Virus record (IMG/VR): IMGVR_UViG_3300032313_000500
Coordinates: 32,001-96,000 of that record
Direction: 5' to 3' (one strand)
DNA from: a virus
DNA: 64,000 nt
Part shown: in pieces, positions 1-64,000 of the stretch
How positions within the stretch are numbered: the stretch's first letter is position 1
How the letters are laid out: the number at the start of each line of letters is the position of its first letter
Program-made: the position numbers and the translations under genes
Notes under the pieces: model-generated
What the model saw: the letters and a program-made list of their open reading frames with translations, nothing else
Told to the model about the DNA's origin: nothing
Databases searched by the model: none

Positions 1-1
1 A

Positions 2-3000
2 GGCGAAGATTACGAAAAGTCAGCCTTTGACGAAGAACTAGAAAATCTTGCTCAAATTCTTGATGAGACATTTGATGTAAAAGTTGGAAGAACTCTTAGT
101 TCTCGCAACATGTCAAAACTAAAAACTGTCCTAGAGACACTTCAGGATATTGTTTCATCAGCAGAAAAAGATGTTGAGTCAAAAAGCGATTACATCATTC
201 CTGTCAAACTGGAAAATGCGTTTGAGACCAAGCAGTTACTTGACCCAATTTTTGATTACCACAGAGTTGAATCTCATGTGACAGAAGACGGAATAGTCAT
301 CACAACAGGGGTAACTCAAGAATTTATAGAGGCCATTGGCGTGGCCGAAAAAGCCTTGGGGCGAACGCTGAGCGGTGGCCTGGGAAAATTAGGCCGCGCC
401 GGTAGGGGCGCGGTAAACTTTGACCCAAAAGCATGGGACGGTGACGGAGACGGAATCGTACAAGAAGGAACACCGTACTCACGTCCAGCAATACCTGGAG
501 TAAATGACCGCGCATCTGGCGGAAGAGTTGATGCCACTGCTGCAACCCGTGCATGGCAAAATCAACGCAGAGCCGGAATGGCATCACGTACTGGCCGTAT
601 GGATGCAGATGACAACTTTGACGAATACGACGAAGCAATGGGTCCACCAATGCGTCGTGCAGGTAGAGGAATGGCTGAAGACCCAACTGGCGACGCTGCT
701 TCAGAAAACCTTGATAGGGACAGAAACGCTGGCGCTGTAAGAAGAGGATTGAGTTCAAGCACACCAAAGCCTCGTAAAAAGTCAACCGATTACAAAAAAG
801 ACAAAAACTACACAGACCTTGACGATGACGACAAGAAAATTGTAGACGTAATTCAAGAAGCAATAGAAAACGGCGAGATAACGGGTGAAAGTTATTGGTC
901 GGATTGGGTGAGTAATACTCTTGGTGACTGGAGTCTGCAAGAACAGTACGAGGCTATTTATGGCAGGTCTGCTACTAGTGAAGACTTTCAAGAATCTGCC
1001 GACCAAAGCGGCAGTCGGTACAGAGATGGTGAAGGAAGATATGATGACGACATTGAGGAAGAATTCTATTCCGAATCAATAGCGGATGCATCCCCTCGTG
1101 AGAAACTAATAGGGCTAGTTGGAGAATACATGCCTGAGGGTTCAAAGTATGGCGACAAAAAGCACATTGCTGCACTTCGTCAATCTTTTTCTTCTGGAAG
1201 AAGCGGACTCAGTTCAAGCACTTCAGGTTCTAGAGGAAAACCGGAGCCGTTAAAGCGCGAGGGCGAATTTCACGGTGGGAATATCTACGACGAATTCAAT
1301 GGTCAATATGTTGAAGGTGAAGTAGTTGCTTTATCCGACCTTTATGGCGACGACAGACCAGGGTATGGAATAGTTGGTAGATACGACAGCGACGGAAGTG
1401 GCACTGTTGATTATTTCTACGGCGGAACGGACGACGAAGAATTTGAAACCATTGAGGATGCTATAGCGTTCTTGGAAAATGTTGAAAACGAAGCAGAAAA
1501 CGACAGATTCTATAACGAACCTGAATTTAGAAGCGTAGACCGTAAGCGTTCTGCTGGTAGACCTGGCGAAAGACCACTTGCAGGGTTTTCATCAAGCACC
1601 GCAGAGGTTGTGTCAAAAGATGACTTGCCAAAAGAACTTGTAAACGACGTAGCAAATGCTGCAGTTCGCGCCGTGGGCCGTAGTGGTGACGAGACACGAC
1701 TTATTGATGGGGCTAAAGAAGTATTGGCAAACCTTACTAGCGAAAAATTAAAAGACAGCGTCGGTAAGTCTATATCCAATGCAAGAAAACGATTAGCAGA
1801 AATGCTTTCTGACGAAAAAGTCATTGAAGAATTTCAGTCAAGAAAAGCAATTGAAGATTTTATGGACGAAGTGGGCTATGCCGTTCAAGAGATGCTTGAT
1901 TTACATGTTGGTTCTGTTAAAAAAAATGGAACCTCTGTTGAAAAAGAAGAAATTGAAGAAATTGTAGATAATGCAAAATCTAAATTTGATAATGATTTTA
2001 ATGAATTAGTTAAAGCGTCTAAAGAGTTTTGGAACAAGAGACGTAAGCCCGGCAGATTAGATGGCACTCCAGAAGAAGCAAAAAAAGAAGCAGCAATAGA
2101 TAGAAAAAATTTGATGGAAACCCTCAGGGAGGGTGGAGAGCCAGAAGACCTTGAATCAACGCTTGGTTCAATTTTTAAAATGTTTGATAATGATTCTGAA
2201 AAAATAATTTCCGGAACAATTTCTGTTGAAGATTTAAACTATCTAACAGAAAAAGCACTTGACCAAATTATTGAAAACGACCCATCAATTGACCCAGAAG
2301 AATTAGTAAACGAATTTGCTGAGGCTCTCCGTGAGGGAGCATCCAAGGATGGTGCAAACCCACTGATTGTTGCTTTAGCAAAAGAATTTGGCGATGAAAA
2401 GATTACTGGTGGCGACCTAATTGACTACCTGAATGACACTCGTCAAAATTCTGTTTACAGACCCGACAGAGGCAAGATTGAAAAAGAAAAACTTCGTGGC
2501 TTTGCTTCCAGGGTAGGCAATAACGACCCTGCCAACACTGGAGACGGAGAACGTGGTCTTGGTTCTTCATCCGATAAGCGTGAAATGGACATGACGCTTG
2601 CTGAATATGCAGAACTAGATAAAGTTCTTAAGAAATACATGGATGACAGCCAAGTAGACGGCATCGGTGCTGACGAAGACATGCAAGTAATTCAGGATAT
2701 TCTTGACAAACTTGATGAGAGTTCAGCCGCAAACGACTCAATTCCTCTTACGGACAAAGAAATTGACGACTACATGGACACTCTCACAAGAATGAGAGAC
2801 AACGGTCCAGTTGAAGATTTAGCAGATAAAGAATCAATAGACAAACTGATTGACTCCTTAAAGAAAACAAAAGAATCAACAGACGGAACCTACGAATCAG
2901 ATGCTCTTCAGCAGGCCGGAACAAGGCTCACTCCTCCTCCTGGCGGTCGTGGAAGAACCACAAAAGGCACTCGCCCATTCAAGAGTTCCAACGGAACAAT

Positions 3001-5890
3001 AAATCCACACAAAAAACTTGATTTTGAATTAGAAGATTCTGAAATTGGCGAACTTCGTGATGAACTTGATGGTTTTATGAAGATGACCAACAACCCTGGT
3101 CCACTTAGGGCTGTTGCTGAGAAACTAGAAAAAGCCACAAATGGCAAGTTTTCACTTGAAAAAGAAGAATACGAAGAAGTTGTAAAAGAAATAGAAAAAC
3201 TACGGACAGACAAAAAGATAGTTACATCAGACGTAATCGGACTTCTTGAGCAAGCAGCAGAATCCAAAAAAGGAAAGTACTCAAGCATTGAAGTCAATGG
3301 CGGACGAGGTTTCTCATCATCTACTGGTGGTGGCAAGAACAATGGAGCACCATCCGACATTCCCGAGACAATGCAAAAGCAATTACTCATGTGGGCTAGA
3401 CAGCAAAGAGGTCTTAGGCTCGCTCAAGAATCAGTTGAGAAGTTTGACAGGGACAAAGGAACTCTTCCAGCATCACATTGGAGAAGACTGCGCACCTTGT
3501 ATGAGAACATGGGACCAGGCTCAGCCAGTGGCGCTGCTCGCAGTGGTGGACGCAGAGGCATCTTCGGCCGTGGAAAAGATACTTCTCCGACTACGCAGGT
3601 TGGTCGTGGACCTTCCGCTGAAAGCAAACCACTACCCCAAGGCCTGCTTGATAACACAATGTCAAAAAATCCAATTGTCACAGATGGATTTACGGACATG
3701 AGGTCTGGAAGCATGGGTGGCTCACAGGGCGGAGGCGTATTCAAAGACCCAAAGACTGGTCAGGAATATTACATCAAGCCAGCAAAGACGCAGACTCATG
3801 CAGAAAACGAATCGCTAATGTCTCGTCTCTATGAAAGAATAGGTATTCCTGTTGCGAAAGTAAAAGTAGGAACCTACAAAGGTCGTCCAAAAATTGTTAG
3901 CATAATGATTCCAGGAGCAGAAAAAGTCAACCACGAATCCGAGATGAAAAAACCGGCGTGGAAGAAGGCGGTTCAAGATACTTTTGTGGCTAATGCGTGG
4001 CTTGCAAACTGGGACGCTGTTTCAAACGGCGGAAATACCATTAGGGGCGGAGACGGCAATGCGTACGTCGTTGATGTTGGCGGTGCTGGTCTTTTCCGAG
4101 CAAGAGGAGAAGCAAAGGGCTCGGCGTTTGGTCCTATCGTCGGGGAAATGGAATCCTTGAGAGACCCCAAACAGGACGGCGCTCAACGCGGTGTTGCATA
4201 CTGGGGAGATATTCCACCAGCAGAAATTGCTCGTCAGGTAAAAGTAATTGGAGCAATATCCGATTCTGAAATCAAACAAATGGTTGATGCGTTAATTTCT
4301 GACAAGGGTGAAGCAAAGAAACTTTCTGACACTCTTATTGCACGACGTGACTATCTCGTTCAAAACTGGAGCACTGGCAAAAACAGTGGCTCCGGCAGAA
4401 GAGGTCGTACTGGCTTTTCATCTAGAACAGACCCTAGCGACCTTTCCGACTACAGACCACCCCGGCGCACGCCTGGCGGAGTACCGGCAATGAGACCTGC
4501 CGATTTTGAAGTGCGAGCCGATAGCGAAGGCGTCACTGGTGTTGGCAAGGGTGGGGCAATGGGAACAAAGCCTGACAAAAAATTCTCTGGTGACTCTTTT
4601 GACCAAGTTAAGCCAGACAAGTGGGATGAACTCACAATTGACGAAAAATGGGAATGGATGCTTGGCGAAGGAAACCCTGAAAAGGGCGGAACCATGTCTC
4701 CTGCTGCGTACGAGGGCGCTATGAAGAAACTTGGCGACGAAGAAGCCAGAGAAGAAGCAAAGCGGATGTCTCCAGAAGAACGGAGAAAAGCCCGTACCGA
4801 GTCAAGAGAGAGCCAAAGAGCGCAACTTTCCGACAACGAAAAAGAAAGAATCTCTGCTGAAAGAGCAAAGCGTCAAGCAGATGCAGAAAGCCAATCCAAG
4901 CGAGTCAAGGAAGAGGCAACTGCAGAAAAAGCACAAGCCAAGAGACAGGCGCTTCTTGATGGTTTCAACGAATGGATTGATGACTCAGTCCGTCAACTTT
5001 CAGAAATGGAATATGACGGAACCGACATCAACCCTGATGCCGACGATATCTGGGACACCGTTTCCACAATCCTTGGCGTCAATGACATTACACCAAAATC
5101 CCTAAACGAAGCAATTGAGGAACTTTCATCATACGTTGACGTTAATTCACCTGGGGAAAATGCTTATGAAAAGAAGAGCATTGCCCGTGCCAACGCATTA
5201 TTGAAGAAACTTTCAAAGATGAAATCAGAGTATTCGGAAGACAAATGGTTCAACGGCAGAGAAGGCAGAAGGTCTGGATTTGACTCCAGAACTGGTGGCA
5301 GGCCACGTCCTGGAACCCCAGAAATGCCTCAATCAAACGCCAAGCGCGAGGGAGACATAAAAAGACTTTCCACACTGATTGAGCAGGTTGTCGCAGAACT
5401 TGAAGCAAAACGTCAAAACCCTTCACCCAAAAAGGGTCGCATGGGCTTCTCTTCGTCTACCGGAAAGACCATGATTACCGACGAAGCGACATTCTTTAAG
5501 GACATTGAGAATTCTCTTGCAAAAGAAATTAGAGCCGCACAGAAGGCCAAGAACACCAAGGCAATTACAGGGCTAACTAAACTTCAAGAAATAATCAAGA
5601 GAAACGAAGCATCCAAGACTGGCGACAGAAGAACAAATGTCGGAAGCATATACATGACGATGGATGAAGTTGACCTAATTCTTGACGGTCTTCAGTTTGC
5701 TCTTGACCAACAGGTGGACGCCGGTGGAGATAAGAGAATTGGCTGGTACTCAAAGTTGATTGAAAAGATTGCAGCAGCAGCCATGTCTACATTTATTGAT
5801 AAAAGCACAACAGAGATTGGTTCAACCAGAAGAACAGTCACCAACAAAGATGGCGTAAAGAAAAAAATCAATATTGTCCCAGAAGCATAA
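2..5890 (+). CDS. 5'-truncated giant head-associated polyprotein (>=1962 aa); probable C-terminal extension of an HK97-family prohead protease; contains a HipA/PI3K-like kinase domain (~3700-4370)
   Basis: The frame is open from base 2 (GEDYEKSAFDEELENLAQILDETFDVKVGRTLSSRNMSKLKTVLETLQDIV), so ATG110 is probably not the start. K.GR.LS..N...L is the helix that typically follows HK97 protease domains. Kinase motifs: GGSQGGG, YYIK, ENE, NWDAV..GGN, VVDVG. Also carries the DGDGDG tag (419-556) and 8 canonical G[FLM][AS]S motifs. Confidence 0.7.
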   Translation, partial: GEDYEKSAFDEELENLAQILDETFDVKVGRTLSSRNMSKLKTVLETLQDIVSSAEKDVESKSDYIIPVKLENAFETKQLLDPIFDYHRVESHVTEDGIVITTGVTQEFIEAIGVAEKALGRTLSGGLGKLGRAGRGAVNFDPKAWDGDGDGIVQEGTPYSRPAIPGVNDRASGGRVDATAATRAWQNQRRAGMASRTGRMDADDNFDEYDEAMGPPMRRAGRGMAEDPTGDAASENLDRDRNAGAVRRGLSSSTPKPRKKSTDYKKDKNYTDLDDDDKKIVDVIQEAIENGEITGESYWSDWVSNTLGDWSLQEQYEAIYGRSATSEDFQESADQSGSRYRDGEGRYDDDIEEEFYSESIADASPREKLIGLVGEYMPEGSKYGDKKHIAALRQSFSSGRSGLSSSTSGSRGKPEPLKREGEFHGGNIYDEFNGQYVEGEVVALSDLYGDDRPGYGIVGRYDSDGSGTVDYFYGGTDDEEFETIEDAIAFLENVENEAENDRFYNEPEFRSVDRKRSAGRPGERPLAGFSSSTAEVVSKDDLPKELVNDVANAAVRAVGRSGDETRLIDGAKEVLANLTSEKLKDSVGKSISNARKRLAEMLSDEKVIEEFQSRKAIEDFMDEVGYAVQEMLDLHVGSVKKNGTSVEKEEIEEIVDNAKSKFDNDFNELVKASKEFWNKRRKPGRLDGTPEEAKKEAAIDRKNLMETLREGGEPEDLESTLGSIFKMFDNDSEKIISGTISVEDLNYLTEKALDQIIENDPSIDPEELVNEFAEALREGASKDGANPLIVALAKEFGDEKITGGDLIDYLNDTRQNSVYRPDRGKIEKEKLRGFASRVGNNDPANTGDGERGLGSSSDKREMDMTLAEYAELDKVLKKYMDDSQVDGIGADEDMQVIQDILDKLDESSAANDSIPLTDKEIDDYMDTLTRMRDNGPVEDLADKESIDKLIDSLKKTKESTDGTYESDALQQAGTRLTPPPGGRGRTTKGTRPFKSSNGTINPHKKLDFELEDSEIGELRDELDGFMKMTNNPGPLRAVAEKLEKATNGKFSLEKEEYEEVVKEIEKLRTDKKIVTSDVIGLLEQAAESKKGKYSSIEVNGGRGFSSSTGGGKNNGAPSDIPETMQKQLLMWARQQRGLRLAQESVEKFDRDKGTLPASHWRRLRTLYENMGPGSASGAARSGGRRGIFGRGKDTSPTTQVGRGPSAESKPLPQGLLDNTMSKNPIVTDGFTDMRSGSMGGSQGGGVFKDPKTGQEYYIKPAKTQTHAENESLMSRLYERIGIPVAKVKVGTYKGRPKIVSIMIPGAEKVNHESEMKKPAWKKAVQDTFVANAWLANWDAVSNGGNTIRGGDGNAYVVDVGGAGLFRARGEAKGSAFGPIVGEMESLRDPKQDGAQRGVAYWGDIPPAEIARQVKVIGAISDSEIKQMVDALISDKGEAKKLSDTLIARRDYLVQNWSTGKNSGSGRRGRTGFSSRTDPSDLSDYRPPRRTPGGVPAMRPADFEVRADSEGVTGVGKGGAMGTKPDKKFSGDSFDQVKPDKWDELTIDEKWEWMLGEGNPEKGGTMSPAAYEGAMKKLGDEEAREEAKRMSPEERRKARTESRESQRAQLSDNEKERISAERAKRQADAESQSKRVKEEATAEKAQAKRQALLDGFNEWIDDSVRQLSEMEYDGTDINPDADDIWDTVSTILGVNDITPKSLNEAIEELSSYVDVNSPGENAYEKKSIARANALLKKLSKMKSEYSEDKWFNGREGRRSGFDSRTGGRPRPGTPEMPQSNAKREGDIKRLSTLIEQVVAELEAKRQNPSPKKGRMGFSSSTGKTMITDEATFFKDIENSLAKEIRAAQKAKNTKAITGLTKLQEIIKRNEASKTGDRRTNVGSIYMTMDEVDLILDGLQFALDQQVDAGGDKRIGWYSKLIEKIAAAAMSTFIDKSTTEIGSTRRTVTNKDGVKKKINIVPEA

Positions 5891-5999
5891 ATAGTGTGCG
5901 TTCTCGCCCAGAGGGGCGTGCTACGTTATACTTTTATAAACTATTCATAATGTGATATTGACACTCGTGTCTTTACTCGCTAAAAAACAGGAGTTACCA

Positions 6000-7376
6000 A
6001 TGAGCGAAAAAGTTGAAGTCAGTGTTGATGCGGACGGCAATGTTCTTAAGTGCGCTAAGGGCGCAAATGCTGCCGATTGCGGGTTTACACCAGGGGCAAA
6101 AGTTTGTGGCAAGTGCGGAGCAATGCCTATTCAGATGAAGATGGTCCCAGTCACTGATGATGACTATGAAGTCAAGGGTGGCGATAACTGGGACGACAGC
6201 GCCATGTTTAACGCTATGAAAAAGCGTCAAAAGGGCATGGGTATGGGTATGCCTGACGAAGAAGACGAAGAAGAAATGCCAATGAAGGGTATGGGCTACG
6301 AAGAAGAAGACGACGAAGAAGACGACTTAGTTCCCATGAAAACTTCAAAGAAGAAGATGTCTCTTGAAATTGAAGAAGACGACGAAGAAGAAGACGACGA
6401 AGACGAGTTGTCCATGGACGGAGAAGTTGACCTAGAGGCAGCAAGAAAGAAGCGCCTTGCCAGCATGGGTGAAAAAGTTGCAGAACTCGGCAGAAATGCA
6501 TACATGTGTGCTGTTGAAAGAAAAGTTTACCCAGGTGGTTCAAGCGTTTGTGACGACTGCCCTGGTGGGTGTTTGCCAGAGCGCGGAATGCCAGGACTTC
6601 TTTCAGTTGAAGGAATTGCTGAACAAATGTTTCAGGGCAAGGTTCTTGACTCTGGATACTCTTCAGATGCAGACATGTTCGTAGTTGACATTCAATCAAA
6701 GAGCGGCCGTGCCGTTGAAGTATTTATTGACGGTACAACTGCAGAAGTTCTTGGTTTCCACAAACTTGACGACAACGCTTTTGAGCAAAAGTCAGCACTT
6801 GATTCAATGATGGTTATTGACTTCCATGAAGCAGCAGAAATTGCTGTTAAGTCTATTCAGGGTGACGTTGTTGCAGTTGAGCCAGACATTTTTGAAGGCT
6901 TTGATGCATACGCAGTTGAGATTGAAGGTCTTGATGGAAAGTCATACGATGTGTTTGTCTCTCTTGACGGTGAAGTTCTTGGATACGATAAGTACGAGCC
7001 AGAAGAAGCAGAAGCAATTGAAGCAGAAGCCGCAGAAATTGCATTAAAGCGTGCATTCAATGAAGACATGCGTACACAAATGGCGCAAGAAGGAAAAGCA
7101 CTTCCAGACGGCTCTTTCCCAATCTCCAACGTAGAAGACCTAAAGAACGCAATCAGCGCTTATGGTCGTGCAGGCGATAAAGAGGCAGCAAAAAAGCACA
7201 TCATGAAGCAAGCAAAGGCTCTCGGTCAGGAAAAACTAATTCCTGCTAACTGGGTAACTGGTGGAGCAAAAGTTGTTGAAGAGAAGTCCGGAGAAGTTGA
7301 CTCTGACCTTATGGCATCACTCGTTGAGTTTGAACTCCTTGAGGCCGAGGTTAAAGACGCAGACCCAACAATCTAG
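6000..7376 (+). CDS. Acidic head/scaffold-like protein with Cys clusters, two PepSY-like repeats and a C-terminal LPDGSFPI domain
   Basis: GGAG RBS before ATG6000. Contains CAKG..CG..CGKCG and CAVERK..CDDCPGGC, poly-E/D tracts, PepSY-like AAEIAVKSIQGDVVAVE...YAVEIEGLDGKSYDVFVSLDGEVL, and a C-terminal ALPDGSFPI...AISAYGRA...HIMKQAKALG motif seen in phage head proteins. Confidence 0.55.
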   Translation: MSEKVEVSVDADGNVLKCAKGANAADCGFTPGAKVCGKCGAMPIQMKMVPVTDDDYEVKGGDNWDDSAMFNAMKKRQKGMGMGMPDEEDEEEMPMKGMGYEEEDDEEDDLVPMKTSKKKMSLEIEEDDEEEDDEDELSMDGEVDLEAARKKRLASMGEKVAELGRNAYMCAVERKVYPGGSSVCDDCPGGCLPERGMPGLLSVEGIAEQMFQGKVLDSGYSSDADMFVVDIQSKSGRAVEVFIDGTTAEVLGFHKLDDNAFEQKSALDSMMVIDFHEAAEIAVKSIQGDVVAVEPDIFEGFDAYAVEIEGLDGKSYDVFVSLDGEVLGYDKYEPEEAEAIEAEAAEIALKRAFNEDMRTQMAQEGKALPDGSFPISNVEDLKNAISAYGRAGDKEAAKKHIMKQAKALGQEKLIPANWVTGGAKVVEEKSGEVDSDLMASLVEFELLEAEVKDADPTI

Positions 7377-7392
7377 AGAAAGCGTGGCCCGT

Positions 7393-10300
7393 ATGACGGG
7401 GGTGAACATTAATAAAATTCGCCATTACGCGCCTGGATTCAATAATAGAACAACGCGTCTTGATGCGGATATGTCTGCATTGCTTTTCAAGGCGGGAACA
7501 AGAGTTATTTCATCATCGGAAAGACTAATAGCCGACGTCTCTATTAAGGCAGCAATGGGTGCAGGTGCTCCTGCCGATGATAAAAAAAGAGGCCTTCAAA
7601 GCGCTGGTAAATCAAAGTACATAAACATCAACGGTCTTGTTTATGACCCAGCAGCAAAAAAACAAGAAGGTCAATTCTTTAAACCGTGGATTACGGAAAG
7701 AGAAAGAATTAATGCCATGCGCTCAAGCGACCCAGTTCCCAACTGGGGATGGGTTGATGCGCATCCAGAGCATCAAAATAAACTTGAAGCGCCAAGGAAT
7801 TCAAAAGGCAAAGTAACAAGATATCCAGTAAATCCTAAAACTGGTGAGCCAATGAAGAACCAGGGGTTTGACCAAGAGTTCAAATCTCTTGGACCAACGC
7901 TTGGTGAAAGAAATCCTGGCGGAAAACTGCTTGCACGAACAGCAAAGGCCTTTGGTTTAGTAGTTGATGCTCTTGGAAAATTCAGATGCCCTCCCGGCAC
8001 TCCAGCAGCAAACAGGTTTACAAACGAAAGAGGCGAAGGCTGTTTTGATATTTCAGTAGCCCAAGTACGTAATTTGGTTGGTTCTTTAGCCGACTCAATG
8101 CAGGGACCGCAGAACAGGTCACAAATAGTGTCATCTCTTGCATCTGCGGGATTAAGTATTGCTGAAATTAGAAAGTCCTACAAAGAAAATGGTATTGCCG
8201 GACTAGCAAGCCTCGCACGGCGTGTAGGCATTGATTACGTCGGTGAAAAATGGAACGACATGTCATATGTTTCACAAATACCAGTAAGACTAAGAGAAAT
8301 TTCTGGCTTGACAATGGGCGCTCAGTCAAGAATGGAAAGAATTGTTCAGGAAAAGGCTGCAACAATTGATTTTCTTGCAGAATATTACGGCATAACGGAA
8401 ACTGATGAATATAAAAAAATTGGTGAAATAGTCAAAGCGATGTCTGCCGACCCGGACTCGCCTTTAGCACCAAATCAATTTGAACTTTTGTTTAGAGGTG
8501 GCACTCCAGAAAGTCATGAAGACTGGGCAATTGATGCGCTAATTGAAACACACATTGAGGCAATTAACCAAAAACTTGGACTTGGAGGAACTCCTGATGT
8601 AATTAGGAGAGACCCAGTAATGATGGCAAGAGTTGCTGCAGATGCAAAAGAAGAGTATCTGCGAGCAAAGGCCGCTGGCGAAGTAACGCCAATTACTCAA
8701 TTCATTGATGCTGGTTTGAGAAGAGAAAAAGATTTTAGACTCGGAGCGTTTGAGGATATGGTAATCGCCGCACATGAGCGACCTCATTCTTTCACCATGC
8801 CGAATGGAAGTAAAAGAACATACGTAGCAGATGTTGGTGCCGGATATCAATACGATAAAAATGGAGAGGCTTGGCCTGACACTATTTTAATCAACTCCGG
8901 ACCTGCTCTTCTTGGATTTAGAGATACTCCACCTGCTGGATACATGGACCTATACGAAGCAACAGGCGGAGATATTGACGACCAGTGGAGGGCAGTTGCT
9001 TCAGCAATGGATGCAGACGAGCGCCTCAGAGCATATGCAACGCTATGGGGTACCGACTTGGCGGCAACTGAAGGTCGTGGATGGAGAGATTTTGGAGCAC
9101 AAACCTCTGCTCATGAAAGAGCCCACTGGGGTCAAATGGATGCAATTTTCCAGTATCACGCAGATAACGGAACCGGAAGAAATATAGAAGACTTAAACAA
9201 CGATGAACTGATGGATTTAACTAAAGAATTCATGACAAAAGCATCACCAGAAATATTGAGTGACGTTTTTGGTATTGATATTGATGATTTAATTGATAAG
9301 CGTTTTGACGCTCTTGCTGGTGCTTATAGCCAAGTGAAGCAACAAGAGGCGCTTGGTGAATTGACGGGAGGAGGAACTTCTGAAGAATTTAACTATGCCA
9401 GAACTCTTGCGTTAATGGAGACGCTTGCGGAATTAAAGGCAAATAAAGCAGTCGGCCTAATAGGCGACGACCCGGAGTTGGATGCAATTCTTGAAAAAAT
9501 GGACCCACTACCACCTTTGACTGGTGGCTCAATATCCCCATCGGGTGGAATTGTTCCATCAAGACCCGATGGTTCTCCTGCTCCTAGGTTCGTGCCGTCT
9601 GGCCGCGTTAGACCAACACTCCCTGGTTCGGCACCAGCGCTGCCAACCAATGCTGGAAGGGTGGTTACAACAACTCCAGGAAGAAGTGGCGGAAGAGGCC
9701 GACGAGGACCGGTTGACCCGTTTGAAAAGGAAAGATACGGAAAAGTCCCAACGATGATTAAAGAGGGGCGCTTTACCCTTGAAGACATTGACGAGTTCCT
9801 GTATGGAGAAGACGGCAAAGGTGGACTCAAGCGAATGCTTGAAAGTGTTGCAAACATGCGCACTAAAAAGAACGGCTACACCGACCCAGCATTGGTTAAA
9901 AGAAAACGTCTACTTAATGAACTAGTTGACACAATGGGTATTTCTTTTCCCGAACTTGAAGCACTAGCGCTTAAAGCAAAAAGAGGAGAGTCTTTAACTC
10001 CAGAAGAAAAGTCAAAACTTGTTGACGCTATTTCACATTTAAGAAACGGTGCAAATGAGTTTAAGGCAAAATCTATTGAAGCAAGAAAGAAATTTGAAGA
10101 CTATCGGTCTGTTGATGTATCCAGGGCAACTGGTGACGGTTCCGAATACGACGAAAAAGATACGAACGTATTAAATCTTGAACAAATACAAGACGAAATT
10201 GAAATGTATGAAGCACTGTTCAATAGGGTTGGGCGCGGAATAGCGCCAGCAGTGCATGACATTCTTACAATGACAGAGAATGGACCATACCCTCACCGCC

Positions 10301-13077
10301 TAACCGCAAGAAGACCTGGTCCGCAACCACTTTTAGGAATTGATGTTGATGGTGCTGACGGCATTGCCTCAAGACAGGCTTCAAGACTCAGTCCGCAGGA
10401 ACTTTCCGCCCTTTCTTCTGCTGTAACGAATCCACCTAGAATTCTTTCATATCCAAACCCGCAAAACGTTCCTGAACTTACTTTACTTTTGGAAGATATT
10501 GAAGAGGTTAGACAGGTTTTTGAACGCAATAATTTAACACCACCAATTACCGTTGCGGATAATGAACTCCAAAATGCAGCCCCAGTTATGTCTGGATTGG
10601 ATAAATCGGTGCTTCCAAGCGACATGGTCGTTGAACTTGAAATTGATACGCCAGAAGACACTTCGCCAGGTTCAATCTATGAAATGTCTCAAATATCTTC
10701 GGCTCAACTCATAACGGATTCAAACACAGAGGAAGTTGATGTTCCACGGTCTGGTTTCTCTTCCACTACCGGAATGAGAACAAAGGCCGGAATTGCCGGG
10801 AGACTAATTGCAAGTAAGAGAACAAGAAAACTTCTTGAAAAAGCAGGAATTGACGCAGAAAGAACAGACGTTGTTCAGTTGATGAGTGAAGTTGCTATTG
10901 GTTTTTCGGTTGGAGGACCGTACGGCGCACTTATTCCTATAGCGCGACGTGGAAGCAGAGACGCTGCCGAGCAAGCGCTAAAAATGATGGTTGAACGCGG
11001 ATGGATTGAGCAAGACCTTGCTAACAAAATTGAAAAATATGGTCTTGACAGAATTGCCGCAGAAGGACTTCCTGACGAAATACTTAATTTAGCAGAATCG
11101 GCCAAAGACAGACTCTTAACGGAAGAATCAAAACGTAGGGCTCTTGATTTTGGTTCGGTTCTTCAAGAAAGAAGCATTGAATTATCTGAAGCAACTCGTG
11201 AAAAAGTATCAGAATTAGCCGACACAGGAAAAGAAAAGGCTCGCGAATTAGCAGCCTCGGGCATGGATAGAGCAAGAAGATTAAGAAGTCGCTTTGACAG
11301 GGACTCCGAAGAATTGGATGCAGGTGACCCGTTTTCCCTTCCTCCATCAGGTGGCGCTGTTGATATGCCTTCCCCATACGACGACCCATTTAAGTCCGCG
11401 TTTGTTGACATTGAGTTTAAGCAACTCGGTTCTTCAATCGGGGAGCAAAAGCAAGTTAAGAAAACCAAGGTAAGAGTTGCTGTTCCCGCTGGCTCAAAAG
11501 GCAAGATTGAATCAGGTAAAAGCAAGGCAAGCAACATGATTCTCCCTCCAGGAAAAGTAAAATTTACTGGAGTTGGCGAAGATGGAGTTCCTGAAGCAGA
11601 AATTACTGAACAGATGTCCGCTGAGGAATACATGAAGAATGTTGAAAAGATGTCTTCAGAAATTGCCTCATCTTCCAACAAACCAAGTCTAAAAAAGGCT
11701 GCAAAATTAAGAGCAGATACTGCTAAAAAAATGCGTCAAGAAATGACCGCCAAGTCAGGAACACCTCAGTCAATGTCCGGAATATCAAAAGTTGTATTTG
11801 ATAAATCAAACTCAATAATGGAAAGAGGAAAAGCGGCTGGTATTAATTTCTTCACTCTTGAAAAAGTAAAAAATGACGATACGGATATTGAGACATCCGA
11901 GTACGTGCGTATGTATCAAGAAAAACTTGTATCAACTATTAATAATTACAGCAAATCTTTACCATCTCGTCTTTTTGATGAAGAAATAAGCGCAGATACT
12001 AAAAAGTTTATTTACAGCAATTCAGTAAAAGAGATAGTTAAAGAGGTTAACAAAGTAGCAATGTTGATACACGAAGACATAGATAGAAGAGTACGTGTAT
12101 CAATGTCTAAATCTTCGTTAGAACAATTTGTTGGTTCTGGAAAAATTGCAAATATTGACGTTGATAGTGAATCTTTAAAGATTTTAAAAAACAAAAGAAA
12201 TTCAATGTTGGGTAATTCTCCTGGAATTAAAGAGTTTTCTTTTACTCCTGTTGAGTTTATGCACGGAGTAATGATTGAAAAAATTGAAAAACAACTTTAC
12301 GAAAATGGCACCCATGTTGGCTCCGAAGAATTTACAGATTACGGAAGAGGAATAGAACTTGTACTTCGCGCAGAAAATTCCCCAAGAATTGGATACGGAA
12401 GAAAAGAATCTTACAAAAACGGCGGAATTTTTGTACAAATAAACGAAGAAGACGAAAACCTTATTCAGGCTTCAATTTTTGGACAAATGTTTATGTCAAA
12501 AAATGGTGCAGAAGAATACTTGGCGGAGATTATTGAAGCAAGTCTTTCTGGTGACTATTCAAAACTAATAAAGAAAAATGACGAAGATGTATTTGAAGCG
12601 TTTATAGTTGGAGAAATATCACTTAACGATGTTGAGCACATCAAAATACCTTTGTCAATATTCAACATCAGAAAGAAAAGGGTCCCCAAGAGCAGCATGA
12701 TTGGTGGGGCAGACTCAATCAATATGATATTTATGAACAGAGGAGTTCCAAAAGAAAAAATTAAAGACTTCTTTGATAAAGACGGAACAATAGGTGGCGG
12801 ATACACGCCAAAGCATTTGTCTTACCTAAACGAGTTAGAGGCTGCAGAAGAATTTAAAGAAAACCTAATATCTCTAGGCATATCTGAAGTCATATTTACG
12901 AACAAAGACGGAATTGACATCATGAGTGAGGACACTTGGGTGACCCCACCTCCGACGAAGAAAAAGGGCAAAGACGCCTTGAAGGAGATAGCAAGAAAAG
13001 AAGTTATGTCAATTATTGACAAAATTGCCCCACCACCCAAAAAGCCAATTCCTAAAAAGGAGACTGCAAAGAAATGA
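7393..13077 (+). CDS. Giant virion-associated multidomain protein (1894 aa): RCPPG motif, HExxH zincin, split degenerate ART fold, C-terminal DUF3626-like domain
   Basis: ATG7393 just after the upstream stop (track start 7261 overlaps that gene). Motifs: HERAH; LDKSVLPSDMVV...VRVAVPAGSKG...MILPPG; TDYGRGIELVLRAE...FEAFIVGEISLNDVEHI. One GFSST motif at 10753. Confidence 0.7.
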   Translation: MTGVNINKIRHYAPGFNNRTTRLDADMSALLFKAGTRVISSSERLIADVSIKAAMGAGAPADDKKRGLQSAGKSKYININGLVYDPAAKKQEGQFFKPWITERERINAMRSSDPVPNWGWVDAHPEHQNKLEAPRNSKGKVTRYPVNPKTGEPMKNQGFDQEFKSLGPTLGERNPGGKLLARTAKAFGLVVDALGKFRCPPGTPAANRFTNERGEGCFDISVAQVRNLVGSLADSMQGPQNRSQIVSSLASAGLSIAEIRKSYKENGIAGLASLARRVGIDYVGEKWNDMSYVSQIPVRLREISGLTMGAQSRMERIVQEKAATIDFLAEYYGITETDEYKKIGEIVKAMSADPDSPLAPNQFELLFRGGTPESHEDWAIDALIETHIEAINQKLGLGGTPDVIRRDPVMMARVAADAKEEYLRAKAAGEVTPITQFIDAGLRREKDFRLGAFEDMVIAAHERPHSFTMPNGSKRTYVADVGAGYQYDKNGEAWPDTILINSGPALLGFRDTPPAGYMDLYEATGGDIDDQWRAVASAMDADERLRAYATLWGTDLAATEGRGWRDFGAQTSAHERAHWGQMDAIFQYHADNGTGRNIEDLNNDELMDLTKEFMTKASPEILSDVFGIDIDDLIDKRFDALAGAYSQVKQQEALGELTGGGTSEEFNYARTLALMETLAELKANKAVGLIGDDPELDAILEKMDPLPPLTGGSISPSGGIVPSRPDGSPAPRFVPSGRVRPTLPGSAPALPTNAGRVVTTTPGRSGGRGRRGPVDPFEKERYGKVPTMIKEGRFTLEDIDEFLYGEDGKGGLKRMLESVANMRTKKNGYTDPALVKRKRLLNELVDTMGISFPELEALALKAKRGESLTPEEKSKLVDAISHLRNGANEFKAKSIEARKKFEDYRSVDVSRATGDGSEYDEKDTNVLNLEQIQDEIEMYEALFNRVGRGIAPAVHDILTMTENGPYPHRLTARRPGPQPLLGIDVDGADGIASRQASRLSPQELSALSSAVTNPPRILSYPNPQNVPELTLLLEDIEEVRQVFERNNLTPPITVADNELQNAAPVMSGLDKSVLPSDMVVELEIDTPEDTSPGSIYEMSQISSAQLITDSNTEEVDVPRSGFSSTTGMRTKAGIAGRLIASKRTRKLLEKAGIDAERTDVVQLMSEVAIGFSVGGPYGALIPIARRGSRDAAEQALKMMVERGWIEQDLANKIEKYGLDRIAAEGLPDEILNLAESAKDRLLTEESKRRALDFGSVLQERSIELSEATREKVSELADTGKEKARELAASGMDRARRLRSRFDRDSEELDAGDPFSLPPSGGAVDMPSPYDDPFKSAFVDIEFKQLGSSIGEQKQVKKTKVRVAVPAGSKGKIESGKSKASNMILPPGKVKFTGVGEDGVPEAEITEQMSAEEYMKNVEKMSSEIASSSNKPSLKKAAKLRADTAKKMRQEMTAKSGTPQSMSGISKVVFDKSNSIMERGKAAGINFFTLEKVKNDDTDIETSEYVRMYQEKLVSTINNYSKSLPSRLFDEEISADTKKFIYSNSVKEIVKEVNKVAMLIHEDIDRRVRVSMSKSSLEQFVGSGKIANIDVDSESLKILKNKRNSMLGNSPGIKEFSFTPVEFMHGVMIEKIEKQLYENGTHVGSEEFTDYGRGIELVLRAENSPRIGYGRKESYKNGGIFVQINEEDENLIQASIFGQMFMSKNGAEEYLAEIIEASLSGDYSKLIKKNDEDVFEAFIVGEISLNDVEHIKIPLSIFNIRKKRVPKSSMIGGADSINMIFMNRGVPKEKIKDFFDKDGTIGGGYTPKHLSYLNELEAAEEFKENLISLGISEVIFTNKDGIDIMSEDTWVTPPPTKKKGKDALKEIARKEVMSIIDKIAPPPKKPIPKKETAKK

Positions 13078-13484
13078 AAGCAGTATTAGTGGCAACTGTC
13101 CATGGCGACAAAAAACTATTCTATGTGGTTGACGCAAAAGACGAAAAAACCGACGGCGTACTTGATGATGGCGTTAAACCAAAAGTTGTAAATTTCTGGG
13201 CAACCGCTATGAATGCAATAAATCTAGTACCATTACGTTCAACGAAGTTTCATGATTTTTTATGGGATGGAGCATCTTGGGACAACAGCGACGAATGGGA
13301 AAGGGTTTTTATAAAAAAAACTCAAGTGGTTTCCCCAAGAATGTCGTCTGGTGTTGTTTTTTCAACAGATGCAATGAAATCAAAATTAAAAGAAAAATCA
13401 ATCAATTCTCGCGCTACAGAGTTCAAGACATTGATGCAGACGCAAAATATAAATATAGTACGTTCCAGAACGGGTAACCAATGA
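13074..13484 (+). CDS. Hypothetical protein (136 aa), translationally coupled to the upstream giant gene; possible immunity/partner protein
   Basis: ATGA overlap with the 13077 stop; no recognisable family. Confidence 0.6.
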   Translation: MKAVLVATVHGDKKLFYVVDAKDEKTDGVLDDGVKPKVVNFWATAMNAINLVPLRSTKFHDFLWDGASWDNSDEWERVFIKKTQVVSPRMSSGVVFSTDAMKSKLKEKSINSRATEFKTLMQTQNINIVRSRTGNQ

Positions 13485-14077
13485 ACAATAGAGACATTAA
13501 GGCAGACCCGCTAGGTGGGATAATCCCCCAAGAACTAGTAACTGGAGACATCCTCAAAGGCCGTGGACCAAGAAGAGGAAACCTTGAAAGACTGCTTCGC
13601 TACTGGCGACCAATCATGAAAAAGCCAGGTGGCTTTAGGCGTTGCAAGGTCATTCTTGCTGACCATCCAGAGTTGTACCCACTGAACAATATATGTGCTT
13701 GGTTGCATCATGAAACTACCGGTCTTTGGCCAAACGAAGGTTGTCACCATCCCGGCATGAAAAACTGCCGTAAAAAAATTAAAAAAGGAACGAATGGTTC
13801 TCTTTTCTCTGACTCAGATTTTGATAAAAGGGTAAGAAAACTTGCTGGAAATAGTAAGAAGTCTTTACAGCCGGAAACCGAGCAATACGAAGACTCAGTA
13901 GTGACGAATGCCGACGAAAAACATTCAGTTCTAGTGATGCGTGACTTTTCTGAGATGGAACCAGATTTTTGCAAAACCATGTCTGACGATTCAAATTGGG
14001 AAATAGAGGGCGAAGACGAAATGGGAAACACCAAGTCAGTCCCTTATGATTCTGAACAGGACAACGACGTTGAGTAA
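13481..14077 (+). CDS. Head-associated hypothetical protein with a YW...PGGFRRC...ICAWLHHETTGLWP domain
   Basis: ATGA overlap. The motif resembles a small domain seen in actinophage head/maturation genes; N-terminal DIK-AD site. Confidence 0.6.
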   Translation: MNNRDIKADPLGGIIPQELVTGDILKGRGPRRGNLERLLRYWRPIMKKPGGFRRCKVILADHPELYPLNNICAWLHHETTGLWPNEGCHHPGMKNCRKKIKKGTNGSLFSDSDFDKRVRKLAGNSKKSLQPETEQYEDSVVTNADEKHSVLVMRDFSEMEPDFCKTMSDDSNWEIEGEDEMGNTKSVPYDSEQDNDVE

Positions 14078-16067
14078 TAGAGAAATAAATTTCGTTAAAA
14101 GAAGAGTTGCCCTACTTTCCGTAAAGACGGTACGTAAGGTAAACCCCGTAATTACCATGCGCCTAAACGGCCAGCAAAACGTAATAGATTACAAGGCCTT
14201 AGCAAAACGTTCTGGACTAACACGAAAGTACAGCGTGAAGGTTGGAATACTTGGCACGCACTCAACAATCGGCCAGGCTGCTCAATCTGCAATTTCTGCT
14301 GCAACTCCAGGAAACCTGAGCCCAATAAGAAGCCCGATTCGTTCTGGCTTATGGGGTGCCTTAACTCCTGGAAAGCCAAGAATTCCAGGTGGAACTGGTG
14401 GGGCAAATCGTGCCAGTCGTTGTCCAGAGGGATATCAGTATGGCGGTCGCTTTACTGACTCTCGTTTTTCTACATGTGGGGCAAAACTCTTTGACATACC
14501 TTCCGCTATTGGTTTAGCAATTGGCGCACTGAGAAGGATAGCCCGTGGCGCTAGAGCGGTTTCTGGAGACTCAACTCCAATCACTGGCGAAACTCCACCA
14601 GAGTCAATAGTTCAATCAAGACGTCCACAGATTCCAAGAGTCGGAAATCCCAACCCTGCAGCACGCGCGGCTGCGGCAAAAAACATCGTCTCTCAAATTG
14701 GGCAGACAGACGCGGCAGTCGTAAGAATGGTCAGAAAAGACGGTTTCGCATTGGAGCCAGTAGTCTCAGCGCAAGTACTCAGAGCAATCCCCGACAACAG
14801 GGACATGGAAGGCGCTGACTACATATTGTCAGTTCAGGACCTTCCACAACTCGGTGGCCAAGAACTCGGACTTTTATCAAATACCGGCGTTACTAAACTC
14901 ACCTATGTTTTGCCAGGTGGCTCAACCCTCTCGCTTGAAAAGAAGAGGCAACTCACTGTTGGTGAAAGAAGAAAACTTGGGCGCACCGTTAATGCTGCAT
15001 CAAAAATTGACATATCAAACGACCCCACTGCTCGCCTAAAAGAAGTCGTTGCTCAAACTGGGGATGGAATAGGTTATTCGGAAAACTTTTTAAACATCAA
15101 GAACCCAAATGAGGTGGTTTCTAAAGGTGGAAAGTCGGTTCCGAGATGGGCTGACGAATTGTTCGGCAAGGGAAGAAAAGCAAAGCCTGCAGCCAATGCA
15201 GAAAGAGCAACAGATTCAAGTAGTGCTGTGGGTAAAAACATCACAAGTGTTGACGCTGCAGTTGACCAGATAATGTCCGGAAGACCACTTTCTGAAATTG
15301 ACCCAATGATTTTGCAACAGGCTCTTACAAAGGCAAACGTATTTAAGAGACAAAAATTGGACCGAAGAAGAGAAATGCTTGAAACGCCAAATGGCAACAA
15401 GTACATGCTCTATTCCTCGTCTGGCAAATATGAGCACCTTGGTCAAAAACTTGCAAGCGATATCCAGCAGCACCTTGGTCTTGAGTCACCTGACGTTTTC
15501 TTTGTTGGCGAGGGAGATAAGAGAAAGTACATAGTGGAGGACCCTTCTTCTCTAATTAGGGGATTCCAGGTTGACCGTAGGCGTAAATTCTCCGACTACA
15601 AACCGGAAGATGTAGCAAAAATGCTTGTTTCCGACTGGCTTACGGACCAGAGAGAAAGAGACCCAGGCTCAATTGTTCCTGTTTCAAACGGAACTGACAC
15701 AAAGCCGGTTGTTACCAACAACTTCACTTCTGGACTTACTGACCTTGACCAAGTGTCAATTGTTGAGCGTCAAAAACTAACATTATCTCAATTCATGGAC
15801 GCAAATAGGGCTGAGACTTACTCGCAATATTTCCAAAATTTACAGCAACAACAGAGATTTGCCTTCAGAAGAGAGATTGACGCTCTACTATTAAGAGCAA
15901 GACAATTTAACTTTACACAATTTAAAAATCGCCTTTACAACGATGGTCGCTTAACCGACGCAGAAAAAGCACACCTGAACATCGTTGGGCGCATTCTGGA
16001 AATAAGAATTCAAAACTATGCAGGTAGTAGGGAAATTTTAATGGAAATCCTCGGAGTCAAAAAATGA
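14046..16067 (+). CDS. Virion-associated protein with RCPEG motif and a C-terminal degenerate HipA/PI3K-like kinase fold
   Basis: 673-aa ORF (alternative TTG start at 14070). C-terminal KYMLY...EHLGQKLASDIQQHLGLESPDV...MLVSDWLTDQRERDPGSI resembles the D.L..N.DRH..N kinase core with substitutions. Confidence 0.6.
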   Translation: MILNRTTTLSNREINFVKRRVALLSVKTVRKVNPVITMRLNGQQNVIDYKALAKRSGLTRKYSVKVGILGTHSTIGQAAQSAISAATPGNLSPIRSPIRSGLWGALTPGKPRIPGGTGGANRASRCPEGYQYGGRFTDSRFSTCGAKLFDIPSAIGLAIGALRRIARGARAVSGDSTPITGETPPESIVQSRRPQIPRVGNPNPAARAAAAKNIVSQIGQTDAAVVRMVRKDGFALEPVVSAQVLRAIPDNRDMEGADYILSVQDLPQLGGQELGLLSNTGVTKLTYVLPGGSTLSLEKKRQLTVGERRKLGRTVNAASKIDISNDPTARLKEVVAQTGDGIGYSENFLNIKNPNEVVSKGGKSVPRWADELFGKGRKAKPAANAERATDSSSAVGKNITSVDAAVDQIMSGRPLSEIDPMILQQALTKANVFKRQKLDRRREMLETPNGNKYMLYSSSGKYEHLGQKLASDIQQHLGLESPDVFFVGEGDKRKYIVEDPSSLIRGFQVDRRRKFSDYKPEDVAKMLVSDWLTDQRERDPGSIVPVSNGTDTKPVVTNNFTSGLTDLDQVSIVERQKLTLSQFMDANRAETYSQYFQNLQQQQRFAFRREIDALLLRARQFNFTQFKNRLYNDGRLTDAEKAHLNIVGRILEIRIQNYAGSREILMEILGVKK

Positions 16068-19000
16068 AAAAAGTATCTACCCTATTTGATGCACTGCGTA
16101 ATGAAAAATTTGCTATTGCTATTCAAGATGATTATGGAGTCAAATACTATGGCTCCGAAGGCCAGGGAAAAGAATGGTCCGACTGGGCCAACTCTCTTAG
16201 CACCAAAACTATTGACGCAAACAATATTCCAGCAGGAATCATTCAGGGGCCCTACAAAAACATTAGCGAGCATTCCTTAAAGTCATTGCTGACTGCTTTT
16301 GGAAACAACATTAGCGAAATTGGCAACTCCTATACAGACTCCAAGTCATACTCTTACAAAAGTTCTGTAAAGATGGACAACGGTGCCCGTGTTCCAGCAG
16401 TAATGGATACACCAATTGGTCACTTTACCAAGTCCCAGTATTCAAGCGCTGTGAATTACAAGGGTCTTGCTATTCGCACCCAAATCAAAGAGGGAAGTTT
16501 TCTTTTTGAAGCAAGAGCAAACAATTACGCATTCAACTTTGACAACTGGATGTACAACTCAACCCCGTCAAAAGCCGAAATAAAGTCACTTCGTCACAGA
16601 ATTGACACAAACGTAGGTCGTTCTTCCGAAAGACGTCTGGGCATGAAATTTAAAGCCGCTCTTGTTGAAAGAGATGGACGCCACAGAGTTGGTTACGCGC
16701 AAACACTGGAAACCAAATCACTTGAAGACTCTCTTGAGTTGAAAGGAATTGGTCAAAGAATAGGTGGAGGAGCACGCATCGGCAGAAGAGCGGCTCGCAG
16801 TATGGCCATGTTTGACCCTAAAGCATGGGACGGCGATGGCGATGGCGTAGTGCAGGAAGGTACACCCTTTGAAAGACCTGCAATTCCCGGCATCAACGAC
16901 AGGGCAACTGGCGGTGCTGTTGACGCAGATGCTGCGAAGAAGGCATGGAAAGAATTTCAAAAGAATCCAGGCAGTTCAACGCCTTCTAGAGAGTTGAGTC
17001 CTGCACGCAGAGCCATGCGCGAAGGAAGCCGCTCAGTAGGAAGACAAGTTCTCACTAACCGTAAGCCAGCGGCAGCGGGTCGTAAATTACCTGACTCAAA
17101 ACCAATCAAGAGAAGCGGTCTTGCATCAAGATTGCCTGGCGACAAAAACGAAGCAGGAGTCAACCCACTAGTAGCAAAAGAAGTAGTTCGCAAAATAGAA
17201 GATGTTCTCTATAAACGAGACACATTAGATTCATTCAGTGCTTTCATTGATGGACTTGGTCCAGACGGTGGTCAGGAATTAAGTGCTGAACAAGTTTTTG
17301 ACATAAAAGAAGCAATCCAGTTGTACGACAATGAAGAATACGACATGGACGACCTTTACAGCAGTGTTTCAGCAGCCGTCACCAGAAAGAAGCCCGACGC
17401 TAAACCAAGTCAATCCGGAATGCGTTCACGTGTTGGTAAAGCACAAATGGACAGACAAGTTAATGGTCTCGCATCACGAAGTGGTCGTTCTAAGAAAAAA
17501 TCAAAACTGAAAGCAGTACCAGGACTTGACAAGGTTGACGAACGAGATGGTTCCCTATGGGCGTCTTTGACACCAGAACAGCAAGAAGTTGTAAAGAAAA
17601 ATACTCAAACAGCATATGAAAGACTTCAGACATCCATCAAAAAAGACAAGTATCTCAGCACGTGGTGGGATGAATTTTTACGTCTTCCTCGCAAAAAGGG
17701 AGCAACAGACGCTGACGGTAATGAGTGGTCTGAGCAATCAAGAATTGCTGGAGAGGCATTCACTTCTTTTGAAGTAGCAATAAACAGGTCAATTGACGGC
17801 GCAAATTCAGAAATACAAGCCGACGAGAGAGCGCTTGCAGCAATGAGACCTACAGGGTCTGATGCTGAAATTAAAAAAGCAGAAAACAGAATTGCAAATA
17901 AGAAGAAACAGGTTCAAAGAATTCAAAAAATTCTAGACGACCTTAAAACGTACGACCAAATGGACAAAGCCGATGACTGGTCGCTTCTTGAACACCTTCA
18001 CCCAGAACAAAGAAAGAAATCTTTCGGTACTGGATTGCAAAAAGATGAAATAAATCTGATTGTTAGCCCTTTTGCTGATGGAAAACTTCCAAAGGGAATG
18101 AAAGTTGGAGAACCATCAACAATTTTTGAAGAAATTGGTGGAGTTAAAAGAGCAAAGCCTCGTATTATCGGAGAAAAAGGTGATGCAAAACTTGCAGACT
18201 TTGCAGACAGAATTCTTCGCCCCAACCCAGTAAGGGCGGAAAGAAGAAGACTACGAAAGGCCGGAAAAGGTAAGACGTTCACAGAAGAATCGCCACGCGA
18301 AAAAATCTCAAAAGTTAAAAGAAGAATTTCTAAAGCAAAACGTCAAGTACAAAGCAAGATTCGTGGAAAGCGCAATCCAGAGAATATTGAAAGCGCTTTG
18401 GAAAAAGTCAGGAAACGTAACACTCCACTTATCGGCAGAGACAAAGACGACAATCCGGTTATCTCTCGCGAAACAATTGAGGGTTTTGCAAAACTGCTAA
18501 GAGGATACAAGCCTTCGGAAAAAAGAACCAAAGATGGAGCGACCAAAGGTAAGAACGCCGACTCGTTCCTTGGACAAATCTGGGACTCACAAAACTTCTC
18601 TGCACTTCCTACAGCGATAACTGAAGAAGAGGCCAGGGAACTAATATCTTTAGGATGGACACCAATTCAACGTGGGCATGGAGGAACAACACCCTCCCAG
18701 GCAGCCTCATGGGCGGAAGATTATATTTACGACCCTAGAAGATTTATTACTGGAGAAGGTGGACAAGCAGTAGGCCCTGGAGAATACTGGGCCCACCCTG
18801 AGAGCACCGGATGGGACAGTTGGATTAGAGGTCAATCTTCAAACACTGCAACACTTGCTTTCTTGCCACCTAACTCAAAAGTCCTAACGGAAGCGCAAGC
18901 GTCAAAACTTCAACAGGACGGCAATAGTATTGCAAACGCAATCGGTGGATACATAACTGGTGCTGGTAGTGGTGGAAAAGCGGAAGAACTTGACCCACAA

Positions 19001-19360
19001 GACCTTGTTAGAGAAATCAAACAGCATCTTTCAAGCGTGTTACCAATGGATTCAGGTGTTTGGAATAGCGAAGTAGGAAAAGTATATTCTCAAATATTCA
19101 GCCTCATGGAGGCTGGAAACTCGGCGGAAGGCAAGCAACTCTATGCCGCTCTGCAGTTCATGTTAAAACAAAGAGACTCTCATAAAAACATTTACGCCAT
19201 GATTCTTGGATACGACGGTGTTGATTATGGAAAATCAGACGGAAGATTGCTGATGTTTAACCGCGGTGCGCTATCTGTTGTTGGAGAAGCAGTTGTTCCT
19301 CTTGATAAACTCAAAGCCATAGCAGCGGGCCAACCTTGGCCACCCAGAAAGGACGCATAA
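16064..19360 (+). CDS. Giant virion-associated protein (1098 aa) with DGDGDG tag and a C-terminal ADP-ribosyltransferase-like domain
   Basis: ATGA overlap. The N-terminal 250 aa hold about 9 x-K-[SAGT] sites; tag at 16811-16948. C-terminal PIQRG...GQAVGPGEYW...ILGYDGVDY...LLMFNRGAL resembles ART-like toxin tips of phage head proteins. Confidence 0.65.
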   Translation: MKKVSTLFDALRNEKFAIAIQDDYGVKYYGSEGQGKEWSDWANSLSTKTIDANNIPAGIIQGPYKNISEHSLKSLLTAFGNNISEIGNSYTDSKSYSYKSSVKMDNGARVPAVMDTPIGHFTKSQYSSAVNYKGLAIRTQIKEGSFLFEARANNYAFNFDNWMYNSTPSKAEIKSLRHRIDTNVGRSSERRLGMKFKAALVERDGRHRVGYAQTLETKSLEDSLELKGIGQRIGGGARIGRRAARSMAMFDPKAWDGDGDGVVQEGTPFERPAIPGINDRATGGAVDADAAKKAWKEFQKNPGSSTPSRELSPARRAMREGSRSVGRQVLTNRKPAAAGRKLPDSKPIKRSGLASRLPGDKNEAGVNPLVAKEVVRKIEDVLYKRDTLDSFSAFIDGLGPDGGQELSAEQVFDIKEAIQLYDNEEYDMDDLYSSVSAAVTRKKPDAKPSQSGMRSRVGKAQMDRQVNGLASRSGRSKKKSKLKAVPGLDKVDERDGSLWASLTPEQQEVVKKNTQTAYERLQTSIKKDKYLSTWWDEFLRLPRKKGATDADGNEWSEQSRIAGEAFTSFEVAINRSIDGANSEIQADERALAAMRPTGSDAEIKKAENRIANKKKQVQRIQKILDDLKTYDQMDKADDWSLLEHLHPEQRKKSFGTGLQKDEINLIVSPFADGKLPKGMKVGEPSTIFEEIGGVKRAKPRIIGEKGDAKLADFADRILRPNPVRAERRRLRKAGKGKTFTEESPREKISKVKRRISKAKRQVQSKIRGKRNPENIESALEKVRKRNTPLIGRDKDDNPVISRETIEGFAKLLRGYKPSEKRTKDGATKGKNADSFLGQIWDSQNFSALPTAITEEEARELISLGWTPIQRGHGGTTPSQAASWAEDYIYDPRRFITGEGGQAVGPGEYWAHPESTGWDSWIRGQSSNTATLAFLPPNSKVLTEAQASKLQQDGNSIANAIGGYITGAGSGGKAEELDPQDLVREIKQHLSSVLPMDSGVWNSEVGKVYSQIFSLMEAGNSAEGKQLYAALQFMLKQRDSHKNIYAMILGYDGVDYGKSDGRLLMFNRGALSVVGEAVVPLDKLKAIAAGQPWPPRKDA

Positions 19361-19689
19361 TGTCTGAAGACGAATTTGTAGAAAAACACCGTGAGTACTC
19401 CGTGTACGCAGACTGGCCTCCGTTTTCAATATCTAGCAAAAAAAGAAATGACTATCTTGAAGATGTTGTTAAAGAAGACAGACGAATAGTTTCAAAAATT
19501 AACGCCAAAGACGAAGATGCATTTGAAAGAATGTACTCAACCGTAGAGGTTAAGTGGTCTGACGACCTTGAAGAAGCCCGCCTCTACCAAAAGAGGTATG
19601 GCAAAGAAAAGATTGACGCATTTCTCGCTGCTTTAGAACTGGAAGGTCTTGAAGAAGACAGCGACGGCGTTCCATTTGGAATTTTTTAA
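19360..19689 (+). CDS. Small acidic hypothetical protein (109 aa); candidate immunity protein
   Basis: TAATG overlap with the stop of the upstream ART-like gene. Confidence 0.6.
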   Translation: MSEDEFVEKHREYSVYADWPPFSISSKKRNDYLEDVVKEDRRIVSKINAKDEDAFERMYSTVEVKWSDDLEEARLYQKRYGKEKIDAFLAALELEGLEEDSDGVPFGIF

Positions 19690-19690
19690 T

Positions 19691-22600
19691 GTGGAAAGCG
19701 AACTCAGAAGTCAAATTGCTGCCGTAAGGCGAGCAGCGGATATTGGATGTTTTGGTGCGCACCAAATTTCAAACGGTGAATGGCTGCCCTGTTCTTCAAC
19801 AAAACAATTTCTGACAATTACTAACGGTTTTGATGTCAAGTCAAGAATTTCACTTGACGACATGGAGAACTGGTCTTCAATCAGAAAATCAAAAGGAAAA
19901 AAGCGAAAGAAGCGTTGGGAAAAACTTCGTGAGCGCAGAATACTTGGAATTGAATCTCTGGAAGGCGGCGGTCTTGTTTCTCCAAGAAACTCAACAAACA
20001 TGATTAATGGTGGCACAAATCCACCAATCACGCATGGTGCTTCAAGTCCTTCGGGTATGTCTACTAAGAGCATTCAGCCCGCATTCATGCCTAGAGACAA
20101 CGACCCTGACGTGTTTGTTGATATTGAATCAGCAAGAAAAAGAGCGCAGCAACTTGGCTGTATCGGTGTAAGCAGAAGAATGTCAAAAGGTGGAAAGGTT
20201 ATATGGATGCCATGTACAAATATCACCGACTACAACAATCTGACCGGAATGACTTCTCTTGGAAGAACAAATCTTCAAAAAAGAAATGAAAAAATAATTA
20301 GAACCGTAATAAAAGAAAATCTTAAAAAGAAAAAAACAACTATTCAAGAAGATATTTACGGCAAGGCTCTCGGTCCAAGAATTAGAGGAATAGCCCGAGC
20401 AGCAGTTTCAAGGTTTGACGCAAATGCTTTTGACGGAGACGAAGACGGCTTAATCCAAGACGGAACCACGTTTGAGAGACCAAGCATTCCAACTCCATCC
20501 ATACCAAAACCCGCAGACAGAGAAGCCACACCAAAAACTGTAGACAGAGAAGTTTCAGCATCAGAAGTTTCTGCAGTACGCAAATTCATGAGCGCCATGA
20601 CTTCTTCGCAAATGGATTCTTTCAGAGGTGAACCAATTGAAGCGTACGACGGAGTTCCTGGGTCAAGGCGTGGAATGGCATCCAGTGGTCCTGGATTCAT
20701 TATCGGTCGCGGTCCAAAACCAGTAAGCGGAAGAAAGACACCAAAGCCTTTATCCATAGCGGAACTGAGAAACCCAGAAGCAAGTCCAACCAACCCATTT
20801 AGAAATCTCGGTGGAAGACTGATGGGCAAATTGATTAGGGGAATGGTCAAGCCTGAACATAGAAACAAACAAGATAGAACGACTTTCCTCATTGGTGGAA
20901 ATACTGGTTCGGGTAAAACAACCGTACTTGACGGACATTTAATACCAAAAGGCCTAGTCCCCTCACACGAGGAAGCCGCGCTCATTGACCCTGACTTCAT
21001 CAAGAAAGGTCTTGTTGGATACAACGACGGGGATGGTGCTGGTCGTGTTCATAGAGAGTCTCAAGCAGCAACTGACAAGACAATTAGGGATGCCGCTTCT
21101 GACCAAATGGACATGGTAATCACAGGTTCTGGTGCGTCAAGACAAATTCAACACATGCGTGAAGCGTCTGAGCGTGGAGAAAAGGTAGTCGGACACTGGG
21201 TGCACGTTCCACAACAGGAAGCATCTAGGAGAATTAAAAAAAGAATGGATGAAACCAATAGGTACATCCCAGACAACACAGCCCATATGGCTCAGAGTAT
21301 TCCTAAAGTTATTTCAACAGGATTTGAAGAAGACTTACTGGATGAGTTCTACCTATGGGACAACGACGTACCCGAAGGTAAAGAGCCAAAACTTATTGCA
21401 AAAAAAGTTCGTGGCAAAAAGTTTGAAATATACGACGCTAAAAAATTTGAAGAATTTGCCGGAAGTAAAAAGTGGGCAGACACCTGGGTTGCAACATCTG
21501 AAGGAAAAGATTCAGACAATGACAGCGCATCTGTACAGATGAGTAAAAATAGAAGCGGAAATCCTGCAAACAGAGGCGGGAGTGGACGTGTCACGCCTCC
21601 CAAAAACCCGCGAACCCCAATACCTAGCACAGGACAAGGCTCTCCCTTGGACCTAACTCCGTACTCACCGCCATCAAGAGAAAATTCTGTAAAAAAAACA
21701 TTAATAGGAAAAATTCAAAAAATTATACCGCGTGTTCAATTTGAGGGAGTACTTAGAATAGCATCGCGTATTCCAAAGGGAATGCCTCTTTATGAAGAAA
21801 CTGACGACAATCAAATTAAAATAAATTTAAAATCTTTGCAAATTAATCTTGACACTCCTCAGGATATTTTGAAAGCAGTTGATACCTACGCTCCACTCAA
21901 AGCAGACAACGAATCAATGGAGGATTTTGCAGCAAGAATTATTCAAACTATTCCGGCTATGAGGTGGGCGGTTGGGTCCAGTGGTCCAGGAGGAGCAAAA
22001 AGACTTGCAGACATATTAACTCAATCTGGATTCAGTAATAATTCTCAAGAAAAAGTAAGAGAAATACTAAAGAAAAATTTAGAAAATCCATCATTTGCTG
22101 AATTAGTAAAAATACACGGAATGCCATTGATTGTAAACGGTGACACATTATTTACAACAAACGAAAAACTAGCAGCAGGAGGGACGGATGCTTTTCATAC
22201 TGCAGGTTATGGGTTTATCCTCATGTCTGATTCTCTTCTACGGGAAGGAAAGTCGTATTCTCTTGGCTGGACCGAGGAAACCCCCCTTTACAATTATGTT
22301 GGAGAAACAATGCGTCACGAGTGGTTTCACTACTTAGATGGAATAATGAACGCAATGGACCCTGTTGCGAGAAACAATAGAATACAAAAGTACATGAAAA
22401 GTGTAAATGATTTTCTTTCAGACCCTCAGGCTCGTTTTGAAAAAGCGCTAGGAACTCCAGAAGAAATGATTAAAGAAGCAGAGTCAATAGCAGTAAGAAG
22501 TATTGCTTTTGCTCAAGGAAAATCAAAACGTGATGCCATAAGGTATTTAAGGAATAGGAAAGACAAAGATTATTTGGCTTTAATGGATTTAGCCATTGGA

Positions 22601-22900
22601 AAAATGATAGACGACGCAGTGGACTCACTGTTTCAAGACAGGGGTGGAGTTTACGATGATGTCGCTAAAAAATATAGTGTTTATTCTCGTCATGGGATGC
22701 ATGAGTTAATTGCTGAAATAGGAAAACTCATAACCTCAACCCCAGAAGAGAGGGGTTTGTCTGCAAGCGACACAAACTACGCCATTGATAGTGAAACCGT
22801 AGATTTCCTCATGGACATGTTTCCTTCAATATCAAGAGGATTATGGGTAAGTATAATAAAGACGTCTTATCCAGGGATTCAAATAAAGGTATTGAGGTAA
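19691..22900 (+). CDS. Giant virion-associated protein (~1069 aa): two GC...W.PC repeats, DGDEDG tag, zeta-toxin-like P-loop kinase, C-terminal HExxH zincin
   Basis: GTG19691 right after the upstream stop (track start TTG19649). Motifs: IGGNTGSGKTT, IDPDFIKK, VHRES, HEWFH...SVYSRHGMHELIAE. Confidence 0.7.
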   Translation: MESELRSQIAAVRRAADIGCFGAHQISNGEWLPCSSTKQFLTITNGFDVKSRISLDDMENWSSIRKSKGKKRKKRWEKLRERRILGIESLEGGGLVSPRNSTNMINGGTNPPITHGASSPSGMSTKSIQPAFMPRDNDPDVFVDIESARKRAQQLGCIGVSRRMSKGGKVIWMPCTNITDYNNLTGMTSLGRTNLQKRNEKIIRTVIKENLKKKKTTIQEDIYGKALGPRIRGIARAAVSRFDANAFDGDEDGLIQDGTTFERPSIPTPSIPKPADREATPKTVDREVSASEVSAVRKFMSAMTSSQMDSFRGEPIEAYDGVPGSRRGMASSGPGFIIGRGPKPVSGRKTPKPLSIAELRNPEASPTNPFRNLGGRLMGKLIRGMVKPEHRNKQDRTTFLIGGNTGSGKTTVLDGHLIPKGLVPSHEEAALIDPDFIKKGLVGYNDGDGAGRVHRESQAATDKTIRDAASDQMDMVITGSGASRQIQHMREASERGEKVVGHWVHVPQQEASRRIKKRMDETNRYIPDNTAHMAQSIPKVISTGFEEDLLDEFYLWDNDVPEGKEPKLIAKKVRGKKFEIYDAKKFEEFAGSKKWADTWVATSEGKDSDNDSASVQMSKNRSGNPANRGGSGRVTPPKNPRTPIPSTGQGSPLDLTPYSPPSRENSVKKTLIGKIQKIIPRVQFEGVLRIASRIPKGMPLYEETDDNQIKINLKSLQINLDTPQDILKAVDTYAPLKADNESMEDFAARIIQTIPAMRWAVGSSGPGGAKRLADILTQSGFSNNSQEKVREILKKNLENPSFAELVKIHGMPLIVNGDTLFTTNEKLAAGGTDAFHTAGYGFILMSDSLLREGKSYSLGWTEETPLYNYVGETMRHEWFHYLDGIMNAMDPVARNNRIQKYMKSVNDFLSDPQARFEKALGTPEEMIKEAESIAVRSIAFAQGKSKRDAIRYLRNRKDKDYLALMDLAIGKMIDDAVDSLFQDRGGVYDDVAKKYSVYSRHGMHELIAEIGKLITSTPEERGLSASDTNYAIDSETVDFLMDMFPSISRGLWVSIIKTSYPGIQIKVLR

Positions 22901-22903
22901 CAG

Positions 22904-23110
22904 ATGACAACCTACGGACGTAACGCCAGATTTACGGGAATTAAATCAAAAATAGACGAGTTAGACATGTTGATAAACTCGTTTGAGTTTTCCAAGGAGA
23001 CCGACCTGTTGGCTCAACTTAAAAAGTTGCGTGAACAATTACTAGAAACACTTGACAATTTGGAAAAAACTTTAGGAGATAGCCAAAAATCTCCTGAAGG
23101 CGAGAAGTAG
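22904..23110 (+). CDS. Small coiled-coil hypothetical protein (68 aa)
   Basis: Starts 3 nt after the upstream stop with GAGG upstream; heptad-like Leu pattern. Confidence 0.55.
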   Translation: MTTYGRNARFTGIKSKIDELDMLINSFEFSKETDLLAQLKKLREQLLETLDNLEKTLGDSQKSPEGEK

Positions 23111-23256
23111 TTACCAAATAATTATTGACTCAAAACCCAATACCTTCACTACGGCCACTAAAATAGCGTTATTATTTTTCAATAGGGCTTGGTGCTTACC
23201 TGGGCCGTCCAATTAGTAAACAAAAACCAATTATCCCAAACCAGGAGAAAAATAAA

Positions 23257-24615
23257 ATGTCAGACCAAGCAAGACTTACAGAATTGCAATCCGCCCTTCG
23301 CGCCAAGATGGCCGATAACAAGGCAATTGCAGACTCATTCCGCATTGAAGAAGGAACCGTTGTTGTCAACGCTCAGCAAAAGAGCGCATTTGATAAGAAC
23401 ATGACCGACATCAAGGAAATCAAGGGACTCATTGAGGGCCTTGAGGCAATGAACACCGTTGACCAATGGGGCTCACAGGCTCCAGCAGAATCAGTTGCTG
23501 CTGCTGCAGCCGCTGGCTACTCTCTCAAGAGCGTCTACGGCTCACAGAGCATCGGTGACCTCTTCCTCGCTTCACCAGAGTTCAAGACCCTTTTGGGTGG
23601 CAAGAATGGCGCAAACATGCCTTCCCCATTCCAACTCGGAGCATCACTCACCACTCATGGCGCATTCAGCGTTAAGGACGTTTACTCGGCACTTCCATCA
23701 GGCACATTGGGCCGTGGTGCAGATGCTCAGTTCGGTTCAATCCAGCGTGACCCAATGGTCATGTCACCACAGCGTGTAAAGCGCGTTCGTGACTTGTTCC
23801 CAAGCCGCACCACAACTGCTGCAGTTATTGAATACTTCCGTATGCTCGGTTTCACCGCAACAGGCGGCGGAGTCAACAATGCAGGAACAGTTGCTGAGCG
23901 TAACGCCGGAAACACAAACTTTGCTGCCAAGCCACAGTCCTCAATGGTATTTGAAGGCCACCAGGCCCCAGTACGTACCATTGCTCACTGGGAAGCAGCA
24001 CACCGTAACGTCCTCGCAGACGAGCCACAGTTGCGTTCAATCATTGACAACGAATTGATGTACGGTCTCCGTCTTCAAGAAGATGCTCAAATCCTCAACG
24101 GTGATGGCTCTGGCGAAAACCTTACTGGTGTTCTTCAGACTTCCGGTATCCAGAACTACTCATGGTCCAGCGGTTTGTACTCAGCAACTGCAGGAATGTC
24201 AGACACAAAGGCAGACGCAATCCGTCGCGCCGCTACTCTGTCGTTCTTGGCTTACTACGAGCCATCTGGTGTCGTTCTTCACCCGAACGATTGGGAAGAC
24301 ATTGAGTTGACCAAGGATGGCAATGGCCAGTACCTCGTTGCAGTTTCGGTTGCAATGGGTGGCGAGCCAAAGGTATGGCGTTTGCCGGTCGTTGAGACTC
24401 CTGCAATCCCAGAAGGCACCGCACTTGTCGGCGCATTCGGTACGGGCGCACAGTTGTATGACCGTGAGCAGGCTTCAATCCGCATCTCAGAGCAGCACTC
24501 GGACTTCTTCGTTCGCAACGCAATCGTTGTACTCGCAGAACAGCGCCTCGCCCTTGCGGTTAAGCGCCCAGAGTCATTCGTCAAAGTTACATTTGACAAC
24601 GCTCCAGCAGCCTAA
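23257..24615 (+). CDS. Major capsid protein, HK97 fold, with N-terminal coiled-coil delta domain
   Basis: Strong CAGGAG RBS; HWEAAHRNVLADEPQLRSIIDNELMYGLRLQEDAQILNGDGSGENLTG, VLHPNDW, FVRNAIVVLAEQRLALAVKRPESFV; followed by a terminator. Confidence 0.95.
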   Translation: MSDQARLTELQSALRAKMADNKAIADSFRIEEGTVVVNAQQKSAFDKNMTDIKEIKGLIEGLEAMNTVDQWGSQAPAESVAAAAAAGYSLKSVYGSQSIGDLFLASPEFKTLLGGKNGANMPSPFQLGASLTTHGAFSVKDVYSALPSGTLGRGADAQFGSIQRDPMVMSPQRVKRVRDLFPSRTTTAAVIEYFRMLGFTATGGGVNNAGTVAERNAGNTNFAAKPQSSMVFEGHQAPVRTIAHWEAAHRNVLADEPQLRSIIDNELMYGLRLQEDAQILNGDGSGENLTGVLQTSGIQNYSWSSGLYSATAGMSDTKADAIRRAATLSFLAYYEPSGVVLHPNDWEDIELTKDGNGQYLVAVSVAMGGEPKVWRLPVVETPAIPEGTALVGAFGTGAQLYDREQASIRISEQHSDFFVRNAIVVLAEQRLALAVKRPESFVKVTFDNAPAA

Positions 24616-24627
24616 TAACTACTAAGT

Positions 24628-24667
24628 AAAAACCCCGCTCATGCCTTCGGGTGTGGGCGGGGTTTTT
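24628..24667 (+). terminator. Rho-independent terminator after the MCP gene
   Basis: AAAAACCCCGCTCATGCC-TTCG-GGTGTGGGCGGGGTTTTT. Confidence 0.9.
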
Positions 24668-24809
24668 GCTATTTATGGCATAATTAGAACATGCCACCTT
24701 AGGGCTAATCCAGGAAATCCCTCGTCCTTGTTTTGAAGGCGGGGGATTTCTTGTTTAACGGGAGTATCTGAGCCTTTTGCGTTTATGGACTACAATTTGT
24801 TCATGACAT

Positions 24810-24992
24810 ATGAAGTTGATTGTTGTGCCTAGAAGAGACGAAGACGAGCCATTGGATAAATACATCCAATACGTTAGTAAACTAAGAGGCACACCCGACG
24901 ATTTTGAGGATTGGGCGCTAGACAACAATGTTAAGTTGCCTGCTAAAAAGAAGACAAATAAACCAGAGGACAATTATGACGATACCCAGTGA
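24810..24992 (+). CDS. Hypothetical protein (60 aa)
   Basis: First of a run of overlapping small + strand ORFs; TACAAT box at 24791. Confidence 0.5.
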   Translation: MKLIVVPRRDEDEPLDKYIQYVSKLRGTPDDFEDWALDNNVKLPAKKKTNKPEDNYDDTQ

Positions 24993-25173
24993 AGACGCTT
25001 TTAAAGACAAGGGAACATGGGATAGATGGAAGAAGAGAAATTCTCCCGGTAGGTCACCCGAAGAAACAATTAGGTCAATGGAAGCACCAGTTAATCCTTT
25101 CACAAACGACCCAAACAATCCCTTCACTATCCTAAAAAGAGAGCGGGAAATTAGAGAAGCGGGCGAACAGTGA
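24976..25173 (+). CDS. Hypothetical protein (65 aa)
   Basis: GAGGA RBS before ATG24976; its stop overlaps the next start. Confidence 0.55.
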   Translation: MTIPSEDAFKDKGTWDRWKKRNSPGRSPEETIRSMEAPVNPFTNDPNNPFTILKREREIREAGEQ

Positions 25174-25436
25174 TAATCAAGCCCGGCACCGACCCTGAAC
25201 AGGCTGCAAAAATAAGGGCTTCAATTAATAAACTCCATCAAGAGATTGAAGACTTCCTTACACTTTCTGACACTATTGAGTCAGAAAACCCCACGGGGGA
25301 CGCATGGAAGGCAGTGTGGGGACACGAAAATCCTGCTTTTGATGAGAACACAAAAGAAAGCCACGAACTAAAAGCAAGCATAGCAAAAATGCACGGCATG
25401 GACATTGGTGCCCAAAAACAAATTGAGGCAGAGTGA
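25170..25436 (+). CDS. Hypothetical protein (88 aa)
   Basis: GTGA overlap with the upstream stop; coupled to the downstream gene. Confidence 0.55.
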   Translation: MIIKPGTDPEQAAKIRASINKLHQEIEDFLTLSDTIESENPTGDAWKAVWGHENPAFDENTKESHELKASIAKMHGMDIGAQKQIEAE

Positions 25437-26224
25437 TGGATTCCATCTTTTCTTTTGATGAAAGCAAATGGTCTGTTTTTGATGTCGCGTACTCAATTGA
25501 ACTGAAAGAACAGTACCCAGAAATTTGGGCTATGTCTGGCGGCTCAAAGTCCGACTACGTGCACAGCGTCCTGTTGGAAGTGTTTGAAAATGGTGGGGTG
25601 GCTACGACCCCGGAACAAGCAGAAGTTCTTGAACTAAGAGAATCCTGGATTAACAGACATGTTTACGATAGTCAGCCAGCAGGTTATATTGCTCAAGTTA
25701 AATGGCTAGCCGTATCTTCCAACGGTGAAGCATGGCAGAAGAGAAAAATCAACGAAGAAGTTTCAAAATTTCATGCAAGAAACGAATGGCTTCTTGAAAA
25801 AGGTGGTCCATGCTGGCAGGGTTACAAACAGGTCGGAATGAAAAAGGGAAAAAGCGGAAAAATGGTTCCCAACTGTGTTCCGGTTGAGACCAAAAGTGCG
25901 CAATTAAAAAACCCCAAAGGTGGGCTTACTGCCGCTGGTAGAAAATTCTTCAAGAGAACCGAAGGCTCAAATCTAAAACCGGGCGTAAAAGGTGCTGCTG
26001 ACACCCCGGAAAAGATGCGTAGAAAAGGTTCATTCCTGACTAGATTCTTCACCAACCCATCAGGACCGATGAAAGACGACAAGGGACGCCCTACGCGTCT
26101 TGCTCTTTCTGCTGCAGCATGGGGAGAACCAGTGCCTCAGGACGCCTCAGACGCCGCTGCGCTGGCCGCTAAGGGCCGCAGAATGCTTGATAGGTACGAG
26201 AGAGCAAAGAAGGCCAAAAAATGA
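25433..26224 (+). CDS. Modular head-associated protein with a CW.GY...VPNCVP module and a C-terminal DUF6321-like domain
   Basis: GPCWQGYKQVGMKKGKSGKMVPNCVP; KNPKGGLTAAGRKFFKRTEGSNLKPGV...RKGSFLTRF...LAAWG. Modules are separated by LEK-GG and ETK-SA sites. Confidence 0.65.
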   Translation: MMDSIFSFDESKWSVFDVAYSIELKEQYPEIWAMSGGSKSDYVHSVLLEVFENGGVATTPEQAEVLELRESWINRHVYDSQPAGYIAQVKWLAVSSNGEAWQKRKINEEVSKFHARNEWLLEKGGPCWQGYKQVGMKKGKSGKMVPNCVPVETKSAQLKNPKGGLTAAGRKFFKRTEGSNLKPGVKGAADTPEKMRRKGSFLTRFFTNPSGPMKDDKGRPTRLALSAAAWGEPVPQDASDAAALAAKGRRMLDRYERAKKAKK

Positions 26225-26673
26225 CTACATGGGGCGAATACAAGGGCGAGATAAAAGGTTTTAGGTTTGAAACAAAAGCAGACAAGAAATGCCCTCCAGC
26301 AACACAGGACATTTCGGTAAACATAAAGAACCGTCAAAAGGCAATCAAGTCTGCGGCATATGGTCCTTTAAACCCTAAAGAGACAAACGATAAATTTTGG
26401 CAAGAAAAAGCAGACAGATGGGACGTCTCTATCCCCTCAGCAAAAAAGCAGAAGTGTGGAAACTGTATTCTCTTCGTACGCTCGCCAAGAATCCTTGACT
26501 GCATTGAGACAGGACTCGGGAACGAGTCTGGCGCAGCGTGGGACGTAATTGAAGCAGGAAAGATTGGATACTGCGAAGCGTTTGACTTCAAGTGCCATGC
26601 CGAACGAACATGCGATGCATGGGTCGTAGGTGGACCAACCGTAACGGACAACGACAGTCGGAAACCAGACTAA
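26221..26673 (+). CDS. Cys-rich protein with HiPIP-like C-terminal motif
   Basis: KCGNCILF...GYCEAFDFKCHAERTCDAW; N-terminal EYK-GEIK-GF and ETK-AD sites. Confidence 0.55.
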   Translation: MTTWGEYKGEIKGFRFETKADKKCPPATQDISVNIKNRQKAIKSAAYGPLNPKETNDKFWQEKADRWDVSIPSAKKQKCGNCILFVRSPRILDCIETGLGNESGAAWDVIEAGKIGYCEAFDFKCHAERTCDAWVVGGPTVTDNDSRKPD

Positions 26674-27077
26674 TGACGAACGAAAGATTCTGGTACGGAG
26701 CAACCCTGTTAAAAGTTATTGATGGTGACACAATTGAACTCATGATTGACCTTGGTTTCAATATCCATCACAAGATTCGTGTTCGTCTTTATGGGGTAAA
26801 TACGCCAGAATCACGCACAAAAGACCTTGCTGAAAAAGAAATGGGCCTAAAGGCTAAGAGTTTCACCCAAGACTGGCTTACTAATCACAAGTGGGTATTC
26901 GTTAATACCATCCCCGATAAGAACGACAAATACGGGCGTATTTTGGCTCGTATTTTTTCTTCGGACGATATTGATGACCCAACTACTGCTTGTCTTAATA
27001 AAGACATAATCCAGTCTGGCTACGCCCGTGAATACTTCGGCGTTGGCGATAAGACTTGGACTGAGTTTAAGAAATAA
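26673..27077 (+). CDS. Thermonuclease (SNase-like) family nuclease
   Basis: KVIDGDTIELMIDLGF...RVRLYGVNTPESR...DKYGRILA; TAATG overlap start. Confidence 0.85.
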   Translation: MTNERFWYGATLLKVIDGDTIELMIDLGFNIHHKIRVRLYGVNTPESRTKDLAEKEMGLKAKSFTQDWLTNHKWVFVNTIPDKNDKYGRILARIFSSDDIDDPTTACLNKDIIQSGYAREYFGVGDKTWTEFKK

Positions 27078-27112
27078 AAAACCCCGCCCCAATTAAGGAG
27101 CGGGAGTTTTTT
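27077..27112. terminator. Bidirectional terminator between convergent genes
   Basis: AAAAACCCCGCCCC-AATT-AAGGAGCGGGAGTTTTTT with A/T tails on both sides. Confidence 0.75.
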
Positions 27113-27136
27113 AATAAGTTTTTAGACTGTTAGTTT

Positions 27137-27763
27137 TTAGACTGTGGTTCCATCCCAGTCAAGAGGAGCACCTGCATCGGAACTTGCCTGAACTGTAATT
27201 ACTACACCAAGGTTTGCACCAGCAACGGTTGAACCAACCTGAGTCACTGCTACGGTCACCAATTGACCTGCAGCAAATGCGGCGGGTGAAGCAGACGTCG
27301 CTGTTGCGCTTGCGCCTGCAGCAACTGCTGCTGACGATACGTTTGGCTTTGTTCTGACATATCCGAATGTTGTGGTTGAGGCAACTGCACTGATTACATA
27401 TGTTCCATCAAATGGCGCACCTACGTTATCTACGGTCACTGTGTCGCCCACTGCGTAACCATGAACTGCTGAAGTTGTAAGGGTTGCAACGTTTGATGTG
27501 AGTGCCTTGTTTGTGATGGTGAATGCACCAGTGCTGAGGGTGAAGTCTCCGCTTGTTCCTGAGGCGGCGATTGAGAGTCTTCCCAAAACTCCGTCATTGG
27601 CAACAAGGGTGGCGGTAAGAGCCGCACCCGTAGGGGCGGTACCTACGGCAGCAGTTGCTCCCGTAACGTATCCCTTGAATGGCATACGAAACACGGCAGT
27701 GCTGGAAGTGGCGAGTGTACCTGTGATGTTGGCACTAAGAATTGCTGGTGTGCTAATTGACAT
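27137..27763 (-). CDS. Ala/Thr/Val/Gly-rich beta-structured protein; probable virion decoration/fibre-like protein
   Basis: TITNKALTSNVATLTTSAVHGYAVGDTVTV...FDGTYVISAV is a beta module seen in phage structural proteins; GGAG RBS. Confidence 0.45.
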   Translation of the reverse strand: MSISTPAILSANITGTLATSSTAVFRMPFKGYVTGATAAVGTAPTGAALTATLVANDGVLGRLSIAASGTSGDFTLSTGAFTITNKALTSNVATLTTSAVHGYAVGDTVTVDNVGAPFDGTYVISAVASTTTFGYVRTKPNVSSAAVAAGASATATSASPAAFAAGQLVTVAVTQVGSTVAGANLGVVITVQASSDAGAPLDWDGTTV

Positions 27764-27841
27764 TTATGTCTCCTTGGAGTTGTTGGCGCTAATGCCCTTG
27801 TTCTAAATAATACATCAGACTGTGGCTTGGCGTAGCAATAA

Positions 27842-29884
27842 TTACTGGTTGTCTTTAATAAATTTTATTTCGCATGAATCCGTTGTGCAGTAAGACTCCC
27901 CGATTGCATCGGCAGCCATTCCTGCATATACGCCCGTGAAGTCAATAGGAAATAATGATTTACCTGCCTCTTCATAGACGCTCTGCTCTATCTGTGTGTA
28001 CGGCATTTGCGGATAGGTGAAGTTTCCTTGGGGCAAGAACGACACAGTCTTTAATTGACCGTCATACATGTGGAGTACGGTGCCGATGTGTTCTTTTTCT
28101 TTCTCTGCGTCAAAGGAAATCGTAACTGACACCGAGTTGTCCGACCAGTAGCGTTGTGCAACTGCTGCTAGTGACATCTTTTCAAAGATTGTTACGTCCT
28201 TTTCGGAGCGACGTGCGTCTGACTTGATTGGGAAGAACACAACAGAGGTCGTCTCAGGCGATTCAGAGGCAGGCTCAACTCTGTAGTTGGCCATCTTGAA
28301 CAGCGGAAGCATTGGGTCGTCGTTAGAGAACCGGATTGCTCTGTCAAAATACTCACCACCTGGAGTCCAATGAACCCCAGGAGACTCGCCGGCGAGAATT
28401 GAAACAGTTCCCGAAGGCTTTACTGTTGTCATCTTGATTGATTCACGAATTCCAAGCCACTCAGAGTAAGAAACGTCATAATTCTTTACTGTGTTGTACC
28501 CAGTGTCCATCCATTCACGAAGAACTGGCATTCCTACACGGTCAGCGAAGTTAGCAACACCGGACATTGAAGTACCGATGCGACGATTGCGTTGCATGAT
28601 TGCGTTTGTCTCTTCCCAGTGGGTAGGAAGAAGCGTTACGGTCTTTGCGTAGAGATATGCAAACTTCAAGGTTCGCTTGTAGTCATCTAATGAATCGTGA
28701 CGATTGAGGTATGTCTCCACGAGAGTACAGCACTCATATGACTCAAGAGATTGTTCTGCACATGGGTTATATCCAGCAACACGCCAGTCTTTGTTGTTTG
28801 CAGGGTCTGCAAGACGGCCGTATTTACGAGACATATCAAGCCAGATGACTCCTGGCTCTCCATTGAGAGCGATTCCGTCAACAATCTTGGAAAGGTCTTT
28901 ACCTACAGAAGTTTCTACAGAGTTGTTGGACATCCAACCCCAACCGAGAGATTCTGGGTCGTACGAGTTGCGCGCAGGAAACACTGACGAGTTCTTTAGG
29001 TTAAGGAACTCATCGTCATCCAAACTGCCAATTAGTAATTCTGCAGAACGACGTACGTTTCCAGAAACAACACAAACACCAATCATGTTTCCGATGTCTG
29101 CGATATCAACTTTTGTAACTAATTGACCATTGCGGTTTTTAAACATTTTTCTAATGTAGTTGTGCAGTCGCTCTAACGAAGCGTGACCAGCAGCCGTACC
29201 ACCAAAAGTTTTAATAGGTGTTCCTGCAGGGCGAATTAGTGAATAATCAAAGACGATTGGTGCCTGGTCCTGCTTTAAGTAAGAGTTAATCAACATACTC
29301 ACAGATGTAACCCAACCTTCTCGGCTGTCTTCAATTACTTCAGTAACTACTGGTTTTGTTGGCTCATAGATAGTGAAATCTTTTTCTGCACCCTTGTTGT
29401 CAAATCCAACACCGACACCAAGCATTGATGCTTCCATAAGAAACGCAAAAGGCTTTGCAGGGTTGTTCTTTGTCATTTCAGATGTTGATACAAATGCACA
29501 GTTCTGTAATGCAGCAGAGTTTTTCTGAACATTGACTAACGGAGTCCCCATAACCCACAAGCCACGACCAGGTGGAGTCCACTTCAGGTTAAACAAACGG
29601 TCAAACGCTTCTTTTGCAGATGCTTGTGCTTTGGAGTCATTCCAGGGTAGACGATTTGTTTTGCAGTGGTCTTTCTGCAGGGAGTACATACCGTTGATTA
29701 CGCGTTCACAAACATCTGACCATGTTTCTTTTGTTCCGTCTTCTTTTAAGCGCGAATAAGTACGCAAAAAAGTTATTTCTCCTACAGAGTTACCACCGGC
29801 ATCAACATAACCAAATGGTGCTTTTCTAGTTCTGTACGAACTAATAAAATCTTCTGATAAACGGAATGTGAAAAATGAAGACAC
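27842..29884 (-). CDS. nrdJ: Class II (adenosylcobalamin-dependent) ribonucleotide reductase, monomeric RTPR type
   Basis: FLRTYSR, WTPPGRGLW, ALQNC, GNVRRSAE, YNPCAEQSLESYECC, TTVKPSGT, C-terminal CTTDSC. Confidence 0.93.
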   Translation of the reverse strand: MSSFFTFRLSEDFISSYRTRKAPFGYVDAGGNSVGEITFLRTYSRLKEDGTKETWSDVCERVINGMYSLQKDHCKTNRLPWNDSKAQASAKEAFDRLFNLKWTPPGRGLWVMGTPLVNVQKNSAALQNCAFVSTSEMTKNNPAKPFAFLMEASMLGVGVGFDNKGAEKDFTIYEPTKPVVTEVIEDSREGWVTSVSMLINSYLKQDQAPIVFDYSLIRPAGTPIKTFGGTAAGHASLERLHNYIRKMFKNRNGQLVTKVDIADIGNMIGVCVVSGNVRRSAELLIGSLDDDEFLNLKNSSVFPARNSYDPESLGWGWMSNNSVETSVGKDLSKIVDGIALNGEPGVIWLDMSRKYGRLADPANNKDWRVAGYNPCAEQSLESYECCTLVETYLNRHDSLDDYKRTLKFAYLYAKTVTLLPTHWEETNAIMQRNRRIGTSMSGVANFADRVGMPVLREWMDTGYNTVKNYDVSYSEWLGIRESIKMTTVKPSGTVSILAGESPGVHWTPGGEYFDRAIRFSNDDPMLPLFKMANYRVEPASESPETTSVVFFPIKSDARRSEKDVTIFEKMSLAAVAQRYWSDNSVSVTISFDAEKEKEHIGTVLHMYDGQLKTVSFLPQGNFTYPQMPYTQIEQSVYEEAGKSLFPIDFTGVYAGMAADAIGESYCTTDSCEIKFIKDNQ

Positions 29885-29954
29885 TCGCTTGTTCCTCTTT
29901 CTAATTGTATGTTTAGGAAATCAATCATACAACCAACACTCCGTTTACCCCTGT

Positions 29955-30258
29955 CTAAGCAATGCCCAAATTTTTAGCCGCTTCAAGTGTCACGTATGAA
30001 CCTTTGTGATGAATAATTACACGTGCTTTTGTGAATGGAGTTATTTGACGGTCTTCGTAGATGTCTTCTTCTACTAAAAACGTCTGCAGTTCTTTTAATG
30101 TTTCAATAACTCCGGTAAGTCCAACAATTTTTTGCGGTGGGCCACTTTCTCCGTCGCAATCACCTGTAGGGTGTCCGCAAACTGGACAAGGTTGACGAGT
30201 TGCTCTTAGAATGGATATTCCATTTCCAAGTTCCTCATTTGCTGAATCTCTAAACATG
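29955..30258 (-). CDS. Hypothetical protein with a CPVCGH..C zinc-binding motif
   Basis: ATG at 30258 (track start 30272 abuts the tRNA); RQPCPVCGHPTGDC. Confidence 0.6.
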
Positions 30259-30272
30259 CCCAATTTTATCAC

Positions 30273-30344
30273 GCCCCTGTCGTCTACTGGTTAGGACGCG
30301 ACTCTTATAAGGTCGTTAAGGTGGTTCAATTCCACCCAGGGGTA
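30273..30344 (+). tRNA. tRNA-Ile (anticodon TAT)
   Basis: Acceptor GCCCCTG/CAGGGGT, D arm GTCT..AGGAC, anticodon arm CGACT-CTTATAA-GGTCG, T arm GGTGG-TTCAATT-CCACC; no encoded CCA. Confidence 0.9.
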
Positions 30345-30980
30345 CTAGTAGAAAATCTGAAGATGAAAGCCTAAGTTATTGATTGCTTCTGCTGCTTCAT
30401 CTTCGTCTTTTTCATTGACAATGTATTGCTCCATTACAGTCTTGTATAAAAGTGCTGGATAACTCTTGTCACGCAGTGTTCTTACTGCCCCATCCGGGTA
30501 AACGGTAATTGGCTTGAAAATCATTCTGTTTTTTGCCAAGTATTCGTAAGCAATGGAAACGAGGGTTAGTTCCGCTCCGCCCATCTCGTCGTTTTCTGCA
30601 TGGGTTACGGTTATACACTCGCTTACACCGGTAGTTTCATCAAGAAACGCTTTCTGAAGGTCAAGTCCTCTTGTTTTTTCCACGTCCGGAGAACAGTAAC
30701 CCTCTGCCACCATTGAAATACTGTCAATATCCCAAAAACCTTTAAGAATCCCAAGCATCGCTGCGCATCTTTGGAGCCTGTCTATTGGCTTTTCTTTCAT
30801 GTGCTTCTGGCTCAACTGGACAATGGCTAAAACTTTGCCTTCTTTCCATCCAATAAAATTGAACGCCAAATCTTCCCCGACTCCTGCTTCACTAACAAAA
30901 CCCTGTTTTGCTAATTGAGCAGACGTCAAGGCTAATGCTATTTTTGAAAATTCGTCTGGGTATAAATCATCCACGCCCAC
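30345..30980 (-). CDS. Hypothetical protein (211 aa)
   Basis: Long ORF with protein-like composition; TAACGT-6 nt-GTG start geometry. Confidence 0.7.
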   Translation of the reverse strand: MGVDDLYPDEFSKIALALTSAQLAKQGFVSEAGVGEDLAFNFIGWKEGKVLAIVQLSQKHMKEKPIDRLQRCAAMLGILKGFWDIDSISMVAEGYCSPDVEKTRGLDLQKAFLDETTGVSECITVTHAENDEMGGAELTLVSIAYEYLAKNRMIFKPITVYPDGAVRTLRDKSYPALLYKTVMEQYIVNEKDEDEAAEAINNLGFHLQIFY

Positions 30981-31010
30981 ACGTTAGCCCACTCAGTGGT
31001 ATAGTCGGGG

Positions 31011-31343
31011 ATGTCCCATGAGGCCAAAAATCTTAACAAAGAAAGACAAGACATGAGTAAGCAACCAGCAAAGAAAACAGCAGCCAAGAAGACGGCAGCA
31101 AAAAAAACTGCTCCTAAAAAGAAGGCTGCTCCTAAAAAGAAGGCTGCAGCAAAAAAGGCAGACCCAGTCAAGCGCGCGTATAACAAAGTTGAAAAAGTTG
31201 CAAAGGAAAATGGTATTGATTTTGATACCTACGAAGAGAAGGCAATTGAAGTCATTGAAGATGCTTCAGAAAAAGTAGTTGCTGAATTCGTTAAAAATCG
31301 CAAGGGAATCATAAGTAAACTTTTTGCTTGGATTAAGAAGTAA
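31011..31343 (+). CDS. Histone H1-like / nucleoid-type basic protein with AKK repeats
   Basis: PAKKTAAKKTAAKKTAPKKKAAPKKKAAAKK followed by a helical C-terminus. Confidence 0.65.
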   Translation: MSHEAKNLNKERQDMSKQPAKKTAAKKTAAKKTAPKKKAAPKKKAAAKKADPVKRAYNKVEKVAKENGIDFDTYEEKAIEVIEDASEKVVAEFVKNRKGIISKLFAWIKK

Positions 31344-31356
31344 AAAAAACTACTCA

Positions 31357-31400
31357 AAATAACCCCTAGGGCGAAAATTTGTTCGCCTCGGGGGTTGTTT
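31357..31400 (+). terminator. Rho-independent terminator
   Basis: AAAATAACCCCTAGGGCGAA-AATTTG-TTCGCCTCGGGGGTTGTTTT. Confidence 0.75.
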
Positions 31401-31447
31401 TATTTATACGCCTAGGTACGCTTTCTTTTAATAAAGGAAGGTCTCAG

Positions 31448-31666
31448 ATGGCAAGAACACATGGCAACAAAGAGTTTGCCGCCGTAGTAAAAGAGATTGA
31501 ACGCATCGGCTTCAGGGTTGAACAGACCAAGCGTGGCGTCTACAAGATTTACCCCCCACTAAGTATTGGTGGGCGTATGTACACAACCCACGGAACACCA
31601 AAGGCGATGAAAGCCATCAAAAGCGAGTTTCGCAAAATCTACGGCATTGACTTGGCCTCAATATGA
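31448..31666 (+). CDS. HicA-like (dsRBD-fold) protein
   Basis: AAGGAAGG RBS; VVKEIERIGFRVEQTKRGVYKIYPP...YTTHGTP matches the HicA-like alpha-beta-beta-beta-alpha pattern with the conserved His. Confidence 0.55.
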   Translation: MARTHGNKEFAAVVKEIERIGFRVEQTKRGVYKIYPPLSIGGRMYTTHGTPKAMKAIKSEFRKIYGIDLASI

Positions 31667-32040
31667 TTTACCCAGAAAAAGAAATGTATAGCATTCTGGA
31701 GCCGCAACCCCCTGAAGTTAGGCTCACAGCGGAGCCACTTCTTGCTCTTTTCAAGATTGAGGGCTCAGATAACGGTATTTCCAACCTGGCAATGCGTTTA
31801 GGAACTGAACGCAACTCCCTGTACAGGTGGATAGAAAACGGGATTGACCTTAGGAACGCCGAACGCATGGCTGAAAAAATCAACACGCACCCTTCTTTGA
31901 TTTGGGGTCCTGAATATCACATCGCAACCTACATGGAGCAAAATCGTCAAACAATAATGGCGCGTAGAAAACGTGAAAAACTCGTTATCCGTCGTTCTAT
32001 TGCCAGAAAGAAAAAGAGAGATGAAGCAGTCACACAATAG
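31663..32040 (+). CDS. HTH DNA-binding protein
   Basis: ISNLAMRLGTERNSLYRWIENGIDLRNAERMAEKINTHPSLIWG. Confidence 0.65.
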   Translation: MIYPEKEMYSILEPQPPEVRLTAEPLLALFKIEGSDNGISNLAMRLGTERNSLYRWIENGIDLRNAERMAEKINTHPSLIWGPEYHIATYMEQNRQTIMARRKREKLVIRRSIARKKKRDEAVTQ

Positions 32041-32290
32041 AAAAAAAATTTTCTACAGCCCTGAACAAACAGCCTTAACCCTAAACTTTATTGTTGATTT
32101 TACTAAAGAACGTGGTTATCCGCCGTCCGTTAGGGAAGTAGGCGAGAAAATTGGCGTTAGTTCGTCGTCAACCATCCACAAATTCATACGCCAATGCGTT
32201 GATGAAGGATACATAGACATTGACGCACGTATTCCTCGTTCAATAAGAGTATCTAAGATAGGCAAAAAGTACTTATCTTCGGCTCAATAA
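32021..32290 (+). CDS. LexA-like repressor, DNA-binding domain only (no autocleavage/S24 domain)
   Basis: FIVDFTKERGYPPSVREVGEKIGVSSSSTIHKFIRQCVDEGYIDIDARIPRSIRV is the LexA winged-helix signature; the ORF ends after the wing. Confidence 0.85.
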   Translation: MKQSHNRKKIFYSPEQTALTLNFIVDFTKERGYPPSVREVGEKIGVSSSSTIHKFIRQCVDEGYIDIDARIPRSIRVSKIGKKYLSSAQ

Positions 32291-32291
32291 G

Positions 32292-32364
32292 TGCCCTTGG
32301 TTGGATTTGAACCAACGACCTGCGGATTAGAAGTCCGTTGCGCTATCCACTGCGCCACAAGGGC
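32292..32364 (-). tRNA. tRNA-Arg (anticodon TCT)
   Basis: Reverse complement GCCCTTG TG GCGC-AGTGGATA-GCGC A ACGGA-CTTCTAA-TCCGC AGGTC GTTGG-TTCAAAT-CCAAC CAAGGGC A. Confidence 0.93.
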
Positions 32365-32414
32365 TTGTGATTAAAATCTAGTCCTTCTAGATAAGGAATG
32401 CAAGAAAGGTAAAA

Positions 32415-32912
32415 ATGGCATACAACTACATTGAGGCCTTCACCGAAGGTCATTCTTATAATAAAGTCGTTGCGAAGTATTTAATTGACAAAGGAATACC
32501 CTGCACTGTCCCCGAACTGCAAATAGCAAAAAATCGTGAAGAGCGCCGTCGCATGACTCTTACAGAAAAAGACATCACGCTTGATTTAGTTCCACATATT
32601 TTGGAAGTAAAAAACGTCAGCGTGGAGTTCGGCTGGGACCCTAAAGACTTCCCATTCCCTACAACGATTGTTGATACGGTTAATAGTTACGAAGACAAAC
32701 AGCAGAAACCACTTGCATATATTTTGCGCAGTAAGAAAACTGGCGCAATGCTCGCTGTGGGACCGTCGTCAAAAGACAGATGGAAACATAAAAACCTGTA
32801 CGACAAGAAACAAGAACTAACTGACAACTTCTACATAGTTGACAAACGCGACTTGCGAAGCATGGATGAACTTGTAGAGCACATCCTCAAACTCCAAAAA
32901 CGTGCTTCATAA
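32415..32912 (+). CDS. Hypothetical protein, possible PD-(D/E)xK nuclease fold
   Basis: AAGG RBS; EKDITLD...ILEVKN pattern. Confidence 0.5.
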   Translation: MAYNYIEAFTEGHSYNKVVAKYLIDKGIPCTVPELQIAKNREERRRMTLTEKDITLDLVPHILEVKNVSVEFGWDPKDFPFPTTIVDTVNSYEDKQQKPLAYILRSKKTGAMLAVGPSSKDRWKHKNLYDKKQELTDNFYIVDKRDLRSMDELVEHILKLQKRAS

Positions 32913-33031
32913 CTAGATAAAACATGGCAGTTCCATATATCCACATCTTTATCAGCGTTTCTATGTCGTTTATTAAACCCATTAGATAAATCTATCTGCA
33001 AACATCAACGGCGTATTTATATTTATAGACG

Positions 33032-33634
33032 TCACTGTTCCAGCCAGTTCTTTTTAATCCACTTAGCGATGAATTCAGCACGCAACTGAGAACCCGTAGA
33101 GCCGTAATGGACTTTATCTGGATTCAACAAATGCTGCCTAGTTTGGATAAATCTATCCCAGCCAATGACGTGCATATTGATATTCCTACCAGCCTTCTTT
33201 TCAAGCATAGAGTTCCACAGTCTGGCTGACTTGTTGTTGTGGTTGCCCCAGCCCTTCCATATGGAAACCCAAGCAACCTTCCTACCTTTTAGTTCGTTCA
33301 TGACTGCAGACACCCTGTTGCCAGTGTTTTCGTACTTGTATGAAGGCGAATCGTTCGTACCGAGCGCAATTACCCAACAAGCGTCTTTATCAACGCGCTT
33401 TTTGTAGTACCTAACCGCTTCCAAACCCGTATGAGGGTCGTTTGGCATCTTCGTAAATACGGACCTGCTGCCAGCGGCTGAAATTATGGCGTCAGGGAAA
33501 CCGATTTTTTTATATTCAGCGACCTGAAACTGTTTTGAGTGCACCGTTAAAGAATCTCCGATGTGGACCACGTTTGAACATGTCCCAGGAACATTCATGA
33601 GTAGGGAGAACAAAAGACTATACATATCTATCAA
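33032..33634 (-). CDS. SGNH/GDSL-family hydrolase with N-terminal hydrophobic segment
   Basis: Blocks HIGDSLT, SAAGSR, IALGTND, DKVHY. Confidence 0.8.
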   Translation of the reverse strand: MIDMYSLLFSLLMNVPGTCSNVVHIGDSLTVHSKQFQVAEYKKIGFPDAIISAAGSRSVFTKMPNDPHTGLEAVRYYKKRVDKDACWVIALGTNDSPSYKYENTGNRVSAVMNELKGRKVAWVSIWKGWGNHNNKSARLWNSMLEKKAGRNINMHVIGWDRFIQTRQHLLNPDKVHYGSTGSQLRAEFIAKWIKKNWLEQ

Positions 33635-34112
33635 GTACCTTTTCTAATAGGATTGGCTTGTAACCAGTCTGCTCAACGCTTACGCACTGATACCAGGGGT
33701 CTGGAAGGGATTCGGCGTGCAAATGTCCGTGAATATTGCCTCTATAGCGATATTTCTGGTGGTCAGAGACTGGAATGTGAGTTAAAACAAACTTGTTGTA
33801 CGAAAAAGTGCCCATGATGTCATAAAAGTAGGGGGTATAAACGCTTAAAGGAAGTCTATCGTGATTGCCCTTTATTAATAATTTCCTACCATGTAAGAAC
33901 CGCATCGTTTTGACACCTTGCTTGTCTATGGCAACATCACCAAGGTGGATAACCTCATCCTTGGGGCCTACCGTCTCGTTCCACAACTGAATCATCTCTT
34001 CGTCCATCTCTGAGGCACTATCCCACGGACGTAACTTGTCGCCGTGCTTGGCTGAGAACTCGCAAATGCGTTGATGTCCCCAATGAGTGTCGGCTGTAAC
34101 GAATATTGACAT
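33618..34112 (-). CDS. Calcineurin-like metallophosphoesterase
   Basis: TADTHWGH, HLGDV, KGNHD, THIP, NIHGHLH; TACGAT-6 nt-ATG start. Confidence 0.9.
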   Translation of the reverse strand: MSIFVTADTHWGHQRICEFSAKHGDKLRPWDSASEMDEEMIQLWNETVGPKDEVIHLGDVAIDKQGVKTMRFLHGRKLLIKGNHDRLPLSVYTPYFYDIMGTFSYNKFVLTHIPVSDHQKYRYRGNIHGHLHAESLPDPWYQCVSVEQTGYKPILLEKVLDRYV

Positions 34113-34281
34113 ATCTCCATCGTACCGGGAAGAAGTAGGAACTCAAACGTTTTGTATGGATTTATCCAATAGTGGATTAGGCTTCAAAATTTATCGTGTG
34201 CCCCCCCACGCGCGCCCGACCCGTTCAGAAAAAAGCCCCGAGAATCGCCTTACGGGGTCCGAAAACGACCACTTATAGTAG

Positions 34282-34335
34282 TTATCCACACCCTGTGAAT
34301 ACCACCCTCTGTGGTTGTCCACACCCTGTGGATAA
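34282..34335. promoter_or_regulatory. Two inverted pairs of DnaA boxes (candidate origin element)
   Basis: TTATCCACA-CCC-TGTGAATAC (34282-34302) and TTGTCCACA-CCC-TGTGGATAA (34315-34335), in the intergenic region between divergent genes. Confidence 0.65.
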
Positions 34336-34344
34336 AGGTCAAAG

Positions 34345-34403
34345 CGAACACATGTACGACGAACACCTGTACGCACGAACACATGTACGACGAACACATG
34401 TAC
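34345..34403 (+). repeat. Four tandem 15-16 bp repeats resembling SOS boxes or iterons
   Basis: CGAACACATGTACGA, CGAACACCTGTACGCA, CGAACACATGTACGA, CGAACACATGTAC; compare CGAAC-N4-GTTCG. Confidence 0.8.
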
Positions 34404-34607
34404 CCATCACATAAACACTTGACAAAACATTACGAAAGTGCTAGTCAATACACATCACATGACGTTATACCTGATTGTAGATAATGCCTCATGACCCACA
34501 CAAAAGTGCTCCTCACAAGCACACTTTTACACATCACATAAGTCGCATCAAACTATTAGTTACACACACTTCACACACCACACAGTGAGGTGTTCTACAA
34601 TGAGTCA

Positions 34608-37600
34608 ATGCCTTTCTCTTATGACATAGAACCAAATGACTCACCACGTCTAAGGCGTCACATGTCAAGAGTAAATAGTGATGACAGACTAGAAGTCAAA
34701 GCACTAGGTCCGAACCTAGGGCAACTCGCACGAAGCGCACAGGTCTTTGACCCTAACGCATACGACGGTGACGGTGATGGTGTAGTACAAGACGGCACAC
34801 CCTTTGAGAGACCAGCAGTGTTGTCTAACATTGCCTCAGTAGCACGAGGACTCGCAAGCACCACGGGTGGCTACGGGTCATACACACCAAGAGGTTCGTG
34901 GACAGTAGGTCTCACCAATGAACAGGTAGCAGAGAGGGCAGTGCCTAGCACGCCTGCTGCTTTCGTTGAGATGATGGTCGCTCAACAAGGCTCCACGGGT
35001 AACCTATCTGACAGTGTGCAGAAGGCACTAGACATAGCAATCTTTGACGAGGAGAGGGTCGCTGAACTACGTGACACATTGCGTAACGCACTAGACGAAA
35101 GACCTGAACTACGAGCAGCCTTTGATAGGTTCGGTTGCCCACCCATAGGTGTACACCCCAACAAAGACGAGGATGGAGAAGGTATTGGATATGGAGGTAT
35201 CGCTTATGGTAAGCAAGCAATCTTCATAACAGAAAAGACACTAGACAAAGGCGCTATGTCAGAATGGTTTGGTAGAAGGAAGTTCTCTGCGAAAGTATTC
35301 TCCTTCACTACATTCGCACCAAGAGTAAAAGGTGTTGACCGTGCCTTCACAGGGGAATCAGCAGAAGACATCATCACCCATGAGTGGGGTCACTACCTCA
35401 ATCACCTAGTAGCAGACATAGCACCAGACCCAGAACTGCGTGAGTTAGCAGGAGCCCTAGGGCAAGGCTCTTGGTACATGTCAACTTACTTCACTCGCAT
35501 TCCTCCAAAAGTGAAGAGGATGTTTGAGTACTTTGATGGAGCCATGAAGAGTGGTGAGAAGGTAGACCAACCAGTTGGTGTTCCATTCGTCAAGAGCGTG
35601 TATGGCACCTCAATGCCATGTGAGTTCTTCGCAGAATCAGTAGCAGCATACTTCTCCCCTCGTCGTAAGAGTAGAGAACTACTCAACGATGAAGGAATAG
35701 AAATAGTTGAACAAATGCTTGGCATTAGAGGAGCATCTCGCAGTGGATTCGCATCACGAACAGGTTCTCTAAAAAGCAGTACGGGTAGTACCCTGCGTGG
35801 TAAGACACCACAAGAGATAGCAGACATTGTAGTACCCAAGACAAAAGCAGAAGCAATCGCATTGTCTGACGCACACAACGCTTTACTTACAGACCCAGAT
35901 GGTGTTCGTTACACGGCATCAGAACCAGACAAACTAAAAATAATTATCCCCAAGGGTATTGACGCTATGGACTTCTCACCCGAAGCAGTGTCTCGTATGA
36001 AAGAGATGGTCGTAGAAGCACTCTCAAATAACCCTGAGTTCCATGAAGCAGTACAAAGATTTGGTATGCCACCTGTTCTGATAACAAAGCCAGGCGAAAG
36101 ACTGGATGGGGCGTACGCCATTGCTGGTGTAGAGGGTTTCCCTGCTATCACTATTGACTCAACAATGAGAGAACAAGCATTGGCCAAAGGGTGGTGGCCT
36201 AATGGTATTTACGAAGATGAACCATTCATCAAAGGGACAGAGGGCTTCTCTACAAGTCCCACGAGTGAAGGATTCTTTATTCATGAATGGGCTCACTACC
36301 TCAATCGCCTAGCATTAGACATACACCCAGACGAAGAGATGAGAGAATTAGCACGCTTTTGGTGGAACGACACTTGGATACTAAATGCAGCCATTCCTAG
36401 GCTTACGAGATTTCTAAGGGGATTAGGTAAACCAAAAACACGAATAGATGCTAGATACAGGGGCGCTGATAAATTCTATTGGGCAACACGTGACAACAAA
36501 TCCGTTGACTTTACGGGTTACCCACACGTAAAGACACAGTATGGACAGTCACAACCAGCAGAAGCGTTTGCCGAAGCAGTAGCAGCAGTACTCTCCAAAG
36601 ATGTTGACGACAAAGAGTTGGTCAGTCCTGAAATGCGTAGAGATGTTCTTGACATGCTTGGTTTCTCACCTTCGGTCAAAGAGATAGACAGAGCAGGCAG
36701 TTCAGAGGGTAGAGGTAGTGGGTTTGCCTCAAAGACTGTCACCAGAGGACCTGATGGCACGAGAATTATTAACACATCTGACCCTTTCACACCGTTGAGT
36801 GGTTCTGATTGGCTAAAAGACGCTACGGATGACGAGGTAGCAGATGCTGTAACGCCTACGAGTATTGATGACGCAATAGCGCTTACGATAATGAATACGT
36901 CATACGGGGACGACCCAGCAAATTACCCAGCAGAAGAAGCAAAAGTACGTCAAATAATGACGGACCACATCTTCAAGTTTTACGGTAGGGACAGCAATGG
37001 GCAAATAGCAACAGACGCAAACGGGAAGCCCATTAGTTTCTCTGTTCCTTACGATTTTTCTCCACAAGGCAGACAAACAGTCAAAGACATGGTCAAAAGA
37101 ATGATGGCAGAGTCGCCAGAATTCTCATGGATGATTAGACGCTTCGGGTGTCCACCAATGATGGTTATAGACGAAGCAAAACTCACCCAACTAAACAATC
37201 AGGTTGAACAAATGCGTCTTGCTGGTCAAGACATCTCTCTTCCGTTCCATCTCGCAAACGGAGCAGTCGGTGGTTTTTCGGTAGGTACTTACGGGATAAC
37301 ACTCAGGCCTGACCCCACAACAGACAACTTACCAATGGGATTTTACAGAGGGTTGGCAGCAAAAAGAAAGACTGGAAGGATAATCACAAATCCTGACGGA
37401 AGCAGGGAAGAAGAAAAAGAACACTGGATGAACAACTTCGGACTATCCCTAGCCGATAAGGCTATTCACGAATGGGCTCACTGGTTCTACGCAACCGTAA
37501 AAGGAAACAAAGGACTACTAGGTAAGTCACGCAGGGGAGATAGAAAATCTCGTCTTTCCTACTTGTTCCCTGGTATTCCTATGGCAGATGCTGAGAAAAT

Positions 37601-40600
37601 GACAAAAGAGTTCCTTGACGCTTTTGACGCAGACGGTTTCATACCTTTCAACGGCATGAGTGCGCAATATCTTGAAAGAATAATGACGACAGCACGAAGA
37701 AGCATCAATAGAAACCTAGGCAACAAACCACTAACGGAACAGTTACTTGCCGACGCAAGATTCGTGGACCTAATCAACGACTATGTGAATAATGTAATCA
37801 ACGCCCCTAATGATTGGTCTCCCTCGCAGGCACAGGAATTCGCCGACCAGATAGCGATTGAGTTTCCTTATCTAGTAGATGACATGCCACCACTTATTGC
37901 TGGAACATACGCAACAGCAACTCGTCAAGAACTATGGGCAGAAGCAATACTTTTGTTCTCCTCACCAGACAGAAAGTTAAAGGCTAAGTACCTAACGCCA
38001 GAGATAGAAGCATTTATTGCTTACGCGTTAGGGTTGAAGCCAGACAGAGACCCAAGTACTCCTTATCAAAAACCGTGGGCACATCGTAGTGGTTTGTCAT
38101 CCTCTTCACGGGTGAGGAGATTACACGCAGCGCAAGACAGCATAGATGAAAGAGTCTCCGACAAGGACGACGGGTTCGCTAGTAGAAATGCCGGCGATGC
38201 TAAATCAACAACAGTAAAGATGTCTCGTGAAACATCTAGTACGTCACGATTTACGGTTGGTGACTACGAGTTTGACATAACAGATGAAGATTTGTCTACT
38301 TATGATTGGGATACTGCTTACGACCAGTGGACAACTTGGTCGGGCAACTGGCGCATGCGTCATTTGTCGTCAGCAATGATGGGTATAGAACAGCAACCCA
38401 CAAAGGGTGGCGAAGAGTCGCTATCAACAGTCCACGAAGTAATGCGCTCGGGTGAACTGCTAGACGCACCTAACCATGTAAAAGACTCCGTTCGTGAATC
38501 ACTGATAAACACACATAAGACGATGGAAAAAATCTCTATGGGTGACACAGTTAGCGATAGACCGTTGTACCGAGGACTTGGTTCAGTTCCTGATGATTCA
38601 GAGATACTGATGGCAGAACAGGGTGAGACAATAACGTTCCCACTTAGCGCGTTCACCCCAGACAGAGGATTAGCCACAACATTCGCCGACATGAATGCCG
38701 AGAGCGACAAAAAAGTAATCCTCCAACTTCAAAATGGTGCCCATGTAGCGTCTAGTGACTACACAACACAGATAAGAGACCTAGAAAGCGACTGGGTAGA
38801 AGTACCAATTGAGTCCGTTACCCAAGGAGAGTTCACTGTCGTATCCAAGCGTGAGCAAGACGGGTACACGGTTGTAGAACTATCGCACTCTAAGACGTTT
38901 GACCCACTATCAGGAAAGATGGTTGACACGAACGTTCGTGAGGGGTTCGCTTCTTCCAGCATGAGACCAGAGCGACGGGTATCCGATAGCGCTATCCGTA
39001 CGCTTACAGACAACATGGACTTCCTACGAGATAACCCACCAATGGGTAAGGGTGGCAAAGACCTAGACGACCGTTGGGCAGAGCAGACGATAGGAAAACT
39101 TCGCAGTGGCGAGATAACTCAGGAGGATGCGTTTGACCTAATGAATGCTGTCATTGAGATACTCAGCGACGGGTTCAGTAAAGACCCAAGCCAAAAAGAG
39201 AATCCAGAAGGAAAACTTCTCGCCTATCAAAAACTCGTAAAGCGCTTACGCAAACTTGCTGTTGGTGGCATGAGCAAAGACGACATGGACGACCTCCGTA
39301 GAGAGCAGGGAATCATCCCTACTGTCACCAACAAGCCAAAGCCGACTCCTTATGCTGGTGGTCGTTTCGGCTTCTCTTCCACAACAAGAAGAGAAGAACT
39401 ATCTACTCGTGCGCAAGAACGTATTGACGCCATTGACGCACAGGTAGAAGAACTTGAATCATTCAACCGACGTCTAATGAGAGCAATCAGTGAACTTCAA
39501 GCCACGGGCAACTGGGAAGGCGAGAAGCACGACGTTTTCCTCAAAGAGGGCAACAGTCCCAAGACCTACACTAAGGAGCAATTGGAAAGCAACGGATGGA
39601 CACAGAGAGTAAGGGAAGAATCAGCAAGGGCTCATCTTGATAGAGAAATGTATGTAAATAGTCTAAAAAGAGAGAGAAACGACCTTGAAGATAGTCAAAA
39701 GCGTCTTGCTGGTGAATATCCAGAAACAACAATGCTTGTTGACGAGTTACTACTTGACGAAGACAATGTAGAGAGCATCTTGGCGAGGTCGTTAGAAGTT
39801 GATTCAATGAGCCAACAACAAAGAGCAGAAAGATTCACCGACCCCAATGACCCTAACGCAGTGTATGTGGTTCATTTTGGAGCGACCAAACTAGAAGGTG
39901 GTCAGTTGGACCCTTCTCGTTCACGAGGACAGGTTGGACAAGGTATCGCTGGGAATACTCGCCAGATAAATGACGAGACAGCCAGATATATGGTCGGATT
40001 GCGTGATGATGCGAAGCGGGACCTATCCATCCTTGAAGAGATGAAGCGCCAGATTGAGACTGATGGCGTGATTGACTTTGACGCAATCGCACGAACCGAC
40101 ACTAGAGACTCCTTCCGGGCAGGGAGGGCAAGACTACTGCTCGGTCTAAATCGCCGTGACCCAGAACGCTCAACACATATACCAGAAGGCTGGCAGGTTT
40201 CCAATATTGACGGCGCTATCGGAGATAAAAACAACGTCATATCTAGACTTGACAAGGTTGCCGACCAGTTGATTGCAGACGACTATCAATACACGAGTAC
40301 ATACAGGGCGTCAGCATTGCAAGACCTACTCGGCTCGTATGGAGGAAGATACGCAGAGGGCGACTCTACGGAATGGGGCGACAACGCAAGGCGCTCAACA
40401 ACTACTGGTATCCATATCTTTAAAGTAAGAATAGGTGATGACGCAGTTGAGCAGAACAGCGTTGGAGAAACTCACCTAGTTGGCAAACACACTCCAATCG
40501 CTTCACTCGTTGTAGACAGTAGCGCTAACGACGACAATCCTGCTCGTGAAATCTGGAAGGGTTGGCTTGATTCGGTAATTGAACAAGACATTGGTAAAAA

Positions 40601-43600
40601 CAATGCACGTCGCTCAGGATTTGCTTCCAGGGCTTCCGTAAGAGAGTCATCACGGGTTATCGGAGAAGACGGAGATGCTAGCAAGCCTTCAATACTCGGA
40701 AGAGCAAAAGATAAACTAAAACTAAACGATAGACAAGTCGGTCATATTAATTCAATGACCAACAAGATGCACTCAATCTTTACTAGTGGAAAAATTTACG
40801 ATGAACCAATCCATCCAGCAATTGATGACAGAAGAAAAGAACTGCTTGATTCAATAAGGGTTGTAAGAGCAGAGGGTGGAATGACGATGATTGTCGCCGA
40901 ACCAAACCCAGTATTTAATGCTTATTTGCCAGTAAAGAGAGACTGGGCGTCTATTGAACTACCGTCCCGCGAAGCAGTTGCCGAGGCAATAGAGAAATTG
41001 AAATCAAACAAAGGAGGCAGGCGCTCGGACACTTATGGCTCGGGTGCATTTACGGACCATCTTGAATCATTGCTTCAAGAGATAGGGAAGTTGGGTGAAG
41101 GTCCAGGAGACCTTCCGTACGAGGGAGGAGAAGGAAACTACATATCCTATGTTCAGCAATACTACGACTCAATAAGAAACCCTGTTGGTGCTTCACGTCT
41201 GCTCCAAGGTAGCGATGGAATGCATGATGCGTTCGGACACTTTGGTACAGGCAGAGGCTACGACAGACATGGGGAGTGGGCTAACTATCTAGCAATGAAA
41301 GACATGATAGACGCATCGCCACTTACTGACGAAGAGAAAGAAGATGCTCATAGATTCTGGTTTAGAGAGTATGGGTGGCTTCAGTTCGCAAAACGTGGAG
41401 ACCTAGAAGAAGTAGACGATAATTTACGTTTCATGGCAGACGACTATGACGGACCGTTCAGTGACATTTTGGAAATCATTGACTCTGGTCACAACGGTCT
41501 TGACGACGTACCAGAAGAAGAAACACCTTCAGGCAAGACCATCTCAGATACTTCAGCGTCAGAACTGAGACAAGCAGCAAGAAACGACGCTGAGGCACAA
41601 CTAGAAATGAGTCGTAGTGGGTTCTCTAGTACAACGAGAGACACGGGTAGAAACAGAGAAGTTTCTGCTGAATACACACAGGGCATATTCGGCAAACTAA
41701 AAGCCCTTAAAGAGCGACTTGGTTACGGAAAAGACTTTGAAGAAAAAGTAAGCAAAGAAAAACTTGACACCAGAATAGAAGAAACAGCCGCTTATGCCAA
41801 GCGCATCATTGACTGGGATGCTGGAAAAGACGTCGTACTGCCTCAAAGTGCTATTGATTACATAAAAGACGTAGTTGCAAGAAACGCTTTCTTTACTTCA
41901 GACAAACGTGCTGATGGTGGTGCGAGTTTGATACCCATACAGGCGGCACTTAGTAAGTCCTCTCCTGACGTATGGCCAATAGGAACCCCGTTGCCCCCAA
42001 GTTTGGCATTAGAGATATCAAGACAAATACATATCGCTAGAGGCGATACTGAAATGGTCGCAAAAATTGATGAGTTTAAAAATTACTTAAAAACAGTCAC
42101 TCCAGAACAATTGAGCGAAGACATAAGAGCAGCGTCTTTAGTATATGGCGAGTCAATTGACAAGCGTGTTTTGGTTAGAACGAGAAGCGTAAACCCTTTT
42201 ATTAAAGGAAGTCGCACCATACTTACTCAGCACGACAGGGAAGAACGAGAAGCGGCTGGCGTTGAGTCTATGAACATGATGGGTGACGGCATTACTACAA
42301 GCGCAAGAAGGAAAGTTGAAGCAAACCTTTTAGGTCTACCATTTGAAGAAGGGGTAGAAGACTCTCCAGAAGTAAGGGAACTAAGACCAACGTCTGGCTA
42401 TGTAACCACTTCAAAAACAGCATTGGCACGAAAAGAAAAGTTTAAAGAAATTTACGGCGACGATGTTGAACTAATGTATGACGGTCCTGCTGGAACAGCG
42501 CTAGAGCATTCTCAAAACAACACCGGGAAGTATGGTCCCTCGCAGTTTGTGCTGCGCCCAGCAGTTGCCGAGCGCACAAGGGTTTTTGATGCAGACACAG
42601 TAGATATGTCATTGAAAGACAACCCCCCTCTACAACTTAGTGCCCTTGAAGAAGACGGCATTTTTCTTGGTGGCACCACCAACCCCATCGGAATGCTTTA
42701 CGACTACAAGACTGGTGACACTTATCCAACGCCTTCTGGAGCATTTGAGGGAAGTTCCGACACTCATTCAAGTCAAGGAACTGCAGCAAGTTACAAAGAA
42801 GCATTGGTTCTTGGAAGGTTCAAGCCCGAAGAAGTTGAAGCGATAATTGCCGCACCAGCAGACTTTAGAAAAGAAGACGGAGAATTATCCGAAAGACTTA
42901 ATCCAAATAACGAAGCAAACTTCAGCCTATTGATTGATATGGCGCGTTCACGTGACGAACTAATGCAAGAACACGGCATAGAGGTTGTTCCCAATATTAG
43001 AAGAGGTGTATTCAAAACCGATGACGTTGAGATGTTTAACCCAGCAATGACTGACGTGTGGTTTGATACGAACTTTGCAGATAAGGGCTTATCAAAAGAA
43101 GAAATAGTTCCAGACAAATCAACTACACCATACGAAGCGTACCTAAGAGTATTAATAGCAACAGGAGAACTTCCTGAAATGTTTGAATACCGTGGTCCTA
43201 GTGGTAAGAGCGAAGAAGAGAAAGATGCTTGGAAGAGGGATGCGCTCAAGAAAGAACTCGCTAGAGTAGTAAGCCTCAAGAAAGACAAAGAAGTCAGCGG
43301 CACTCGTAGTCCCGGCTTCTCTTCTCGTTCGTCAAGAGCATCTGCAAAGAAAATAACCAAGAATTTCAAGGTAAACGGCAAGCCTCGCAAGGCTCCAGTT
43401 GACAGAGATGAACTCATACGACGTGCTGTCCCTCAGAACGCAGCCGACATGATGAGAATCATTGAAGAGTCTCCATACATGGAGGGCAAGAAGAGCAAAC
43501 AAGAAATCTATGAACTCATCAACATGATGGACATAGATTGGGTAGCCCAACAGAAGATGCGTCTCAAACTTGAGAGAGTATTGATGGATTCACCTGCATT

Positions 43601-44228
43601 TGAAGAACTTCTCAATGAATACGACATACCCCTGATGATTATTACAAAATCAGGAGTTGCTAAATATGCCGGAGGCACAGGCACTTTGTATCCCAACTCG
43701 GACAGGTGGAGAAACATTGAGGGCGAGTACATGACGGAATACGGTTTTATCGCATTTCCCGCACGTGTAGTTGACCAAGAAACAGTGAACAATGCCGTAA
43801 GTGATGGACCGCTACCGACAGATGACATTATCCGTCACGAGTTGTCTCACACTATCCACGCTATGGCGATGGCTCAGAGTAAAAAAGCCCGCAAGAAGTA
43901 CGAGGCCGACATTGCTGAATTTATTGAGAGAATGGAAGACGCTATTGACTACGCGGAACGGTCAGGCGCTACGGAATTTGACATGAGGTCAGTCACTATG
44001 GACCCAGTAGACGATGCTCTCGCAGGAGAAATAAGTAGATACGCGCAGTCCAAGAGGGCCGAATACATCGCTGAACTGCTCACCCACATGCTTCCGGGCA
44101 AAAGAACCAAATATGTCTCACTTAAAGACGAGCACTTTAAGATGCTCTCAGAGTTTCTTGATATTCCAATACCTAGACTACGTGAACTGTACAATAAATC
44201 AATGGACAATAGGGCAGGGTGGCTGTAA
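34608..44228 (+). CDS. Giant polyvalent protein (3206 aa): DGDGDG tag, four HExxH zincins, ART-like domain, HDxxGH domain, DUF3626-like domain, separated by ten G[FL][AS]S motifs
   Basis: TACAAT-6 nt-ATG34608 leaderless start (track GTG34590). Motifs: HEWGH, HEWAH x2, HELSH; PLYRG...LSAFT...IESVTQGEF; HDAFGHFG; RPTSGYV...KYGPSQFVLRP...YKEALVLG. Confidence 0.85.
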   Translation: MPFSYDIEPNDSPRLRRHMSRVNSDDRLEVKALGPNLGQLARSAQVFDPNAYDGDGDGVVQDGTPFERPAVLSNIASVARGLASTTGGYGSYTPRGSWTVGLTNEQVAERAVPSTPAAFVEMMVAQQGSTGNLSDSVQKALDIAIFDEERVAELRDTLRNALDERPELRAAFDRFGCPPIGVHPNKDEDGEGIGYGGIAYGKQAIFITEKTLDKGAMSEWFGRRKFSAKVFSFTTFAPRVKGVDRAFTGESAEDIITHEWGHYLNHLVADIAPDPELRELAGALGQGSWYMSTYFTRIPPKVKRMFEYFDGAMKSGEKVDQPVGVPFVKSVYGTSMPCEFFAESVAAYFSPRRKSRELLNDEGIEIVEQMLGIRGASRSGFASRTGSLKSSTGSTLRGKTPQEIADIVVPKTKAEAIALSDAHNALLTDPDGVRYTASEPDKLKIIIPKGIDAMDFSPEAVSRMKEMVVEALSNNPEFHEAVQRFGMPPVLITKPGERLDGAYAIAGVEGFPAITIDSTMREQALAKGWWPNGIYEDEPFIKGTEGFSTSPTSEGFFIHEWAHYLNRLALDIHPDEEMRELARFWWNDTWILNAAIPRLTRFLRGLGKPKTRIDARYRGADKFYWATRDNKSVDFTGYPHVKTQYGQSQPAEAFAEAVAAVLSKDVDDKELVSPEMRRDVLDMLGFSPSVKEIDRAGSSEGRGSGFASKTVTRGPDGTRIINTSDPFTPLSGSDWLKDATDDEVADAVTPTSIDDAIALTIMNTSYGDDPANYPAEEAKVRQIMTDHIFKFYGRDSNGQIATDANGKPISFSVPYDFSPQGRQTVKDMVKRMMAESPEFSWMIRRFGCPPMMVIDEAKLTQLNNQVEQMRLAGQDISLPFHLANGAVGGFSVGTYGITLRPDPTTDNLPMGFYRGLAAKRKTGRIITNPDGSREEEKEHWMNNFGLSLADKAIHEWAHWFYATVKGNKGLLGKSRRGDRKSRLSYLFPGIPMADAEKMTKEFLDAFDADGFIPFNGMSAQYLERIMTTARRSINRNLGNKPLTEQLLADARFVDLINDYVNNVINAPNDWSPSQAQEFADQIAIEFPYLVDDMPPLIAGTYATATRQELWAEAILLFSSPDRKLKAKYLTPEIEAFIAYALGLKPDRDPSTPYQKPWAHRSGLSSSSRVRRLHAAQDSIDERVSDKDDGFASRNAGDAKSTTVKMSRETSSTSRFTVGDYEFDITDEDLSTYDWDTAYDQWTTWSGNWRMRHLSSAMMGIEQQPTKGGEESLSTVHEVMRSGELLDAPNHVKDSVRESLINTHKTMEKISMGDTVSDRPLYRGLGSVPDDSEILMAEQGETITFPLSAFTPDRGLATTFADMNAESDKKVILQLQNGAHVASSDYTTQIRDLESDWVEVPIESVTQGEFTVVSKREQDGYTVVELSHSKTFDPLSGKMVDTNVREGFASSSMRPERRVSDSAIRTLTDNMDFLRDNPPMGKGGKDLDDRWAEQTIGKLRSGEITQEDAFDLMNAVIEILSDGFSKDPSQKENPEGKLLAYQKLVKRLRKLAVGGMSKDDMDDLRREQGIIPTVTNKPKPTPYAGGRFGFSSTTRREELSTRAQERIDAIDAQVEELESFNRRLMRAISELQATGNWEGEKHDVFLKEGNSPKTYTKEQLESNGWTQRVREESARAHLDREMYVNSLKRERNDLEDSQKRLAGEYPETTMLVDELLLDEDNVESILARSLEVDSMSQQQRAERFTDPNDPNAVYVVHFGATKLEGGQLDPSRSRGQVGQGIAGNTRQINDETARYMVGLRDDAKRDLSILEEMKRQIETDGVIDFDAIARTDTRDSFRAGRARLLLGLNRRDPERSTHIPEGWQVSNIDGAIGDKNNVISRLDKVADQLIADDYQYTSTYRASALQDLLGSYGGRYAEGDSTEWGDNARRSTTTGIHIFKVRIGDDAVEQNSVGETHLVGKHTPIASLVVDSSANDDNPAREIWKGWLDSVIEQDIGKNNARRSGFASRASVRESSRVIGEDGDASKPSILGRAKDKLKLNDRQVGHINSMTNKMHSIFTSGKIYDEPIHPAIDDRRKELLDSIRVVRAEGGMTMIVAEPNPVFNAYLPVKRDWASIELPSREAVAEAIEKLKSNKGGRRSDTYGSGAFTDHLESLLQEIGKLGEGPGDLPYEGGEGNYISYVQQYYDSIRNPVGASRLLQGSDGMHDAFGHFGTGRGYDRHGEWANYLAMKDMIDASPLTDEEKEDAHRFWFREYGWLQFAKRGDLEEVDDNLRFMADDYDGPFSDILEIIDSGHNGLDDVPEEETPSGKTISDTSASELRQAARNDAEAQLEMSRSGFSSTTRDTGRNREVSAEYTQGIFGKLKALKERLGYGKDFEEKVSKEKLDTRIEETAAYAKRIIDWDAGKDVVLPQSAIDYIKDVVARNAFFTSDKRADGGASLIPIQAALSKSSPDVWPIGTPLPPSLALEISRQIHIARGDTEMVAKIDEFKNYLKTVTPEQLSEDIRAASLVYGESIDKRVLVRTRSVNPFIKGSRTILTQHDREEREAAGVESMNMMGDGITTSARRKVEANLLGLPFEEGVEDSPEVRELRPTSGYVTTSKTALARKEKFKEIYGDDVELMYDGPAGTALEHSQNNTGKYGPSQFVLRPAVAERTRVFDADTVDMSLKDNPPLQLSALEEDGIFLGGTTNPIGMLYDYKTGDTYPTPSGAFEGSSDTHSSQGTAASYKEALVLGRFKPEEVEAIIAAPADFRKEDGELSERLNPNNEANFSLLIDMARSRDELMQEHGIEVVPNIRRGVFKTDDVEMFNPAMTDVWFDTNFADKGLSKEEIVPDKSTTPYEAYLRVLIATGELPEMFEYRGPSGKSEEEKDAWKRDALKKELARVVSLKKDKEVSGTRSPGFSSRSSRASAKKITKNFKVNGKPRKAPVDRDELIRRAVPQNAADMMRIIEESPYMEGKKSKQEIYELINMMDIDWVAQQKMRLKLERVLMDSPAFEELLNEYDIPLMIITKSGVAKYAGGTGTLYPNSDRWRNIEGEYMTEYGFIAFPARVVDQETVNNAVSDGPLPTDDIIRHELSHTIHAMAMAQSKKARKKYEADIAEFIERMEDAIDYAERSGATEFDMRSVTMDPVDDALAGEISRYAQSKRAEYIAELLTHMLPGKRTKYVSLKDEHFKMLSEFLDIPIPRLRELYNKSMDNRAGWL

Positions 44229-44851
44229 AGATGATACCTAAATCAGAAGACGACATGAATGCCGTAGACATTTATGACTTACAAACAATGCTTGCTTCCG
44301 TTGATGACTCTGAAACCCAACAGAGAATCATTTCACTGATAGACAAACTTTCGTCATCAGCCCCTTCTCGTGAAACAGTAAGAGGCAAGTCGGTTCAGTG
44401 GGTAGACCTAGCAACAAAGTCGTTCGTACTGGATGCCCCGTCATTTGACATCAAGTCCCTGAACTACACAATGCCCGAAGTGCGTGAAAGAATCAAGAAC
44501 CGTATTATGGCTGGCGACAAGGGTGGCAAAGCAGGTCAATGGTCTGCTCGCAAGGCGCAACTACTCGCTATGGAGTATCGTAAAGCAGGTGGTGGCTACA
44601 AGGGTGGTCTACGCAAGACCCAGCGTTCGCTCAAGAAGTGGACACGAGAGAAATGGACAACATCAGATGGCAAACCAGCGATTCGTAAAAACGGCACTCG
44701 TCGCTACCTTCCTTCTTCTGCTTGGTCTCGTCTTACGCCAGCACAGAGGACAGCGACGAATCGTAAGAAAATCATCGGAAGTCGGCAAGGCAATCAGTTT
44801 GTTGCAAATACACGAAGTGCAGAGAATGCTTCGCGCAGAGCAAGAGACTGA
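44219..44851 (+). CDS. DUF5872-like basic protein with N-terminal acidic extension
   Basis: RERIKNRIMAGDKGGKAGQWSARKAQLLAMEYRKAGGGY...QRSLKKWTREKW...RYLP; preceded by RGK-SV, ATK-SF and DIK-SL sites. Confidence 0.7.
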   Translation: MAVKMIPKSEDDMNAVDIYDLQTMLASVDDSETQQRIISLIDKLSSSAPSRETVRGKSVQWVDLATKSFVLDAPSFDIKSLNYTMPEVRERIKNRIMAGDKGGKAGQWSARKAQLLAMEYRKAGGGYKGGLRKTQRSLKKWTREKWTTSDGKPAIRKNGTRRYLPSSAWSRLTPAQRTATNRKKIIGSRQGNQFVANTRSAENASRRARD

Positions 44852-44885
44852 AGTTATCCCCGGCCGGGACGAGTCCCGATAGTCT

Positions 44886-45044
44886 TTACCACTTACCGAG
44901 TGGACAAGCCTCACCTACAAAACGCACCTTCATAAGCAGTGGGCAACCACAAACCTTGCAGGTCTTCTTCCACTTCTTCATGTGTGGACATTCTTTACAG
45001 ATTGCGTATCTACGAGCAGCGATTGACGCTGATACTTCTTCCAT
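44886..45044 (-). CDS. Small Cys-rich zinc-binding protein (52 aa; below the track cutoff)
   Basis: MEEVSASIAARRYAICKECPHMKKWKKTCKVCGCPLLMKVRFVGEACPLGKW; TAATG overlap. Confidence 0.7.
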   Translation of the reverse strand: MEEVSASIAARRYAICKECPHMKKWKKTCKVCGCPLLMKVRFVGEACPLGKW

Positions 45045-45364
45045 TAGCGCATTCTGCGCTGACATTTAAGGCAGAACTCCGACCACGGGTAGTACCTGCG
45101 CATGTTTATAGGGTGAGAACAGTCAATTATCTCCGTGACCTTGGCATTCACCGTGTCTCTAATCATCTGAGACATGGTAAGACCAATCTTCTCGGAGGCT
45201 TCCTTCCAGCGTTCCCTATCCTTATTCGTCAAGCGAACGAGAATGTTCTTGTCGGCAGGACCATCTTCTGGTGAAACCTCAGTAGACATAGACATGTCGC
45301 CATGTGCTTCACGGTCAATAGCCGAAACTAGATTACTAATCTCTTGGTCTTTTTCACTCATCAA
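45044..45364 (-). CDS. Ribbon-helix-helix-like DNA-binding protein with C-terminal Cys motif
   Basis: NILVRLTNKDRERWKEASEKIGLTMSQMIRDTV; C..H...CLKC. Confidence 0.6.
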   Translation of the reverse strand: MMSEKDQEISNLVSAIDREAHGDMSMSTEVSPEDGPADKNILVRLTNKDRERWKEASEKIGLTMSQMIRDTVNAKVTEIIDCSHPINMRRYYPWSEFCLKCQRRMR

Positions 45365-45956
45365 CTATCTCTGCGTCCTGTATTGGTGCTTGCCCGAGGA
45401 TACCAGCAACCATGTCTGGTGGAAGTACACCCGAAATACCCATGATTTCCAATAACTTACGAGCCTCTGTCTCTGGGTCAAAGGCGTCAATAGCAGCAGG
45501 GCGACCCCCTTCGCCAGCAAGAGTTGCTTTCACCGACTCCGAGCCCCGTACATCCATCTGAACATTGATGTTAGTGGCTTCCATGCCAAGAAGTTTAGTT
45601 CTTCTGTCCATGATTGAGAGAACTTGTTGTATCGCTTTGAGGTCTGGTTCTACTGCCACCTCGGTGCCGTCGTCCATTCTTACCTTTCGGTGCTGAGTAA
45701 GTGGCCAGATTGCTGCTTGTAGGTTGTCTAGGCGTTCCAGTTCCATGCGTAACACCTCTGGGTACGCCATGAGTGCTTCTCTGTTCAGTTTCTCTAACTG
45801 ACGCTGTACAGCCCTGTGTACGGAAGCAGACGTAAGGTCAAACCTTCTGGCAATTTCAGATACTGCTACGCCAGCCTGTCTCATCTTGAAAATACGTAAG
45901 TCTCGCTCTGCGATGAACTCTTTCGTCATCACTTTATTACTGCGCTCTTGACTCAT
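45354..45956 (-). CDS. HTH protein, terminase-small-subunit-like
   Basis: RDLRIFKMRQAGVAVSEIARRFDLTSASVHRAV...ELERLDNL..IW...DLKAIQQVLSIMDRRTKLLG. Confidence 0.5.
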   Translation of the reverse strand: MSQERSNKVMTKEFIAERDLRIFKMRQAGVAVSEIARRFDLTSASVHRAVQRQLEKLNREALMAYPEVLRMELERLDNLQAAIWPLTQHRKVRMDDGTEVAVEPDLKAIQQVLSIMDRRTKLLGMEATNINVQMDVRGSESVKATLAGEGGRPAAIDAFDPETEARKLLEIMGISGVLPPDMVAGILGQAPIQDAEIVDE

Positions 45957-47686
45957 TTTGTTACCTTAGCGTACTCCACTACTTCAAACGGGAAAAGCCT
46001 ACCCCTCTTTATCTTGGTAGGCCATGGCCTGTCGTCACGAGCACCTCGGAAATGCTTGACATCATAAGTGTACGCCATGCCAGACGAAATGTCAGGAGTG
46101 AGCGCAATACCAAACTCCGGCCAACGGGACCACACAGCAGAACCAAACGGGCGCAACTGACGATTTGTCATGCTTTCTCCCAAAGGTGCGTGATGCTCCA
46201 ACCAAAGAGCACACTGATACGAATCTCTGATGTAGTCAAGATACTTGGCAACCTCAACGGCTACTGCTTCTGCCGTGCGACCACCTGGGTCTACGAATGC
46301 CTTGTACAGAGGACCCATGATGAGCAACTCTGGCTTCGTATCCTCAATGGCACGCTCCAACACTTCTCTATCTTCTGGCTTCATCAAATCAAAACCCGAT
46401 GGCTTGACGAGAAGTTCTGCTGTTGGCGACTTCGTGTAGCCCCGAGCAAACGCAGCATTGTAGATTTCACGAGAAGTACGCCTGATGATGCGCTCTGGGT
46501 TTTCCAAGTCCACAGTCAATGTACGTACTTGTCGCATGCGTTGATAAGTGAACGGGTGTACGCCACAACCTGAAAGTATTGCTACCTGTCTAGCAAGCAT
46601 TGTCTTACCAACGCCTTCGGCAGCAACAACAATAACTCGTTCTGTGCGCTCAATCAAATCGTCAATGACCCAATCGTAAGTGTCATCACTGCTCTCGGAA
46701 ACAAACTCACTCCACGATACTAGTCTGCCAAAATCTCTCGGCTTGTCTCTACCTGCTGACATCGCAATGCCTTGCGCTTTGATAAGCAATTGATGTGGCG
46801 ACAAGTCGTTGCGAAGCATTAGTTGCTCAAGTTTGTTCCTCGCCTCAATAAATACGTCAGGGTTAGAGACAACTTCAACCATCGGAGCGACTTCAATAGT
46901 CGGGGCAGTCGGTGCCGGCGTGTCTTCGTCAAGCAATAGGAGTTCATCTATGTCTCCACCGAGCGACAGAAAGTCAGTTATGTCTTTGTATTTCGGTGTG
47001 TGCCAAACTCGTGCTTCGCAACCAGCCTTTGACAACTCGCTACATACCGTCTTTGCGTGAGCCATCCCTGGTTCGTCATTGTCGGCAATAATCTCAACTT
47101 CTGCGCCAGCGAGAACTGCTGTGTGTATCGGCAACCACTTACCAGCACCTCCTGGCATTGTCGTTGCGATAATCCCCATGTCCATGAGAGTGTCGGCATC
47201 TTTTTCACCCTCAACAACCCAAATAGGGAAACCCTCTTTTACGGCATTGATGAGTGCTGGAAGATTGTAAAGAACTTTTGGTGTGTCGCCGAGGGAGTAT
47301 TCCCATCCACCTCTACCGTCGGGCTTGCGTTGTCGGAATGTTTTCTTCCCATCACCGTCAATGTAACGGAGTTTCTGGAATAGAAGTTCTCCGTCTTTAT
47401 CAGTGTAGTTGTAAGTTTTAGTAAGTTCAAGTTTTTCTTTGTTACGTTTTTGTGGTGGGAACAAAGATGCTTGCGTCAAACCAATTGATTCGCAAATTTC
47501 CTTACTGCTGCACGGCGAGCCCCGATGACACGAAACCAGAATGTTTCCAGTGTTGCTATCTTCGGAGATTGACAGAGATGGATTATCGTCATCATTACGA
47601 CACGGGCAACGTGCTTCCCATCCGTTAGAAGTTTCGCTTACGCCTTTTAGACGAGAAAGAAACTCGTCTGTATGCGAAGAGGACAT
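45953..47686 (-). CDS. DNA primase-helicase (Zn-binding, TOPRIM and RecA/AAA_25 domains)
   Basis: CPCRNDDDNPSLS...CHRGSPC; VVEGEKDADTL; IIADNDEPG; Walker A AAEGVGKT. Confidence 0.9.
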   Translation of the reverse strand: MSSSHTDEFLSRLKGVSETSNGWEARCPCRNDDDNPSLSISEDSNTGNILVSCHRGSPCSSKEICESIGLTQASLFPPQKRNKEKLELTKTYNYTDKDGELLFQKLRYIDGDGKKTFRQRKPDGRGGWEYSLGDTPKVLYNLPALINAVKEGFPIWVVEGEKDADTLMDMGIIATTMPGGAGKWLPIHTAVLAGAEVEIIADNDEPGMAHAKTVCSELSKAGCEARVWHTPKYKDITDFLSLGGDIDELLLLDEDTPAPTAPTIEVAPMVEVVSNPDVFIEARNKLEQLMLRNDLSPHQLLIKAQGIAMSAGRDKPRDFGRLVSWSEFVSESSDDTYDWVIDDLIERTERVIVVAAEGVGKTMLARQVAILSGCGVHPFTYQRMRQVRTLTVDLENPERIIRRTSREIYNAAFARGYTKSPTAELLVKPSGFDLMKPEDREVLERAIEDTKPELLIMGPLYKAFVDPGGRTAEAVAVEVAKYLDYIRDSYQCALWLEHHAPLGESMTNRQLRPFGSAVWSRWPEFGIALTPDISSGMAYTYDVKHFRGARDDRPWPTKIKRGRLFPFEVVEYAKVTK

Positions 47687-48045
47687 TATCGTGCTGCTTT
47701 TTCTAGGAATTGACCACCGTTTGCATCACGAAGTCCTACGCCTCTGAAAACTATGCGACCTTCACGACCGAGAGTAACATTCTTGGACCAACGCATTTCT
47801 GCTCGTTGTTGTTCTTCGTATCCACCCCAGATACCCCATGGCTCCCATTTGATTGAATACTCTAAACACTGCACGGCAATAGGACATGTAGAACAAATCT
47901 GTTTTGCCTTTGACGTGTTGACTTTTATTTCGTTTAGTTCTTCACGCTTCCCAGTTTTTTGTAGAGGGAACCACCACTCTGTTGGATAACCCTTGCAGTT
48001 ACCATTCTCTGGTGAAAAACTACCCTGTTCCAAATCAACTCCCAT
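47686..48045 (-). CDS. whiB: WhiB-family Fe-S transcription factor
   Basis: NCKG...WWFP...AKQICSTCPIAVQCLEYSI...WGIWGG. Confidence 0.92.
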   Translation of the reverse strand: MGVDLEQGSFSPENGNCKGYPTEWWFPLQKTGKREELNEIKVNTSKAKQICSTCPIAVQCLEYSIKWEPWGIWGGYEEQQRAEMRWSKNVTLGREGRIVFRGVGLRDANGGQFLEKAAR

Positions 48046-48460
48046 GCTGTTGCCCCGTTATTCTACGCACATCTCTTTCAGTAAGAAAAATCGTTGCGTA
48101 GCGCATCCGAAGGTTACCTGCGTCATCTGTCATTACAACGTCAACAGCATCAATTGGTATTCCAAAATGTGATGATAAAGATGCTTTCATCATTTGCGTT
48201 TCTGTTTCTATTGATGCGAGTTCATCATCATCAATAAAAGTAGCGCGAGGTTGTGCGATTGCTAACGAAGCCATCGTTGTCTCCACCTTCTCTGCACGCA
48301 AACACCACACGCACGCAAGTTTTGGTGCAGTCGCTGCTCTCGGTCGTTGTTCTATGTGACCACACGAAAGAACATGGTGATAAGTAACGGAGCCCCAGCC
48401 TCCAACTCGCCTTATCTCTACGACGTCTCTACGGGGCGCACGGCGATGTTCTGTCGTCAT
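48035..48460 (-). CDS. Hypothetical protein with LSCGH...CVWC zinc motif
   Basis: ORF overlapping the whiB start; Cys pattern. Confidence 0.65.
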   Translation of the reverse strand: MTTEHRRAPRRDVVEIRRVGGWGSVTYHHVLSCGHIEQRPRAATAPKLACVWCLRAEKVETTMASLAIAQPRATFIDDDELASIETETQMMKASLSSHFGIPIDAVDVVMTDDAGNLRMRYATIFLTERDVRRITGQQHGS

Positions 48461-48475
48461 GAGTCATACAATAAC

Positions 48476-48505
48476 AAAACCCCACCCGAATAAACGGATG
48501 GGGCG
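48476..48505 (-). terminator. Terminator downstream of ssb
   Basis: Minus strand GCCCCATCCG-TTTATT-CGGGTGGGGT-TTTG. Confidence 0.65.
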
Positions 48506-48545
48506 TTGTATCTACCGTTTCGCACTCACTGGTGCGACTTACGAT

Positions 48546-48977
48546 TTAGAAAGGTTCGTCTGATGGAACTGTTTCTTTGGTTCGCTTAGGTGTCGGCTTC
48601 GCTGACGAATCATTTGATGAAGCACGACGACGCTCAATTGATTCAAGTGAACCGGTACGGATTCCGATTTCCATTGCCTTGATTTCAATTGTTGAACGCT
48701 TCTGTCCAGAATCTTTGTCGTCCCATGAACGTTGGTCCAGAGTCCCGACGATGACCACGCCCACACCCTTTTCCAGCACATTCGCTGAGTTCTCTGCGAG
48801 GTATCCCCATGCGACGATGTTGAAGAACGATGTCTTCTCCACCTTCTCACCAGAAGCATCCACATAGTTGTCGTTCACAGCGACAGAAAACTTCAACTGA
48901 GCCTTCTGATTAGAAGTGAACTTCAGTTCTGGGTCTGATGTGAGGTTTCCCACAATTGTTGTTGGTGTAATTGCCAT
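48546..48977 (-). CDS. ssb: Single-stranded DNA-binding protein
   Basis: TIVGNLTSDPELKFT...FFNIVAWGYLAEN...GTLDQRSW; acidic DEPF tail; GGAG RBS. Confidence 0.95.
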   Translation of the reverse strand: MAITPTTIVGNLTSDPELKFTSNQKAQLKFSVAVNDNYVDASGEKVEKTSFFNIVAWGYLAENSANVLEKGVGVVIVGTLDQRSWDDKDSGQKRSTIEIKAMEIGIRTGSLESIERRRASSNDSSAKPTPKRTKETVPSDEPF

Positions 48978-49050
48978 GTTGTTTTCTCCAATGTTCGGGG
49001 GGTTGTCCAACTGGTTGTAAGACTACCTTCTTATGTGTAGAATCGCAACT

Positions 49051-49326
49051 ATGAGTAAAAAAAACGAGTTTGAAGTTCGCCTTGAGGTAATCAAGCACAT
49101 GTCAATCATGCTTCTAGAGATGTCGGAAGTTGATTTTGAGAACCTGAGCCCCGAAGACGAGACAATGATGTTGGAAGACTTTGAGGAAGTTGCTGGTCAT
49201 CTACTTGACTCGGTCGGTTTTGAGCCCTCAAGTAGCGAAGATGGCGTCAGTTTTACGGCAAAAATGAGCATTATGGACCCCGAAAAATACATTACAGATT
49301 TTTTAGACAAAAGTGGTGATTCCTAA
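49051..49326 (+). CDS. Acidic hypothetical protein
   Basis: TAGAAT box 7 nt before ATG49051. Confidence 0.6.
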   Translation: MSKKNEFEVRLEVIKHMSIMLLEMSEVDFENLSPEDETMMLEDFEEVAGHLLDSVGFEPSSSEDGVSFTAKMSIMDPEKYITDFLDKSGDS

Positions 49327-49498
49327 CCCTTACCCCACAAGGGTTTCCCGAGGCTGAAATCTTAATTCCTTGCTACGCAAGGGTTTCGCAATGGTTGACG
49401 TAGCCATAAAAATTGGTAAAATAGTTATGTTCAGTTAAAACACTGACGACGACATAGGCAAGCGCCTGTTATTTGCTTGTTGACCTATCCGCCGAACA

Positions 49499-50299
49499 TT
49501 GGAGAACACCTTGACCAGAAAACACTTCTTATTGGCTTTTGCCATCTTCTTTGTTGTATTAATACCAGCAGCGGTATTTGCTCAAAGTCCACCGCAAGAC
49601 ATTTCCACCGGGACTGTCACAGTGGTGGTGAAGGAGGTGATGTCAAAAAACAGTGTGTTAATAAGGTCAACTCTCACAAAAAACGACAAAGCCACAGCAA
49701 CGCTAGAGTTCTGGAACCAACTCGCAGTGTGTGAAACAAACAGCAACTGGCAAGATACGGGTCAATACGCAGGTGGCTTAGGTATCTACACAAAAGGCGA
49801 GTTCCCTGATTCAGACATGGGTACTTGGGAACGATGGGGTGGTGAAGAGTTCGCTCCTTCCCCTGACAAAGCAACCAAAGAACAACAAATCATTGTCGCT
49901 AACCGTATTTCGGTAGAAGGTTGGAAAACAACAGTCACTCGTGACGCAGACAAAGCCAGACGCATGGGTGTCCCGCAGGTGTATGTATGGGATAAAGAAC
50001 CAGTCGGATTTGGTGGTTGGGGTTGCTACAAATCAAAGTCAACAGGCAAGTACAGAATGGCTAAACCTCGCCTCTATTATCACGACAAACCACACTTAGT
50101 TCCTCTTGCTCAGTTCTATTTCAATGAGCGAGGCATTATTGTCAAAGACTTGCAAACTTTCCTTCGCATCACAGTAGACGGACACTACGGAGTCAAGACT
50201 AGAGAAGCCCATTCTAAATGGCTCAAAAGCAAGCGTCTCCCCACCGAGGGAGTGCCAGCAATACCTACACAGCGAGTGGTAATTACTTCAACAAAGTGA
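49499..50299 (+). CDS. Secreted resuscitation-promoting-factor-like lytic transglycosylase with C-terminal peptidoglycan-binding segment
   Basis: N-terminal hydrophobic signal; WNQLAVCETNSNW...YAGGLG...TWERWGGEEFAPSPDKATKEQQIIVANRI; VKDLQTFLRITVDGHYGVKT. Confidence 0.85.
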   Translation: MENTLTRKHFLLAFAIFFVVLIPAAVFAQSPPQDISTGTVTVVVKEVMSKNSVLIRSTLTKNDKATATLEFWNQLAVCETNSNWQDTGQYAGGLGIYTKGEFPDSDMGTWERWGGEEFAPSPDKATKEQQIIVANRISVEGWKTTVTRDADKARRMGVPQVYVWDKEPVGFGGWGCYKSKSTGKYRMAKPRLYYHDKPHLVPLAQFYFNERGIIVKDLQTFLRITVDGHYGVKTREAHSKWLKSKRLPTEGVPAIPTQRVVITSTK

Positions 50300-50311
50300 T
50301 ACATTCACAGC

Positions 50312-50653
50312 ATGTACTCATCACCACTTGAAGACCCAACGTTCAGAGTCCCGAACCTAACAGTTGGGGAAGTTGAACTCCTGCTTAGCGATAACGCAGA
50401 AACAATCAAACTCCTGCTTGGTGTGGTACGTGAATGGTTCGTTCCAATGATGTATCACTACTCTGAGGAGTATTGGTGCGCTGGCTGGCTTCAAGACCTT
50501 GAAGTGCAACTCCCTCAAATGATTCCTTCAGTGGCCATCGCCGCGGGACTTCTGGGAGAAATACCTTTCTGGGATGATTCGGTGGAGTTGAAAGACTTTG
50601 ATGTAGACCCAATTCGTTGGAAAAAGTACGATGTCACGCAAATCGCTGATTGA
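50312..50653 (+). CDS. Hypothetical protein
   Basis: TACATT-6 nt-ATG start; 113 aa. Confidence 0.6.
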   Translation: MYSSPLEDPTFRVPNLTVGEVELLLSDNAETIKLLLGVVREWFVPMMYHYSEEYWCAGWLQDLEVQLPQMIPSVAIAAGLLGEIPFWDDSVELKDFDVDPIRWKKYDVTQIAD

Positions 50654-50807
50654 CCAATACGGTTCCGAAGTAATACTCCGTTGTAAATGTGGAGACATTC
50701 CCTCGCATATGATGGATATGAAAGTCCCGAGATGCCCAGTATGCCGTGAGGTTACGGAAGTTCTTTTTGGTGCTAACTGGGAATCAATAAAAGATAAATA
50801 CAAATAA
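50631..50807 (+). CDS. Small zinc-ribbon protein (58 aa; not in the track)
   Basis: MSRKSLIDQYGSEVILRCKCGD...PRCPVCREV... Confidence 0.55.
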   Translation: MSRKSLIDQYGSEVILRCKCGDIPSHMMDMKVPRCPVCREVTEVLFGANWESIKDKYK

Positions 50808-50816
50808 AAGTTGTAT

Positions 50817-51158
50817 TTACGACCTCTTACCCATATTATGGAAGAAGAGATTATGAGTAGCACGGTTCTGGACAATCCAACCCTTTGGTCGCTTATCAAG
50901 CATCAAGTGCTCTGAAGGTCCGAGCCTGACGACCTTGCCACACGGATACTTGGTCGCTTCACTCGGTGCGTACATCAAACACACAGAGCATCTCTCAACT
51001 GTTTGAAACTCAGGCTTTGGACTCACGCCTCCCAATAGTGGGTCTTCCACTACCTCAAACTTGTGCGTCAAAAGGTTTTCCTGTGCTTCTTCTTCCGAGC
51101 CAGCAAACGGGACTGCGTCACCAGGCGCAAGTTGATACTTTCCTCCGAAAAGACTCAC
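50817..51158 (-). CDS. Hypothetical protein
   Basis: GTGA overlap with the upstream gene; CSVC..C motif. Confidence 0.5.
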   Translation of the reverse strand: MSLFGGKYQLAPGDAVPFAGSEEEAQENLLTHKFEVVEDPLLGGVSPKPEFQTVERCSVCLMYAPSEATKYPCGKVVRLGPSEHLMLDKRPKGWIVQNRATHNLFFHNMGKRS

Positions 51159-51550
51159 GCTTCTACCTCGGGTTCCATGATTTCGTCAACAATCAGTTTG
51201 GCGTACTTGCGACGCAAACGCCATAACTTTTCGTTTAGTTCTTTAAAGGACTGTGTGTGTCGTGCCTTTGATGAAATGTGTGGGTCAAAAGTCCCGTACT
51301 TCTTGAAAGCGATGTTGTCAAGGTCGGGAGACTCAAGAATGATGTCTGAAATCCAATCGGCTTTCTTGTCCATTGAGAGCATTAGTTCGCACATCCCGTC
51401 GTAACCGAATTCGTTGTAAACCTTGTGTGCAACAATGTCGCAGTAGTGCTTACGATAAATTTGCTCTGATGTACCTGCGCTCATGAATTGACTAAGAAAC
51501 TCAGCCATCATCTCGGTTGGTTCACCTTCGGATTCAAATGATTCGTCCAT
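51155..51550 (-). CDS. Hypothetical protein
   Basis: Preceded by TTGACA-17-TAGTAT. Confidence 0.65.
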   Translation of the reverse strand: MDESFESEGEPTEMMAEFLSQFMSAGTSEQIYRKHYCDIVAHKVYNEFGYDGMCELMLSMDKKADWISDIILESPDLDNIAFKKYGTFDPHISSKARHTQSFKELNEKLWRLRRKYAKLIVDEIMEPEVEA

Positions 51551-51592
51551 AAGCCCCCATTGTAGTCATACTAATTATGACACTCGGGTGTG

Positions 51593-52618
51593 TCAAGCAA
51601 GTGCAAGAATAATTGACTGGGTTTCTGCTTTTTTGCGTGTAACCCATGAGTTGTTATCCATTGAGGCAATTGCTCGCTCTTCTGGTCTGGCGTCCCGATA
51701 ATGGTCCAAGTACTCGCCGACAGCGTTGTATGCCGACCAACCATTGAAACCGTAACCACCAGCGTTCTTGTCGTTGATGTACAAACCACGAACAAGTAAA
51801 TGGATGTCGTCAACATTTTTCTTTTGACGGTCTGTTTCGTTTTTCTTGTGAGGAAACACGCCGTTTACGATTTTGTCAAGGGCTGAAGAACCGGCCGGGA
51901 CTGGCACTCCCAAAAGTTGCTTAGCAGTTGCTTCAAACCCACTTGCCCACATGGTGGAGAGTTTCAACACTTCGGTCGCATCTTCAATCGCTGCTTCTGC
52001 GTTACGGGTGTGTCGTGCTGTGAAGACTGCGCTGGCCGCACCGAGTCCCGCGACGACTGTGTTCTTGCAGACGGCTCGGATTGATGTGTTTGCGTAAGTA
52101 ATTGCTGTTTTGCCATCGTGTCCGTTGCGAACAAGCAAGTAACGCTGAATCTTGTCATTGATTCCATTTGGGTCAATAATAAGTGCGCCTAAGTCAAGAC
52201 ATGCGAAAAACTCACGACCATCGTTGAGGACACCACATGTATCCACGATTGCGTCGCCGGCCGAGGCCCCGACAATAGCCAGAGCACGGTCAAGGCAGTC
52301 CTTGTTTTGCTGAACAACGAAACGAGTTCCGACTGTGGACAAACCATCAATAGTTCCATTTGGGTTCACCCGAACTGTCGCACGGCTGTCTGAGATGAAT
52401 ACGGGGCTCCCGTCGGGATTGCGAAGGGGGTTCAGGTCGTCATCAACAGCAATCACCTTTGTAAGGGCGACATCAAAGTCTGCCTGTGCTGCCGTGAGCA
52501 TCGCCTCAGCCGTCTGGAGACCAGCCATAGGCTGACCCAGTCTGTGCCAAGGGATTTCCCTGTCGGCGTAAGCCATCTTGGCTCTACCCATTACGTCTCG
52601 TTCTAGTTCATGTGCCAT
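51593..52618 (-). CDS. DUF932-family phage/plasmid protein
   Basis: MAHELE...PWHRLG...VVQNKDC...CGVLNDGREFF...YLLVRNGHDG...IRAVCKNT. Confidence 0.85.
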   Translation of the reverse strand: MAHELERDVMGRAKMAYADREIPWHRLGQPMAGLQTAEAMLTAAQADFDVALTKVIAVDDDLNPLRNPDGSPVFISDSRATVRVNPNGTIDGLSTVGTRFVVQQNKDCLDRALAIVGASAGDAIVDTCGVLNDGREFFACLDLGALIIDPNGINDKIQRYLLVRNGHDGKTAITYANTSIRAVCKNTVVAGLGAASAVFTARHTRNAEAAIEDATEVLKLSTMWASGFEATAKQLLGVPVPAGSSALDKIVNGVFPHKKNETDRQKKNVDDIHLLVRGLYINDKNAGGYGFNGWSAYNAVGEYLDHYRDARPEERAIASMDNNSWVTRKKAETQSIILALA

Positions 52619-52734
52619 CTCTAAGCCTTCCGTTAGATTTATGAGAAAGCATACTACGGAATAATGAAATACACAACTTCGTTGAGAAGTTTGTGAGCCC
52701 AGCGTTTTGGCTTGCTGATGTGAGTTGGTACAGC

Positions 52735-52770
52735 AAAAAGCCCACCTGCCGAGGGGTAGCAGGTGGGCTT
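52735..52770 (-). terminator. Rho-independent terminator
   Basis: Minus strand AAGCCCACCTGC-TACCCCTCG-GCAGGTGGGC-TTTTT. Confidence 0.8.
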
Positions 52771-52780
52771 CAGAGCCTTA

Positions 52781-52906
52781 TCAGAATGGGGATTTTGTTT
52801 TCTTTTTCATTACACTTTTTAGTTCCACTCGTGTAATTCGGAGAGTGATGAACCCTGCAACAATTGTTACTGCCAGCAGGGGGTGAATGTTTACTGCTAA
52901 GTCCAT
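52781..52906 (-). CDS. Small membrane peptide (41 aa)
   Basis: MDLAVNIHPLLAVTIVAGFITLRITRVELKSVMKKKTKSPF; overlaps the upstream stop. Confidence 0.45.
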   Translation of the reverse strand: MDLAVNIHPLLAVTIVAGFITLRITRVELKSVMKKKTKSPF

Positions 52907-53040
52907 TTCTTGACCTTCTTTCGCACCTTGATTTTGTATCCGTTGAAACGAAGTAGTTGCATGATGTGTTCGGGTATTCCGTCAGTAATCACTATCCCCT
53001 TTTGGTTCAGGGCTAGACGAATAATGTCTTTTTTCTTCAT
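52897..53040 (-). CDS. Small basic early protein (47 aa)
   Basis: Leaderless ATG at a promoter copy; MKKKDIIRLALNQKGIVITDGIPEH... Confidence 0.6.
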   Translation of the reverse strand: MKKKDIIRLALNQKGIVITDGIPEHIMQLLRFNGYKIKVRKKVKKWT

Positions 53041-53102
53041 ACCTTCATACTAACGGTAGAAAGAACTAAAAACAACCTGTCGCCTACTTTTTTTGGTGGA
53101 GA

Positions 53103-53291
53103 CTAAATGCCCCACACCTTGCGCCACATCTCTGCGACTACTTCCGCCTGCGCCTCGCTGAGGCAAGGAATGGTGTAGTTGAAAGAGTCAGAGGAGTCTC
53201 CTGTTGGACTAGAAACCCAAACCTCTACTCGTGAGCCCTGTGCGTAACAAGCGGTTACGCTTCCCTTCATATGTACTGTTGTGTTGTTCAT
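53103..53291 (-). CDS. Small early protein (62 aa)
   Basis: Leaderless ATG at a promoter copy. Confidence 0.65.
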   Translation of the reverse strand: MNNTTVHMKGSVTACYAQGSRVEVWVSSPTGDSSDSFNYTIPCLSEAQAEVVAEMWRKVWGI

Positions 53292-53330
53292 ACCTTCAAT
53301 GTATCGGTAGTAAGAGGTAAAAACAACCTC

Positions 53331-55244
53331 TCAAACACCTTTTCTGAATAATCCCATCAGCAGTTCACCCAACGAGTCGGCTTCAGCGGCGGGACCCCCG
53401 TCCACGGCTTGATTGACCACGCCACGCTTGCGCTCAATGAGTGAATAAATCTCCTCGTCAATGGTTCCATCACACAACAAATAAGTTGCGGTGACGGAAG
53501 ACTTCTGTCCCAACCTATGACAGCGACTGTAAGTTTGGTCAATGTCAGCGGGTGTCCACGGAAGTTCTACGAATAAAACGTCTTGTGCGACTTGCAGGTT
53601 ATGCCCCGTCTTCGCTGCTTGGATTGAGAGAACGATGACTGGTGCTTCTTCACATGGCAATGTCATAAACTTGTGCTTCTGCGCTTCTATCTCGTTGATG
53701 TCCATTCCCCCTTGGATGCGCAAGTTACCGAACGCAAGTGCGAGTTCATCCACTACATCCCTGTGGTGGGCAGCGATGACGACTTTGCGTCCTTCGGCTA
53801 CGCGGGACTCAACCCATTCTTTGATAACGGGCATTTTTGCTTTTGCTGACAAGCGACGCAGAACAGAAAGGCGAACTAAGTGCTGGTTTGACTCTGCTTT
53901 GATTTTGGCAACAACAGCAGCAGAGTTTGGATTCAGTCCAAGTTCCAGTGCTATCTCTTTTGCTCGTTGGACAAGGTACTCAATGATGTCAGTTTCGGCT
54001 TTTCTGTATTCTTTCATTCCGGCCGCAGTCCCGTCAACAAGCACGGGGTCGTGAACAACAGGGGGTAGGTCGGATAAAACTTGTTCCTTTGTGCGCCGAA
54101 TGTAACAAGTTGAGCGAAGTAAGTCATTTAGTTCATCAAGATTGCTATGTCCATCAAGATGCCATTGGCCCCACTTGTCTTTGAAGGCCCCGCAATAGCG
54201 TCTGTAGAAACCCCACTCTCCTCCGAACTTATCTAACTTTCCAAGAATGTTTAGTTGGCTTGCGTACTCGGCTGGTCGGTTGGTAACTGGAGTTCCCGTC
54301 AAACACAGAACAATTCCTTCTTTCGGGGCTGACCGTGCGATTTTCACGGCACTCTTAGTTCGCTGTGCTGTTGGCGTCTTGCAATAGTGACTTTCGTCAA
54401 AAACATACGACCTGTGGTTTGAGAGTTGTTTTTCCCACTTATTAAGGTTAGAATAACTAATAACGACTACATCATAATCAGAAGGAAACTCTTTACGGTC
54501 TTTTACGACTGCGACCTTCTTGTGTGGGAGCCACCTGTTGTATTCTGCTTTCCAGTTCAACACGAGTGTGGCGGGACAGACAACAACGGCTGGATAAGAG
54601 TCGTACACATACTCCAATGTCGCAATGGCTTGCAATGTTTTTCCCAAGCCCATCTCGTCTGCAATGAAAGTACGCCGTGCATTACTTGCGTAAGCAACCC
54701 CTGCTCGTTGATACGGCAGTAACGTTCCCGTCAGTCCCGTCACTTCAATCTCAGCATCAGTGAGTCGTGATGCTTCTCTAAGTTCCGAGAGCGATGTGTC
54801 TACTGCTTTGAGCATTTCACGAACTTCGTCAGGAACCTGTTGTTTGAAAGTGTCACCCCACTTCACGACATCGGCGATGCTGGTAACCGGGGCTCGCCAT
54901 GCCATCGTCTTCTTGTCCCAAGTAACTCCTGCTACCTGTTTGACTGACTGAATCATCACTCTGTCGTAACCAAAGGACATTGTCAGCCATTTGCCGTCGT
55001 AGTTGATGCCCCGTGCTTCGTTCTTATGAGAGGGCAATGTAAACAAGAGGACTTCGGGGTCAATGTCAAAGTCGTTGTCCTGTGCGAACTGCCTTGCTTC
55101 TTCCAGACTCGCCATCGGGGCTCGCCAGACACGGGAAACCTTGTCCCACTTCGCCCCTTTTATCTGTTTGACTTTTGCTACCTCGCCTATGTCGTAAGGA
55201 AAGTCAAGAACTAGGTGGTCATCGTCAAGGCTGAGTTTTTTCAC
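53331..55244 (-). CDS. SNF2-family (SMARCAL1/HARP-like) helicase
   Basis: ADEMGLGKT, FDESH, LTGTP, AAKTGHNL, SRCHRLGQ; TATGAT-6 nt-GTG start. Confidence 0.92.
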   Translation of the reverse strand: MKKLSLDDDHLVLDFPYDIGEVAKVKQIKGAKWDKVSRVWRAPMASLEEARQFAQDNDFDIDPEVLLFTLPSHKNEARGINYDGKWLTMSFGYDRVMIQSVKQVAGVTWDKKTMAWRAPVTSIADVVKWGDTFKQQVPDEVREMLKAVDTSLSELREASRLTDAEIEVTGLTGTLLPYQRAGVAYASNARRTFIADEMGLGKTLQAIATLEYVYDSYPAVVVCPATLVLNWKAEYNRWLPHKKVAVVKDRKEFPSDYDVVVISYSNLNKWEKQLSNHRSYVFDESHYCKTPTAQRTKSAVKIARSAPKEGIVLCLTGTPVTNRPAEYASQLNILGKLDKFGGEWGFYRRYCGAFKDKWGQWHLDGHSNLDELNDLLRSTCYIRRTKEQVLSDLPPVVHDPVLVDGTAAGMKEYRKAETDIIEYLVQRAKEIALELGLNPNSAAVVAKIKAESNQHLVRLSVLRRLSAKAKMPVIKEWVESRVAEGRKVVIAAHHRDVVDELALAFGNLRIQGGMDINEIEAQKHKFMTLPCEEAPVIVLSIQAAKTGHNLQVAQDVLFVELPWTPADIDQTYSRCHRLGQKSSVTATYLLCDGTIDEEIYSLIERKRGVVNQAVDGGPAAEADSLGELLMGLFRKGV

Positions 55245-55294
55245 ACCCGCATCATAGCCCAGCGTTTGCGTTTGCGTGTTTGTGGGCAGACAGC

Positions 55295-55328
55295 AAAGAG
55301 CCCGCCAGCGGAGGGCACTGGCGGGCTC
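55295..55328 (-). terminator. Terminator after the mini zinc-finger gene
   Basis: GAGCCCGCCAG-TGCCCTCCG-CTGGCGGGCTC-TTT. Confidence 0.8.
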
Positions 55329-55343
55329 TGTGTGGACTGTGCG

Positions 55344-55433
55344 TCAGTCGCAGTGGTCGTGGTCTGGGTAGTCGTACCCGATTGGTTCGCCACAAGCGGA
55401 ACATCTGTTCATTTTTTCCTCCTCCTCATTCAT
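55344..55433 (-). CDS. Mini zinc-finger peptide (29 aa; internal start gives 22 aa)
   Basis: MNEEEEKMNRCSACGEPIGYDYPDHDHCD between a promoter copy and a terminator. Confidence 0.55.
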   Translation of the reverse strand: MNEEEEKMNRCSACGEPIGYDYPDHDHCD

Positions 55434-55536
55434 ACCTTCACTCTATCGGTAATAAAAGGTAAAGACAACCCGAAACAAAAGAAAGTTATTTACAGCCTTT
55501 TCTCCCGCGCCATGAGCCCAGCGTTTGCGCTTGACC

Positions 55537-55797
55537 TCACTTGCCTAACTGAATGGTGTCGCCCGTGTGGATAGTAGTCGTGTCTAGAAGTTCGGCTATG
55601 TCCCAACTTGCTTGGAGCGTGTGACCCGAACAGTATCTCTCGGTAATTTCTGAAAGAGTGTCGCCTCGCTCTACCGTCACGCTCACAGCGGGGCAGGAGT
55701 AGTCGTACTTGCTGTCAATGATGTTGCTGATTAGCAGGGCTACTGGCACCAATACGATAATGCCAACGGCTATGCGCCTTCTGATGTATTTACTCAT
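55537..55797 (-). CDS. Membrane-anchored LysM-domain protein
   Basis: RRRIAVGIIVLVPVALLI TM segment; VTVERGDTLSEITERYC...TIHTGDTIQL. Confidence 0.85.
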   Translation of the reverse strand: MSKYIRRRIAVGIIVLVPVALLISNIIDSKYDYSCPAVSVTVERGDTLSEITERYCSGHTLQASWDIAELLDTTTIHTGDTIQLGK

Positions 55798-55995
55798 AAC
55801 TTCACTCTATCGGTAATAGAGGGTAAACACAACCTCAAACAAAATAAAGTTATACACAGAGTTATACACAGCCCACGCTGCGCTAAAACAAAAAACATCA
55901 TTCCTAATCTACTAACGGTGGCGGAAAGCAAATGGGAATAACTGTCTAGACGCAAGAAGACAACGACGGGGCTGCGGCGGGAACGTGCAAAAAAC

Positions 55996-56183
55996 AAAAA
56001 AAAGAACCCCAACCCGAAGGCTGAGGCTCTAATTCCTTGTGACTCACCATTAGAACTCCCAAGGAAGAGTTTATGTTTGGTCGTGAGACAATCCAGCAGG
56101 TAGGGCTTCTCTGCATAATTGTGGTATTCCCAATCGCCGAGTTGCCTCAGTCTTTGGTTTCCACCTCGGTGTCCTTTACCGAT
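55996..56183 (-). ncRNA. Candidate ~185-nt small RNA (promoter-to-terminator unit with no credible ORF)
   Basis: Promoter copy with ATC rather than ATG at +1; GNRA hairpins GGT-GGAA-ACC and CTGAG-GCAA-CTCGG; TTCCTTG/CAAGGAA stem; ends in GAGCCTCAGCC-TTCG-GGTTGGGGTTC-T7. Confidence 0.4.
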
Positions 56184-56255
56184 ACTTACACTCTATCGGT
56201 TGTAGGGTGTAGTTGCAACCCCAGACCAGAAAAAGTCTGGCGAGTCCCGAGAACG

Positions 56256-56507
56256 TTAGTCCTTGTTGTTTTCCTCGTACCACAGCGTCTTCACCACTTC
56301 AGCCACTTTGATGTGGATGTAATCGTGATGAAAAGGGTCAAACATGGTTCCCCGAATGCGTTCGGCAACGGCGGGGCGCTCCTTGTCCAGTTTGTTGAAG
56401 AACACCTGACCTAGTCGCTTTTTGTTTGCTGGGTGTTCCCAAGAGGCATACACCCTATCCACAAACTCTTCGTAAGTTCCGTCTTCGTAGTGGTCGTCGC
56501 ACGTCAT
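56256..56507 (-). CDS. Hypothetical protein
   Basis: ATGA-coupled start (MTCDDHYEDG...RLGQVFFNKL...FDPFH). Confidence 0.65.
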   Translation of the reverse strand: MTCDDHYEDGTYEEFVDRVYASWEHPANKKRLGQVFFNKLDKERPAVAERIRGTMFDPFHHDYIHIKVAEVVKTLWYEENNKD

Positions 56508-56611
56508 TCGTCGGCCCCGTCTTCGTTCTCTGTTTCGCACAGGTAAGCGTTAGCCCAAGACTCCATGAAGTCGTTGTACGCCTCCATGTCCTCCCATGTC
56601 CAGTCTTTCAT
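56504..56611 (-). CDS. Small acidic peptide (35 aa)
   Basis: MKDWTWEDMEAYNDFMESWANAYLCETENEDGADE; ATGA overlaps at both ends. Confidence 0.55.
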   Translation of the reverse strand: MKDWTWEDMEAYNDFMESWANAYLCETENEDGADE

Positions 56612-56775
56612 TTCAGTTTCGCCTTGCACCAATCGCACTTACGTCCACCATCTATTGCAGGGTCGTCTCCGTAAATTAGTTCAATGTCGTAACACTGCGA
56701 CTGACCGTGTGTCATGCAGTAAAGGTATCTACCGTTACGCCATGCTTTTGGTTTGCGTGTCTCTTGTACTTCCAT
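56608..56775 (-). CDS. Small Cys-containing early protein (55 aa)
   Basis: Leaderless ATG at a promoter copy; YC..H...KCDWC. Confidence 0.6.
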   Translation of the reverse strand: MEVQETRKPKAWRNGRYLYCMTHGQSQCYDIELIYGDDPAIDGGRKCDWCKAKLK

Positions 56776-56825
56776 AGTTACACTTTACAGGTAGTAACCA
56801 CTAATACCAACATGGTGAGAAAGAT

Positions 56826-57116
56826 TTACAGTCCTCTGTTGCTGGCTCGCCACTGCGAGGGTGAGTGGTTCTCCTCAACGCCCCGCTTCTCGTCTTCGTC
56901 GTAGTAGAGGCGCAAGATGTGGATGCACGGGTCGCTTTCCTCAAACTCGGCATCTTCTTCTTCTGTGGTGGGCAATCCGTCATGCGTATAGCAAATCGGG
57001 GCTCCAACCCAGCCGTTTTCGTAACCAGTTTGTAGCCAAGACTCAAATGTCGGCTCTTCGTTTATTCTCTCCATCATTTCAGATGGGTCAAAGTTTTCTG
57101 CATCTTTTCCTACCAT
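56826..57116 (-). CDS. Hypothetical protein (96 aa)
   Basis: TAACCT-6 nt-ATG start; WLQTGYENGWVGAPICYTHDG..E...DPC. Confidence 0.7.
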   Translation of the reverse strand: MVGKDAENFDPSEMMERINEEPTFESWLQTGYENGWVGAPICYTHDGLPTTEEEDAEFEESDPCIHILRLYYDEDEKRGVEENHSPSQWRASNRGL

Positions 57117-57132
57117 GCTTGCAGGTTACAGG

Positions 57133-57258
57133 TTAGAAGCAGGTACGACAACCCGTGCGTCGTTTTCTTTGGAGAAAGCGAGGGCGCTGTTTGTTCGGCT
57201 CTTCCTTCGGTTCTTCCGGCTCTTTCGGAGCCCCGTCGTCTTCTGGTGGTTTTGTCAT
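57133..57258 (-). CDS. Small peptide (41 aa)
   Basis: TATTAT-6 nt-ATG; MTKPPEDDGAPKEPEE...GCRTCF. Confidence 0.45.
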   Translation of the reverse strand: MTKPPEDDGAPKEPEEPKEEPNKQRPRFLQRKRRTGCRTCF

Positions 57259-57351
57259 GTACCCATAATACGACAAATGCCCCTCAACCATTTTCAGGTT
57301 GGGGGCACATGACGCCTCATTGAATGGGGGTGTGTGAGGTCTGTGTAAAAC

Positions 57352-57486
57352 TTAGTCTTCTCGGGGCTTCTCGTCGGGAACTTTTGGAGTAAAAAACGGA
57401 GAGTTCATCTTTGCTTTTTCCCAAGCCTTCATAAACTCTTGGCGCTCGGCTTCTATTTCCTCTTCGGTTTGGGCTGCTCGTCTCAT
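57352..57486 (-). CDS. Small peptide (44 aa)
   Basis: TATGCT-6 nt-ATG; MRRAAQTEEEIEAERQEFMKAWEKAK... Confidence 0.55.
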   Translation of the reverse strand: MRRAAQTEEEIEAERQEFMKAWEKAKMNSPFFTPKVPDEKPRED

Positions 57487-57506
57487 GGAGTGAGCATAGC
57501 AAATCT

Positions 57507-57797
57507 TCACCCTGTCTTCCACCAAATTCGGTCGCCTTCGTACTCGTCTTCGTACTCGTAGTCCATCCCAAACTCTCTATCAAGGCACTCATGACACCTG
57601 TTCTTGACGCTTACTTCTCGTCGTGCGTACTCAGCCATCTCTTTTGCGGTCTTAGTTGCCCCGCATTCGTTGCAACGGGCTGGTCTGTCGGCTACAAACT
57701 TGCGATAGTACGCCTGCCTGCGCCTCATGTTCCTGAGGTTCTTGCGTTCGGTCGCTTGTCGTTGCGCTCTACGCTGCGCGGGGCTGACTCTCTCCAC
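57507..57797 (-). CDS. Zinc-binding basic protein
   Basis: GTG overlapping the upstream TAG with GGAGAGG RBS; RCNECG...RCHECLD. Confidence 0.6.
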   Translation of the reverse strand: MERVSPAQRRAQRQATERKNLRNMRRRQAYYRKFVADRPARCNECGATKTAKEMAEYARREVSVKNRCHECLDREFGMDYEYEDEYEGDRIWWKTG

Positions 57798-57892
57798 TAT
57801 TCCTCTCCTGCTAGGTCTAGACAGTACTTGCACTCACCGTTGCTACTGCAATGGCAATGGTCGGGCATCTCTGGGGTTGTGTATTTACTCAT
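57797..57892 (-). CDS. Mini Cys-rich peptide (31 aa)
   Basis: Leaderless ATG at a promoter copy; HCHCSSNGECKYC. Confidence 0.55.
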   Translation of the reverse strand: MSKYTTPEMPDHCHCSSNGECKYCLDLAGEE

Positions 57893-58075
57893 ACCTTCAC
57901 TCTATCGGTAGTAAAGGGTAGTTCCAACCTGCAACAAAAGAAAGTTATCCACAGGTTTATCCACATCTACGAAAAAATCAAAAAAAATCTCAGACCCCCT
58001 GGGGTGTGTCATAGTTTCTAATCTTATAACGGTGGCGGAAAGCAAATCACGGGGCATCGCCAGATGCCGTGATGG

Positions 58076-58372
58076 CTAACCAACCCTCATGTTGTCAGGC
58101 TTATGCGTGTCGTTCGGGTTGCGAACCACAAATGTGTTTTCGGGCGCACGACCTTTGTACTCGTAGTCAAGTGCGTCGGCGTGGAACAGGGCGAGCCCCG
58201 TCTTGGCTAGATAATCGTCAAGGAAATCTTGCATTGCGCTCAAACGGGCAAACGAAATAGAGACCGTAAAGGGTTTCGTCGGCGAACCGACTTCCATCTC
58301 CCTCAGCAGTTCATCTGTCGTGATGCCAAGAGCCTCGGCAAGTTTCTTGATGTCTTTGGCTGTTTTCCTCAT
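58076..58372 (-). CDS. Hypothetical early protein with N-terminal HTH-like helix pair
   Basis: Leaderless ATG at a promoter copy; IKKLAEALGITTDELL. Confidence 0.65.
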   Translation of the reverse strand: MRKTAKDIKKLAEALGITTDELLREMEVGSPTKPFTVSISFARLSAMQDFLDDYLAKTGLALFHADALDYEYKGRAPENTFVVRNPNDTHKPDNMRVG

Positions 58373-58409
58373 ACTTTCACTCTAGCGATAGTAAGAGGTA
58401 AAGACAACC

Positions 58410-58622
58410 TCACTCCTCGTATTCTTCGTCTAGGGTCAGGCAACCGAGAGCGTTGCTTGCTCGTGCGATTTCCTCGTCGCTCCACGGCAAGTCCTCGGGC
58501 CAGTCCTGTGGCTTTCCGTACCACCATGATGTCATGTGGCCACTCGGGCCAGTCAAGGCTTTGAGAGCCTCTCTTAGTTCTTCGGCTAGTCTTGCTACTT
58601 CTGTTATTTGGGTTTTCCTCAT
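58410..58622 (-). CDS. Hypothetical early protein (70 aa)
   Basis: Leaderless ATG at a promoter copy; MRKT N-terminus shared with the neighbouring gene. Confidence 0.65.
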   Translation of the reverse strand: MRKTQITEVARLAEELREALKALTGPSGHMTSWWYGKPQDWPEDLPWSDEEIARASNALGCLTLDEEYEE

Positions 58623-58681
58623 ACCTTCAATCTATGGATAGTAAAGGGTAGAAACAACCTGAACCCAAACTTTTTTCAGAA

Positions 58682-58697
58682 TGTTTCCCGTGAAACA
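58682..58697. promoter_or_regulatory. parS-like site
   Basis: TGTTTCCCGTGAAACA, one mismatch from the chromosomal parS palindrome TGTTTCACGTGAAACA; intergenic. Confidence 0.6.
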
Positions 58698-58764
58698 ATT
58701 AGGCATGCCTAACAAGCATTACGCAACTGAGGGGTGTGTCAAGGTTTAGGGGTGTGTCAAGGTT

Positions 58765-59157
58765 TCAGTCGTACTGCTTGTCGCACATCATTGAGCGAAC
58801 TTGGTCTGCGCTCAGCAGGAAGCCCCGTGCTGGGTTGTCGCCATCAGAAGCGAGACCAATCTTGGTCATCGGCTGGTTCGCCCGAAGGTATCTCTTTAGC
58901 CGTGCAACGCTGACAATGAAGAAGGAATCCGGGGCCAACCGATAAACCCACCAGTCGGCTGTTGTTACATTTATACCTGACAACTGCCAGTCTTTACCTG
59001 CTGGCTTTTGCTCTGTTTCCACTACCATCTTGCCGTTACGGTACCTGTCCGACTTGACCTCAACGGCCCCGCTGCCGAACAACTCTCTTGCGTTGTCCTC
59101 ACCTGCTTCTCCGTATGTAAGGTCGGCTTGAAAGTCAAAGCGTGGTTCGTATCCCAT
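58765..59157 (-). CDS. PD-(D/E)xK-like phage endonuclease
   Basis: FQADLTYGEAGE...VEVKSDRY..GKMVVETE...LSGINVTTADWW. Confidence 0.65.
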   Translation of the reverse strand: MGYEPRFDFQADLTYGEAGEDNARELFGSGAVEVKSDRYRNGKMVVETEQKPAGKDWQLSGINVTTADWWVYRLAPDSFFIVSVARLKRYLRANQPMTKIGLASDGDNPARGFLLSADQVRSMMCDKQYD

Positions 59158-59270
59158 TCCTTTACGCTATCACGGGGCTACGCACGGGCAACTAGCGAGA
59201 TGAGTGGAGACAGCCAAAAGCCCCCTAGCCTGTCCTGTCGGAGGGCTTCGGGGGCTGTGGTGTGGCTGTG

Positions 59271-59348
59271 CTATTCGCAGTCGCACGAGTCAGGCTTGTC
59301 ATACCCGAACTCGTAACCACACTCAGGACAAGTGCTGGTTTCGTTCAT
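59271..59348 (-). CDS. Mini zinc-finger peptide (25 aa), paralog of 55344-55433
   Basis: MNETSTCPECGYEFGYDKPDSCDCE; GGAGGAGG RBS inside a 7-codon leaderless uORF (59368-59345). Confidence 0.55.
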   Translation of the reverse strand: MNETSTCPECGYEFGYDKPDSCDCE

Positions 59349-59440
59349 TTTACCTCCTCCCCATTCATAACTTCATCATATCGGTAATAAAAGGTAAAAA
59401 CAACCTCACGCCGAAAATAAGTTTGTGGTATTCTGCGCTC

Positions 59441-59707
59441 ATGCCAAGCACGTGGGGCAGCAGCCCCGAAGACAGTAATTCATTTGTTGGGAACGACATT
59501 CCTCAGTACACGAAGTTCTTTGACTTACACGAGATGGACTTTGAGATGCGACGGGTCTCGGGACTCTGGGACGTTCTGGCGTGGACTCGTGACAACGAAG
59601 ATGTTTGGGCTGTGTCCAAGAAGTGCGAGTCGCTCGGAGATGCGTTCAACTCCTGTTACACAGAAGTGAAAAAACAGATGCGTCTTCTCAGCCCCGAGGA
59701 AAACTAA
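59441..59707 (+). CDS. Hypothetical protein (88 aa), lone + strand gene in the early array
   Basis: TATTCT-6 nt-ATG59441; followed by a hairpin and T tract. Confidence 0.55.
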   Translation: MPSTWGSSPEDSNSFVGNDIPQYTKFFDLHEMDFEMRRVSGLWDVLAWTRDNEDVWAVSKKCESLGDAFNSCYTEVKKQMRLLSPEEN

Positions 59708-59750
59708 AAAACCACCCACCCGAAGGCAAGTGGCTTTTTGTGGAGACTGT

Positions 59751-59972
59751 TTAGATGTAAGAGTTTGAGTCCATGTAAGACTCAACCGACAACTCGTAGT
59801 CCGAAGTGAGTTCCCACTCTTCCTCGGTACCCTCGTTACCGTTCCCTAGCCAGTCCTCGTAGTTCTCGTTGTACCTGTCCGAGTCCTTGAAGTCTTCTTC
59901 TGCCCTGTCCCAAGCGTCTTGTGCTTCACAAGCGTCTTGGTAAGGCTGTTCTAGCCATTGGTCGTAACCCAT
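59751..59972 (-). CDS. Acidic hypothetical protein (73 aa)
   Basis: Leadered promoter copy with AAAGGA RBS. Confidence 0.65.
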   Translation of the reverse strand: MGYDQWLEQPYQDACEAQDAWDRAEEDFKDSDRYNENYEDWLGNGNEGTEEEWELTSDYELSVESYMDSNSYI

Positions 59973-60084
59973 AACGTTTCCTTTCTTGGTTGTAATAACA
60001 TACTAAGGGTAGTAAAAGGTAAAAACAACCTGCTAAAGAAATAAGTTATCCACAGGCTGTCCGTGCGGAAGGCGTTTTGCTGGG

Positions 60085-60252
60085 CTACCGAACACGTGCG
60101 TTGATGTCAATGAAACGGAAGCAGGCTTCGCTTCGTTCGCTCTCGTCTTCACACAGCAATACCGCTGTTGCCTGAGCCCCGGTCAAGTCGTAAAGGCGCA
60201 CATACCTAGCGTGTTCGCAGACATACGGGTTTCCAGTCAGTTCGTCTTTCAT
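60085..60252 (-). CDS. Small early protein (55 aa)
   Basis: Leaderless ATG at a promoter copy; MKDELTGNPYVCEHARYVRLYDL... Confidence 0.6.
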   Translation of the reverse strand: MKDELTGNPYVCEHARYVRLYDLTGAQATAVLLCEDESERSEACFRFIDINARVR

Positions 60253-60376
60253 AATTCCAGTCTATCGGTAGTAAGGGGTAAAAACAACATCGGATTATTC
60301 CGATGGTTTCATTGTTCTCTCTGCTTGCAACGCAACCAATAGTGTTACCTAATCTAGTTACGGTGGCGGAAAGGAT

Positions 60377-60688
60377 TTATTCGGCGATTGCCCAGACTCG
60401 TGAAGGACGCCCCGGCTTACCGAGTGTGTGGCAGTCGTCAATAACTTCCACTCTGCCTTCTTCTTCCAAGAACAGCAAACGCTTGGTTGCGTTAGCCTTA
60501 TCCATGTCAAGCAGTTCGGCTACGGCAACTGTGCGAGCCTCACCCATTAGGGCAACGGCGAGATACACGGCTTCGGTTCGGGTTAGTTTGTCAAACAAAG
60601 CGTCACGGAGAGATGAGAAGTCGCTGATAGAAGCAACGACCTTTCCATCTACCATGAGGTTTGTTCCAGTCATAGTAATGTTGTTCAT
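60377..60688 (-). CDS. Winged-helix DNA-binding protein
   Basis: Leaderless ATG60688; LTRTEAVYLAVALMGEARTVAVAELLDMDKANATKRLLFLEEEGRV...GRPSRVW. Confidence 0.75.
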   Translation of the reverse strand: MNNITMTGTNLMVDGKVVASISDFSSLRDALFDKLTRTEAVYLAVALMGEARTVAVAELLDMDKANATKRLLFLEEEGRVEVIDDCHTLGKPGRPSRVWAIAE

Positions 60689-60737
60689 AAGTCCATAATA
60701 CCGATAAGAAGTCAAAACAACAACCTATCGTTTAGAT

Positions 60738-60932
60738 TTATTGGAACAGGGTTGGTTGGTCGTCGGCGATGTTACGGGGCATGCAGACCTCATGTGCGTA
60801 CGTGTGGTGGTTAGTAGCCACATACTTCACATTCTGTGTTACACCTTTAGCCCAACCTGTAATCAGGTGGTACACGCCCGATGAGCGTGGGTCTACTTCG
60901 TGGTCGCAAAAGTCGCATTTGTACTGAGCCAT
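60738..60932 (-). CDS. Zinc-binding small protein (64 aa)
   Basis: YKCDFC...YAHEVC. Confidence 0.6.
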   Translation of the reverse strand: MAQYKCDFCDHEVDPRSSGVYHLITGWAKGVTQNVKYVATNHHTYAHEVCMPRNIADDQPTLFQ

Positions 60933-60944
60933 GTAGTCCCGAGT

Positions 60945-61019
60945 CTAGAAGTTCTTTATCAGATAAGCAACGACAATGAAGCCGATGAATGTCGTTCCGT
61001 AGAAAAATAAGTCGCTCAT
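60945..61019 (-). CDS. Membrane micropeptide (24 aa)
   Basis: GAAGG RBS; MSDLFFYGTTFIGFIVVAYLIKNF. Confidence 0.45.
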   Translation of the reverse strand: MSDLFFYGTTFIGFIVVAYLIKNF

Positions 61020-61039
61020 AATCTCTCTTGCCTTCTTTG

Positions 61040-61165
61040 TTAGAAAGGGTCTACCGTTTCTTCGTCTGCGCACTCATCGCACACATCGCCACACGCTAAA
61101 CATTCTTCGCATTCTTTGAAGTACTTATCGTACTCTTCTTGGTCTCTAAAAGGTAGTAATCCCAT
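61040..61165 (-). CDS. Cys-rich peptide (41 aa)
   Basis: Leaderless ATG at a promoter copy; ECEECLACGDVCDEC. Confidence 0.55.
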   Translation of the reverse strand: MGLLPFRDQEEYDKYFKECEECLACGDVCDECADEETVDPF

Positions 61166-61201
61166 ACCTTCATACTATGGGTAGTAAGAGGTAAAAACAA
61201 C

Positions 61202-61621
61202 CTAAGTATGTATTTCTTTTTGAACAGCGTCTGCTTCACACCTGAGACAGTCACGCTTGCGCCATGCGCCGTTCGGGGCTCCGAAGTACGTGTCTGAGTT
61301 GCCACAGTAGTTTTCACACTTGTCGCCCCAAGTCCATGCGTACTCACAGCATGAAGGAACTTCTATGCCACTGCCGTTCATGTTCGGGTGTCCACCACCG
61401 TTGGGAAACAGGTATTTAGCCAGCCCCGGAAGTGCTTCCAGCATCTTCAGACAGCAGTCGTGACATAAGTGTGCTTCTTCTTCGTCACAAGGGAAGTTGT
61501 CAGAAAAGCCACCGTAGTGACCTAAAGAGCAATTACCTAGCGACCAGCCGTAATCAATGAAGTTGCCTTGTTGCTGAGAAGTCGGGGCCGCCACGCCACA
61601 GTTGGTGCAGGCTAGCGTCAT
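61202..61621 (-). CDS. Cys-rich hypothetical protein
   Basis: ATGA-coupled; CTNC, LCHDCC, SCCEYAW, CENYC, CLRC. Confidence 0.65.
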   Translation of the reverse strand: MTLACTNCGVAAPTSQQQGNFIDYGWSLGNCSLGHYGGFSDNFPCDEEEAHLCHDCCLKMLEALPGLAKYLFPNGGGHPNMNGSGIEVPSCCEYAWTWGDKCENYCGNSDTYFGAPNGAWRKRDCLRCEADAVQKEIHT

Positions 61622-61854
61622 CTTCCCCCCACCATTACGTTGAGTACGTTTTCGCTCGCCCATTTCACGGCGAGACGGTTCACGGTCATCAAGAACTCGG
61701 TTTCGGTTACGCCCTGCTCGGTAAGGAACTCCGTGAGGCGACCCTCGTTGAAGTCGTCAAGCATGTTCGCTAACGCCTGCGCGCCAGTTGCGCCGATTGA
61801 GTAGTACTCGCAGTCAAGTACGCCCTGAAAAGTGTCTGTGTATTTTTCTTTCAT
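61618..61854 (-). CDS. Hypothetical early protein
   Basis: Leaderless ATG61854 at a promoter copy. Confidence 0.65.
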   Translation of the reverse strand: MKEKYTDTFQGVLDCEYYSIGATGAQALANMLDDFNEGRLTEFLTEQGVTETEFLMTVNRLAVKWASENVLNVMVGGR

Positions 61855-61952
61855 AATTCCATGATAGGGGTAGTAAGAGGTAATCACAACTTTTATTGGG
61901 GATTATTTCAGAAGTTCTCGGATTAGGGACATCGCATCTGGGTGCCCCGGGT

Positions 61953-62129
61953 TCATTGCTCGTAATCACATTCCATGTTGTCGCAACTTCCGTAGTTCTT
62001 GCAGAACGACTCGTAGTTCAGGCACTCTGGGTCGCCCTGAACGGCGTCATGCTGGGCTCTCGGAGGGCATCTGCGTGTCACGACTCGCTTGCCAATCCTG
62101 TAAGCAATGTAGTTCGTAATCAGTCCCAT
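61953..62129 (-). CDS. Small protein (58 aa)
   Basis: TAATG overlap; MGLITNYIAYRIGKR...CLNYESFCKNYGSCDNMEC. Confidence 0.55.
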   Translation of the reverse strand: MGLITNYIAYRIGKRVVTRRCPPRAQHDAVQGDPECLNYESFCKNYGSCDNMECDYEQ

Positions 62130-62359
62130 TAGTTCACCTTGTTGTGTTTTACAACTGCCTTCTCAATGTCGGCGAGTGCTTTCTCCGTGACTTTGAGCCC
62201 CGAGTTCACGAGTCCCATGAAGCCAAGTGGCGTCTGTTCGGCAAGGTCGTAGAACGCATCTACCGACTCGGCAAGTGCGCTCCAAGCGTTGAGGAACTTC
62301 TCCACCCATTCGGGGTCTCCGTTCGGAAGCACCACCGAGATTTCAGTTGCCGTAATCAT
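62129..62359 (-). CDS. Hypothetical protein (76 aa)
   Basis: ATGA overlap with the KTSC gene stop. Confidence 0.6.
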   Translation of the reverse strand: MITATEISVVLPNGDPEWVEKFLNAWSALAESVDAFYDLAEQTPLGFMGLVNSGLKVTEKALADIEKAVVKHNKVN

Positions 62360-62655
62360 GAGGCTACCGAGAAGTTAGGCTTGATTTCACGAGCGATAAA
62401 CGCACCGAGGCTATCTGCCGACATTAGTGCGAACATGGTAGGGAACGGAACGCCCTCGTAGGTGTAGAAGGTCTCAGCGTTCTTGTACCTGACAACCAGC
62501 GACTTCGTACCGACCTCATACTTCCAAAACCCAATGGCACTGCTGTTCTTGGGGCTTGACGCTATGTAGTTCTCACTAACCCATGCCCACTCGTTGTTGG
62601 CGTAGGTGAGGCAATCTCCGATAGTTGAGTTTTCGTAAATAAGTGTTTGTTTCAT
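62356..62655 (-). CDS. KTSC-domain protein
   Basis: SSAIGFWKYEVGTKSLVVRYKNAETFYTYEGVP...LMSADSLGAFIAREIKPNF. Confidence 0.85.
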   Translation of the reverse strand: MKQTLIYENSTIGDCLTYANNEWAWVSENYIASSPKNSSAIGFWKYEVGTKSLVVRYKNAETFYTYEGVPFPTMFALMSADSLGAFIAREIKPNFSVAS

Positions 62656-62694
62656 AAGTTCACTTTATGGGTAGTAGGGGGTAAACACAACCTC

Positions 62695-62868
62695 TTACGA
62701 GGGAATGTTTGCCATTTCGTTCTGAACCAAGTTCAAGCCTTCCACAAGGGCTTTCCAGATGTCCTTCTTCACTTGCGTGGGGACTGTGTCTGGCAACTTG
62801 TCATAGGCACGGATAGCCGTGCGAATGTCTTGGTGGGTCTGCATTATGTATGTTTCGTAATCACTCAT
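62695..62868 (-). CDS. Small helical early protein (57 aa)
   Basis: Leaderless ATG at a promoter copy. Confidence 0.6.
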   Translation of the reverse strand: MSDYETYIMQTHQDIRTAIRAYDKLPDTVPTQVKKDIWKALVEGLNLVQNEMANIPS

Positions 62869-63066
62869 ACCCACACTCTATGGGTAATAAGGGGTAGAAA
62901 CAACCTCACGCACAAATAAACTTATCCACAACCCTGTGGATAAAGTGCGACAGTTTCGTCGTGGGCGCAGCCCCGACCTGAGGGGGGCGACTTGCTAGGC
63001 GATGCCGACTACGACATTCTTACTCGGGTATCATTGCGAGCCTAGTTACGAGGGTTTTATGTGTTT

Positions 63067-63315
63067 CTAATCGTTAGACGGTGGCGGAAGAGTCTCAACT
63101 AATGCGAAGTCATCTTCTCTGTACACAAGTCCAAGCCGGGACCCGTTGTCCCAATCAACGTGAACAGTTCCAAACGAATCTACGGAAGTGACAACTCCTT
63201 CATCACCACGAACAAGTTTCGTGTATGGGTCAGTGCAGTTGATTAGCCGTACTCGCTTGCCAACGTATGTTTTGTAATACGCCAACAGTTCGGGTCTTAT
63301 TTCTTTTATGTCCAT
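63067..63315 (-). CDS. DUF4314-domain protein
   Basis: GKRVRLINCTDPYTKL..GDEGVVTSVDSFGTVHVDWDNGSRLGLVYREDDF. Confidence 0.85.
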   Translation of the reverse strand: MDIKEIRPELLAYYKTYVGKRVRLINCTDPYTKLVRGDEGVVTSVDSFGTVHVDWDNGSRLGLVYREDDFALVETLPPPSND

Positions 63316-63366
63316 AACTTCACTTTACGGATAGTAAGGCACAACAACAACCTACGGTCAAGACTT

Positions 63367-63951
63367 TTACTGGTAGATGAAGTCCACTGTTTCTCTCAGC
63401 AGTCTCACCCCAGCGTGCCAGTCCGGGGCTGTGTTGATGTCTCGCTTCACCACAGCGTCTCTAAACAGGTAGTGACCCTGAGCAACAGGAACCTCAAACC
63501 AGTCTCCCTGCCAAATACCAACATGGTGAATGAGTTCTCCCACGGGTACGCACAGCCCGTGTCCAAAGACAATGCCCTTGTCAGGTCTGTCAAACTGTCC
63601 TGCCGTGAGGTCTATGAACCATTCGTTCGTTTCCACGACAACGTGACCGTTCCATTTGTTCGGAACTTCCGTCACCGAGAGAGCCCCGACTGACCAACCA
63701 GTTGGTCCTTCGCCGTTCAGCATCTCCTTGTACGACTGTTCGTCCAGTCCAATGGCGTCCACCTGCGTCACCCACGACTCAATGCCGACTTGTTTGAGAT
63801 ATTCCCAACCAAACCGTGAGCCAGCGACACAAGCCCCAGCGTTAGTAAGCCTCGGGGCTGCGCCCCTGAGCCACACGGAACTGAGTGTTTCCACCATTAG
63901 GCGTTCCTCAACCCGAGTTCGGGTCTGTGGTTTGCGCTTACGCTTCGTCAT
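63367..63951 (-). CDS. Hypothetical protein with possible Cys-His-Asp (transglutaminase/papain-like) triad
   Basis: GACVAGSR...WNGHVVVE...WFIDLTAGQF. Confidence 0.55.
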   Translation of the reverse strand: MTKRKRKPQTRTRVEERLMVETLSSVWLRGAAPRLTNAGACVAGSRFGWEYLKQVGIESWVTQVDAIGLDEQSYKEMLNGEGPTGWSVGALSVTEVPNKWNGHVVVETNEWFIDLTAGQFDRPDKGIVFGHGLCVPVGELIHHVGIWQGDWFEVPVAQGHYLFRDAVVKRDINTAPDWHAGVRLLRETVDFIYQ

Positions 63952-64000
63952 CTGCCGTCTCTACTTCCTGCCTGTCCTCTCGCAGTATGTATCCAGCGAG

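Follow-up and report, generated by a model that had tools for sequence, protein, structure and literature searches.

A genome-specific pentapeptide at module borders of giant phage proteins: a candidate processing signal

Introduction

Why should the same five residues recur along several giant proteins of a single phage? The question is raised by a stretch of 64,000 nucleotides (the window) from an uncultured tailed phage with a genome of 118,470 bp (labelled G000, contig C1), in which the peptide G-[FLM]-[AS]-S-[SRKT] punctuates five long open reading frames (Table 1). An earlier note read these as effector polyproteins that are packaged, cut at the peptide and injected. Two questions are central: (i) whether the peptide is placed and conserved as a cutting signal would be; and (ii) what would read it.

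Table 1. Positions of the features discussed; numbers refer to the window unless prefixed with G000:C1
Feature	Position	Strand	Remarks
S78 prohead protease domain, N-terminus of ORF A	G000:C1:31084-31524 (upstream of window)		Pfam match
ORF A (ORF1), C-terminal 1962 aa of 2290-aa protein	1..5890	+	eight canonical copies: 575, 746, 1205, 1583, 2498, 3308, 4412, 5444; variants GLGSS 2555, GFDSR 5276
Shared cargo tag in ORF A (LG..G..AR.A..FDP.AWDGDGDG.VQEGTP..RP)	350..508	+	every ORF A motif copy downstream
ADP-ribosyltransferase-like module of ORF A	3737..4369 (window residues 1246-1456)	+	matches annotated phage ADP-ribosyltransferases by tblastn (best E 3e-29)
ORF C (ORF7393), 1894-1938 aa	7393..13077	+	one canonical copy: 10753; two HERxH motifs
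ORF F (ORF16064), 1098 aa	16064..19360	+	tag ~16742-16900; copies 17117, 17465; variant GMRSR 17417
ORF G (ORF19691), 1069-1083 aa	19649..22900	+	N-terminal DUF3721; tag ~20345-20503; motif 20672
Zeta-toxin/AAA_33-like P-loop domain of ORF G	20870-21289	+	Pfam scan
Major capsid protein (HK97 fold)	23257..24615	+	coiled-coil N-terminal extension
ORF I (ORF34608), 3206-3212 aa	34590..44228	+	tag ~34677-34835; ten copies: 34848, 35745, 36720, 38091, 38172, 38943, 39369, 40617, 41619, 43314
Three tandem zincin-like domains of ORF I	34896..38081; residues 97-373, 389-686, 708-1158 (counted from 34608)	+	invariant HExxH in each; AF2 model
Putative tape measure, 1558 aa, sixth motif carrier	G000:C1:10811-15487	-	outside window

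Results

The motif is concentrated in six giant proteins

All 22 canonical copies and the three variants listed in the earlier note proved to be in frame at their positions. The five window proteins total 9229 aa, for which composition predicts 0.35 copies, and shuffled versions (2000 per protein) never held more than two. When the whole genome was scanned, 25 of 26 copies fell in six giants (11,179 aa) and one in the remaining 27,189 aa. The five carriers originally named stand, and the tape measure candidate joins them as a sixth. ORF1, as first delimited, runs off the window; the complete ORF A product has 2290 residues, and its start lies 982 nt upstream.

The motif is the centre of a longer consensus, R-[SR]-G-[FL]-[AS]-S-[RST]-T-G, with Arg at -2 in 14 of the 22 canonical copies, and the flanks of all 25 giant-protein copies are poor in hydrophobic residues (0.176 versus 0.276). 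The codons differ, as had been observed: no two of the 22 copies have the same 15-mer, and codons of both the TCN and the AGY family specify the invariant Ser. This argues for selection at the protein level and rules out a DNA-level repeat as the origin of the motif.

Copies lie in linkers and at module borders

The earlier note placed the motif between domains of the 3206-aa protein, and structure prediction bears this out for the part that was modelled. In the AF2 model of ORF I residues 1-1200, pLDDT falls below 50 only at 1-19, 21-96, 128-132, 374-388, 687-707 and 1159-1200; all five motif copies in this region (residues 81, 380, 705, 1162 and 1189) sit inside such segments, in the linkers that separate three folded domains. 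G380 and S383 do not vary among 30 homologues, some with as little as 31% identity, and the same holds for the three HExxH motifs, a pattern that supports strong purifying selection on the motif. Within the ORF I family, a motif copy is found no more than 15 aa from 53% of the internal BLAST homology breakpoints, compared with 10% at random, and cassettes inserted in relatives have a motif copy at each end. These computations support a role for the motif as a module delimiter at the borders of exchangeable cassettes.

A shared tag precedes the first copy

A tag of about 45 aa is common to ORFs A, F, G and I, and the first motif copy follows 30-90 aa downstream. The order of tag and then motif is kept in every lineage, single-module cargo ORFs included. 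The tag is presumably a capsid-targeting or docking signal. It was not found in ORF C, which is the weakest member of the motif-bearing set.

Each phage has its own version of the motif

Every related phage uses its own version of the motif in all of its giants: GLAS, GMAS, GMRS, RLSS, STRS, SSRS or GSKS. A matrix of genomes against codes is diagonal, with counts of 16 for GF[AS]S in the phage studied here, 30 for STRS (G001), 15 for GLAS (G002), 13 for SSRS (G003), 11 for GMAS (G004), 13 for RLSS (L064), 19 for G[ML]RS (L071) and 8 for GSKS (L104), compared with about 0.3 copies in shuffled sequences. The code can differ even between close relatives, with GFSS and GLRS/GLSS in contigs whose ORF A N-termini are 77% identical. 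Such concerted change within each genome points to a single co-evolving, phage-specific reader. The motif is absent from the giant protein of Actinomycetia phage DSL-LC01, which suggests that the junction code is confined to the phage family studied here; tblastn of ORF I against cultured phages gave no match.

An S78 protease is fused to one of the carriers

Pfam Peptidase_S78 (PF04586) matches residues 23-170 of ORF A over profile positions 15-155 of 165, with 48.3 bits (cut-off 21) and an E-value of 7.9e-14; searches with the Peptidase_S77 and S78_2 profiles gave no match, and phmmer of the ORF A N-terminus against PDB sequences returned nothing usable. H61, S125 and H157 are invariant among 22 homologues (48-71% identity) and by analogy would form the catalytic triad. 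The best Foldseek matches of the modelled domain are the EBV protease (E 0.015, probability 0.95), T4 gp21 and the HSV-2, KSHV, PrV and VZV proteases; the E-values are weak and the pLDDT of the model is only 60-75. The gene lies where a prohead protease would be sought, with ORF A starting at 31018 between the portal gene (C1:28852-30909) and the capsid gene (55257-56615). The STRS lineage has a split arrangement, with the protease encoded by a gene of its own (about 470 aa) and the giant beginning with the tag.

The S78 core hardly varies between lineages with codes as different as GFAS, STRS and RLSS. Column 88 of the domain is K in 12 of 12 lineages with a basic P1, an association between residue and code that is confounded by phylogeny. 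In an AF2 model of ORF A residues 1-560 the first motif is not docked into the protease; the region is of low confidence.

The modules include predicted enzymes

The ADP-ribosyltransferase-like module of ORF A is flanked by motif copies at window residues 1103 and 1471. The kinase that had been assigned to ORF1 was not confirmed: the genome contains no Pkinase match, and its sole kinase-like domain is the Zeta-toxin/AAA_33-type P-loop in ORF G. Pfam and PHROGs scans of the giants returned only Zeta_toxin, AAA_33 and DUF3721 in ORF G, together with a weak "minor head protein" PHROG match; Nudix, RNase_T and DUF3626 domains occur in homologues.

Foldseek related the ORF I zincin domains to PPEP-1/Zmp1, anthrax lethal factor and 4l7a, with E-values of only 0.1-1. 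Further zincin modules of the HEW[GA]H type are found near the ORF I C-terminus (a fourth in that protein) and in ORF G, where the single zincin motif, HEWFH, is near residue 890. MPTase-PolyVal (PF18818) was not matched anywhere in the genome (E <= 1), and searching PDB sequences with a profile built from ORF I and its relatives gave nothing usable. For ORF E, which is conserved and 673 aa long, the ESM Atlas yielded only low-score leads. ORFs E, F and G showed no BLASTP similarity to the portal, gp11 and protease of Brevibacterium phage Cantare; only the capsid protein is related to its Cantare counterpart.

The tape measure carries the code and the capsid protein does not

Tape measure homologues from five genomes were checked for the motif. 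In four of the genomes the homologue has the variant of that genome, or one close to it, around residues 25-50 and/or 590-625; in the fifth (G003) there is only SARS at 51. As the tape measure is not a head protein, a processing model confined to the head is incomplete. The capsid protein contains zero copies of the motif. A capsid maturation site that matches the code was sought and not found: a conserved AAAAAG[YG][ST] junction in its N-terminal part is identical in the GFAS, GMRS and STRS lineages and does not co-vary.

Discussion

The location of the peptide in linkers and its variation from phage to phage suggest that its most likely role is to mark where a phage protease cuts. On balance, we think it probable that a phage-specific endopeptidase recognises the pentapeptide and so divides tag-addressed "polyvalent" virion proteins into modules of enzyme size. 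A cargo protein would begin with an optional N-terminal domain, which in ORF A is the HK97-type S78 prohead protease; the shared tag of about 45 aa would follow, then the first motif copy 30-90 aa past it, and then a string of exchangeable modules, each closing with a further copy in a flexible linker. Cutting, probably at [A/S/R/K]↓S, would separate the modules from one another and from the tag, and they would exit with the DNA: an ADP-ribosyltransferase, zincins and a P-loop kinase-like domain in this phage, and a Nudix or exonuclease domain in relatives. The polyprotein reading of the earlier note is thus partly supported, by the linkers, cassette borders, selection, concerted variation, the tag and the S78 protease fused to ORF1; cleavage, packaging and injection are what we infer from them, as are the identity of the cutter and the timing. 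Gene position and tag suggest delivery into the cell with the DNA.

The most likely cutter would be the S78 protease fused to ORF A. Several observations count against this cleavage model: the capsid protein has no copy, whereas T4 and phiKZ use a single motif for capsid protein and cargo alike; the tape measure belongs to the tail, beyond the expected reach of a head-confined protease; the S78 core stays nearly constant while the codes differ; and ORF C has one copy and no tag. That the tape measure obeys the same code raises the question of where and when the cutter acts.

A cargo-borne zincin of the HEW[GA]H type could be the cutter instead, in cis or in trans and perhaps only after ejection into the host, although we consider this unlikely. 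Such a scheme would recall MARTX toxins, whose effector domains are released by a built-in protease. The three zincin domains are the most conserved part of ORF I, with HExxH invariant in 30 homologues; motif copies bracket each of them; their fold matches, weak as they are, are all zinc endopeptidases; and action in the cytoplasm or after ejection would account for the code in the tape measure. Processing of polyvalent proteins by zincins is also among the predictions made by Iyer et al. (PMC5512222). There is, however, no MPTase-PolyVal match, the Foldseek E-values reach only 0.1-1, and the zincins could equally be anti-host effectors. An ORF I homologue occurs in just one of five related contigs, but these are 54-88% complete, so that the count decides nothing. 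A host protease that cuts after ejection, with lineage codes following different hosts, would likewise explain both the tape measure sites and the differences in code. We rate it as very improbable; the code shifts among close phages faster than host proteases would be expected to change.

The peptide might also be left uncut. It could dock the proteins that pass the tail to a phage-encoded partner, for example a chaperone, a packaging adaptor or a component of the ejection channel: it is common to head cargo and tape measure, the two protein classes expected to leave via the tail tube, it lies in disordered linkers, and genome-specific co-variation would suit any co-evolving binding partner. 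Small residues around an invariant Ser, exact placement at cassette borders and a copy right after the tag in single-module proteins are, however, typical traits of processing sites, and no candidate partner was found, which leaves docking quite unlikely. Modification of the Ser, by phosphorylation or otherwise and by a phage or host enzyme, is the explanation to which we give least credence. The Ser at position 4 is invariant, the site looks basophilic (Arg is frequent at -2, in 14 of 22 copies, or at position 3 in other lineages), and the ORF G kinase-like domain and the ORF A ADP-ribosyltransferase are available. Against this, no protein-kinase family is matched in the genome, the known substrates of Zeta-toxin/AAA_33-type P-loop domains are small molecules or nucleotides rather than proteins, and modification leaves the placement of the motif at cassette borders and after the tag unaccounted for.

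The cleavage reading has close precedents. In T4 and phiKZ/SPN3US, ejection proteins are processed by prohead proteases at a consensus motif (PMC3012670, PMC10052503), which is L/I-x-E for T4 gp21, with IPI-III and Alt as cargo, and A/S/G-x-E for phiKZ/SPN3US gp175/gp245 (PMC3012670, PMC10052503, PMC9026906). There, diverse injected head proteins have only a targeting peptide in common, followed by a consensus cleavage motif, and an ADP-ribosyltransferase is among the cargo (PMC3012670, PMC10052503, PMC9026906). ORF A likewise has an ADP-ribosyltransferase-like module. The tag and first motif copy resemble the capsid-targeting sequence and cleavage site of T4, and the layout matches. In contrast, the cuts described in the cited T4, phiKZ and SPN3US papers trim propeptides, mostly N-terminal, whereas here up to 10 sites per protein would divide giants of 1000-3200 aa into modules. 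Also unlike T4 and phiKZ, the protease is of the S78/HK97 type and fused to a substrate, and the motif is in the tape measure and not in the capsid protein.

Polyvalent proteins, giant phage proteins with ARTs, zincins, Nudix domains, nucleases and kinases, have been predicted to accompany the DNA into the host and to undergo processing by peptidases that are embedded or assemblin-like (Iyer, Burroughs, Anand, de Souza and Aravind 2017, PMC5512222). The giants studied here similarly combine several unrelated enzymatic domains in one polypeptide (P-loop and zincin in ORF G, three zincin-like domains in ORF I, ART in ORF A). The searched passages of that paper name no defined inter-domain junction peptide, genome-specific code or shared tag, and the word "linker" is absent from its main text; the assemblin-like peptidase it describes is C-terminal, whereas the S78 domain is N-terminal (PMC5512222). 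The polyvalent hub MPTase-PolyVal was not detected in our genome, and the HEW[GA]H zincins are of another type.

Two more distant systems share parts of this design. MARTX toxins have a built-in cysteine protease that cuts unstructured linkers between swappable effector domains. The likeness is one of outline, with exchangeable effector cassettes on one chain, linkers as putative cut sites and a protease on the same protein; MARTX, however, is a secreted bacterial toxin with another protease family and another delivery route, and there is no homology. In herpesviruses, the UL26 assemblin-scaffold fusion is cut at R and M sites with the consensus V/L/I-x-A↓S. Its Ser-His-His protease, fused N-terminally to its own substrate, cuts itself free (PMC4498786). 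In ORF A a protease of probably the same fold is likewise N-terminal on a putative substrate, and the presumed site G-[FLM]-[AS]↓S is similar to the A↓S core. Unlike in UL26, the substrate is a string of enzymes and not a scaffold, and the hydrophobic residue would be at P2, not P3, if the bond is as presumed.

A more far-reaching reading, which we advance tentatively and think rather doubtful, is that a programmable "junction code" operates throughout the lake-type myovirus family to which the phage belongs (332 related loci in IMG/VR). Each lineage would have its own cut signal of 4-5 residues and a matching protease, the same signal would serve capsid cargo and tape measure, and cutting would be timed to release swappable effectors in the newly infected cell. 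Were this so, phages would possess an equivalent of the MARTX toxins.

Should the peptide prove to be a cut site, a few giant precursors would serve these phages to pack and deliver many enzymes, and effector cassettes would be swapped at defined joints. Prohead-protease biology would be widened from propeptide trimming to polyprotein processing, and the lineage codes would form a natural set of orthogonal protease/site pairs. Unannotated "hypothetical" giants of uncultured phages could then be read by a simple rule: tag, code, module.

A junction peptide concentrated in six giant proteins

The earlier note reported 22 copies of the peptide G-[FLM]-[AS]-S-[SRKT], with three variants, in five giant proteins (here ORFs A, C, F, G and I, its ORF1 being ORF A), and read it as a candidate site at which polyproteins are cut. 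All 22 copies and all three variants are in place and in frame. Composition alone predicts 0.35 copies versus the 22 observed, and shuffled sequences never held more than two per protein. When the whole genome was scanned, 25 of 26 copies fell in six giants (11,179 aa), the sixth being a putative tape measure protein outside the window; a single copy was found in the other 27,189 aa. The extended consensus is R-[SR]-G-[FL]-[AS]-S-[RST]-T-G. Because the 22 copies are encoded by 22 distinct 15-mers, with the invariant Ser specified by both TCN and AGY codons, the proposal that conservation is at the protein level is correct.

The placement of the motif between domains was also borne out where it was modelled. 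Residues 1-1200 of ORF I were aligned with 29 homologues (31-80% identity) and folded with AF2. Model confidence stays at 50 or above except at residues 1-19, 21-96, 128-132, 374-388, 687-707 and 1159-1200, and all five motif copies in this region (residues 81, 380, 705, 1162 and 1189, numbered from nt 34608) are predicted to lie within such segments. These segments divide three well-folded domains (97-373, 389-686 and 708-1158), each with an invariant HExxH and with fold matches that, though weak, consist entirely of zinc endopeptidases (PPEP-1/Zmp1, anthrax lethal factor, 4l7a). Across all 25 copies, the hydrophobic fraction of the 30 flanking residues is 0.176, versus a background of 0.276. 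In ORF A, motif copies at residues 1103 and 1471 bracket a segment similar to ADP-ribosyltransferases (ARTs; window residues 1246-1456, by tblastn to annotated phage ARTs).

The same positions mark the borders of exchangeable cassettes. Among 46 metagenome homologues of ORF I, those down to ~30% identity retain 4-8 motif copies at matching positions, and large insertions have a motif copy at either end; the inserted cassettes include one of 400 aa in P0009/P0013, a Nudix domain in P0027/P0029, and others in P0003 and P0042/43. Internal BLAST breakpoints (n=153) lie within 15 aa of a motif copy in 53% of cases, versus 10% for random positions. The Gly and Ser of the residue-380 copy are invariant in 30/30 ORF I sequences, a conservation matched only by the catalytic HExxH and a few structural residues. 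We conclude that the junction feature is genuine, is not a product of chance and is under functional constraint.

Gene layout and a shared tag

The source is a single viral contig of 118,470 bp (CheckV completeness estimate 79%) from a myovirus, of which the window covers C1:32001-96000. Its capsid protein is 46-48% identical to counterparts in Brevibacterium phage Cantare and Gordonia phage GMA6, the sole likeness of the head region to these phages. Portal and capsid genes are separated by 24 kb of large ORFs (see the table). One of these, ORF E, is a conserved head-module protein whose length (653-689 aa) and location are kept throughout the related loci. Searches of Pfam, PHROG, PDB and the Atlas gave no match for it, and it carries neither tag nor motif. 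ORF G comprises two DUF3721 repeats, the tag, a Zeta-toxin/AAA_33-like P-loop domain and a C-terminal HEWFH zincin found in this lineage only, relatives retaining just the first ~600 aa. The neighbours of ORF I, namely a class II ribonucleotide reductase, a Toprim/AAA_25 primase-helicase, an SNF2 helicase and a DUF932 protein, place it with early or replication genes and apart from the head operon. Two cultured actinophages, Gordonia phage Sixama (MN484601.1 31765-38213) and Actinomycetia phage DSL-LC01 (52800-62669), also encode, between their portal and protease/capsid genes, large proteins that carry an ART or are 3289 aa long; a check of the DSL-LC01 giant showed no junction code.

Features of the source genome (C1, contig coordinates; others, window coordinates)
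Feature	Coordinates	Strand	Description
Tail sheath	C1:16761-18236	(-)	
Baseplate J			structural gene found
Large terminase	C1:27255-28598	(-)	
Portal	C1:28852-30909	(+)	
ORF A	C1:31018-32000 (upstream part)		2290 aa, last 1962 within window; begins 982 nt before it; portal-capsid interval
Peptidase_S78 match, ORF A	C1:31084-31524		residues 23-170
Tag, ORF A	350-508		
ORF B			474 aa; portal-capsid interval
ORF C			1938 aa; portal-capsid interval
ORF E	14046-16067		673 aa; portal-capsid interval
ORF F			1098 aa; portal-capsid interval
Tag, ORF F	16742-16900		
ORF G			1083 aa; portal-capsid interval
ORF G regions	19691-19800, 20870-21289		
Tag, ORF G	20345-20503		
Major capsid protein	23257-24615		HK97-fold
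Capsid N-terminus	23257-23560		coiled-coil extension
Replication/nucleotide genes	27842-29884, 45953-47686, 51593-52618, 53331-55244	(-)	around ORF I
ORF I			3212 aa; 10 kb downstream of portal-capsid ORFs
Tag, ORF I	34677-34835		

ORFs A, F, G and I have in common a tag of ~45 aa, LG..G..AR.A..FDP.AWDGDGDG.VQEGTP.ERP, which is present in 3-6 ORFs per related genome and is, by itself, disordered in the AF2 model. Its DGDGDG core resembles a calcium loop, and the four giants are otherwise unrelated. Motif copies never precede the tag; the first one comes 30-90 aa after it in every lineage, in that lineage's own version, and the same layout occurs in single-module cargo ORFs of ~540 aa in the related genome G003. 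The tag may act as a signal for capsid targeting or for docking of the protease. The arrangement resembles that of T4 internal proteins, in which a capsid-targeting sequence is followed by a cleavage site and then the protein (PMC3012670).

A code specific to each genome

Gene order is kept in related IMG/VR contigs, and 332 loci match the ORF A N-terminus. The recurrent peptide varies between genomes and is constant across all giants of one genome; off-diagonal values of the code matrix are about zero (shuffles, ~0.3). Common to all codes is the core x-x-[A/S/R/K]-S, with Ser invariant. For dozens of separate sites, spread over unrelated proteins, to change together, there must be a single reader whose specificity has moved between lineages.

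Junction codes in giants and in tape measure homologues
Genome or locus	Code in giants	Copies	Code in tape measure	Residues
G000 (source)	GF[AS]S	16		
G000 (source)	GLAS	5		
G001	STRS	30	STRS x2	44, 625
G002	GLAS	15	GLAS x3	27, 586, 595
G003	SSRS	13	only SARS	51
G004	GMAS	11	GFRS, GMSS	24, 596
G005	G[ML]RS	9	GMAS, single copy	615
L064	RLSS	13		
L071	G[ML]RS	19		
L104	GSKS	8		

The code extends to the tail. The sixth carrier, an ORF of 1558 aa, occupies the place expected for the tape measure, downstream of the sheath gene; it has a weak PHROG tape-measure match and copies at residues 42, 607 and 618, the latter two within a Gly-rich stretch. Of its homologues in five divergent genomes, four carry their own genome's code or a near version close to residues 25-50 and/or 590-625, so that the tape measure is a true target in most lineages.

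Candidate readers of the code

A natural candidate is the HK97-type prohead protease that heads the motif-rich ORF A, where Pfam Peptidase_S78 matches above cut-off (E 7.9e-14); Peptidase S77 and S78_2 are absent. H61, S125 and H157 are kept in each of 22 homologues, and the best fold matches, weak and from a moderate-confidence model, are herpesvirus assemblins and T4 gp21. Assemblins cleave V/L/I-x-A-S between Ala and Ser, and HK97 gp4 cleaves its capsid protein between Lys and Ser; by analogy, both would agree with a cut directly N-terminal to the invariant Ser. In the source lineage the order within ORF A is protease, tag, first motif, modules, so that here S78 and one of its presumed substrates form a single protein. 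The fusion recalls herpesvirus UL26, whose assemblin domain is joined to the substrate and releases itself by cutting at the R site (PMC4498786). The STRS and GSKS lineages encode the protease separately, in a gene of ~470 aa, and their giant starts with the tag. Between S78 and the tag, ORF A has a small well-folded domain (~215-285, pLDDT ~85) and a helical region (336-446).

Several observations speak against cutting by S78. No motif copy occurs in the capsid protein, whose conserved junction, AAAAAG-Y/G-S/T, is identical across lineages with differing codes; the S78 core, too, is almost invariant despite the differing codes. (The capsid N-terminus is a ~70-aa coiled-coil extension, followed by the invariant poly-Ala AAAAAG and a conserved F-L-x-S-x-E-F.) One possible specificity determinant is alignment column 88, in the loop E-V-x-P-x-D-x-R-L-P-x-K-M-x: it is K in 12/12 lineages with Arg/Lys before the Ser, and Leu/Ile/Arg in 11/12 with Ala/Ser, an association confounded by phylogeny. 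The main difficulty for cutting in the prohead only is the code on the tape measure, which should escape a head-confined enzyme. The obvious alternative is that zincins are the cutters: the three conserved tandem zincins of ORF I, which fall outside the MPTase-PolyVal family, another HExxH close to the ORF I C-terminus and one in ORF G. They might act in the cytoplasm or once ejected. A docking peptide, which would not be cut at all, accounts less well for the cassette borders and the tag-then-motif layout. That the motif Ser is phosphorylated is a weak reading, since no protein-kinase family match occurs anywhere in the genome; the 'ORF1 kinase' of the earlier note is likewise unconfirmed, the sole kinase-like domain being the P-loop domain of ORF G.

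Relation to known systems

For T4 and phiKZ-like phages it is textbook knowledge that the prohead protease cleaves head proteins destined for injection, and does so at a consensus motif (PMC3012670, PMC10052503). Giant polyvalent phage proteins with predicted processing are described by Iyer et al. (PMC5512222); the passages searched in that paper mention no junction peptide, and its main text nowhere uses the word 'linker'. The literature found contains no account of a junction code that splits giants into many modules, changes in concert within a genome, is paired with a shared tag, or reaches the tape measure.

The motif is most likely a protease processing code, whichever enzyme cuts it; that S78 is the favoured cutter within such processing is a narrower model, to which we lean only slightly. 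Cleavage at the junctions, packaging of the giants and delivery of their modules would be the predicted steps in the life of these phages.

Follow-up and report, generated by a model that had tools for sequence, protein, structure and literature searches.

Why should four giant proteins of one phage, unlike one another elsewhere, carry the same short aspartate-rich peptide? The question arises in an uncultured phage genome of 118,470 bp (118 kb; IMG/VR record IMGVR_UViG_3300032313_000500), part of which, positions 32,001 to 96,000 of the record, forms the 64,000-nucleotide window analysed here. An earlier note on this DNA had proposed that the peptide is a portable, metal-dependent tag that targets cargo to the capsid. 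To our knowledge, the loading of large passenger proteins into HK97-type heads, without a separate scaffolding core, is poorly understood, and we know of defined capsid-targeting peptides in T4 and P1 only.

One module in four otherwise unrelated proteins

The four tag peptides picked out by the earlier note were all recovered at their positions on the plus strand (Table 1), and a six-frame scan of the whole genome found exactly these four copies of the motif. When a broader profile was run against the ORFs of the genome, the copies scored at E 6e-30 to 3e-20 and the next-best ORF at E 0.7. The tagged proteins are 2290, 1098, 1083 and 3212 aa long; the first does not begin at window position 110, as had been supposed, its true start lying 982 bases upstream of the window. 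BLAST among the four proteins matched the module alone, in agreement with their description as otherwise unrelated, and the alignments begin at a lysine or a few residues before it. As first counted, 37 of 46 residues agree between copies 1 and 2, whose conservation extends past the tag to window position 556. Because codons coincide at just 9 of their 23 identical tag residues, this likeness reflects conservation at the protein level and not a recent DNA copy. The differing codons likewise rule out a recent duplication or gene conversion of the tag.

Table 1. Features of the locus, with coordinates as positions in the window
Feature	Coordinates	Strand	Details
Protease fusion, 2290 aa	2..5890 (C-terminal 1962 aa in window); start at genome position 31018	+	phrog_80 4e-28, PF04586 6e-12
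Module copy 1	350..499	+	K|ALG at 350, Gly/Arg-rich spacer, tag FD..RPAIPG 419-499
Fifth giant protein, 1938 aa	7261..13077	+	K|SLGP..LART.A entry at 7882, tag absent
Protein F, 1098 aa	16064..19360	+	Pfam/PHROG family: none
Module copy 2	16742..16891	+	K|GIG at 16742, tag 16811-16891
Protein G, 1083 aa	19649..22900	+	DUF3721 x2, module, Zeta_toxin/AAA_33-type P-loop domain, HEWFH motif
Module copy 3	20363..20494	+	K|ALG at 20363, tag 20414-20494
HK97-fold major capsid protein	23257..24615	+	N-terminal scaffold (delta) region; untagged K-site EFK|TLLGG at 23578-23601
Protein I, 3212 aa	34590..44228	+	ten G[FLM][AS]S, four HExxH (three are HEW.H)
Module copy 4	34698..34826	+	K|ALG at 34698, tag 34746-34826; phrog_7924 match on residues 49-76

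The full unit is larger than the tag. It runs from a lysine site (K-site), E-x-K|[A/S/G]-[L/I]-G, where the bar marks the candidate cut, through a basic helix to [FY][DN]P.A.DGD.DG..Q.GT..RP, and spans about 50 residues (about 50-70 in a fuller description). From K-site to tag we measured 16-23 aa in all four proteins (residue pairs 445/468, 227/250, 239/256 and 37/53), within the 15-25 aa past K-[AG]-[LI]-G that had been reported. The first G[FLM][AS]S motif of each protein comes after the tag, as described, at a distance of 34-102 aa.

The 2290-aa fusion, whose gene stands directly downstream of the portal gene, has an S78 (HK97-type) prohead protease at its N-terminus. After the protease come a linker, module copy 1 and a cargo portion of ~1800 aa in which the G[FLM][AS]S motif occurs eight times. 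Protein F comprises an N-terminal domain of ~205 aa, a disordered linker holding the module, and helical domains. The gene for protein G lies directly upstream of the capsid gene, and that for protein I starts ~10 kb beyond it. The distance at which the earlier note had set the fourth copy apart from the head operon therefore stands; the gene shares the strand of the head genes. The domains and motifs of proteins G and I, together with the S78-cargo fusion, all encoded around the portal and capsid genes, place the set among polyvalent proteins, which combine at least two effector-type domains and are encoded with portal, MuF or terminase genes. In the fifth giant protein, an RCPPG..RFT..C segment occupies the place of the DGDGDG tag.

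The tag is under strong selection. Across 45 orthologues of protein F, 17 of 61 invariant columns fall within it, the densest such cluster in the protein. Three Asp residues, D34, D36 and D38, never vary in an alignment of 54 tag sequences; G39 is almost constant, and position 8 of the loop is V or I. In the long form of the module the [DN]-P five residues ahead of the loop, with D29 of the alignment, is nearly invariant; a short form, found in polyvalent proteins, is without Asp-Pro. In the AlphaFold model the core is a lone EF-hand-like loop (pLDDT 83-88), flanked on both sides by disordered linkers; it has a V40-V41/R49-P50 bridge and no helix-loop-helix pair.

The DxDxDG calcium-loop pattern noticed earlier is thus present at the level of pattern. 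The loop has the Asp/Asn at positions 1, 3 and 5, the Gly at 6 and the hydrophobic residue at 8 of an EF-hand; it lacks both the Glu/Asp at 12, which is here a nearly invariant Thr, and the paired helices. Matches to Excalibur (PF05901) scored 12.3 and 15.1 bits (E 0.03-0.23), short of the 22 bits that Pfam requires for membership. Because the Excalibur match is sub-threshold and the position-12 acid is missing, we infer only that the core probably binds calcium or another divalent cation. Neither Pfam nor PDB gave an above-threshold match to the module, no PDB sequence matched the tag profile at E<=10, and the ESM Atlas gave no usable match. Structural comparisons of the tag model found nothing at E<=10 in the PDB with Foldseek and nothing at Z>=2 among 48,161 chains with VIA-align; for the whole protein F model, Foldseek returned nothing below E 0.8.

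The lysine site and the head protease

The K-sites of the giant proteins (K|ALG, K|GIG and K|SLG) share their motif with the capsid protein, in which E108, F109, K110 and L112 are invariant across 44 sequences, and the phage has an S78 protease gene next to those for its portal and capsid proteins. These features suggest that the cargo is cut at the module lysine by the phage's own S78 protease. In the capsid protein the cut site is ambiguous, because alignment to HK97 puts it at G149|T150, 40 residues downstream of the K110 indicated by the motif; the N-terminal scaffold region itself is ~110-150 residues long.

The coupling of K-site and tag extends to relatives. Of 238 internal cores, 160 have a K[AGSTEK][LIFV][GP] motif within 45 aa upstream, where 0.07 would be expected; inspected by eye, the others mostly show E-x-K-[AS]. 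The lysine lies at a constrained distance from the first core Asp, most often 22-23 or 29-30 residues. In this genome the K-site pattern occurs in proteins of the head region, in the capsid protein and in one candidate for a tape-measure-like protein, and is absent from the portal, sheath, terminase, RNR, primase and helicase. K-sites without a tag are carried by the capsid protein, by the fifth giant protein and by a 474-aa protein. Since the capsid and fifth giant proteins have tagless K-sites, neither cleavage nor entry into the head requires the tag as a general rule.

Distribution and possible roles of the module

A search with a profile of the four copies, as the earlier note had proposed, returned from 1.84 billion representatives 611 protein clusters at E<1e-3, of which 136 reached E<1e-10. 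In all of the 80 best IMG/VR loci, with portal identities as low as 57%, the order is terminase, portal, protease-tag fusion, tagged F, tagged G and capsid gene, and the profile matches fall into fixed positional classes that correspond to the four proteins of this phage. The module is found almost only in viral sequences: cellular matches numbered three among 185,579 species genomes, all on short MAG contigs. Among the profile matches is one true Excalibur-type repeat protein (P0046), and in some small proteins (L115, L119) tags follow a hydrophobic segment.

In several lineages the module is associated with protease, portal and MuF genes, and its core sequence is nearly identical across unrelated phages. 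A portal-MuF-GNAT protein of one other lineage has five cores and an ART-PolyVal protein of another has four. A further contig encodes, in order, a terminase, a portal-InPase protein (two cores), an ART-PolyVal protein (three cores), a 684-aa protein (one core) and a MuF-like gene; in portal-fused and ART-type polyvalent proteins the short core recurs three to six times between enzyme domains. On a T4-like contig (56% complete), the head protease of which is of the S77 (T4 gp21) type, the single tag forms the C-terminal end of a small DUF7936 protein, encoded in an auxiliary-gene region outside any head module. The tag is portable, and it sits on head-associated, cargo-type proteins both in this phage and in other phage lineages.

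The analysis turned up neither a cultured relative that carries the tag nor a proteome. By capsid protein the closest cultured relatives are Gordonia phage DalanDe and Brevibacterium phage Cantare (~48% identity), and their head regions have none. Against 50,697 phage records tblastn of the tag found no match, although its low-complexity filter may mask matches, and megablast of the head region against phage records was likewise negative. A related-locus search with two distant tagged proteins also found nothing.

That the tagged proteins are head cargo is well supported. With confidence a little short of even, we propose that the four copies are one conserved module that marks this cargo and acts as a recruitment or retention handle. 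Its first part would be the cut site of the S78 prohead protease; its second, a short basic amphipathic helix; and its third, a compact EF-hand-like knuckle of the sequence D-G-D-x-D-G-h-[VI]-Q-[ED]-G-T, which a ..[FWY]-E-R-P strand closes and in which a divalent cation probably sits. The tagged, effector-like polyvalent proteins would be built into the prohead, one of them fused to the protease. Cutting at the lysine would then free each unrelated N-terminal domain and leave the tag ~20 residues from a new N-terminus, where it could serve as a common handle that recruits diverse cargo to the head interior or retains it there. Capsid targeting by the tag itself, as opposed to its presence on cargo, is our inference. 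Several observations argue against such a handle: the tagless K-sites of the capsid and fifth giant proteins, the ambiguous capsid cut, the lone tag on the small DUF7936 protein, and the multiple cores of portal-fused proteins, which are superfluous for addressing. A lineage-specific protein partner is disfavoured because the core is nearly identical across differing capsid and protease types (S78 versus S77). A co-fold of capsid protein and tag, from alignments of 44 and 54 rows respectively, scored 0.00 in a run without controls, which speaks neither for nor against binding.

The same multiple cores suit a plainer account, which we consider possible but rather unlikely. The core would be merely a metal-stabilised structural knuckle, a portable domain-boundary element that stiffens or protects the linker by a processing site, with no role in address or retention. 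Portal-fused and ART polyvalent proteins, with their three to six cores between enzyme domains, are already head components; the modelled core sits in disordered linkers and folds alone; and near-identical sequence in unrelated lineages agrees better with a universal ligand, for example a metal ion, than with a phage-specific partner. In the present lineage, however, each protein has exactly one copy, always just past the K-site, despite up to ten other linkers. The tag is moreover the best conserved part of protein F, above its domains, and so strict a restriction to viruses would be surprising in a plain spacer.

A variant of the handle, which we regard as unlikely, makes the metal a switch. 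Loops loaded by lake-water calcium in the virion would form a latch that holds cargo together or to the shell; in the calcium-poor cytoplasm they would empty, unfold and free the effectors. Tag-to-tag contacts might possibly let proteins without an address of their own ride with the protease or portal fusions. As a general rule such piggybacking was downgraded, the T4-like contig (56% complete) having one tag only. A calcium-gated latch, if real, would amount to a general, portable, ion-switched cargo handle across several phage lineages.

The constrained spacing between lysine and core, and the presence of one tag within the protease fusion itself, would be expected if the tag were a docking exosite, the prohead protease binding the knuckle and cutting a Lys site 16-30 residues upstream. 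We downgraded this reading to improbable, given the tagless K-sites of the capsid, fifth giant and 474-aa proteins and the occurrence of the same core in a contig whose protease belongs to a different family, S77. Action after ejection likewise has a low probability in our estimate. Here the tag would be a calcium-sensitive binder of the host envelope, or would switch the cargo on as it passes from the calcium-rich outside to the calcium-poor cytoplasm. The likeness to the extracellular Excalibur loop DxDxDGxxCE, the Excalibur-type protein P0046 and the tags behind hydrophobic segments point this way, but the Pfam match is under the cut-off, no link of the tag to envelope-active domains appears in this genome, and the tight coupling to a head-protease site suggests a role at the assembly stage. 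Self-cutting at Asp-Pro or Asn-Pro before the metal loop, modelled on the calcium-dependent Asp-Pro self-processing module (~170 residues) of the RTX protein FrpC, could account for the nearly invariant [DN]-P of the long form, yet is very improbable, given that the short form has no Asp-Pro, the module is far smaller and no PDB sequence matches even at E 10.

Whichever reading holds, this is a short, sharply delimited, almost virus-only module without a Pfam family or solved structure, found at the cargo entry point in several uncultured phage lineages. If it is indeed an address or retention signal, it would offer a route for loading proteins into HK97-type capsids and a sequence marker for injected effector proteins in metagenomes.

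Comparison with known systems

The earlier note drew its analogy from the T4 capsid-targeting sequence (CTS). That signal, on IPI-III and Alt, and the 30-residue N-terminal signal of P1 DarB lie at the extreme N-terminus of the precursor (Mullaney and Black 1996; PMC9024508). The T4 CTS is removed by cleavage, in a system that uses the gp21 protease and a gp22 scaffolding core (PMC9024508). Like these signals, the module is a short portable peptide on unrelated head-interior proteins, here candidates, and is coupled to a head-protease site. The anatomy of the analogy nevertheless fails. The tags start at residues 53-468 (468, 250, 256 and 53) and not at the extreme N-terminus; they lie downstream of the candidate site and would stay on the downstream fragment; and in place of gp21 (S77) and a gp22 core there are an S78 protease and a capsid-borne scaffold domain. 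No sequence similarity links the T4 and P1 signals to the module. Membership of the T4 CTS family was rejected, as the N-terminal leader, its removal and the gp21/scaffold setting are all missing.

DxDxDG calcium loops, reportedly treated by Rigden and Galperin in 2004, are said to include those of EF-hand, Excalibur and dockerin. The tag loop resembles Excalibur (DxDxDGxxCE) in its Asp at 1, 3 and 5, Gly at 6, hydrophobic residue at 8 and acid at 10, with a beta-bridge predicted at 7-8. It differs from EF-hand and Excalibur in having Thr at 12, Gln instead of Cys at 9 and a single loop, and the flanks [FY][DN]P.A and GT..ERP are specific to this module.

Polyvalent proteins, known from phages and conjugative elements, are effector-like polypeptides of large size and several domains; they go with portal, MuF and terminase modules, and their packaging and injection are predicted (Iyer, Burroughs, Anand, de Souza, Aravind 2017; PMC5512222). 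The present proteins share their zincin-type HExxH motifs, and relatives of the tag occur in ART-PolyVal, InPase-portal and MuF-portal proteins. Calcium, EF-hands, DxD motifs and linker elements go unmentioned in the main text of that study, so the module appears undescribed there (PMC5512222). Unlike classical polyvalent proteins, those described here are fused to, or arranged around, an S78 prohead protease.

A protease of the same family is known from HK97, where the S78 protease gp4 cuts gp5 during maturation at K103|S104-L-G (PMC10275583). The two phages share the PF04586 protease, the capsid fold and the Lys|small-Leu-Gly site, which in this phage is present in both capsid protein and cargo. 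Duda, Oh and Hendrix are said to have described, in 2013, a C-terminal capsid-targeting tail of HK97 gp4. The idea is alike, in that a segment past the protease domain would bring the protease into the prohead. Unlike in HK97, however, the protease here heads a 2290-aa fusion, and the segment that follows it is shared with three other proteins.

Four copies of one module

The tag, a peptide of the form FD..A.DGD.DG..Q.GT..RP, was found at each of the four window positions where the earlier note had placed it, and a six-frame scan of the whole genome, a single viral contig of 118,470 bp in which the window spans bases 32001-96000, returned only these four copies. A broader profile gave them E-values between 6e-30 and 3e-20, against 0.7 for the next ORF. 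The reported identity of copies 1 and 2 (37 of 46 residues) was borne out; their codons differ, and selection has therefore acted on the peptide. As also claimed, a K-[AG]-[LI]-G sequence lay 16-23 residues upstream of every copy, and the first G[FLM][AS]S motif 34-102 residues downstream (4/4 for each). The first ORF, previously taken to start at window 110, has its true start 982 bases upstream of the window; its 2290-residue product is headed by an S78 prohead protease, which places the first tag (residue 468) behind the head protease. The protease (first ~180 residues; phrog_80, 4e-28; PF04586, 6e-12) is the N-terminal domain of this fusion rather than a separate gene, and the fusion is kept in all related IMG/VR contigs examined.

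The N-terminal parts of the four tagged proteins are unrelated (a protease, an unknown domain, DUF3721 pairs and 36 residues), so that the module, consisting of the Lys site (K-site), a spacer or basic helix and the tag, is their only common feature. BLAST among the four gave the module as the sole similarity, with the shared segment beginning at the Lys or a few residues before it. Alignments yielded the consensus E-x-K-[A/S/G]-[L/I]-G, a Gly/Arg-rich spacer of 8-20 residues, and [FY]-[DN]-P-x-A-x-D-G-D-x-D-G-h-[VI]-Q-[ED]-G-T-x-[FWY]-x-R-P. Among 54 diverse copies, neither the closing Pro nor any of the three Asp residues of the loop varied; D29, A32, G35, G39, Q42, G44, T45 and R49 were nearly invariant.

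The full-length model of protein F showed a disordered K-site and spacer (pLDDT <50), with the tag as a small island (pLDDT 59-68) followed by 60 more disordered residues. When the module was modelled alone from the 54-row alignment, the spacer became a helix and residues 31-60 a compact loop (pLDDT 83-88) with a V40-V41/R49-P50 bridge. At positions 1, 3, 5, 6 and 8 the loop agrees with an EF-hand, but position 12 is Thr; the Pfam Excalibur match was weak (E 0.03-0.23, below cut-off), and no solved structure resembled the tag by sequence or fold. That the tag may bind metal is thus only a reasonable inference from the DxDxDG pattern.

Coordinates of the tag copies and associated features (window positions unless stated; arrow, candidate cut)
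Feature	Position	Strand	Remarks
Protease fusion, 2290 aa	genome 31018-37890; window 2-5890 plus 982 bases upstream	+	directly after portal gene
Tag, protease fusion	419
Tag, protein F (1098 aa)	16811
Tag, protein G (1083 aa)	20414
Tag, protein I (3212 aa)	34746
Acidic protein, 474 aa	5952-7376		weak PepSY match
Fifth giant, 1938 aa, untagged	7261-13077
Entry segment of fifth giant	7882-8050		EFK↓SLGP..LART.A
DUF3721 pair, protein G	19709-20200		C..G.H......PC pattern
HEWFH, protein G	22316
Major capsid protein	23257-24615	+	HK97 fold; PF05065, 5e-43; PDB matches
EFK↓TLLGG, capsid protein	23578-23601		residues 108-115
Genes directly past capsid gene	25433-29884		DUF6321 protein, staphylococcal-nuclease-like protein, then (-) strand B12-dependent (class II) ribonucleotide reductase
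HEW.H (three) and HELSH (one), protein I	35379, 36282, 37467, 43836
G[FLM][AS]S motifs, five giants	575-43314
Distant IMG/VR contig L132, 41.8 kb	434-17118 of contig		terminase, portal-InPase (2135 aa), ART-PolyVal (1079 aa), 684-aa protein, histone-deacetylase-like, MuF-like
Tagged small protein, IMG/VR contig L133, 119.6 kb	6700-7389 of contig		T4-like contig, S77 protease

The Lys site and the head block

The Lys site is probably the head-protease site. Within this genome the pattern occurred in head-region proteins, the capsid protein and a candidate tape-measure-like protein, and was not found in the portal, sheath, terminase, reductase, primase or helicase. The HK97 protease, of the same family as the protease here, cuts its capsid protein between K103 and S104, and the mature chain begins S-L-G (PMC10275583). 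E108, F109, K110 and L112 of the capsid protein motif were invariant in 44 relatives, and the fifth giant carries a similar K-site. Alignment with HK97, however, puts the capsid cut at G149↓T150-L-G, 40 residues past K110 in an unconserved segment; as the two placements disagree, the capsid cut site is only a candidate. Among 244 tagged proteins recovered by searches, the strict pattern K[AGSTEK][LIFV][GP] lay no more than 45 residues upstream in 160 of 238 internal cores, against 0.07 expected, and most of the remaining internal cores show E-x-K-[AS] by eye. These comparative data support a module that would be coupled to head-protease processing.

The five giant proteins hold 23 G[FLM][AS]S motifs, or 2.39 per 1000 aa, an 11-fold enrichment over the 0.22 per 1000 aa in all other genome ORFs of at least 150 aa. 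Should cleavage take place at these motifs too, every tag would be released as a peptide of 50-125 residues.

Further features were observed in these proteins. The DUF3721 mini-domains at the N-terminus of protein G lie upstream of its K-site and would be detached by the proposed cut. In the fifth giant, whose entry resembles that of the tagged proteins, RCPPGTPAANRFT...GC follows the K-site and replaces the DGDGDG loop, apparently as a different type of entry module that contains Cys. The HEW.H, HELSH and HEWFH motifs of proteins G and I, none recognised by Pfam, look like repeated zincin-like metallopeptidase signatures of the kind described for polyvalent proteins. The very acidic protein encoded between the protease fusion gene and that of the fifth giant, with K↓ALGQ close to its C-terminus, may be an internal protein or a scaffold-like one.

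The + strand head block starts with the portal gene and extends into the window. Upstream of the window, the (-) strand carries tail sheath, candidate tape-measure-like protein, fibre genes and large terminase; tail genes are absent downstream of the capsid gene and are located instead upstream of the terminase, on the opposite strand. After the head block, ribonucleotide reductase, primase-helicase and SNF2 helicase lie on the (-) strand. The closest cultured relatives of the capsid protein belong to Gordonia and Brevibacterium myoviruses (~48% identity).

Distribution within and outside the lineage

Searching 1.84 billion representatives with a profile built from the four copies gave 611 matches at E<1e-3 and 136 below 1e-10. 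Many sort into positional classes mirroring the four proteins: protease fusions of 1.3-3.3 kaa with the tag at residues 395-576, F-like and Zeta_toxin-bearing G-like proteins with it at 205-280, and giants of 2-3.7 kaa with it at 23-80. The gene order terminase, portal, protease-tag fusion, tagged F, tagged G, capsid gene was present in 80/80 best IMG/VR loci and persists down to 57% portal identity. In protein F, 17 of the 61 invariant columns fall in the tag.

Outside the lineage, a variant, EPYDPDA.DGDGDGIVQEGT.WERP.GT, occurs at the extreme N-terminus and again internally in large proteins, some of which adjoin an SNF2 helicase, as protein I does here. A short form, DGDGDG.[IV][YF]DGT..ERP, punctuates classical polyvalent proteins, usually 5-10 residues past K-A or K-S, with five copies in a portal-MuF-GNAT protein and four each in an ART-PolyVal protein and a HipA/PI3K-like kinase protein. 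L132 carries six short cores (two in portal-InPase, three in ART-PolyVal, one in the 684-aa protein). In L133 a single tag ends a small protein composed of DUF7936, a long acidic Val-Glu-Pro repeat and a C-terminal ..TLEEKIADGYNPDARDGDGDGIVQEGTKWERPVDTQM; the gene sits among auxiliary genes, next to 2OG-Fe(II) oxygenase, thymidylate synthase and PhoH. The Leu-x-Glu ahead of this tag agrees with the T4 gp21 cleavage rule. When 185,579 prokaryote species were scanned, with one genome per species, three matches appeared, all on short MAG contigs (Acidimicrobiia, Actinobacteria, Rubrivivax). The module is thus nearly confined to viral sequences, and it does not characterise prophages. The portability that the earlier note had proposed for the tag is supported by these comparative data.

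Function and comparison with known systems

Comparative data also support a view of the tagged proteins as putative polyvalent head cargo (PMC5512222). Should a single common signal bring them into the head or keep them there, the module, as their sole shared feature, would be that signal. A simple address label is countered by the untagged K-site proteins, by the multiple cores within portal fusions, by the near-identity of the core among phages that differ in capsid and protease type, and by the C-terminal tag of the T4-like contig, which does not fit. That near-identity suggests that the ligand is universal (a metal ion, for example) and not a phage-specific receptor. Weighing the supporting data against these counterpoints, we tentatively favour the module as a processing-coupled cargo handle and regard a purely structural metal knuckle as a rather unlikely second. 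A tag serving as a protease exosite, or one acting after ejection, is improbable in either case, and Asp-Pro self-cleavage is very improbable.

The T4 and P1 capsid-targeting peptides (PMC9024508) share with the tag that they are short, common to head cargo and beside a protease site. The analogy to T4 drawn in the earlier note nevertheless fails on position, side of the cut, protease type and scaffold type. The processing logic of the module matches that of HK97, and its bearers match polyvalent proteins; the main text of the paper describing these (PMC5512222) mentions no element of this kind. The tag loop resembles DxDxDG calcium sites and departs from both EF-hand and Excalibur definitions. 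Taken together, the module is a real, conserved and so far undescribed mini-domain at the entry point of head cargo, almost only viral, and it adds to the known idea of cargo tags.
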